From positions 1 to 24,321 of IMG/VR virus record IMGVR_UViG_3300030102_001761: DNA of 24,321 nucleotides. One strand, written 5' to 3'. How positions within the stretch are numbered: position 1 is the stretch's first letter; each line of letters begins with the position of its first letter. Both the position numbers and the translations under genes were made by a program. Origin of the DNA: a virus. Lineage: Duplodnaviria; Caudoviricetes. The notes under the pieces were generated by a model that saw only the letters and a program-made list of their open reading frames with translations, did no database searches and had not been told where the DNA came from. Below, piece after piece: positions 1 through 24,321 of the stretch.

Positions 1-1505
1 GTGGGTTCATCCACAGGCAGACCAGCACCTTCTCTTAAACTTCTTGCCAATCTATCGGCAATCATATTCGCACCACCCGGATTTGTTCCGGCAAGTTCTT
101 TTAGTTGCTGCATATTAACATCAAGTTCCTTATACATCTCAACGGCTTGCGCTTGGTCGATGTTAGGATCTGTCTCAACATAATATTGTACAAGGTCATC
201 AAGAGTAACATCATCGATGTCTCTGGTCTTGCCACCTGTAAAGGTTACCGTTTCTTTACCAAGACGTTTAGTTATATTCTCTGGTAGAAGTTCCCTTACA
301 ACTCTAGGACTTAGGTCGACTGAACGTGTCAGCCCTTCGTCAAGAAGGTCTGAGATTTCATATATCTCTTCGGCAGTAGCACGGGTAGGCTTGCCCATAA
401 GACGGATAAGACGCCGCTTTTCCTTGCCTGTGAGGGGGAATGCCATGATGACCGCAGTTCTTTCACGAGGGTCAAGAGTTATTAAGTTACTCTGAACTTC
501 CTGTTGTATATCGCGAATCCTTTCTTGTCTGGCTAGTGTTTGTCTGGAGCCATACAGTCTAGTATATATTTCTGATGCCTTACGCTCGATGTCTTCTGGA
601 GAAAGGATGGATATGTCACCAAACAATTCTTCTTCTTCTACTGCGAGGTCTGCCTCAAGTTGCGCAATCTGTTCTGTTAGTTCTGGATACTCGGCAACAT
701 AATCAGCATAGGTCTTGGGTTGACCGGGGGCACCGGGTGCACCGGGCACACTAACCTGTGGTGCAGCAATATCAGTAGCAGTAGCGTCGGCTCTAGCACG
801 AGCAAGGAAAGGAGTAACTCCATCTGGGTCAGCCAGTAAGGAGGCAACACCCGGTTCAAAGCCAAATGCTTCTGTCATAGCCAGAGCCACATCTTGAGGG
901 CTTACTTTATCTGAACCATACTTGTCGATGAAAGAAGGTAAAGAAGTTTTATATGCACTCTCTAGACCAGCAAGTCTCTCGACTTGTGAAAGAGTGTCAC
1001 CAACACCAGCAGGGTAGGCTTCTCTCATAGCCTTATCAATATCTGCTGCCACTCCTTCTTTTGCTTTGGTACTAGTAGCCGTCACTGACCTGCCTGTAGC
1101 AGTGCCTCGTGTAGGATCAATCAGAGCATCAGCCATTCTTTTTCCTGTGCCCTCGACCGTAGCCTTTCTTATCATATCATCAAAGTCATCACCCTTACGA
1201 TCTGCTTCCCTAGCACCGGCAACAGCAGCCTCTGATGTAAGTCTAGCATTCTGTCTAGCAGCAGCGGCAGAATCTTTTTGTATCTGTAGCGCAGTCCTAG
1301 CATCTGCTTGGATCTGATCTCTAATAAGAGAGTCTAGTGTTGACTTTGCATCTGCAAGTCTGCGCAGTTTACGGTTAAGAAGATTAACCTTTGCAGCGCT
1401 AGGGAGTTTTGCATACTCATCCTTGAGCACACTTTCATAGATACGCATATAGTTTGCTTCGTTGCTCTGCATATCCATTGCAATTATTTCTGCTACTGTA
1501 GGCAT
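1..1505 (-). CDS. Putative internal virion/ejection protein, 3'-truncated (>=501 aa), not in the ORF track
   Basis: The ATG at 1505 overlaps the TGA of the upstream gene (TGATG). I translated the frame by hand (MPTVAEIIAMDMQSNEANYMRIYESVLKDEYAK...GAGLPVDEP) and found no stop before the window edge. It is Ala/Glu/Asp-rich and helical-looking and lies after the tail genes, where podoviruses place ejection proteins. Confidence 0.75.
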   Translation of the reverse strand, partial: MPTVAEIIAMDMQSNEANYMRIYESVLKDEYAKLPSAAKVNLLNRKLRRLADAKSTLDSLIRDQIQADARTALQIQKDSAAAARQNARLTSEAAVAGAREADRKGDDFDDMIRKATVEGTGKRMADALIDPTRGTATGRSVTATSTKAKEGVAADIDKAMREAYPAGVGDTLSQVERLAGLESAYKTSLPSFIDKYGSDKVSPQDVALAMTEAFGFEPGVASLLADPDGVTPFLARARADATATDIAAPQVSVPGAPGAPGQPKTYADYVAEYPELTEQIAQLEADLAVEEEELFGDISILSPEDIERKASEIYTRLYGSRQTLARQERIRDIQQEVQSNLITLDPRERTAVIMAFPLTGKEKRRLIRLMGKPTRATAEEIYEISDLLDEGLTRSVDLSPRVVRELLPENITKRLGKETVTFTGGKTRDIDDVTLDDLVQYYVETDPNIDQAQAVEMYKELDVNMQQLKELAGTNPGGANMIADRLARSLREGAGLPVDEP

Positions 1506-2167
1506 CAGTTACCCCCCAACAGTTGGTCAAGTCTTATAAATTCTTCTTCTTCCGCTAAGTCCCGTAATTGCCCTTTAGCCTTTAAACGATCATACTCTGC
1601 TTTATCAAACTCTGATACTGCACCAAACTCCCCAGCCATCAGTTCTCTGTCAGCCTCATATGCTTTTCTTTGTTGGTCTAGGGCAACAGCACCTAGCCCT
1701 TCGCCAATAGCCCCCAGACCAGCAGCAGCAGCCCCACCAATAGCCGCTGTAGCCTGTGCTCCTGCCTCTATACCTGCTGTCTCATACTGCTCTCTGGCTC
1801 TACGCTTCTCTGCCATAGTGGCAGCCTCAACACCAGCAATCATTTTTCCTATGTCCATCTGGCTCTTTCTGGCTTGCTCACCTGCTTGCTTCTGGACTCT
1901 AAGGATATCACCACCAGATACTTGACCACCTGTATAGAAGTCAGCCATACGAGAATAAAGTTCTCTCTGTCCTGCCTGAACAGCACCGAGACCAGCAGCC
2001 TCTAACTCTAATCGTTGCTCACGAGAGAGACCCGGCGTTCTACTAAGTTCCGATATACGGTCTTCTATTGCTTTCTTTCTTTTCTGTGTAGCCGCTACCT
2101 GCGTGCCGGCTGCTGTGGCTGCGGCTGCTATGGTCGCTACTAATGCTGCGATCTCTACTCCGGTCAT
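1505..2167 (-). CDS. Putative small ejection (pilot) protein, 220 aa
   Basis: Hydrophobic Ala-rich N-terminus (MTGVEIAALVATIAAAATAAG), Gln/Glu coiled-coil, Gly/Ala-rich hydrophobic segment. RBS ATAGGAG. Position matches P22 gp7/T7 gp14-like proteins. Confidence 0.6.
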   Translation of the reverse strand: MTGVEIAALVATIAAAATAAGTQVAATQKRKKAIEDRISELSRTPGLSREQRLELEAAGLGAVQAGQRELYSRMADFYTGGQVSGGDILRVQKQAGEQARKSQMDIGKMIAGVEAATMAEKRRAREQYETAGIEAGAQATAAIGGAAAAGLGAIGEGLGAVALDQQRKAYEADRELMAGEFGAVSEFDKAEYDRLKAKGQLRDLAEEEEFIRLDQLLGGN

Positions 2168-2174
2168 ACCTTGA

Positions 2175-2200
2175 CTCCTATATAATAAAACATTTGTCTA
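2175..2200 (-). promoter_or_regulatory. Copy of recurring late-promoter-like motif (TAGACA-N7-TATTAT)
   Basis: Minus strand TAGACAAATGTTTTATTATATAGGAG in the 33-nt gap before the ejection genes; one of five copies. Confidence 0.55.
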
Positions 2201-3022
2201 TTATGATCCTGATTGAAACGATTCAACAATGACACCTGTTGTTCCCGTGATTGCTAATTGATAATCTGATACTGCACCCAGACATATATGATGCCAACCC
2301 GGTTGCAGGTTTTCTTTTACTATGTGGAATGAGATGTGCTGTAAGAATGCCATCTGTGCCTTCTTGCCATTCGATCTAATCCTTGTTCCCATCTCATCTA
2401 ATATCGCCCAAGATGTATCTGCTTCAGCACGATACATAGCAAAGGCATCGATGTAACTGGTAAGCCCACCCTGCTGTCCATCAGATGAACTGTTATAAAT
2501 AGAGTCTGGTATGAATGCTGGCTGGTACCAGAACTCTACTATGCAATCTGCTGACTTCTCTAGATAAAAAGAAACACCTGTCTTTGGTAGGCAGGTAATC
2601 ATCTCACCAGTAAGATATCCAGAAGCAGAACCAGAACTCTTCTCCGCAATGCGAGGATGGGACAGGTTGGTAATGAGACCATTATAAGAAGTTCCTATAG
2701 GGAATGCTAAATCGAATGGACTACCAGATGACCACGCTTCACCGTTTATTAAACTAAAATCATTACACACAGCAGCAGTTGTGCCTGAACATCCAACAGC
2801 CATGATGTCAAACTTAGATGGACCGGTCTTAGATACTTCTAGTTTCTTTAGTTCTTTAGGTCCGAAGTAGCGGTTGGTGGTACCTCGCGTAGCATTGACA
2901 TATATATCAGACGACGCTAGCCCCCTGTTAATCTCTGACCTTAACTTTTTAAAGTTTGCCTCTTGCGAAGTTGCTGTAAAGGCTTCATCATCAGACCAAG
3001 TTTTAACTCTAGTAAATGCCAT
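2201..3022 (-). CDS. Putative tail appendage protein 3 (273 aa; start corrected to ATG 3022)
   Basis: The ATG follows the TAA of the upstream gene (TAAGATG). The N-terminus TWSDDEAFTATSQEANFKKLRSEINRGL resembles phage fibre/spike anchor motifs, and the C-terminus is beta-rich. Confidence 0.55.
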   Translation of the reverse strand: MAFTRVKTWSDDEAFTATSQEANFKKLRSEINRGLASSDIYVNATRGTTNRYFGPKELKKLEVSKTGPSKFDIMAVGCSGTTAAVCNDFSLINGEAWSSGSPFDLAFPIGTSYNGLITNLSHPRIAEKSSGSASGYLTGEMITCLPKTGVSFYLEKSADCIVEFWYQPAFIPDSIYNSSSDGQQGGLTSYIDAFAMYRAEADTSWAILDEMGTRIRSNGKKAQMAFLQHISFHIVKENLQPGWHHICLGAVSDYQLAITGTTGVIVESFQSGS

Positions 3023-3023
3023 C

Positions 3024-3785
3024 TTAAGAACTCCCCGACCTACGGTCAACTGCGAATGTGCCTCGCCATCCACTCACTACTGCTACTGCATCTGCATCAC
3101 ACTTGATGGCTATCCTTGTGCCATATATAATATCATCTGCTGCTAAGATCTTAATACCTGACCAGTTGCCCGTAACAAAGTGTCTATTAGAAACCGACAT
3201 AGTAGTATCTTGATCAGAAAGAATATTAGAGTTGCCGCCGAACTGAATCTCTCCAGCAGTAGCAAAGTCAGTCCATCCACCTAATGTACCACCAGAGTTA
3301 GTGGTAGCATACTGCATCTTAACATTAATAATATCATCAGAGGCTGCGGTAACACCTGCTCCTACTTGACAGTGGATAGCAATACTAAAGTGCGCACGCA
3401 TCACATCATATTGTTTAAGTGAGTAACCAGTGTTGGTATTAAATAATTGTTCTGATGTTGCACCGGTGCTTACTACTACAGTGGTATAGGTACCTGCATT
3501 GGCGTTGTTAAAAGTATTAGTGGTGTTGAAGATAGAGCCATCAGTTGTATTAATATGGAGGATGCCGCTGACTGCTTTAGAGTTCTGTACTTGGTGACCT
3601 GTAGTAAAGGCTGTATTGGGCAATGTAAGGTTATGGCGTATGATGCCACCTTCCATAACATTTGTTTTATCTATGTCATTTGCACCTAAAGCATCCTCAA
3701 ACTTTTGCATAGTAGTATTAAGGTCTGTAGTCTCAAGGAGATCATAGTCCTTATCATATACTGTTACGCCTTCTACCTTAGCCAT
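3024..3785 (-). CDS. Putative tail appendage protein 2 (253 aa)
   Basis: Thr/Asn/Gly-rich, beta-rich ORF in the tail block; RBS GGAG; N-terminal anchor-like segment (LLETTDLNTTMQKFEDALG...GGI). Confidence 0.55.
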   Translation of the reverse strand: MAKVEGVTVYDKDYDLLETTDLNTTMQKFEDALGANDIDKTNVMEGGIIRHNLTLPNTAFTTGHQVQNSKAVSGILHINTTDGSIFNTTNTFNNANAGTYTTVVVSTGATSEQLFNTNTGYSLKQYDVMRAHFSIAIHCQVGAGVTAASDDIINVKMQYATTNSGGTLGGWTDFATAGEIQFGGNSNILSDQDTTMSVSNRHFVTGNWSGIKILAADDIIYGTRIAIKCDADAVAVVSGWRGTFAVDRRSGSS

Positions 3786-3798
3786 TGATTAATCTCCA

Positions 3799-4389
3799 TC
3801 ATCTATAGATGTTCCTAGCCCATGAGTATACAGATTTTACAGTAAAGAAGTTTGTATCTTGTCCCTGCCATCTGAAACCGTGGGGTTTAATAATAACGTT
3901 AAACACTGGGCTTCCGCTCATTATAGGAGTAAAGAAAGGAATAGTTGTTGTGTGATATCCCTTGCCTATAAAGTTTGTATCGGCAACCTTTCGTCCTGCT
4001 ATGAACAGTTCTATATTATAATAGTTTTTTAACTGGCTGGCTGCATTGCCATTGGGGGTCGACCATGCCCCTATGTTATCTATGACTAGCGTAAGTGACC
4101 CACGAAGAAATCCTTCTTTAACTCCAGTGATTGTACCTGAAGCAACTGATCCTTTACCAGCAAGCATATCATTCTGCGTAAGAGTTTGATCTGTAGTCGA
4201 ATCAACAAGAGTATAATACTTGCTCATAGGATTCATAGAGACAGCAGTATAATCTATCGATTGATCAGGCAACTCGGTATGCTGCAATCCGCCATTGATA
4301 ATATTAATATTCTCTTGTGTCTGGGCATTGAGACCTGTACCTGTGATAGCCTCGCCCTCACCCCATTGCTGACCGGGTATGATCTTCAT
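3799..4389 (-). CDS. Putative tail appendage protein 1 (196 aa)
   Basis: TAATG coupling to the nozzle gene; RBS AAGGAGG; N-terminus QWGEGEAITGTGLNAQTQENINIINGGL. Confidence 0.55.
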   Translation of the reverse strand: MKIIPGQQWGEGEAITGTGLNAQTQENINIINGGLQHTELPDQSIDYTAVSMNPMSKYYTLVDSTTDQTLTQNDMLAGKGSVASGTITGVKEGFLRGSLTLVIDNIGAWSTPNGNAASQLKNYYNIELFIAGRKVADTNFIGKGYHTTTIPFFTPIMSGSPVFNVIIKPHGFRWQGQDTNFFTVKSVYSWARNIYR

Positions 4390-6812
4390 TAGTATACCCC
4401 TCCTTGATTGTTAGCCACAGTATTAAACTTAGCCTGATAGGTCTTCAACTCGCCCTTGTATCTATAGTTAACTTTATATCCTAGCACACATACCTTCATA
4501 CCCAAGTTGAGAGCAGGTGTGATTACTGATCCCTTCTCATCTAGCACCAGACTAGCAGCATTGGTAGATGAAGTTTCTATCTGGAACTGGAAGGCAACAG
4601 CGTGTAGTGGTGCTACATCATAACGAACAGTTAACATTCTTACTGGTCCAGCAGACTCAGCCTTAGCAAACGTAGCAGAAGATCCCTGTGTCTGTGTAAG
4701 ATAAAAAGATCCATATGGTTCTCGCTCTGCATTCCTTATCATAGTAGATACAGTGCCATCACTATACTGGATTGGATATCTATCGTAGTCAATAAAACAA
4801 TTGAGTTGTGGCTTGGCTTGACCACCAGTCTCTACGTAATCTATCTCTACAGAGAGAACTTCTTTTTTATAATCATCATCGCCAAAGTCTAGCCATGCTG
4901 TAGCAAACCTAGTGTTGGGTGGTTGCCGCTCTGCATAGGTGGGTGACTCTGCTGTACCTGTAACTTTTATTCCCCACGTTGGTCTGCCACACCATACCTG
5001 CAACCCATTGTTAACATCATAGTTAATTGCATTGTCCTCATACCCAGAGATGTTAGCGATAGTTGTCTCGTAGTTAGAACCAAATAAAGTAAAGCCCTCT
5101 GGCAACTGCGTGAAGCAGGCTGCTGGCACGTTCTGTCTAACAGTCCAAGTCTTGATAGGGGCGTGGTATATGAAGCCCGTCATAGGGTCGTTAAAGCCGT
5201 CTGTGGGTAGGCTACACCAATACTCTTGGTCCCTAGTGTTATAGGTAGATGCTGCCACCTGACAGTTGATTAAGTTTGTATTGTCTAGGTATCCGCCAAG
5301 CCCATCAGAGATAGAAAGTATTTTAACTTGGTCATACTGTGGGTTGCCTGAGATTGCATAGAAACCATTCTGTCCTAGGAAGACAACACCTGTTCCCGGT
5401 ACGAACTGAATACTCTTATGTGCTATGCAACCTATGCTATCTGATATAGTGGTAAGATAAAAGCCACCTCTCTCATCTGGGATTAGAGCAAAGATGCCAC
5501 GCAGAGCAAAGATATATAATATGTTGGCTGAAGGGAAGAGCCCCGTGATCTCCCCTACCCCATAGCCAGAGATATTATAATAGTTGTCATTACCGAACTG
5601 TTCAAACCTACCAGACTCTGAATAGTAAACAGCAGTAGAGTCTGTGCCACCAGCAAGAACAAGTTTATTTCCCCATAGAGTTGCGAACCTAGTATCAATA
5701 GGCAAGGTACCAGTCTCATTAATAGTAGGCATCTCTGATGCTAGGTTAACATCAGATACTATGTCAAGATAAAAGGTCTCGCAGTTGTTGGGTATCTCAT
5801 CAACATAATAATATGTTTCCTCTGCCGGGGCTGAGGCTGGGTCTATGCTAAACAGATTTAAGTTCTTTGTTCTGTATATCCTACGGGTAAGTGTTCCCTC
5901 TGGACCTATGGGTATGTTAGTGATAGGCAGGAAGAAGCGCGAAGAGGATAAGTTAAATGATTCTGTGTTCTCTTCATCGCCACCATCACCATCCATCTGC
6001 CCTAGCCAACTAATAAGTTTGCTTGCCTCGCTTGCAGGGCTCTCACTACCAGTGTCACTTACATATGCAATCTTATACTTGTATGAACACTTAAGGTTAT
6101 GAAGTAAGTTCTTTTGTAAATCGTGAGCAAGGTCAGCATCAGTTAAGTCACCGAACTGTGCTCCCGGATCCATACCAGCAGAGTTACCGTAACCCCATAT
6201 ACCTACTGAGAATGTACCAGTCTCTGTATCGGTGGTGGTGAATGCCCAGTTGTATGTAGAATCATCAACACCACCCATAGATATTCTTCCCGGCTGGATA
6301 GGAGTGCAAGGAGGAGGTGTGACAGCATAGCCAAATGGTTCTATCCTATTGCGATTAAAGAACTTTAAAGGTCTGTTGCCGGGGATGTTAAATATGATAA
6401 CGTAGTTGCCAGCGTCAATATACTGTATGCCGGGGTCTGTTACGGATCTGTTATTGATTCCATACTCCTGCTGCACTTCCAATGGCTTAGTTAGTATGGT
6501 TCCTGTGTTGTTCTGGTTCTTAATATACTTGATTGCTGTAGGGGTTTCGTAGATTATATATCTTTCTGACCCTCCGTTCTTTTCCCATGCGTATACTGAC
6601 CAGACTACTTCTGATTCTACAAAGTTTGATGTTGCTGCTACATCTAATTCTTCATTGTAAGGTACCCATCCTCTGTCGTTAACAAAGCCCATTAGTCTGG
6701 GATCATAACGCCAGTTCTCTGCGACCCAAGCAGAGTTTTGATTTTGTGCCCTCAGCCTTCTTTCTATACCAATCAGGTTAGGCTGCTCAAATGTTCTATC
6801 TACTTTGGACAT
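4389..6812 (-). CDS. Tail nozzle/stabilisation protein (tail tubular protein B-like; P22 gp10/T7 gp12 position), 807 aa
   Basis: Size and position after the adaptor; beta-propeller-like segments (KLVLAG...VYYSESGRFEQF, EITGLF...LYIFALRGIF, IGCIAHKSI...VVFLGQNGFY); inserted YKYKIAYV..G.ES...RRIYRT module. Confidence 0.7.
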   Translation of the reverse strand: MSKVDRTFEQPNLIGIERRLRAQNQNSAWVAENWRYDPRLMGFVNDRGWVPYNEELDVAATSNFVESEVVWSVYAWEKNGGSERYIIYETPTAIKYIKNQNNTGTILTKPLEVQQEYGINNRSVTDPGIQYIDAGNYVIIFNIPGNRPLKFFNRNRIEPFGYAVTPPPCTPIQPGRISMGGVDDSTYNWAFTTTDTETGTFSVGIWGYGNSAGMDPGAQFGDLTDADLAHDLQKNLLHNLKCSYKYKIAYVSDTGSESPASEASKLISWLGQMDGDGGDEENTESFNLSSSRFFLPITNIPIGPEGTLTRRIYRTKNLNLFSIDPASAPAEETYYYVDEIPNNCETFYLDIVSDVNLASEMPTINETGTLPIDTRFATLWGNKLVLAGGTDSTAVYYSESGRFEQFGNDNYYNISGYGVGEITGLFPSANILYIFALRGIFALIPDERGGFYLTTISDSIGCIAHKSIQFVPGTGVVFLGQNGFYAISGNPQYDQVKILSISDGLGGYLDNTNLINCQVAASTYNTRDQEYWCSLPTDGFNDPMTGFIYHAPIKTWTVRQNVPAACFTQLPEGFTLFGSNYETTIANISGYEDNAINYDVNNGLQVWCGRPTWGIKVTGTAESPTYAERQPPNTRFATAWLDFGDDDYKKEVLSVEIDYVETGGQAKPQLNCFIDYDRYPIQYSDGTVSTMIRNAEREPYGSFYLTQTQGSSATFAKAESAGPVRMLTVRYDVAPLHAVAFQFQIETSSTNAASLVLDEKGSVITPALNLGMKVCVLGYKVNYRYKGELKTYQAKFNTVANNQGGVY

Positions 6813-6824
6813 CTATTGTTATCC

Positions 6825-8348
6825 TTAACTGGTGTAAGTTACTGTGTATCTAGGGAAGCGAGCACGGTTGAAGATTGAACCAAACCTTTGTGACTGACCA
6901 CGTTGTACAACTGAATCCATATTGGTTGCATACCTACTGTCTAGTCTGCGTAGTAAAGTTTCATACTTCTTCTTGTGCAGTTCTGCCAGAGTTGGATTTG
7001 CGAATCTCATATAGATCTGTTGCAGGACTAACTCTACTATGATCTGATGAAAGTTCTCTGGGATTGCAGGTATGTCTGAATCCTTTCTTAGTTCTTGTGG
7101 TTTGTATATGTAACGTAGTGTGAAGTAGTTTAAGTTTCTATTGTCCTCTGCAACATAGTCTGTAGAAAGATATGTTTTGTCTCCTCCGGTAGGTCTTGGA
7201 TAGAAACGAATAACCTTTTGTGTTCCTCCGTGATGTGCGTATCGCGGACGGAAGCGTTGTTCTGTATCAATGTTTACTGTGGAACCAGCGACTGCTTTAC
7301 GTAAGGGTAATGCGTGATTGGGTGAGGTGCCCGACGAGGCTGGCAGTGTCCAGAACTTATCTGCTTGCGAACCATTATCATAATTGGGATACCAGACATA
7401 AGCGCCATCGTCTTGTTTGATACCAAGATAAATAACTGGGGCTTTGTTAGCCCACTCAGTTGAACCGATCAAGGCTGAGGCAGCATAAGTATATTGTATT
7501 CTTGTGTTGCCTGTGAGCCCGCTAGCGACCGTTAGGATGGCTGACTCTATACCTGTCTCGAAGTCGTAGGTAGAAACGCCTACAGCATACGTTGTGCCTG
7601 CGACAAGGCTACCGCCTGATGTAATGGTAGCAGTAGTCAACCACTCCAATGGTTCTGTGTTACCAAAGTTAAGTGGAACATAATAGGTAGGCTTGGCTGC
7701 TGTCTGGTTAAGTCTAAGGTTTGCATCTACATCCATACGTGGTGGGATAGAAAATGTTTTACCTTGTCTCGAAGCATTCGTTATTGTACTGTCTCTGAAT
7801 GTGATATCCATAATCTCAATCAGATCCTGTGGAAGAACATAGTCTTGCTTAGCAACAGTCCAGTTAGTTGAAGTGGTTGTTGCCTCTGCTGAAGTTCCTC
7901 TCCAGTCTTCACCCAGTGTCCAAGTAATACCATTGTGGCTCTTACCGAGTGCATAGTTTCTATTGTTTCCATCCTGTAGGATGAGAGGATACATACCAAT
8001 ATGGTATGGGTTTTCTTTTGACATCAAGGGATCTATATGATTGCCCTCGACAAAGATAGCAGGCTTGGTTCCCTGTGCTGCAAAGGTAGCGGTTGTTGAT
8101 CTGTCCGTAACCCCTAGGGTATTGTATCTGCCACCTGCTGTGGTCTCTACTGTATTGTAAGAAAGTTCTGTGAAGATTGGAATGTCTAATTGTTTTTCAT
8201 TAAACTCGTAGGCGCGGCGATTCCAAACCTCCATATACGCATCTTGTATTGCACTATTAACATAGTTGGTATAGCCAGTAGCAACTGAATCATCAGGAGC
8301 ATACTCACTCTGTTGTAAGATCTTATTTCTTATCTGTTGTCTATTCAT
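6825..8348 (-). CDS. Head-tail adaptor (tail tubular protein A-like) with large insertions, 507 aa
   Basis: Adaptor-like helical ends (YVNSAIQDAYMEVW; DYVLPQDL; IRFYPRP...LRYIYKPQEL..DSDIPAIPENFHQIIVE) and position between capsid and nozzle genes. Confidence 0.6.
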   Translation of the reverse strand: MNRQQIRNKILQQSEYAPDDSVATGYTNYVNSAIQDAYMEVWNRRAYEFNEKQLDIPIFTELSYNTVETTAGGRYNTLGVTDRSTTATFAAQGTKPAIFVEGNHIDPLMSKENPYHIGMYPLILQDGNNRNYALGKSHNGITWTLGEDWRGTSAEATTTSTNWTVAKQDYVLPQDLIEIMDITFRDSTITNASRQGKTFSIPPRMDVDANLRLNQTAAKPTYYVPLNFGNTEPLEWLTTATITSGGSLVAGTTYAVGVSTYDFETGIESAILTVASGLTGNTRIQYTYAASALIGSTEWANKAPVIYLGIKQDDGAYVWYPNYDNGSQADKFWTLPASSGTSPNHALPLRKAVAGSTVNIDTEQRFRPRYAHHGGTQKVIRFYPRPTGGDKTYLSTDYVAEDNRNLNYFTLRYIYKPQELRKDSDIPAIPENFHQIIVELVLQQIYMRFANPTLAELHKKKYETLLRRLDSRYATNMDSVVQRGQSQRFGSIFNRARFPRYTVTYTS

Positions 8349-8362
8349 TTACCCCGCCTCGT

Positions 8363-8400
8363 AAAAAACCCCCTAGCCCAGAACGAGCCAGACTAGGGGG
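8363..8400 (-). terminator. Rho-independent terminator after the capsid/decoration genes
   Basis: Minus strand CCCCCTAGTCTGG-CTCGTT-CTGGGCTAGGGGG-TTTTTT: 13-bp stem with G-U pairs plus U6. Confidence 0.85.
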
Positions 8401-8429
8401 AGTTTGCCCTCAAAGGAGGGCATTATATA

Positions 8430-8900
8430 TTAACTGAAGAGTCCGAACACCCAAACGTCAGCCTTGTCACTCGAAGGAGCCTCAAGGGTCTGCGCCACCG
8501 GAGGAACTAGATCATTAGTCCCAGCCGCTTGGCATCGACCAGCAGTCCCCGAAGGAACCACCGCCACACCAGCACCCGCTGCATCAGCAACGTTAGCGCC
8601 TTCGGCGTAGCCTTTGATAACAACTTCGCAGAGGTCATCAGCAGCAGCGTCTGTACCCGAACCATTGTGAGCAATCATAACACCGATTGCAACTTTGGAA
8701 CCAGCACCACCAGAGTTTGCCTTCTGGATTTTAACAACCCGGTCAGACCCGGTCACGGCAGAGTCAGCAACCTGAAACGCAACGAAGTCACCGATTGCAA
8801 TAGCACCAGTGGCGAAGAAGCGCTCAGTCACACGACGGTTGGAAGGACCAACATCCGTACTCGGAGCATCAAGGTATTGAATAAGAGATGAAGTAGCCAT
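8430..8900 (-). CDS. Capsid decoration/cement protein (156 aa; start corrected to ATG 8900)
   Basis: TAATG overlap with the capsid stop; Ala/Gly/Val-rich with AIAIGDFV...AIGV...A..D..EV...G pattern typical of decoration proteins; GC-rich codon usage like the capsid gene. Confidence 0.7.
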   Translation of the reverse strand: MATSSLIQYLDAPSTDVGPSNRRVTERFFATGAIAIGDFVAFQVADSAVTGSDRVVKIQKANSGGAGSKVAIGVMIAHNGSGTDAAADDLCEVVIKGYAEGANVADAAGAGVAVVPSGTAGRCQAAGTNDLVPPVAQTLEAPSSDKADVWVFGLFS

Positions 8901-9949
8901 TAGAATGTCTCCCCGTTTACAAGCAACGCGCTTGAACCAAGATGTGAAGCACACAGACCACCCATGAACAGGATGCGACCATAACGTCCATCGTAACCCG
9001 AGATGTCCTCGAAGCCGGTGAACTTAAAGTCAGCGTCTCCGTGAACGTGCAGGTAGATAGCGTCAAGGTTAAGCATTGCCATCGTGTTGGAACCAGCGGA
9101 ACCAGCACCAGCAGCAACGTCCATCGCTCGCTCAGGCATAATCACACCGGACGAGAACTGAAGGCTCTGAACACCAGAGGCATCAAGAGTCTTCGCATCA
9201 ACATAACGCTCCTGCGCAAACAGCGCCTGACGATAGTTGACATACCCGTTGGGCGAGGCAAGGGTCAGGTGGAAACGACCACCGTCACCGTCGGCAGGCA
9301 TAAGCGTAGAAGCCTTGGCTTCCAACTCATACATAGCCGCAATACCGTTAGCCGAGAAGTCGTTCGACGCATTGGCGAACTGGTTCTGGAGACCAACAGC
9401 AAGACCGTGAGAAAGACCACCCATCGTGTTGCCCTGCGAAGCAGGAGCAGCATCCTCAAGGAAGCCAGTCGACACGCCCTGTCCAGCCGTGTTACCGTTA
9501 ATCGTACCAAGCGTAGCAAGGTCGGTCACAGTGTTACCAACAATCTGTTGGTTAATCTTACGCATCAGCGCAGACAATGCATTTTTATATCGCACCTCAG
9601 CAAGGTCAATAATGGCACGCTCGCCAGAGTTCTCAGCCTCTTCACGACCTGAAATAAGAACGGGCATCGCAACTCGCATCCAGTCATACTCAGCCTGCTG
9701 GGTGGCATCACGGACGCTAAGGTCCAGTGCTTCCCAACCGCTTGAGAGAACCGTCAACTGCGAGTGTTCCTCGGTTTCCACGGGAACAACCAACTTGTAG
9801 CCGCCATCAAAGGTGCGGATCTTACCAAGTTTCTTGGATACGCTGAGGAAGGGAGTCGTCTCGAAGAGCGCCTCACTGACCTCATCCTCAATCTCGTAAA
9901 TAGTCGTGGAGAGAATATCATTACTAATTCCAGTCAATGTAATAGACAT
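8900..9949 (-). CDS. Major capsid protein (HK97-fold expected), 349 aa
   Basis: Size; N-terminal LSTT....DEV.EALFETTPFL and GG.KLVVPV, ISGREEAENSG patterns; strong codon bias; own leader and promoter motif; followed by a decoration gene and terminator. Confidence 0.85.
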   Translation of the reverse strand: MSITLTGISNDILSTTIYEIEDEVSEALFETTPFLSVSKKLGKIRTFDGGYKLVVPVETEEHSQLTVLSSGWEALDLSVRDATQQAEYDWMRVAMPVLISGREEAENSGERAIIDLAEVRYKNALSALMRKINQQIVGNTVTDLATLGTINGNTAGQGVSTGFLEDAAPASQGNTMGGLSHGLAVGLQNQFANASNDFSANGIAAMYELEAKASTLMPADGDGGRFHLTLASPNGYVNYRQALFAQERYVDAKTLDASGVQSLQFSSGVIMPERAMDVAAGAGSAGSNTMAMLNLDAIYLHVHGDADFKFTGFEDISGYDGRYGRILFMGGLCASHLGSSALLVNGETF

Positions 9950-10110
9950 GATTTCAATCCTTTATTAAGTTTAAGTTTCTATAGTAAAAAGTTTAACGTT
10001 TATCCATACGACTACTGAGGGTTATTTCAGGTGGATAATCTGAAGTCCTATTTATTCGTGCCGTCTTGAGACTGTAGATAAGTTATCCTATGTGGGTCAA
10101 ACCTACTGCT
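9950..10110 (-). promoter_or_regulatory. Structured ~160-nt 5' leader of the major capsid gene
   Basis: Non-coding gap with two hairpins sharing an AC/AUAAC internal loop (10074-10106 and 10018-10049), then an A/U-rich stretch and RBS AAGGA. Confidence 0.55.
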
Positions 10111-10134
10111 TCATATAATATAATACTTTGTCAA
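10111..10134 (-). promoter_or_regulatory. Copy of recurring late-promoter-like motif (TTGACA-N8-TATTAT)
   Basis: Minus strand TTGACAAAGTATTATATTATATGA directly upstream of the capsid leader. Confidence 0.6.
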
Positions 10135-10136
10135 CC

Positions 10137-10298
10137 TTACAGGGTATTAAGTTTAAGATCAATCTCTCTGAGCAGTAATCTAATTTCAAAGATCTCTTTA
10201 TTGATTGACTCTCTGTCCAGATAGAACTTACTGAGTTCTTTATATTCTATCTTATCAAGATGAGACTCAACTTTATTTATCTTTTCTTTAAGTTTCAT
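10137..10298 (-). CDS. Hypothetical 53-aa coiled-coil-like protein (below ORF-track cutoff)
   Basis: ATGA overlap with the upstream stop; MKLKEKINKVESHLDKIEYKELSKFYLDRESINKEIFEIRLLLREIDLKLNTL*; fills the gap exactly up to the capsid promoter motif. Confidence 0.65.
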   Translation of the reverse strand: MKLKEKINKVESHLDKIEYKELSKFYLDRESINKEIFEIRLLLREIDLKLNTL

Positions 10299-10642
10299 TT
10301 TTCTTTATCCTTCAGTGGTTGGTATTCAATGTAAGTTAAGTAGTGACCTGAGTCTGTATTGGCACGGTAGGCTTCTTTGAAAGAAGCCCAGATAGAACCT
10401 CCTGCTTTACAGATCATTAACAACCCAACCTCAACATCATACTTATTGGAAACAGGTAAGTAAATCCAGTCCTTTTTATAGTTATGCCAAGTTAGTTCCT
10501 TACAGAATTCTTCTATTTGTTCAGGTGTATATCTAATAAACTGTCGTGTCCTAAGTGAACCCATAATGACTCCAGTTTCTTTTTTTGCCCAGAGTGGGTG
10601 TGGTAAATCCTCCCTCTCCATATACCTTATAGGAATTACCAT
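10295..10642 (-). CDS. Hypothetical protein, 115 aa
   Basis: Only long ORF in the interval, divergent from the sigma-like gene; no recognisable motif; start uncertain. Confidence 0.6.
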   Translation of the reverse strand: MVIPIRYMEREDLPHPLWAKKETGVIMGSLRTRQFIRYTPEQIEEFCKELTWHNYKKDWIYLPVSNKYDVEVGLLMICKAGGSIWASFKEAYRANTDSGHYLTYIEYQPLKDKEK

Positions 10643-10678
10643 TCAGTTCTATACTTTTATTTTCTTTTTATTTTGCTC

Positions 10679-10707
10679 TTGACAATCCAGAACCTTTATG
10701 GTATATT
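10679..10707 (+). promoter_or_regulatory. Canonical sigma70-type (early) promoter
   Basis: TTGACA (10679-84), 17-nt spacer, TATATT (10702-07), with an extended -10 TG and a T-rich UP-like tract upstream. Confidence 0.8.
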
Positions 10708-10788
10708 ATATATATTGTGAGAATAAATGTTCTATTGGGATTATTAGAAACTATATATTATAGATGGCAAGGAATAGGAGACCTTACT

Positions 10789-11418
10789 ATGAACGAAGAG
10801 ATTACAGATTTAATATTTAATGAAGGTGGGGTCGCTAGAATCTATTGCTGGAGTCCTTATAGCAAGTATAAACCCTCACAAACTTTAATGAATTACAGAC
10901 GGATTTCTGAGGCAGAGGCTTGGGAATCTACAGATAATGTTTTAATGACTGTCAACGCAGCCTTCTATGCTGATAAGGCAGAGACCCTAATGGAATGGAA
11001 TCCAGAGAAGAGTACCCTGCGTACTTGGATTACTAACCACTTTAATTGGTGGTACTTAGAATGGATGAAAAAACAAATCAACTATGACAAGAATGTTAAG
11101 AAAAGAATCAATGGCTTTTACGATGAAGAAATCAACGAGGCTGAAGTTCAACAATCAATTGAAAAACAAAAGGATGATATGATGTCAGAAGATGAGAATG
11201 AAAAACTAAACAGAATCTTTATGTTTGTCCAGACTCGTGATAAGGCTCAACGGTTTATCTTTTTAGAGATGACTGGAATGGCTAAACTGCAATACAGTGC
11301 GGACAAGAAACGAATCTTAAACTTTCCGGGTAGGGATAACATCTCAGTTCCCGGCTGGTATAAGCGTAGAAAGAAGTTCATTGCTGAACTAAAGGCGTAC
11401 TGCAATGGCAACTACTAA
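10789..11418 (+). CDS. Divergent sigma-factor-like protein (209 aa; start corrected to ATG 10789)
   Basis: RBS AGGAG 8 nt upstream. Region-2.3/2.4-like WNPEKSTLRTWITNHFNWWYLEWMKKQ, an acidic linker, and a degenerate region-4-like C-terminus (DKAQRFIFL...ISVPGWYKRRKKFIAELKAY). Confidence 0.55.
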   Translation: MNEEITDLIFNEGGVARIYCWSPYSKYKPSQTLMNYRRISEAEAWESTDNVLMTVNAAFYADKAETLMEWNPEKSTLRTWITNHFNWWYLEWMKKQINYDKNVKKRINGFYDEEINEAEVQQSIEKQKDDMMSEDENEKLNRIFMFVQTRDKAQRFIFLEMTGMAKLQYSADKKRILNFPGRDNISVPGWYKRRKKFIAELKAYCNGNY

Positions 11419-11447
11419 AAAACCCCTGCCTCGGAATGAGACAGGGG
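11417..11447 (-). terminator. Rho-independent terminator (minus strand)
   Basis: CCCCTGTCTC-ATTCC-GAGGCAGGGG-TTTTTT. The stem is complete (one U-G pair) and followed by U6 only on the minus strand. Confidence 0.85.
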
Positions 11448-11501
11448 CTTAGTTGAATAGGAGACCAACCGATTAAAGTTGAAAGAGACAACAACGTCTC
11501 T
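11417..11501 (-). ncRNA. Candidate ~85-nt small RNA with an anti-Shine-Dalgarno loop
   Basis: Bounded by a promoter-motif copy and a terminator. Three hairpins: AGAGAC/GUCUCU, GGUUGG-UCUCCUAU-UCAACU, and the terminator. It has 11-12 nt perfect complementarity to two RBSs in the window. Confidence 0.65.
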
Positions 11502-11522
11502 ACTAATAGAATCTATTGTCAA
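11499..11522 (-). promoter_or_regulatory. Copy of recurring late-promoter-like motif (TTGACA-N8-TATTAG)
   Basis: Minus strand TTGACAATAGATTCTATTAGTAGA immediately 5' of the candidate sRNA. Confidence 0.55.
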
Positions 11523-11637
11523 TCAGATGGAGGGGAAATGTCGTTTAGTAGTAGTGAAATAAAAAAGTTTTTGAGTATTGAAACCCGGTCTCGTCTACCG
11601 TATCCAACAGACGAACTTAATAATAGGAGTAATAGAG

Positions 11638-12105
11638 ATGACAACAGTACAAGCAAAAAGGTGTCCAAAGTGCGACACATTAAAAGAAGTAAAAGAGTTT
11701 AATAAACACCGCAACAGTTCTGATGGGCTTCAGGGCTACTGTAGAACCTGCTCTAGCAAGGCGGGTAAGGAATGGTATAAAGCCAATCGCCAAGTTGATC
11801 CTTATGTGTATAAGGTTACCTGCCCAGACCATAAGTATTATTATGGGTCCTCGACCATTCACCTTGATGATCGCATAAGGCTACACTTCAGCAACCATCG
11901 AGTCTGTGCCTTAGCCCAGCACGTAACAGGGTCTGGCTGGACCGCTGAAGACTGTGAGGTTCGTGTTATAGGCACAGGCGATCTTAATACCGTAAGGTAT
12001 CAGGAAGCAATGCTTATCCAAAGCAATCTGGATAACGAGAAGTGCCTGAATGTAAGAGGACCAGACAGGAAGTGGATTCCAACTGAGTTTGCTGATGGAG
12101 ATTGA
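11638..12105 (+). CDS. Zinc-finger + GIY-YIG endonuclease (155 aa; start corrected to ATG 11638)
   Basis: N-terminal CPKC...DGLQGYCRTC; GIY-YIG motifs YVY-x8-YYYGSS, R-x3-H (RIRLH), E (YQEAMLI) and N (CLN); RBS AATAGGAG. Confidence 0.8.
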   Translation: MTTVQAKRCPKCDTLKEVKEFNKHRNSSDGLQGYCRTCSSKAGKEWYKANRQVDPYVYKVTCPDHKYYYGSSTIHLDDRIRLHFSNHRVCALAQHVTGSGWTAEDCEVRVIGTGDLNTVRYQEAMLIQSNLDNEKCLNVRGPDRKWIPTEFADGD

Positions 12106-12277
12106 TCACATCAACAACTGCTTCTGGTTGCATTGGTCGGCTTCCTACCACCTAGCAATATATGAATCTTCCACAGATACAAATGAGTTAGCCGACCATT
12201 ACACTGCTTACAAAGATGCTCAATACTTTTTAGACGAGGCTCTTAAAAGAATGATTGAGTTAGACACTTACCACTAG
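12095..12277 (+). CDS. Hypothetical protein, ~60 aa
   Basis: ATG at 12095 overlaps the end of the nuclease gene; helical-looking; its TAG forms part of the next RBS. Confidence 0.55.
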   Translation: MEIDHINNCFWLHWSASYHLAIYESSTDTNELADHYTAYKDAQYFLDEALKRMIELDTYH

Positions 12278-12286
12278 GAGAAGCAA

Positions 12287-12547
12287 ATGAAAGACAAAGA
12301 CATTAAAACACCCTTAGCCGGGTCATTAGGAGAAGAGTATGCGAATGAACTTAGAGTTGTTTATGATAACAGTATTGTTGATAATGGGAACCGTTATGTG
12401 TTCTTTACCACACCGCGAGTTCCAAACAGAGTTGCCGGAACCAGAGTTACCTTGGAAAACCACAAGGCTTCAGCAGATCGAGACGGACCTCACGTTAATG
12501 AGAATCCGAGTGGAACAATTGGAACAGAGGATAGAGGAGAAGATTAA
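12287..12547 (+). CDS. Hypothetical protein, 86 aa (overlaps the next ORF out of frame)
   Basis: RBS TAGGAGAAG upstream of ATG; polar, low-structure sequence. Confidence 0.4.
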   Translation: MKDKDIKTPLAGSLGEEYANELRVVYDNSIVDNGNRYVFFTTPRVPNRVAGTRVTLENHKASADRDGPHVNENPSGTIGTEDRGED

Positions 12548-12551
12548 GTAA
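12339..12551 (+). CDS. Hypothetical membrane-anchored coiled-coil protein, 70 aa
   Basis: RBS TAGGAGAAG; N-terminal hydrophobic segment (LFMITVLLIMGTVMC), Pro-rich linker, C-terminal heptads (RLQQIETDLTLMRIRVEQLEQRIEE). Confidence 0.55.
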   Translation: MRMNLELFMITVLLIMGTVMCSLPHREFQTELPEPELPWKTTRLQQIETDLTLMRIRVEQLEQRIEEKIK

Positions 12552-13053
12552 GGGGTAGGGTTTTCATAATGATCTGCTTTGGCAAGAAGTTCCAGCAATA
12601 GTAACTACTACTGAACGTGATCTTATTATTATCCCTACCGTCTGGAGAAATAAACTTCATCCTTCTATCAAACATCAAGAGTTGTAAGTCCTTGTCTTTG
12701 AACAACTGTTTAGGTGCCGCATCATTCAACCAAGTATTGGTCATGATTAAAGCAAACGGTTTATTAAAAGACAAGGCACGCTCAAAGAACTTTCTTTTAT
12801 TGGTGAAAGGTGGATTGGATACAATCACATCCCACTTCTCTGGTTCATATGTAAAGAAGTCTTGCCCAGCATCTATGTGTGAGAACACAACTTGATTCTG
12901 TTTAGAGATTTGTTTAACGAACTCACTGTCCTTTTTATCAAAGGGACACCAGACGATTGCATCTTCAGGGATAAACTCTAGTATGGGTGCAACACCTAAA
13001 GCAGGTGTATAACACTCATCATTGTTTCCCTTTGAGTATAGAACCTTATTCAT
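12544..13053 (-). CDS. Putative N6-adenine (amino) methyltransferase, small phage type, 169 aa
   Basis: DECYTP, VWCPFD (SAM-binding motif I-like), GQDFF and catalytic motif IV DVIVSNPPF; ATGA-coupled to the upstream gene. Confidence 0.75.
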   Translation of the reverse strand: MNKVLYSKGNNDECYTPALGVAPILEFIPEDAIVWCPFDKKDSEFVKQISKQNQVVFSHIDAGQDFFTYEPEKWDVIVSNPPFTNKRKFFERALSFNKPFALIMTNTWLNDAAPKQLFKDKDLQLLMFDRRMKFISPDGRDNNKITFSSSYYCWNFLPKQIIMKTLPLT

Positions 13054-13241
13054 TCAGATCTCTTCTGATAACCATCACGATACCAGCCCTCCCCCTTCAG
13101 CGCAAAACTGGAGGGGGAGATTTTCTTTTTGGTCTCGGAATTACAGAAAGGACAGGGAGGTGGAGGATCTTCGTATCTCTGCATCACCTCTACCTCGCCC
13201 TTACAGCATTCGTTTAAACACCGAAACTCATAGATAGGCAT
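13050..13241 (-). CDS. FmdB-family zinc-ribbon protein, 63 aa
   Basis: MPIYEFRC...C...CPFC...KKISPSSFALKGEGWY..GY signature; TAATG-coupled to the scaffold gene. Confidence 0.8.
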   Translation of the reverse strand: MPIYEFRCLNECCKGEVEVMQRYEDPPPPCPFCNSETKKKISPSSFALKGEGWYRDGYQKRSE

Positions 13242-14020
13242 TACGCTTTACCTGTCCTCTTCATATGGAGATAAGCCTCGTAGGCGCTCTTGAACTTAGG
13301 CTTATGCACGCCCGGTGTATTACCGGTAGTAACCTTGTAGCCATACTCACGAGCACTGTTACGGTGCATACGAAGTTCCTCATTAAGTTTCTCTTGCTCT
13401 TCACGAGACTTGCGACCCTTGACAAGGTAGTAAGCCTCCTCGGCAGACAAGCCCTTATTTCTAATGAGACCAGCGATATCTTCCTTATGGGTATCAAAGT
13501 CAGGATTCTCAGCACGAAACCTATCAATCTCTGCCTTACGCTTAGAGACTCTAAGTTCATCCTGAGCAGGTTGTAACATATTGCGAAGTTGCTCTGCTGC
13601 CTTAGCCTCAATGTACTTTTGCAGATGTTCTGGGTTGTACATATCAAGTGCTTCGGGCAACTGCATCTTTTCTTTAAGACCGTTCAGCATCTGCTCGTTC
13701 TCAAACAAGGCACGCTCACGGGCTTTCAATTCGTTACGCTCTGTAGAGATCCTAGTAGTTTTCTTTCTATAATCCTCGCGAAGGTTCTGAACTAACTTCT
13801 TTGCTTCAGGGGAAAGTTGTCTAATAACTTCATCATACTTGATGCCCTTGTGCTTAGTTTGTTCAAACTCTGGTCCAGTCAAGTGCGTGTCAAGCAACTG
13901 GTCTAAGTCAATAGTATCTGCTGGGGTAGTCTGCGGAACCTCAACCGTAGGCTCAGCAGCAGGTGCTGATGCTTCGGCTGGGGTATTGACTTGTGCAGTC
14001 CCAACGTTTTCATCACTCAT
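13241..14020 (-). CDS. Capsid scaffolding protein, 259 aa
   Basis: Acidic Pro/Ala/Glu-rich N-terminus, LREDYRKKTTRIS.ER coiled-coil, FRAENPDF...EEAYYLVK; RBS AAGGAG; downstream of the portal. Confidence 0.7.
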   Translation of the reverse strand: MSDENVGTAQVNTPAEASAPAAEPTVEVPQTTPADTIDLDQLLDTHLTGPEFEQTKHKGIKYDEVIRQLSPEAKKLVQNLREDYRKKTTRISTERNELKARERALFENEQMLNGLKEKMQLPEALDMYNPEHLQKYIEAKAAEQLRNMLQPAQDELRVSKRKAEIDRFRAENPDFDTHKEDIAGLIRNKGLSAEEAYYLVKGRKSREEQEKLNEELRMHRNSAREYGYKVTTGNTPGVHKPKFKSAYEAYLHMKRTGKA

Positions 14021-14031
14021 TTATGTTCTCC

Positions 14032-14583
14032 TTAAAAGCCTAATGCGGCTAGGTCTAATGCGGCTTCCTCTGTAGGAGCCTCTCCCTCAACAGTAACTTC
14101 TTCAACAACTTCCTCAACCGGTGCTTCCTCTGGAGCGTCAGTCTGAAGGAACTTCTTGAAAGCCTTATCTTTAACTAATTTAGTAATCTTAGCAGAGATA
14201 GCAGCCAAGTCCTTATCACGGGTCACGGCATTCAGATCACCAAAGGAATGAATGTTTTCTTCATCACCCTCAGCCATCGTGTAACTTTCAGTCGCACTCT
14301 GGATAGCCATGATGGCACGGAATAGATCCTGCGGGAGAGGTCCATCCTTGATGTCCTCAAACTCAGTTCCAATCTCTGGAGCGCCAATCAACTTATTAAA
14401 CGAATTGATTGACCGAGCGAGAGCAGACAGGCGTGTCTTACCAAACCTACCTGTGGGTGCATTACCTGCAACCGTCTCGTCTAAAGCCTGAGCCTCTGCT
14501 AACTCAACTTCCATAATGTCCTCGGGCATCACCTCCCCTTGTGTGGGTAAGGGTGCAGATGCCATTCTATCTTCAATAGCCAT
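14032..14583 (-). CDS. Hypothetical acidic head-module protein, 183 aa
   Basis: RBS AAGGAG; acidic termini; between portal and scaffold. Confidence 0.65.
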   Translation of the reverse strand: MAIEDRMASAPLPTQGEVMPEDIMEVELAEAQALDETVAGNAPTGRFGKTRLSALARSINSFNKLIGAPEIGTEFEDIKDGPLPQDLFRAIMAIQSATESYTMAEGDEENIHSFGDLNAVTRDKDLAAISAKITKLVKDKAFKKFLQTDAPEEAPVEEVVEEVTVEGEAPTEEAALDLAALGF

Positions 14584-14597
14584 AATAATATTCTCCT

Positions 14598-15092
14598 TTA
14601 AAAGTCGTCTATGGTTTTAGTGAACTCACCATCAAGAGCAGGTTTAGCAGGACAATACTCCTCCCAGAACCTCTCCTGATCTTTAATATCTTTACACGCC
14701 TTGGCTCCCTCCCAGTAAGCATCTGCTCGGTCATCAAGGTATTTCTCATACTTCATTGCTTTTTCATTGTGATCTTCCAAGTAATACTTGGGCATATCAT
14801 CTAACGGAACTACACCCCTTGCTTTACAAATCGCATCTCGCTCTTCGTAAGAGTTGTAGCGTACCCCCAATCCCCGGTCAAAGAAACCGTTGATTCCCCA
14901 CTTACCAGTTCCCCCGGCTCCCCACTTATCGGGGGTGCGAGCAATAAGATTAACCCGTCGTCTTACCGCAATCGCACCAGTAAGTGCACCCTTCAATTGA
15001 TCTGGAACCTCAGAAGCCTTAAAGATTTCTTCTATGGTCTCGCCTGAAGGAAGACCATCCGGTCCTAGTATATCGTATACATACAGTGGCAT
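14598..15092 (-). CDS. Hypothetical protein with FmdB-like MPLY.Y start but no zinc-ribbon cysteines, 164 aa
   Basis: TAATG-coupled to the portal; MPLYVYD...IEEIF; FDRGLGVRYNSYEER..ICKARG segment. Confidence 0.65.
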   Translation of the reverse strand: MPLYVYDILGPDGLPSGETIEEIFKASEVPDQLKGALTGAIAVRRRVNLIARTPDKWGAGGTGKWGINGFFDRGLGVRYNSYEERDAICKARGVVPLDDMPKYYLEDHNEKAMKYEKYLDDRADAYWEGAKACKDIKDQERFWEEYCPAKPALDGEFTKTIDDF

Positions 15093-16807
15093 TACTCAGT
15101 AATCCCTTGTGCTAGTATGTCCATGCCTGCTCCACGGATGGCTGCTGCCTCCGTTCCACCACCAACGGGTATTGCGTCGGGACTATCTGCTGGAGGACCA
15201 AGAGGAGCCTGCTGGGCTCCCTGACCACCACCCGGTGCTGTAGGCATTGGGGGTGCTTCCTCTGGCATAAAGTCTTCGGGCAGGTTGTGAAGTCTAATAA
15301 GTTCTTCCAAGATCTTGCGAGGGTCAACACCCAACTGAACAAGAACAGGAAGCAACTCTGTAATGGATTGCTTCTTGATAGCAGCAGACAGAGGGGTAGA
15401 GGACTGGTCAGCGGCAGCATATTTAAACTTACCTCTAAAGTCTTCCTCAGTCAGAACCTTAACATTGCCATCAATATAAACCATTTCTTTAGCGTGATCA
15501 TCAGGCTTGGTCATCAGAAGATGCTGGAACATACTTACGTAAATCTGACAGATGATCTCAAGAGACCGGTCACGGGACCTTGCTAGTTTGCCAATCTCTG
15601 AAGCAGAGTATTGGGTAAGAGCAGCAATCTCTGTGGCAGATGCATTGGTAGCCTGACCTCTGGTGAAGGGAGCAAGGATAGAACCACGGTCCAGATCCTG
15701 TCTAACCTCAGCCTTGTAGATACTGTAGTCAGGAGAAAATGTATTAGCAATCAGAGGAACGATAGCAGTACGAGCATCAGAATCAGGAGGCAAGTCCATC
15801 TCCACAATAGACTGGTCACGGTTCTCTGCGAGGATGGCTTTCGCCTCTTCATCTAGAGTTCCCTTTCTGGTTACATAGACACGAGCATCACGGCGTAGAC
15901 CGTTAGCCCAGACAGTCCGTAAGTTATTAACTTCCCACAACTGGTCGTAGATCAGACCCAATCTAGAGAAACCCTTGAGAGGATACTGCGGATCGTATGC
16001 AAGATACATAGGAGCGATTGGGGCTTGGGGAGTGCCATCGGGCTTACGGAAAGGAACCGCAGGAGCCTTCTCAATCACTCCATCCTTGCTGTCGTAGTTG
16101 GGAGAATAAAAGATTAACTCATCATTGATAAGGTCATACAGTTCGTAGATCTCAACATACTGAAGGAGTGCATCATCTATATCATCAATCTTGCCACCAT
16201 TGGATAAAAGATAAGATGTGTCTGCTGAATCAAGAACCTGATTGAACTCATTAAGATAATCATTCTTGATGGATGCCTTGAACCTTTTGTTACCAAAGCG
16301 CTCCTTGGCTTGCTTGGCTGGGAGATAGTATCGATGCCCACAGAAGCGCATCGACTCCCAGTTGTTAGCATCCATATCAATTATAACATCCCAAGGATGC
16401 ACCGCTTTAATGTCGATGCTATCCATTGCCAGTTCCTTTTCCATCAAACCAAGTTTAAAGAACGCGCAAGGATAGATAAGAGCATACCGCAATCCAGTCT
16501 CAAGCATCTCTGCCTTCTCATACAGGAAACGGTTAAGCACCATCTCTACTGTATCGGGCTCCCCAATGCCCTGTGGATCTCCCCCCACCGCTACGGCTGG
16601 AGCCTTGGCAAATAGAGAAGCAATAAAACTTTCTACAAACCCATAGGCATCAGCAGTCTCAACAGTGACTACTCCACCCTTTGCTGTCTTTTGCTCACGA
16701 AACATCTCAGAGCGATAGGCTCTGGTGTATGCCTCCATAGCGTGCTTGCGCTGATCCCAATAGTTTCGGTGCGCTATAATAATCTGGGATATATCTTTTG
16801 CTTTCAT
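15092..16807 (-). CDS. Portal protein, 571 aa
   Basis: Directly after TerL (TAATG); VHPWDVIID.DA..W, PLKGFS, RG....ASATEIA portal-like motifs; Pro/Gly-rich disordered tail. Confidence 0.85.
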   Translation of the reverse strand: MKAKDISQIIIAHRNYWDQRKHAMEAYTRAYRSEMFREQKTAKGGVVTVETADAYGFVESFIASLFAKAPAVAVGGDPQGIGEPDTVEMVLNRFLYEKAEMLETGLRYALIYPCAFFKLGLMEKELAMDSIDIKAVHPWDVIIDMDANNWESMRFCGHRYYLPAKQAKERFGNKRFKASIKNDYLNEFNQVLDSADTSYLLSNGGKIDDIDDALLQYVEIYELYDLINDELIFYSPNYDSKDGVIEKAPAVPFRKPDGTPQAPIAPMYLAYDPQYPLKGFSRLGLIYDQLWEVNNLRTVWANGLRRDARVYVTRKGTLDEEAKAILAENRDQSIVEMDLPPDSDARTAIVPLIANTFSPDYSIYKAEVRQDLDRGSILAPFTRGQATNASATEIAALTQYSASEIGKLARSRDRSLEIICQIYVSMFQHLLMTKPDDHAKEMVYIDGNVKVLTEEDFRGKFKYAAADQSSTPLSAAIKKQSITELLPVLVQLGVDPRKILEELIRLHNLPEDFMPEEAPPMPTAPGGGQGAQQAPLGPPADSPDAIPVGGGTEAAAIRGAGMDILAQGITE

Positions 16808-18309
16808 TACCTAAATCTCCTCGATGATTTTAATGGATGTGCGGTCGTAATGGGTCTATGCTTAGAGGGACGTCGTTTCTTAACTATCATTCTGTCCCAA
16901 TCAGTCTTCGGTGTCTGAACACTTTGTAAACCACGTAGTGCTAAAGCGTAAGCAATACACCGATCATCGTGGTAGTTGTTCCCTTCAGGGTGGTGCGGTG
17001 CCCTACCCTTGTCATCAATCACGAGGTTTCTCATCTCGCTGAATGTAATGGAATCAATGTTCTCAATAATTCTTTCTTGCAGAGAGGACTTGAACATATC
17101 ATAAAGTTTAATCTTACTCTTCTGCGTGGTAGTAAACGGAACGTAGTTAGAGAAACCAAACCCATCAAAGATTTCTTTAACTGCTGCCCCGTGGTTGTTA
17201 AGTTCAAAAGTTACTGGTGCCTTGTAGGCTCTAGCGATTTGGATTACCTCCTCACTGAAAGCCTTGATAGATAGTTGATTGGAACTGATGATTGCTACTG
17301 GGCTATACGAGATCTTGTCTAGAACGTAAGCAACAGAGAAATCTCTTCCGACACCGGACGCAGGATCAAAACCCACGCTGTAACGATTCCGATCATTATA
17401 GGGTTGAAGAACAACCCGTAGTTTATTTTGTACATCAATAACTTCCAAAGGATCCAGATCTTCATGGCTAAAGAAGTTCTGATCATCCAGAGTATATGCC
17501 TCTTCCAAGTTCGCCGGGTACTCTCGGCGGAAGAGACTTTCTGATTTGATTTCTTCAAGTTTACACCGTCGCCAATAGATCTGTTCATCAGTGAGATTGT
17601 ACAGTTCTTTAAGCGTTTCTTCATTGGAATAAAATGTCAACCCACCTTTTGGTAGTTCCTTCCTGTAATCTGGGAAGGTAAACCAAGGCATCATTATTAC
17701 TTTCCAAGAATCATTATACTGAGCATCCATCGCAATCTGGTGCAGGGCATCACCCCAGTAGTTGGGGGTGCTTTCCACTACGACGTTGGCATCATTAGCA
17801 GATGCTAACAAAGATGCTAATACTTCATCAGCCTTATCATAGAAGGCAAACTCTGATAGATGAGCACCGTTAAATGTATACCCTCTGTCCGTAGCGTCTG
17901 ACTGTGCCGAGAAGGCACCTAGAGAGGCTCCTGTGGCTTCAAAGGTTATCTCATCCCTCTTAATAGTAGAAGCCCGTCTAAGGGGCTTAGGAAGCGTATT
18001 AAGAAATCTCTTGTCTATATCAAGCAACTCTGTAGCAGAACGTAACTTGTTAGACATAACAGCAAACTTTAAAGGATCGGCTGCACAGTAAGCCCGCCAA
18101 AAGAAGTAGGACCTACAAAGAGTAGACGAACCAAGTTGCCGTGCCTTTACAACAGCAACCCTTTTATTATTTTCCAGTGTATTAAGTAATCTAACTTGCT
18201 CTGGATTGATAACGTGACCAAAGGTTTTCAACTTCGCGTTCTTATCTTTAATCTTAAGACGCGGGATGAACTCGTGTGGGTCTAGTATAATGTCACTTAG
18301 GTTCGACAT
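16807..18309 (-). CDS. terL: Terminase large subunit, 500 aa
   Basis: Walker A VVKARQLGSST, Walker B GAHLSEFAF, coupling motif VVESTPN, RNase H-like nuclease acids GFDPASG..RDFS and HDDR. Confidence 0.93.
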   Translation of the reverse strand: MSNLSDIILDPHEFIPRLKIKDKNAKLKTFGHVINPEQVRLLNTLENNKRVAVVKARQLGSSTLCRSYFFWRAYCAADPLKFAVMSNKLRSATELLDIDKRFLNTLPKPLRRASTIKRDEITFEATGASLGAFSAQSDATDRGYTFNGAHLSEFAFYDKADEVLASLLASANDANVVVESTPNYWGDALHQIAMDAQYNDSWKVIMMPWFTFPDYRKELPKGGLTFYSNEETLKELYNLTDEQIYWRRCKLEEIKSESLFRREYPANLEEAYTLDDQNFFSHEDLDPLEVIDVQNKLRVVLQPYNDRNRYSVGFDPASGVGRDFSVAYVLDKISYSPVAIISSNQLSIKAFSEEVIQIARAYKAPVTFELNNHGAAVKEIFDGFGFSNYVPFTTTQKSKIKLYDMFKSSLQERIIENIDSITFSEMRNLVIDDKGRAPHHPEGNNYHDDRCIAYALALRGLQSVQTPKTDWDRMIVKKRRPSKHRPITTAHPLKSSRRFR

Positions 18310-18550
18310 TGGGGTCCTTCTTCTTTACAGACACCAGCCACTCATCGACTGGAGAAGAACCATCTTCACCGACCACCGTTAGACCACGATATAAAACAAG
18401 TAGTGAGATTAAGTCTTGAGGCTTGAAGCCTTTAAAGTCTTCATCAGCAAACTTAGATGTGACATCGTATATCAAACACCTAACTGCTTCTGCTATATCA
18501 CCACTTTCAAGAGCCTTTAAGCCCTTTGTTATTTTCTTTCTTCGTGCCAT
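18293..18550 (-). CDS. Candidate terminase small subunit, 85 aa
   Basis: Immediately upstream of and overlapping TerL; basic N-terminus, helical core. Function from position only. Confidence 0.45.
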   Translation of the reverse strand: MARRKKITKGLKALESGDIAEAVRCLIYDVTSKFADEDFKGFKPQDLISLLVLYRGLTVVGEDGSSPVDEWLVSVKKKDPNVEPK

Positions 18551-18612
18551 TGTTCCATCCGGTGTTATTCTTTTCCCGTAAAGGTATTCATAGAAATCTT
18601 TATGGGAGAAGG

Positions 18613-18810
18613 CTAATCTTCTGGTTCGCTATTAATAGGAAGATTTGTCAATACTTCCTCAAGAGAAGGAGGGGAACACTTCTTCATTAACTTTTTTAAG
18701 TAACGTTCGATGTTCCCCCCTGTGATTACCCTGCGTGCGACACGTTCGAGGTTTCTCCTCTCTTTGTTTCTCTTATGATACTCTCTTTGTTTTTTCTCAT
18801 AAGTGCTCAA
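18613..18810 (-). CDS. Hypothetical basic protein, 65 aa (TTG start)
   Basis: Overlaps the end of the sigma-R4 gene; Arg/Lys-rich helix (KKQREYHKRNKERRNLERVARR); GAGGA upstream. Confidence 0.5.
   Translation of the reverse strand: MSTYEKKQREYHKRNKERRNLERVARRVITGGNIERYLKKLMKKCSPPSLEEVLTNLPINSEPED
18628..18651 (-). promoter_or_regulatory. Copy of recurring late-promoter-like motif (TTGACA-N8-TATTAA)
   Basis: Minus strand TTGACAAATCTTCCTATTAATAGC about 80 nt upstream of the TerS/TerL/portal block, inside the 3' end of the 65-aa ORF. Confidence 0.55.
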
Positions 18811-19201
18811 TCTTAATGTTTCCTCGCAACTTCTTCAGTGCTTTTGCGTAGCACTTGCGAACAGATTCGTGTGAACAATTCTCTAAGCCTGCAACATAAC
18901 GAAGGGAAGCATCGTCCTCTGCAATCGCTAAGAATACTCTCATCTCTTTCTCTGTAAGCAAACCTTCTATCTCATCCAAGAGATTATTATATCTTTTATG
19001 ACTGTCTTCTCTTTCAATGTATGTGGCTTCGGGACTAGGGAAAGAGTTAAGCCAACTGTCATTAGCAGAGATATACCTAACATAATCATACATCTCTAAG
19101 TTTAATACTTCTTGATATGTCTCAGCCTGCTCTAGTTTGTCTGAGTATGTTACTCTTGCAGGTCTCATGGTCTTACTACCGTACTTTCTTTTGCTCATCA
19201 T
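18797..19201 (-). CDS. Stand-alone sigma-70 region-4 HTH protein (133-134 aa; start at ATG 19201 or 19198)
   Basis: LLTEKEMRVFLAIAEDDASLRYVAGLENCSHESVRKCYAKALKKLR is a clear region-4 pattern; no region 2 recognised; RBS ATAGGAGACC. Confidence 0.8.
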   Translation of the reverse strand: MMSKRKYGSKTMRPARVTYSDKLEQAETYQEVLNLEMYDYVRYISANDSWLNSFPSPEATYIEREDSHKRYNNLLDEIEGLLTEKEMRVFLAIAEDDASLRYVAGLENCSHESVRKCYAKALKKLRGNIKIEHL

Positions 19202-19243
19202 ATGGTCTCCTATATGTAGATTTACAATATCTACACAATAAGT

Positions 19244-19272
19244 AGTATACAACAAACTGAACGGTAATTCAA
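19244..19272 (-). promoter_or_regulatory. Sigma70-type (early) promoter of the sigma-R4 gene
   Basis: Minus strand TTGAAT (19272-67), 17-nt spacer, TATACT (19249-44). Confidence 0.65.
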
Positions 19273-19283
19273 GTTGACATTTA

Positions 19284-20375
19284 TTATTCAGGTATGTTAG
19301 GGTAAAACTCCTCTAAGTGTCCAATCACTCGCTTTTTGTAATCCGCTCTCTCATCCTGATCCGGTTTCTGCACGCGGATTATGTAGTCTGCGATACGCCC
19401 CCGCGCTCCGGGACTAACGATGTCAAGGTCAGCCTGCGGTGCGAAGTTTCTTCTGTACAACTGATACATTGTAGTGACAGCACCTTGGAAAGCAGGATCG
19501 GGGTCAGTATTAAGTCTGTAGGTTATTTCATCAGTAAGCCTGTTTTGCCCTTCATCTGTCTGGAGATCGCCCATATCTAAACCACGGTCCATAAAGAATG
19601 CTTGTAGTACCGCCGAGTCATCTGGATTCCTACGCATATAATTTAAAGCGTCTTTGATTGTTCGTCCTTCTATCTGTGTAGCACCGACGGCACCGAAGAG
19701 CGGATCTCTAGGTCTATAGGGCGTGAGCAGTCCCTCTGCCTCTAGACGCCTTTTTATCTCTCTTTGACCTTCTGGTGTGGTAGGATCTAAACCCCGCGCT
19801 ACACGTCTTAGATCTTTCTCAAGCGGCTCGGATATTCTAGGAGCAGTTCTGGGCATAGCATCAAACTCGTCCTCTAAAAGATTAGGTGATCTAGGATCCA
19901 AGCCAGCCGCACCTTGGCGTAGCATTATGCCCGGATCTCCCTCCCGACCTAAGTAAGATTCTTGCTCACCTACCATCTGAAGTTCAGCAATTAATCTAGA
20001 CTTCTCTGGATCTAGTCTGGGGATGTGCTTAGCAAACTCTGCTGTAAAATCACCCACTTGCCTGAACAAAGGAACTGAAGGATATGGAACATCCATAACT
20101 TTAGGTTCGTCAGCATAAGTTTCTAGAGAAGGTGTCGGTGCGTCTGGGACAAGTACATCCTCTGTGCCTGTGCGTAAAACAGTACCCTCAATAAAAGTAT
20201 CGTATGCTGAACTTTCTGGTACCATAAAAGGAGAATCAAAAACAGGCTCTGGTAAGACTTCGAGATTTGGTCCTTCGTCTGCTGGTCGCCGGATATATCT
20301 AATAACCGGAGCGTTGGGATCTACTTCCTCTTCCTCTTCTTCCTCACCACCAAATAGAAAGTCTAAGATGCCCAT
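19284..20375 (-). CDS. Putative lysozyme-fold/lytic transglycosylase-like protein with acidic N-terminus, 363 aa
   Basis: SLT-like motif I (MVGEQESYLG) and motif II (GAVGATQI...T..D) separated by an unusually long segment; follows a holin-like gene. Confidence 0.4.
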   Translation of the reverse strand: MGILDFLFGGEEEEEEEVDPNAPVIRYIRRPADEGPNLEVLPEPVFDSPFMVPESSAYDTFIEGTVLRTGTEDVLVPDAPTPSLETYADEPKVMDVPYPSVPLFRQVGDFTAEFAKHIPRLDPEKSRLIAELQMVGEQESYLGREGDPGIMLRQGAAGLDPRSPNLLEDEFDAMPRTAPRISEPLEKDLRRVARGLDPTTPEGQREIKRRLEAEGLLTPYRPRDPLFGAVGATQIEGRTIKDALNYMRRNPDDSAVLQAFFMDRGLDMGDLQTDEGQNRLTDEITYRLNTDPDPAFQGAVTTMYQLYRRNFAPQADLDIVSPGARGRIADYIIRVQKPDQDERADYKKRVIGHLEEFYPNIPE

Positions 20376-20377
20376 AC

Positions 20378-20566
20378 TTACGCCCCCTTAAGTTTTACAA
20401 TCGCATCAATGACAGACTGACCGCCAATATACAATGCGCTGATGGTAACCCAGTCACCTGAAGTTAAATAACCAGTAGCCGCCAGCCCTGTGGCTGTTGC
20501 CCATACAAGCAACTTACGAGACAGGATCTTTTCCAATCCCTTATCGAGCAGAGCCTTAGCCATCAC
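20378..20566 (-). CDS. Holin-like small membrane protein, 62 aa
   Basis: SRKLLVW followed by two hydrophobic segments ending YIGGQSVID; ATGA coupling to the upstream gene. Confidence 0.6.
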   Translation of the reverse strand: MMAKALLDKGLEKILSRKLLVWATATGLAATGYLTSGDWVTISALYIGGQSVIDAIVKLKGA

Positions 20567-20862
20567 ATCGCTCTCAATCTGGAGGCTTCACCATCCCAGA
20601 GTTCATCAACATCTTCCACACATTTATCATATGTCTCTTCTACGCACACTACAAAGCGGCTCCAGCCTTCCTCCCAGTCAATCCAGTCTAGTTTACCATA
20701 TGTTCCGTTGGGTCCTAGAAACAGTGCTCTCGCTCCATCTACGTGGAACTCACAAGAAGCAGTTAAAGATTTGCCCCACAGGGTTCCTTCAACATCAAAC
20801 TCAGCAAGACGGTTTGCTGCCAGTGCTGGATCAACAGCGTCTAATATAAACAATACTCTCAT
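20563..20862 (-). CDS. Hypothetical acidic protein, 99 aa
   Basis: RBS AAGGAG; tightly packed between neighbours. Confidence 0.65.
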   Translation of the reverse strand: MRVLFILDAVDPALAANRLAEFDVEGTLWGKSLTASCEFHVDGARALFLGPNGTYGKLDWIDWEEGWSRFVVCVEETYDKCVEDVDELWDGEASRLRAM

Positions 20863-20872
20863 AACATTCTCC

Positions 20873-21628
20873 TTATGCTGTTACTGTGGTGCCGTTAGGG
20901 ATCAATCTGTAGTAGATCTTGGCTTTGATAGTAGCAGCCGCCGCGTTGTCTGTAAAGACAGCAAAGGCAATCTGGTTATAGTTATCATCACCAGTGTCAG
21001 GTGCAAGAGTGATCGCTGAGTTATTAGATTTATTATTGTCCTCGAACTCATATGAATCACCGGGATCTTGGATCTGGACAATGCGAGAGATTGATTTAAG
21101 AACTGTTGAACCATTAGCAATTTGGAACTGTGGCTTCATCCACATTTGGTAGTTGGTGTGCTCTGTCGTATCGGAACCGGTTGAGGTTGCAGTTCTTGAG
21201 AAGATAGTTGGCTTTGGTCCAGACGACGCAGAGTCAAATACCATGCCACCAAGTTCCATATTATGCCCACTATCACCAAAGTTATCGGCATCACCATCAG
21301 TCAACCCCAATCCTATGTTTACATGATTCTCTGTAGTAGCAGTGGTAGTCTGGATCCTAAACTCAATATCATAGTTCTGCTGCTTAGCCGCTGCTAGAAG
21401 GACGATAGATCCACTCTTAGTTCGTGGGCGCCAACACCAGACTGCTCCAGCGGAGGCGACGGTTTGAGCCTTAGAACCTGCAAGGCTAATAACCCACCCG
21501 TCAGTGCTATTATAAGTAACAGCAGAAGCAAGCACGCTATTCGGATCAGCACTAGTTTCAGCGGTTGAGGGCTGAAGTTCCAGCCACTGAGATGTGTCTT
21601 TGGGACCAAATACATTTTTAATAGCCAT
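20873..21628 (-). CDS. Hypothetical beta-rich, probably virion-associated protein, 251 aa
   Basis: RBS AAGGAG; Ser/Thr/Asn/Ala-rich with alternating beta-strand patterns. Confidence 0.6.
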   Translation of the reverse strand: MAIKNVFGPKDTSQWLELQPSTAETSADPNSVLASAVTYNSTDGWVISLAGSKAQTVASAGAVWCWRPRTKSGSIVLLAAAKQQNYDIEFRIQTTTATTENHVNIGLGLTDGDADNFGDSGHNMELGGMVFDSASSGPKPTIFSRTATSTGSDTTEHTNYQMWMKPQFQIANGSTVLKSISRIVQIQDPGDSYEFEDNNKSNNSAITLAPDTGDDNYNQIAFAVFTDNAAAATIKAKIYYRLIPNGTTVTA

Positions 21629-21642
21629 TGTTAGGGTTCTCC

Positions 21643-22053
21643 TTAAGCGTGTGCATCATACGTAAGATACGCAGACGCAGCCGTAAAGGTGCCCGCATCG
21701 CCCTTGATGAAAGCATAAAGTGTGGTAGCCTCTCCGCTACCGGGAACTCCTATAGCCCAACCAGCAGTGCCCTTAGTGGCAGTGGTCGTGCCAACAGTAA
21801 TGTCAGCCTCAGACTCAGGGATGATGATCTCATCTCCCGCTGCATCCGAACAGATGTACATAGTAATCTTTGTGGTGCTGGATATCGAACTGCACTTAAC
21901 GTACAGGTAATGAAAGTTTAAAGCAGCATCAGTTGCTGCCTTGGGAATTGAAAAGGTTAAAACCTTTGATGTCGAATATGACGTCCCAACAGATGAAGGT
22001 GTTGTGGACGATGTTGCTAATGATGGCAGTTCTACTGCTCTAACGGTAGGCAT
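21643..22053 (-). CDS. Hypothetical Thr/Ser/Ala-rich beta protein (136 aa; start corrected to ATG 22053)
   Basis: RBS GAGGAG 7 nt upstream; first gene after a promoter-motif copy. Confidence 0.65.
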   Translation of the reverse strand: MPTVRAVELPSLATSSTTPSSVGTSYSTSKVLTFSIPKAATDAALNFHYLYVKCSSISSTTKITMYICSDAAGDEIIIPESEADITVGTTTATKGTAGWAIGVPGSGEATTLYAFIKGDAGTFTAASAYLTYDAHA

Positions 22054-22064
22054 ATGATCTCTCC

Positions 22065-22087
22065 TCATATATTAAATGTTTTGTCAT
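22065..22087 (-). promoter_or_regulatory. Copy of recurring late-promoter-like motif (ATGACA-N7-TAATAT)
   Basis: Minus strand ATGACAAAACATTTAATATATGA in the intergenic gap. Confidence 0.5.
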
Positions 22088-22089
22088 TA

Positions 22090-22236
22090 TTACTTCTTCT
22101 TTTTCTTAGCCATACGATTGATCTTCTGTCCGGCTTTCTTAGCCTTCTGGTAAGACTTGCTTCTGGGGTTTGACTTCTCACCACGAGCCCTCTTGGCACG
22201 GATGTTATCCCAAAGCCCTTTTTTCTTTTTAGGCAT
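22090..22236 (-). CDS. Very basic microprotein, 48 aa (not in ORF track)
   Basis: RBS TAAGGAG; MPKKKKGLWDNIRAKRARGEKSNPRSKSYQKAKKAGQKINRMAKKKKK, then TAA TAA TGA. Confidence 0.75.
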   Translation of the reverse strand: MPKKKKGLWDNIRAKRARGEKSNPRSKSYQKAKKAGQKINRMAKKKKK

Positions 22237-22247
22237 AGGTTATCTCC

Positions 22248-22349
22248 TTAATATTTCTTTGACTTCTTCTTGGTCTTCTTGTAAGGATCAGTCTTCTTGA
22301 TTGCCTTTTTCCTAGGCATAGTCTTCTTGGTCTTGGTCTTCTTATACAT
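22248..22349 (-). CDS. Lys-rich microprotein, 33 aa (not in ORF track)
   Basis: RBS AAGGAG 8 nt upstream; MYKKTKTKKTMPRKKAIKKTDPYKKTKKKSKKY; fills the gap exactly. Confidence 0.7.
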   Translation of the reverse strand: MYKKTKTKKTMPRKKAIKKTDPYKKTKKKSKKY

Positions 22350-22351
22350 TG

Positions 22352-22612
22352 TTACCACTCCTTGCAGGACCAGTATCCTGCGGTTGTTTTATCTTTTTTC
22401 TTATCACACTGATGCCGTTCTCTAAAAGACTTGCGTGCTTTGGGATTGCCTTTCCGGATCTTCATATTTGCATCACCATACTTAACAATCTTTTCTTTGC
22501 CCCCTTGGCAACCTTTAACTACTTTCTTTTTCTTGCCATGACCTGCTTCGCCCTTCCTAATACGGCGAGGCTTGTTGCACTTCATTGCTTTTTTATTAGT
22601 TCTCTTTGGCAT
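22352..22612 (-). CDS. Small basic Cys/His-containing phage protein (86 aa; start corrected to ATG 22612)
   Basis: RBS AAGGAG; KIVKYGDANM...ARKSFRERHQC...AGYWSCKEW, a pattern I recognise from uncharacterised aquatic-phage proteins. Confidence 0.7.
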   Translation of the reverse strand: MPKRTNKKAMKCNKPRRIRKGEAGHGKKKKVVKGCQGGKEKIVKYGDANMKIRKGNPKARKSFRERHQCDKKKDKTTAGYWSCKEW

Positions 22613-22841
22613 CTTTACGAATCTCCTTGATGTCCTCATCAATATTCTCAACACGCTCAATAATATATTTGATGTCTGATTCTATACGAATGAGGGTTTC
22701 ATGGTTATCATCTACGGTTGCTGCTTTGGCTTCTAATGTTAAAAGTCTTTGTCCTGTAACCCCATAGAAAAGAGAAAGGGTGACGATTATCCCACCTATG
22801 ACAAGCATATCCTTGACAGTTATCTTTGTATCAAATGTCAT
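22596..22841 (-). CDS. Single-TM coiled-coil protein (possibly lysis-related), 81 aa
   Basis: Hydrophobic LVIGGIIVTLSLFYGV followed by heptad repeats; ATGA coupling to the upstream gene. Confidence 0.6.
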   Translation of the reverse strand: MTFDTKITVKDMLVIGGIIVTLSLFYGVTGQRLLTLEAKAATVDDNHETLIRIESDIKYIIERVENIDEDIKEIRKDAKEN

Positions 22842-24321
22842 TTTGTTAGTTCCCTTAATGATCTGATTCTTTCTTCTCTGGTGCGTAGTGGAATCTCTTC
22901 TGGCAGCGGCTCATCAGTAGCGATGATAACTCCCATAGAACGCATCCACTCTTGCCAGTCTTCTTGCAGAGCCAAGCGACTGCCGGGTACTTCACCGGGC
23001 ATTGACTCTTGCGTTGCTATAATACTACCATAATCCATAATGGTTCTTTTTAATCCTATACCAAGTGCTGCTTCCATGAATGCATAGTGCGCACGACGGC
23101 TAGCCATATCATCATAAGGTATGCGCCATTGCACACCAGCATATGTGGTTGCACCATAGCGTTGCTCGTCAAGTGGAACAGGCTCAAGGTTAACTACTGA
23201 AGTATAGGCTTCCCACAGTTCAGCATTGCGAGACAGATACCAAACCATTCTGGGATCTAGATAAGTTCCAAAGGTTCTAGCCTCACCAAACTTAATTTCT
23301 TTACCAAACATAATGGCAGCAGCAAACCTGTAGAGAGGAGAAGCCTTGCTAGCAAGTTCAAGACCAATAGTCTCTGCCGCTTCCAAGGGAGCGTCAGGTG
23401 CTTTAGCCATCAGAGGTATAAAGGAAAGATAGTTAATAACATCATCCATAGCAGAGATGTATGGAATCGATGGACCATACAGGCTATAGCGTCTCTGGTT
23501 CTCAGGGTCATCAATGATTGCCAAGCGAGCACGAGAGTTTAAGTAATCTCTACTGTCTGGGTAGAACTGTCTGTCGTCATAGCCGCCAATGTTCTGTGCT
23601 AGTTTGGCAGCGTTCTTTGCTCTAGTAGGATTATTAACCATTGTCTTAAGCACAGTCTTGATTGCCTGACGCTGGAAGGTATAGAACCAAGCGACCTTGG
23701 CAATGTATTTCTTTTCAAAGTTGCTAAGCCCACCGTAATCAAACAGTGCTTCTCTGGCTAGTCGGATAGCCTCTTGCTTAGACTTGCCTTCTTTAAGAGC
23801 CTTGATGAGCACACCCACCCGGAAGGCAACATCAGTTCCATTACCAAGTTGTGTGGTTAAATTCATTTCTCTTGCAGGGTTCCAGTTCCTTCTCATCTGA
23901 TCTTTAATAAAGTTAACTGAAGTTCCATCAGCCAGTTGCCCAGAGTAACGAAGCATACTTTCTAGGATGTTAGAAGAAATCTCCGCTCGTGCCTGTGACT
24001 TAGTAATAGAGTTATCCACAACTAAATCCGCAAGCATAGAGGTAGTGATAGGCTCTCTTGTTACTGGATGCATAAACAAAACTCTATCTGATATCTTCTG
24101 TCCCATTAGTCTCAAGCCATAGACCTGCTTCATTACATCGACAACATCAATATTAAATACTGACAGTGCGTATCGACCACCAACTGTAGAGTCAATGATT
24201 GCTGGTGCGGTCAGTGCGTTAGCCATTAAGAAGTTAATGTTAGCAATAGGAGTAACGCCCGACAGCACACCGGTCTTGGCTATGTTGGCACCAGCCTCAA
24301 GGTTCTTGGCAGGAGACAGTG
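22838..24321 (-). CDS. C-terminal part of a large internal virion/ejection protein (5'-truncated)
   Basis: The frame is open from the window edge (LSPAKNLEAGANIAKTGVLSG...), so the GTG at 24268 is probably internal. AIRLAREALFDYGGLSNFEKK...WFYTFQRQ resembles C-terminal motifs of large podophage ejection proteins. Confidence 0.7.
   Translation of the reverse strand, partial: LSPAKNLEAGANIAKTGVLSGVTPIANINFLMANALTAPAIIDSTVGGRYALSVFNIDVVDVMKQVYGLRLMGQKISDRVLFMHPVTREPITTSMLADLVVDNSITKSQARAEISSNILESMLRYSGQLADGTSVNFIKDQMRRNWNPAREMNLTTQLGNGTDVAFRVGVLIKALKEGKSKQEAIRLAREALFDYGGLSNFEKKYIAKVAWFYTFQRQAIKTVLKTMVNNPTRAKNAAKLAQNIGGYDDRQFYPDSRDYLNSRARLAIIDDPENQRRYSLYGPSIPYISAMDDVINYLSFIPLMAKAPDAPLEAAETIGLELASKASPLYRFAAAIMFGKEIKFGEARTFGTYLDPRMVWYLSRNAELWEAYTSVVNLEPVPLDEQRYGATTYAGVQWRIPYDDMASRRAHYAFMEAALGIGLKRTIMDYGSIIATQESMPGEVPGSRLALQEDWQEWMRSMGVIIATDEPLPEEIPLRTREERIRSLRELTK

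Follow-up and report, generated by a model that had tools for sequence, protein, structure and literature searches.

Features of the locus

We analysed a stretch of 24,321 nucleotides of viral DNA, referred to throughout as the window, in which a first-pass annotation had noted five minus-strand copies of a -35-like hexamer followed by a TAWTA box. All five strings are present, and the genes that they precede are those that the annotation had named. The five sites are listed below (SD, Shine-Dalgarno sequence).

2179..2200, minus strand: motif site, ejection-protein genes; TAGACA 2200-2195, TTT 2189-2187; predicted start ~2179, which is also the SD start; ATG 2167
10112..10134, minus strand: motif site, 185-nt capsid leader; TTGACA 10134-10129, TTA 10123-10121; predicted start 10113-10112
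11501..11522, minus strand: motif site, small RNA; TTGACA 11522-11517, TTC 11511-11509; predicted start ~11501
18630..18651, minus strand: motif site, 99 nt before terS; TTGACA 18651-18646, TCC 18640-18638; predicted start ~18630
22066..22087, minus strand: motif site, accessory structural/holin block; ATGACA 22087-22082, TTT 22076-22074; SD start ~22066; ATG 22053

The window also encodes two candidate regulatory proteins and a predicted small RNA.

18797..19201, minus strand: stand-alone sigma-region-4 protein, 134 aa, upstream of terS; candidate reader of the motif and late activator
19244..19272, minus strand: canonical sigma70-type promoter match for the sigma-4 gene; TTGAAT-17-TATACT, 9/12, a consensus match only
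10789..11418, plus strand: ECF-like sigma factor, 209 aa, with sigma factors as best fold matches; rival reader or partner
10679..10707, plus strand: canonical sigma70-type promoter match for the ECF-like gene; TTGACA-17-TATATT with TG, 11/12, the best of the scan
11416..11501, minus strand: predicted small RNA of ~85 nt with an intrinsic terminator at its end; fold z -6.1

Five matches to the pattern GACAAWN{5,6}TAWTA occur in the window, and every one is on the minus strand; shuffled sequences have a mean of 0.14 and a maximum of 2 (0 of 100 reach five); since the pattern was derived from these same five sites, its significance is overstated. An independent weight matrix, built from 18 capsid-leader sites in other genomes, gives nine window matches of at least 9 bits, again all on the minus strand: the five sites above and four inside open reading frames. 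As annotated, a G lies 20 nt past the G of GACAA in four of the five sites. By eye, no -35 element 15-19 nt upstream of TGACAAA is common to the five.

Conservation of the motif across the clade

The motif recurs at the same operon starts throughout one clade of uncultured, ~30-kb marine podophages, and the phages that carry it form a single clade on the capsid tree. The capsid protein has no relative in GTDB genomes, and so no host is assigned; the nearest named phages are 25-27% identical. In the largely open-access literature searched, we found no published description of the motif or the clade.

Among orthologous regions, GACAA with TTT is found in 10 of 12 for the ejection-gene site, and GACAA in 18 of 29 for the capsid-leader site, 16 of them with TTT. 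Over 48 sites, the conserved core consists of WWGACA, five bases and TTT at a fixed spacing, and the element in full is WWGACA-N5-TTT(T)R. The hexamer counts are T40, T29 or A17, G45, A48, C48 and A48, with GACA fixed by the selection of the sites: the pattern used to choose them holds GACA and two T positions constant, and many of the sites share common ancestry. In one subclade T's replace the two A's after GACA, with the hexamer and the T run kept, and a sister subclade (L049-L053, L065) is without the motif; a search of viral_contigs with the leader pattern of L049-L053 found no occurrence. The ATGACATT subclade comprises L016-L019 and L059-L063. A scan of the collection with one motif variant returned 121 loci, mostly unrelated-looking.

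These counts bear differently on the two halves of the first-pass consensus. The GACA part stands, but the TAWTA box does not: its spacing is variable and it matches 15 of the 48 clade sites, and what is conserved instead is the T run at fixed spacing. Nor do the counts uphold the idea that TAWTA is a -10 box of the sigma70 kind, 7-8 nt downstream: sigma70-type -10 hexamers occur 7-9 nt past the box at 16 of the 48 sites, against 15.0 +/- 3.0 in shuffles (P 0.43). At 16, 17 and 18 nt downstream, the sigma70 TAnnnT hexamer is found at 1, 0 and 0 of the 48 sites, respectively. Upstream, between -30 and -4, there is no conserved element in the sites pooled across genomes (at most 0.23 bits per column).

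Each of the five adaptor-gene sites that we examined comes immediately after an intrinsic terminator, and in related genomes the motif also heads stand-alone short RNAs, in units of motif, short RNA and terminator. Since the sites directly follow terminators and head stand-alone RNAs, we consider the element to be a promoter and not an RNA element. Its placement at the same virion-operon starts across the clade supports the original suggestion of late promoters.

Other classes of site were considered and rejected. Sigma54 promoters carry GG at -25/-24 and GC at -13/-12; in aligned register, an invariant GG or GC is found at 0 of the 48 sites in each case. In a symmetric dimer site we would expect more than the AAA/TTT symmetry that is present, the outer pairs matching in only 5, 20 and 2 of 48. 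An archaeal BRE/TATA promoter, with its usual geometry, would start beyond the ATG, and the SD spacing is bacterial. GACAAW as a TATAAT-like -10 box survives only within the ECF-based alternative discussed below.

The predicted start site

We number positions by an index, defined as nucleotides after the motif G. The more likely start is predicted at index 19-20, which would place TTGACA near -21 to -16, because three features coincide there. In 17 of the 22 gene-proximal sites, the first base of the SD falls at index 18-20; a pyrimidine-purine step falls at index 19 in 33 of the 48 sites and at index 20 in 8; and the mean pairing probability over 32 RNAs rises from 0.36-0.45 at index 12-18 to 0.60-0.68 at index 19-25. 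Two observations count against this choice: a competing pyrimidine-purine step at index 12-13, where the T run meets its first purine in 45 of 48 sites, and one exceptional site type with its SD at index 13 and its ATG at index 25.

Given the predicted start, the -35-like hexamer would indeed lie far nearer the start than usual, as had been proposed. The shift from -35 would be ~13-14 nt, however, in place of the single helical turn (10 nt) that was suggested. The start implied by TAWTA, ~23-24 nt after the G, would cut off the SD, including at sites directly behind a terminator.

Two candidate sigma factors and a predicted small RNA

The gene for the sigma-4 protein is separated from terS by one short open reading frame. 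The protein has weak PHROG and Pfam sigma matches, and all 21 members of its family match TIGR02937, below the cut-off of that model. Residues 57-135 adopt a sigma4 fold (Z 10.2, rmsd 2.1, 73 aligned); a Foldseek search returned nothing at E 0.001 or below. The gene is present in four of five near-complete or large records and in one of ten partial records, these being fragments in which absence is uninformative. At all 20 loci with the gene (about nine sequence groups), the motif lies 101-105 nt before terS. Conversely, genome G004 has neither the gene nor the motif, and both are missing in only one near-complete record, which holds two phage gene sets.

In sigma70, the substitutions E585Q and R588H relax the preference at the matching G base (PMC2613000). 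One lineage of the sigma-4 family carries Q at the positions of both E585 and R588, and in it T replaces G in 3 of 10 non-coding matches, compared with 0 of 34 elsewhere (non-G in 4 of 10 versus 2 of 34, Fisher p 0.018), a covariation that rests on a single lineage whose ECF sigma differs too.

The ECF-like protein has fold matches at Z ~7, and each of its two halves can be aligned to sigma domains with a Z of 5-7, which is too low to settle the helical fold. Sigma families surround it in the Atlas. Foldseek found nothing with an E value of 0.001 or lower, and neither Pfam nor PHROG gave a match. Genome G004 has a member of this family but no motif; in the L227/L012 lineage the motif is retained, and the ECF gene there escapes the family profile.

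The small RNA, which has no Rfam match, is complementary over 11467-11455 to the ribosome-binding sites (RBS) of the sigma-4 gene (11 nt) and the ECF-like gene (12 nt), the latter being the better match in the window. A small RNA headed by the motif is complementary to the sigma-4 RBS in five lineages. Within its own genome, unfiltered, the sigma-4 RBS ranks 2/33, 2/38, 6/29, 19/37, 1/28, 4/19 and 1/39; the weak match is that of G001, whose rank of 19/37 becomes 2/37 with an accessibility filter. The small RNA pairs with the first early gene too, which fits a shut-off of early functions. Three RNA runs of the same sample or study gave no matching reads, and no RNA data set was listed for 8900-12600; this bears neither for nor against expression.

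On the strength of its sigma4 fold, the 20 of 20 loci, the joint absence in G004, the E-to-Q covariation and the small-RNA pairing, the sigma-4 protein is the best candidate reader, in line with the sigma-R4 factor first proposed. It carries no recognised melting determinant, which counts against the explanation that we favour.

A proposed model of late transcription

We favour, with about even confidence, an activator-dependent late promoter in which the phage's own stand-alone sigma-region-4 protein recognises TTGACA at a predicted position of ~-21 to -16. Both the start site and the mechanism are what we infer from the sequences. The usual 17-bp distance between -35 and -10 elements is set by the position of sigma domains 4 and 2 on RNA polymerase. 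In the proposed scheme, host sigma70 promoters would drive early expression of the sigma-4 protein and the ECF-like sigma; relatives of the window phage have similar sigma70-type matches ahead of the sigma-4 gene. The helix-turn-helix of the sigma-4 protein would then bind TTGACA in the register of sigma70 region 4.2, in the space that sigma region 3 usually occupies. Melting would begin at the T run (~-10 to -8), through either region 2 of the ECF sigma or the activator's own conserved N-terminal part, and the first RNA base would be the purine that lies 19-20 nt past the G. Late in infection, the small RNA would block translation of the activator, thereby closing a negative feedback loop.

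A more specific version is offered tentatively, as we think it somewhat unlikely to hold in full. The 134-aa, sigma4-only protein may be a half or miniature sigma that docks on TTGACA at ~-20 and opens the T run with the help of either ECF region 2 or an aromatic-rich N-terminus of its own, so that initiation would proceed without a normally placed sigma70-type -10 or -35 element until the late small RNA shut off its translation.

If true, there would be a natural class of promoters whose -35 consensus, moved ~14 bp closer, is read at initiation by a detached sigma4, and repositioning of the lambda-Q type would extend to start-site selection. The circuit would be compact: a 22-bp promoter, a 134-aa activator and an 85-nt repressor RNA. 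For this clade of uncultured marine phages it would also map late control and predict how a residue bears on a base (E to Q relaxes G).

Alternative explanations

In the main rival explanation, the likeness to TTGACA would be coincidental. TGACAAA would then be the -10 element of a promoter without a -35, read by region 2 of the ECF-like sigma, with the T run as discriminator and a start at index 12-13. We regard this as unlikely, though it deserves serious weight. TGACAAA closely resembles the sigmaE -10 motif, given in PMC1312014 as (T/C)GGTCAAAA with a 5-6-nt discriminator and a purine start; the spacing nearly matches as well, at 6-7 nt to the predicted purine, which is the first after the T run in the 45 sites noted above. 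Leaders of 18-19 nt before the start codon would result, the absence of an upstream element agrees, an ECF-like gene accompanies the early module wherever that module is seen, and phiEco32 gp36 offers a precedent (PMC12276001). Nevertheless, the ECF proteins are only ~20% identical among genomes that share the motif, and the family and the motif come apart in both L227/L012 and G004. Moreover, the hexamer and T run persist in the subclade where the A's after GACA have become T's, and the E-to-Q covariation is left unexplained.

Alternatively, the sigma-4 protein might be a repressor that covers the sites as polar operators, much like mycobacteriophage stoperators, with the small RNA as its antagonist in a switch. 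The co-occurrence, the covariation and the pairing of the RNA fit this equally well, and the sigma-4 gene has its own sigma70-type promoter match. We nonetheless consider it improbable: no sigma70 promoter overlaps the sites (spacing of 16-18 in 1 of 48), so that another positive factor would be needed, no integrase was recognised in genome G005, and the pairing of the small RNA with the first early gene fits early shut-off.

Very improbable, in our judgement, is the compressed promoter, in which TTGACA and a sigma70-type -10 box (TAWTA) 7-8 nt downstream would be used by host sigma70 region 2 with a phage factor, as in P1 (PMC3152322), starting ~23-24 nt after the G. It fits the five window sites, and TACTAT is kept in distant relatives at an equal distance from the capsid leader. 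But the -10 hexamers are at the shuffled level, a T follows four bases past the first A in only 12 of 39 cases, and the SD would be lost at sites behind terminators.

Finally, we give hardly any weight to an RNA-level signal, in which late transcripts that read through would carry the motif as a processing site or an enhancer of translation. Of the 21 sites that have an SD-like 4-mer, 20 do place the start codon 29-35 nt past the G. However, the motif also lies 100-185 nt from starts and ahead of non-coding RNAs, strong terminators precede the sites, and a -35-type hexamer that covaries with a helix-turn-helix is a signature of duplex DNA.

Comparison with known systems

A promoter read by the sigma-4 protein would have three precedents: the LtrA activators, P1 Lpa and the lambda Q loading complex. 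The LtrA (Sigma70_r4) late activators, together with RinA/ArpU/LtrC, likewise include a small sigma-region-4-like protein encoded just upstream of terS, and the family is predicted to activate packaging and virion genes. They act at tandem repeats well upstream of one terS promoter (Alt, -76 to -32; phi13 Ltr, -107 to -42) with a host -10 box (PMC3753634, PMC3152322 and PMC13123087). The window clade, in contrast, has a single TTGACA, predicted near -20, at each of five to eight separate promoters, none of which shows a sigma70 -10 box, and no LtrA-type tandem direct repeats were noticed by eye upstream of its terS promoter.

The late promoters of P1 combine a sigma70 -10 hexamer with a palindromic box. 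As in the window clade, there are several of them with an activator box near the start, centred at -22, and they need host SspA in addition to Lpa (PMC3152322). Unlike in P1, the box of the window clade is an asymmetric -35 consensus, and its candidate reader has a sigma4 fold.

The middle promoters of T4 (MotA/AsiA) likewise depend on a phage factor and a box nearer than -35, but the MotA box, with its centre at -30, is separated by 12 bp from a strict sigma70 -10 element, unlike in the window clade (PMC2988021). Promoters of phiEco32 gp36 and E. coli sigmaE would share with the window a short motif near -12 and, for the former, a phage ECF-like sigma; according to PMC12276001 and PMC1312014, both also use -35 contacts, whereas the window clade shows no -35 element. 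The motif follows the sigma-4 gene more closely than the ECF gene.

The first-pass remark that no described class has this geometry was too strong, given P1 Lpa at -22 (PMC3152322) and the lambda Q loading complex (PMC9388147). In the latter, sigma region 4 sits on a -35-like site immediately upstream of region 2, with region 3 displaced, which provides a structural precedent; there, host sigma70 does so in a paused elongation complex, whereas here a separate phage protein would do so at predicted initiation.

The motif and its conservation

The motif, with the consensus WWGACA, five bases and TTT, stands at five minus-strand sites of the window (2200, 10134, 11522, 18651 and 22087), where all five strings reported by the first-pass annotation are present. 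Counting along the coding (minus) strand from the G of GACA as index 0, four of the five also carry the G at index 20 that it described. The pattern proposed there matches the window five times, all on the minus strand, versus 0.14 times in shuffles, and it was derived from those same five sites. Therefore, we tested them independently with a matrix from other genomes. Built from 18 capsid-leader sites, this matrix gives nine window matches, including all five sites; the remaining four lie inside ORFs. A matrix of 48 curated sites, which include the window's own, returns exactly the five sites once a non-coding filter is applied.

Orthologous upstream regions of related contigs were searched for GACAA only, with no downstream condition. 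It is found upstream of 18 of 29 capsid genes (with TTT at indices 9-11 in 16 of these), 10 of 12 ejection genes and 6 of 20 adaptor genes (TTT after every one in both groups), all six terS genes (three with TTT, three with TCC), and the accessory block in 3 of 4 cases. In a quick tree, the motif-bearing capsids form a single branch (18 of 30 rows, SH-aLRT 96); the sister group, at 67-68% identity, is without the motif. The 48 curated sites read WWGACAA, then T in 46, 47 and 44 of them at indices 9-11; the pattern used for selection fixed GACA and T at two of these indices, and many of the sites are related by descent. Indices 12-18 form a C-poor A/T stretch, with T in 34 sites at index 18, and purines follow at 19-23; no upstream element appears in these sites, columns -30 to -4 holding at most 0.23 bits. 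One subclade has T for the bases after GACA, and its hexamer, five bases and T run remain. The motif is real and conserved, and its sites are very probably late promoters of some kind.

On one related contig (L093:8530-8560), the ECF gene and a late gene diverge, and the region separating them holds two overlapping copies of the motif, offset by 14 nt and on opposite strands. In the window, a strong terminator (8349-8400) lies ahead of the adaptor gene and is not followed by the motif (present in 6/20 relatives' regions), so that this gene would need read-through.

The phage and its relatives

The window is a podophage virion region, whose terminase, portal, scaffold-like, capsid, SU10-type adaptor and ejection-like genes all lie on the minus strand. 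The ends of G005, a near-identical contig, overlap by 166 bp, and the genome is therefore circular, about 31.7 kb long. Among the scanned ORFs of G005 (L102, L103; a 1743-aa protein was scanned over its last 493 aa), DNA polymerase, primase, helicase and integrase were not recognised. The relatives come from marine collections, capsid identity to named phages is 25-27%, and no host genome was found among the GTDB genomes searched for capsid relatives. Between the scaffold and capsid genes lies a hypervariable stretch (window 12544-13053), which in the window and relatives holds many DNA methyltransferases and HNH/GIY-YIG endonucleases. The 55.7-kb relative G004 (L099-L101) carries two full sets of virion genes that face opposite ways, and it probably arose when sequences from two related phages were joined during assembly. 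At some places corresponding to motif sites it has canonical sigma70-type matches, as judged by eye; at its capsid promoter, TGACA...TGTCA palindromes overlap such a match.

Where RNA would start

Two predicted start positions fit the sequences: index 19-20 and index 12-13. A pyrimidine-purine step falls at index 19 in 33 of the 48 sites and at index 20 in 8, a purine-rich start at 19-20 also occurs where no SD follows, and predicted pairing rises at index 19 (32 RNAs, leaders and small RNAs together; composition may contribute). The later start would also be favoured because TTGACA, if read as duplex by a helix-turn-helix, cannot lie in the bubble. The first purine past the T run is at index 12-13 in 45/48 sites; with a start there, TGACAAA would be a -10 element closely resembling that of sigmaE, for which PMC1312014 gives (T/C)GGTCAAAA and a discriminator of 5-6 nt.

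The capsid and terS leaders (window 9950-10113 and 18551-18630) are structured, and small hairpins starting GGAC or GGCAC recur across relatives; they are possibly conserved cis-regulatory RNA.

Such a -10 element might be read by one of the phage's two sigma-like proteins:

10789-11418, plus strand: ECF-like protein, behind a canonical sigma70-type match

These proteins share about 20% identity across the clade. G004 has a family member and lacks the motif; in one motif-bearing lineage the gene is missed by the family profile, and its N-terminal half seems, by eye, unrelated. To judge from these comparisons, the ECF gene is decoupled from the motif, and we consider it rather unlikely that its product reads TGACAAA as a -10 element, though this is the most probable of the alternative readings. 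Among close relatives, its N- and C-terminal halves appear shuffled (window 10789-11418; P0102-P0105), with 72-77% identity where adjoining core genes have 96-98%.

A candidate reader

Four lines, the decoupling of the ECF gene among them, favour a different protein, encoded upstream of terS, as reader of the motif:

19201-18797, minus strand: sigma-4 protein, 134 aa; in its model (pLDDT 79), residues 57-135 have the fold of sigma region 4 (Z 10.2, rmsd 2.1)

Its gene, preceded by a canonical sigma70-type match, is present in four of five large records and missing from G004, where motif sites are also absent. The motif stands 101-105 nt ahead of terS in all 20 loci found with the gene, which fall into about nine sequence groups. 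The recognition helix retains the equivalents of E585 and R588, and sigma70 E585Q and R588H relax G at -33 (PMC2613000). One lineage has Q at both positions; there, T replaces the motif G in 3/10 non-coding matches versus 0/34 in others, and any non-G in 4/10 versus 2/34 (p 0.018), the three G-to-T sites being non-homologous, yet all from one lineage. That the sigma-4 protein acts at these sites as a repressor is, in our judgement, very unlikely.

Motif site 11522 precedes a predicted small RNA (fold z -6.1):

11416-11501, minus strand: small RNA; a lineage-specific stretch of it complements the RBSs of the sigma-4 gene and of early genes
L093:6741-6830, L096:10364-10430, L097:400-570: counterparts of this kind

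Within the window, the two longest matches of the 11416-11501 RNA fall at RBSs: 12 nt at that of the ECF gene and 11 nt at that of the sigma-4 gene. In seven genomes from five lineages, the own sigma-4 RBS ranks 2/33, 2/38, 6/29, 19/37, 1/28, 4/19 and 1/39, and the cognate small RNA is best, or at most 0.3 kcal off best, for 6/7 RBSs; G001, one of these genomes, is the weak case. The paired sequences differ from lineage to lineage, and orientation relative to the late strand varies among genomes.

The second box

The first-pass annotation had read TTGACA with a close sigma70-type -10, a geometry that would place the RNA start at index 23-24. Its TAWTA-type consensus fits just 15/48 sites, and TAnnnT-type hexamers at spacing 7-9 occur in 16/48, versus 15.0 +/- 3.0 after shuffling indices 12-18; this second box is very probably no sigma70 -10. 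A start at 23-24 conflicts with the position of the SD: at 17 of 22 gene-proximal sites it starts at index 18-20 (elsewhere at 13, 15, 16 or 24, or none). All five adaptor sites examined lie immediately 3' of an intrinsic terminator, and therefore the mRNA must begin at the motif and retain the SD. We regard the geometry of the first-pass annotation as even less probable than repression, and a role of the motif as an RNA-level signal as the least probable of all.

Proposed mechanism and known systems

Both sigma-like proteins would be made early by host sigma70. The sigma-4 protein would then sit on TTGACA at about -21 to -16, in the place of region 3, which an ECF holoenzyme would leave free; melting would start at the T run, and the late small RNA would afterwards silence the activator. 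In the lambda Q loading complex, a sigma4 fold lies directly upstream of region 2, with region 3 displaced (PMC9388147). We give this whole reading, from recognition of TTGACA by the sigma-4 protein through melting to small-RNA feedback, an even chance. The motif would represent a new form of the known activator-dependent phage late promoters; no published account of it was found in the literature searched.

In its working, the system would resemble the LtrA-type late activator system (PMC3753634), and the box position is P1-like (PMC3152322), whereas published Ltr sites are repeats lying further upstream (PMC13123087), MotA boxes stand at -30 and go together with a strict -10 (PMC2988021), and gp36 requires -35 contacts (PMC12276001).

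Follow-up and report, generated by a model that had tools for sequence, protein, structure and literature searches.

A short unit on the minus strand of the window (the whole stretch of 24,321 nucleotides analysed here) is on balance likely to make a small RNA of ~85 nt that acts in trans, blocking the ribosome-binding sites (RBSs) of the first gene of the early operon and of a gene for a sigma70 region-4-like (sigma-R4) protein, probably once late transcription begins. What the sequences show directly is the anatomy of the unit, its occurrence across seven lineages and a match of seed to target that is lineage-specific; it is a real, family-wide feature and, as judged from its sequence, would act like a trans-encoded sRNA. 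More tentatively, and with slightly more doubt than confidence, we propose that a family of small uncultured phages may end its early programme by an RNA switch, in which a sigma-like factor would read a short-spaced late promoter to give a trans-acting sRNA that clamps two starts, one in the operon encoding the factor and one in the gene for a second regulator, the sigma-R4 protein; in several lineages seed and targets would have changed in concert.

The window covers 24 kb of an uncultured tailed phage whose nearest relative, G001, is 31.9 kb long and 98% complete. Its minus strand carries the terminase, portal, capsid and virion genes, and a short plus-strand block runs from a near-consensus sigma70 promoter through a gene for a 209-aa protein to a GIY-YIG gene.

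10679 to 10707, plus strand: sigma70-type early promoter, TTGACA-17-TATATT with TG, 11/12 consensus, the top site within 9000-20000
10789 to 11418, plus strand: gene for the 209-aa sigma70/ECF-like protein (AlphaFold model pLDDT 77)
18797 to 19201, minus strand: gene for the 133/134-aa protein, which has a sigma70 region-4-like HTH; the late motif at 18651 and the terminase genes lie downstream of it

Against named phages the capsid gave matches of 25-27% only and the sigma-R4 protein gave none. Pfam returned no match for the large virion proteins of G001, a result that speaks neither for nor against a virion RNA polymerase. In the window and among the listed ORFs of G001 (rated 98% complete, with part of the proteins scanned) nothing was recognised as a DNA polymerase, primase, helicase or integrase.

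The 209-aa protein is probably an ECF-type sigma factor, as judged from its structure model. The top structure matches are mostly sigma factors and cover both halves of the model (Z 7.1 or less; no Foldseek match at E ≤ 0.001), and those of its Atlas neighbours that have a Pfam family belong to sigma70; the protein itself gave no Pfam or NCBIfam match above cut-off. The 133-aa protein matched Pfam Sigma70_r4 (E 0.0013), a PHROG sigma family (E 4e-5) and TIGR02937 (E 6e-5), the Pfam and NCBIfam scores being below cut-off, and the early status of its gene rests on a 9/12 promoter match, which is at chance level. The C-terminal, region-4-like half of the sigma-like protein occurs as two types that assort independently of the N-terminal half (window 11100-11400 compared with P0002-P0004 and L001), a pattern that suggests recombination.

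The coordinates and strings given for the unit in the initial annotation were all verified in the sequence. Its parts are as follows.

11502 to 11522, minus strand: promoter-like late-type motif, TTGACA, 8 nt, TATTAG, a putative promoter from its recurrence ahead of late genes
11417 to 11501, minus strand: predicted small RNA of 85 nt, from folding and 95-97% identity in G001 and L002
11484 to 11501, minus strand: 5' hairpin, nt 1-18, stem invariant and loop altered in both close relatives
11471 to 11478, minus strand: possible second seed, nt 24-31, mostly within the loop of an alternative hairpin (11482-11465)
11455 to 11466, minus strand: anti-SD seed, nt 36-47, with 12-nt and 11-nt complements to two target RBSs, core unpaired at ≥0.99
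11417 to 11450, minus strand: intrinsic terminator from the fold, with a G+C stem, 5-nt loop and U-tract

Transcription is predicted to start at 11501-11500 on the minus strand, and we consider it very likely that the predicted RNA is real. The minus-strand fold has a z of about -5, none of 200 shuffles being equally stable, with the terminator hairpin supplying much of the stability. The identity of the unit in G001 and L002 compares with 78-81% for the flanking genes, and the terminator hairpin is invariant in these close relatives. Folding supports the terminator as first described, a G+C hairpin plus U-tract, although it is missing from a simple terminator scan. The second hairpin, which was said to display CUCCU in its loop, has a pairing probability of ~0.7 in the window. 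The value for G001 and L002 is 0.12, and in these a rival hairpin (nt 19-38) places the anti-SD sequence in an open 14-nt strand. The anti-SD loop was rejected as a conserved fold on account of this low value in the two closest relatives; CUCCUAU is unpaired (≥0.99) in either fold. On its own strand the RNA is covered by no ORF of at least 45 aa, the length from which ORFs were listed, and on the opposite strand no ORF is conserved across lineages. It overlaps only the stop codon of the sigma-like gene and intergenic DNA, and would be antisense to the early mRNA if that mRNA reads through. The cmscan check that had been suggested gave no Rfam match near gathering score at the unit, and there were none at gathering score at four related loci.

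To rank the starts that each RNA might bind, start regions from -30 to +20 were scored with our own script combining duplexfold and accessibility (duplex energy plus opening costs) rather than with IntaRNA, on gene starts from a simple caller with known errors. Three RBSs of the window are relevant.

10772 to 10783, plus strand: predicted target 1, RBS of the sigma-like gene, first gene of the early operon; rank 3/31 in the window, 1/24 in L002 and ~5/33 in G001
19203 to 19213, minus strand: predicted target 2, RBS of the sigma-R4 gene; rank 1/31 in the window, 2/33 in G001 and 3/24 in L002
11622 to 11629, plus strand: RBS of the GIY-YIG gene, with the 8-nt AATAGGAG; rank 2/31 in the window, through the variable loop of hairpin 1

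Both of the long complements reported initially are present. The sequence GAATAGGAGACC stands at 11455-11466 and again at 10772-10783 (plus strand) in the RBS of the sigma-like gene, giving a complement of 12 nt, and ATAGGAGACCA stands at 19213-19203 (minus strand) in the RBS of the sigma-R4 gene, giving one of 11 nt. The 10-mer common to the unit and the two RBSs, ATAGGAGACC, a pattern taken from the finding itself, occurs three times in the window against 0.06 expected and in none of 100 shuffles. RBSs containing AGGAG are found at 14 of the 31 called genes of the window; the match to the seed is 12 and 11 nt long at the two named here and 5-8 nt long at the remaining 12. The 8-nt match at the GIY-YIG RBS is also there, but the gene was rejected as a specific target since the pairing runs through the variable loop of hairpin 1 and the gene is outside the top 8 in both G001 and L002.

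On pairing, the two close relatives speak partly for and partly against. In L002 the 12-nt match to the sigma-like gene is intact and is joined by a perfect 8-nt match in the first codons, the second seed being complementary to nt +11 to +18 of the gene at 8/8 positions in L002 and at 7/8 in the window and G001. A change in the sigma-R4 RBS of L002 gives a G-U pair. In G001 a change in the sigma-like RBS is uncompensated and shortens the match from 12 nt to 8. The start of an L002 gene at 12282-12470 (plus strand) pairs with nt 24-43 of the RNA (rank 2/24) and may be an additional early target specific to L002.

The useful relatives came from alignments of the capsid and scaffold, at ~70% capsid identity. 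An exact scan with 17 nt of DNA gave four loci, one a true relative and three matching over the pattern only; the sigma-like protein as query gave at least two close loci (metagenome scan over 37 of 64 parts), and in the genome-contig collection no relative was found. Twenty-one of the 23 scaffold loci were read, L086 and L088 ending inside the scaffold gene. The complete unit, with promoter motif, CU-rich stretch and a hairpin followed by a U-tract, is present in 18 of these 21, many of them duplicates; the sequences of L073 and L076 end too early, and the unit of L074 is truncated. In the distant relatives it is flanked by the scaffold block on one side and the early operon on the other. Inspection by eye of 24-47 kb of G012, which has 49% capsid identity, revealed no unit.

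Together the window, L002 and the loci of relatives provide 13 distinct RNAs of 80-186 nt in seven lineages: A (window, G001, L002), B (G004, L070), C (L075), D (G005, L077), E (G006, L078), F (G003, L079) and H (G010, L071). Pairwise identity among the seven representatives is 0.32-0.63, terminators included. Lineages A (G001 and L002) and D (G005) have in common a predicted fold of hairpin, hairpin, 14-nt strand and terminator at ~56% identity (window against G005). The 5' hairpin is seen again in B, C, D and F, and in D a second seed lies at the equivalent structural place. In E and H the seeds are within one long hairpin and the U-tracts are weaker; F has such a hairpin together with a 5' hairpin and a separate terminator. 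The unit shares its strand with the late genes in A, B and C and with the early genes in D, and runs opposite to both in E and H; despite this varying orientation to the early and late genes the motif and U-tract mark the anti-RBS strand.

The late motif at the unit recurs at 22087, 18651, 10134 and 2200, all on the minus strand and upstream of structural or packaging genes, and it is also found in relatives.

10114 to 10134, minus strand: late-motif copy upstream of the major capsid gene, from motif recurrence

A search with a pattern drawn post hoc from the observed copies gave five matches against 0.19 expected, one of them intragenic, and missed the copy at 2200. The unit uses the motif in six of the seven lineages, and the same motif precedes the capsid and terminase genes. 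In lineage H a sigma70-consensus TTGACA-17-TATAAT takes its place, so that late timing would not hold for every lineage. Measured from the first T of the motif, the 5' hairpin starts 21-22 nt downstream in six RNAs from four lineages, as it does in G003 and L078. In the motif a TTGACA-like hexamer is just 7-8 nt upstream of a T/A-rich element, and some SD sequences also begin 21-22 nt downstream. With this spacing the hexamer would be at about -20, nearer to the start than in sigma70 promoters by roughly one turn of the helix.

Specific pairing in trans is quite probable, and the evidence for it comes mainly from comparing RNAs with targets of their own and of foreign lineages. The first gene of the early operon, which is downstream of a sigma70-like site scoring 8-12/12, is predicted to bind its own RNA with a mean of -12.4 kcal/mol, as against -7.2 kcal/mol for foreign pairs, and no other of the 5040 lineage permutations scores better. 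Removal of A, D and E, which are the window's own lineage and two of the three first seen by eye, does not change this (1/24). Among 12 genome/RNA pairs the gene has rank 1 in six and is within the top three in ten. The same test for the sigma-R4 gene gave 3/720 and is carried by A, D and E (2/6 without them), the gene being matched also in D and more weakly in E, and unmatched in F and H. The permutation counts are strong support rather than exact probabilities, because the target class was picked after lineages B, D and E had been seen by eye and because the lineages are related. Four late-gene controls were null (scaffold 3417, portal 2475 and two neighbours 654 and 4468 of 5040), and genome-wide RBS style therefore does not explain the lineage matching.

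The start of the sigma-like gene itself gave 77/720, which is not significant, and was rejected as a target for the whole family; what recurs as target is the first gene of the sigma-encoding operon. Where the sigma gene is not first in its operon (G005, L077, G006, L078, G010 and L071) it overlaps or abuts the gene upstream. The first early gene and the sigma-R4 gene are again the partners in the two longest perfect complements of G005 and of L077, through a different seed. Reciprocal swaps within close pairs favoured the natural combinations. For G006 and L078 the RNAs scored -21.7 and -15.9 on their own targets and -13.4 and -13.5 when swapped, a change in codon 2 being mirrored in the RNA, and for G010 and L071 the values were -10.8 and -12.5 against -7.9 and -7.3. 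Compensatory changes between RNA and target, for which the initial annotation had proposed a search, are thus seen in these two pairs but not in G001 or in L077, where a change in the target of the second seed is uncompensated and weakens the score from -17.8 to -13.6. In lineage B the first early gene is missed: it scores -3.1, worse than the genome's median value of -4.2, whereas the two early genes after it do better; lineage C is weak, with the first early gene at 3/8. Of the sRNA originally envisaged, aimed at both sigma-like genes, the predicted trans pairing with early start regions and both window targets hold, while the sigma start as general target, the display in a loop as a conserved feature and the GIY-YIG gene are not supported.

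On balance it is likely that the unit works as follows. The motif would be a late promoter, presumably recognised with the help of either or both phage sigma-like proteins, from which transcription would begin 21-22 nt past TTGACA. The product would be a short stable RNA, protected by its 5' hairpin and ended by the terminator, whose open seed would cover the SD sequence, often with a second seed on the first codons, and repress translation. Its targets would be the sigma-R4 gene and the gene that heads the early operon, which in the window is the sigma-like gene. A sigma gene that is not first in its operon may be silenced via translational coupling to the adjoining upstream gene. Together these steps would form a negative feedback that stops synthesis of the early regulators, if the sigma-like proteins read the late motif. 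For this full loop, in which the sigma-like factors would read the late motif and the late RNA would shut off their synthesis, the chances appear nearly balanced, leaning slightly against. The shut-off of early regulators in phages is mostly explained by proteins, and, if the proposal is true, a late trans-acting RNA against the phage's own sigma operon would be an RNA layer in the lytic timetable. The natural RNA-target pairs from several lineages would also be a ready cross-specificity matrix for which the host is not needed, and the replaced seeds would show both sRNA-target co-evolution and why such RNAs escape sequence-based family searches.

The main rival reading, which we regard as unlikely, keeps the base-pairing RNA and gives it a role in immunity or superinfection exclusion, or as a threshold timer made from early on, so that genomes of its own lineage, whether incoming or resident, would have their early operon silenced, as C4 does in P1/P7. 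Rapid co-divergence of seed and target, as in specificity systems, would be consistent with this, as would the sigma70-consensus promoter of lineage H and the heteroimmunity described for C4 in the available part of PMC12197685. However, six of the seven lineages place the unit behind the motif of the capsid and terminase genes, and scans of the window proteins and of 16 proteins of relatives recognised neither an integrase nor a repressor.

Without specific targets the RNA would be a generic anti-SD RNA that damps translation broadly, of the host or of all phage mRNAs. All the seeds are CU-rich, and the CU-rich RNAs of E and F bind many starts, foreign ones included, strongly (to -22), with genome medians of -6.7 to -9.5 (the 6-gene fragment L079 excepted). 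Against this, the lineage matching found for early genes is lacking for the four late genes, and the seed of lineage D is not a plain anti-SD, binding foreign first-gene starts at just -1.6 to -4.3. A generic role is very improbable.

We give equally little weight to the idea that the terminator alone matters, stopping late read-through, and that the RBS-like string arose by duplication or decay of a start region, or serves on the sense strand as a site for protein binding. The terminator is indeed on the late strand in the window, B and C, and the reverse complements of the seeds resemble copies of gene starts, which may be their origin. In D, E, F and H, however, the motif and U-tract are opposite the scaffold-gene strand, the unit is more conserved than the flanking genes, and the target change in L002 preserves pairing through G-U while breaking identity. 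The motif on the anti-RBS strand, the conservation of the unit and the same G-U change likewise disfavour the possibility, raised at the outset as one that would undo the proposal, that 11455-11466 is the decayed RBS of a lost plus-strand gene.

The plus-strand AGGAG has, as first noted, no ATG at RBS distance, but an ATT at 11472 lies 8 nt downstream in frame with an ORF at 11538-11702. That AGGAG is the real RBS of a 76-codon ORF from this ATT, for which the spacing and a frame open in the window, G001 and L002 would speak, is scarcely credible and was rejected, since the 22-codon extension has one synonymous change against five and four non-synonymous changes and the comparable frames in nine other units are absent or measure up to 45 codons, with no conservation within close pairs. 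The 54-aa ORF at 11538-11702 (plus strand) has a GGAGG RBS, is present in G001 and L002, and overlaps the start of the GIY-YIG gene in another frame; its first 33 codons show synonymous/non-synonymous changes of 5/5 and 3/5.

Trans-encoded bacterial sRNAs with CU-rich seeds, as presented in the available part of PMC12197685, are likewise stand-alone units of 80-190 nt with a U-tract terminator, a short seed over the SD and start codon and more than one target; 6C RNA is a C-rich example (PMC6486639, available part). The unit differs from them in being phage-encoded, by prediction aimed at the phage's own regulators and placed behind a phage late-type motif, and in having seeds that are replaced between lineages and no Rfam match. 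C4 of P1/P7 is also a phage RNA with two short pairing elements that occlude the RBS on a phage regulatory mRNA, and its specificity too differs between related phages (PMC12197685 and PMC5320573, in the parts available). According to the same sources RNase P releases C4, an RNA of three stems, from a longer transcript, and C4 represses an antirepressor and keeps lysogeny. The unit in contrast has its own predicted promoter and terminator, a predicted fold of serial hairpins ending in the terminator, and predicted targets in the sigma-encoding operon and the sigma-R4 gene, 0.7 and 7.7 kb away. Membership of C4 was rejected, as no C4 family was among the three Rfam matches at E ≤ 5 and fold and target differ.

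Lambda OOP, aQ and P22 sar, in the available part of PMC12197685, are likewise small phage RNAs that lower a developmental regulator, and aQ, which lowers an activator of late genes, is proposed there to act in cis. These are antisense to the target gene, whereas the predicted targets of the unit are remote and the pairing is short and imperfect; a cis-antisense RNA of this type was rejected because the unit is not opposite the start or coding region of its target. Late non-coding RNAs of virulent Pseudomonas phages (PAK_P3 ncRNA1/2 and those of phiKZ) are also short and from lytic phages, some of them abundant late, but those are observed transcripts, several of them processed from UTRs, and their targets are not given in the available parts of PMC10914365 and PMC8545117; the unit is known from sequence and its targets are predicted by co-variation. 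The described phage sRNAs act on lysogeny, on the host or as single-gene antisense RNAs, according to the part of PMC12197685 available. No such circuit was found described in the titles and abstract openings searched, which cover a small part of the subscription journals; PMC12197685 tabulates 38 uncharacterised phage sRNAs.

Several further features were seen along these genomes. The slots adjoining the early block and the capsid promoter hold differing methyltransferase-like or other genes among close relatives, and in most relatives a leader of 110-165 nt follows the late motif and precedes the capsid gene, with low sequence conservation across lineages.

12544 to 13053 in the window, against 26209-28762 and 23110-23919 in G001 and near 11300-12295 in L002: variable slots
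9950 to 10112, minus strand: capsid leader of the window, with counterparts in the capsid leaders of relatives

Two tRNA-like sequences were seen by eye in intergenic gaps of G012, at 28712-28916 and 43935-44075. In G010 the promoter and leader at 10160-10760 are in near-exact tandem duplication around a run of N, which may be an assembly artefact.
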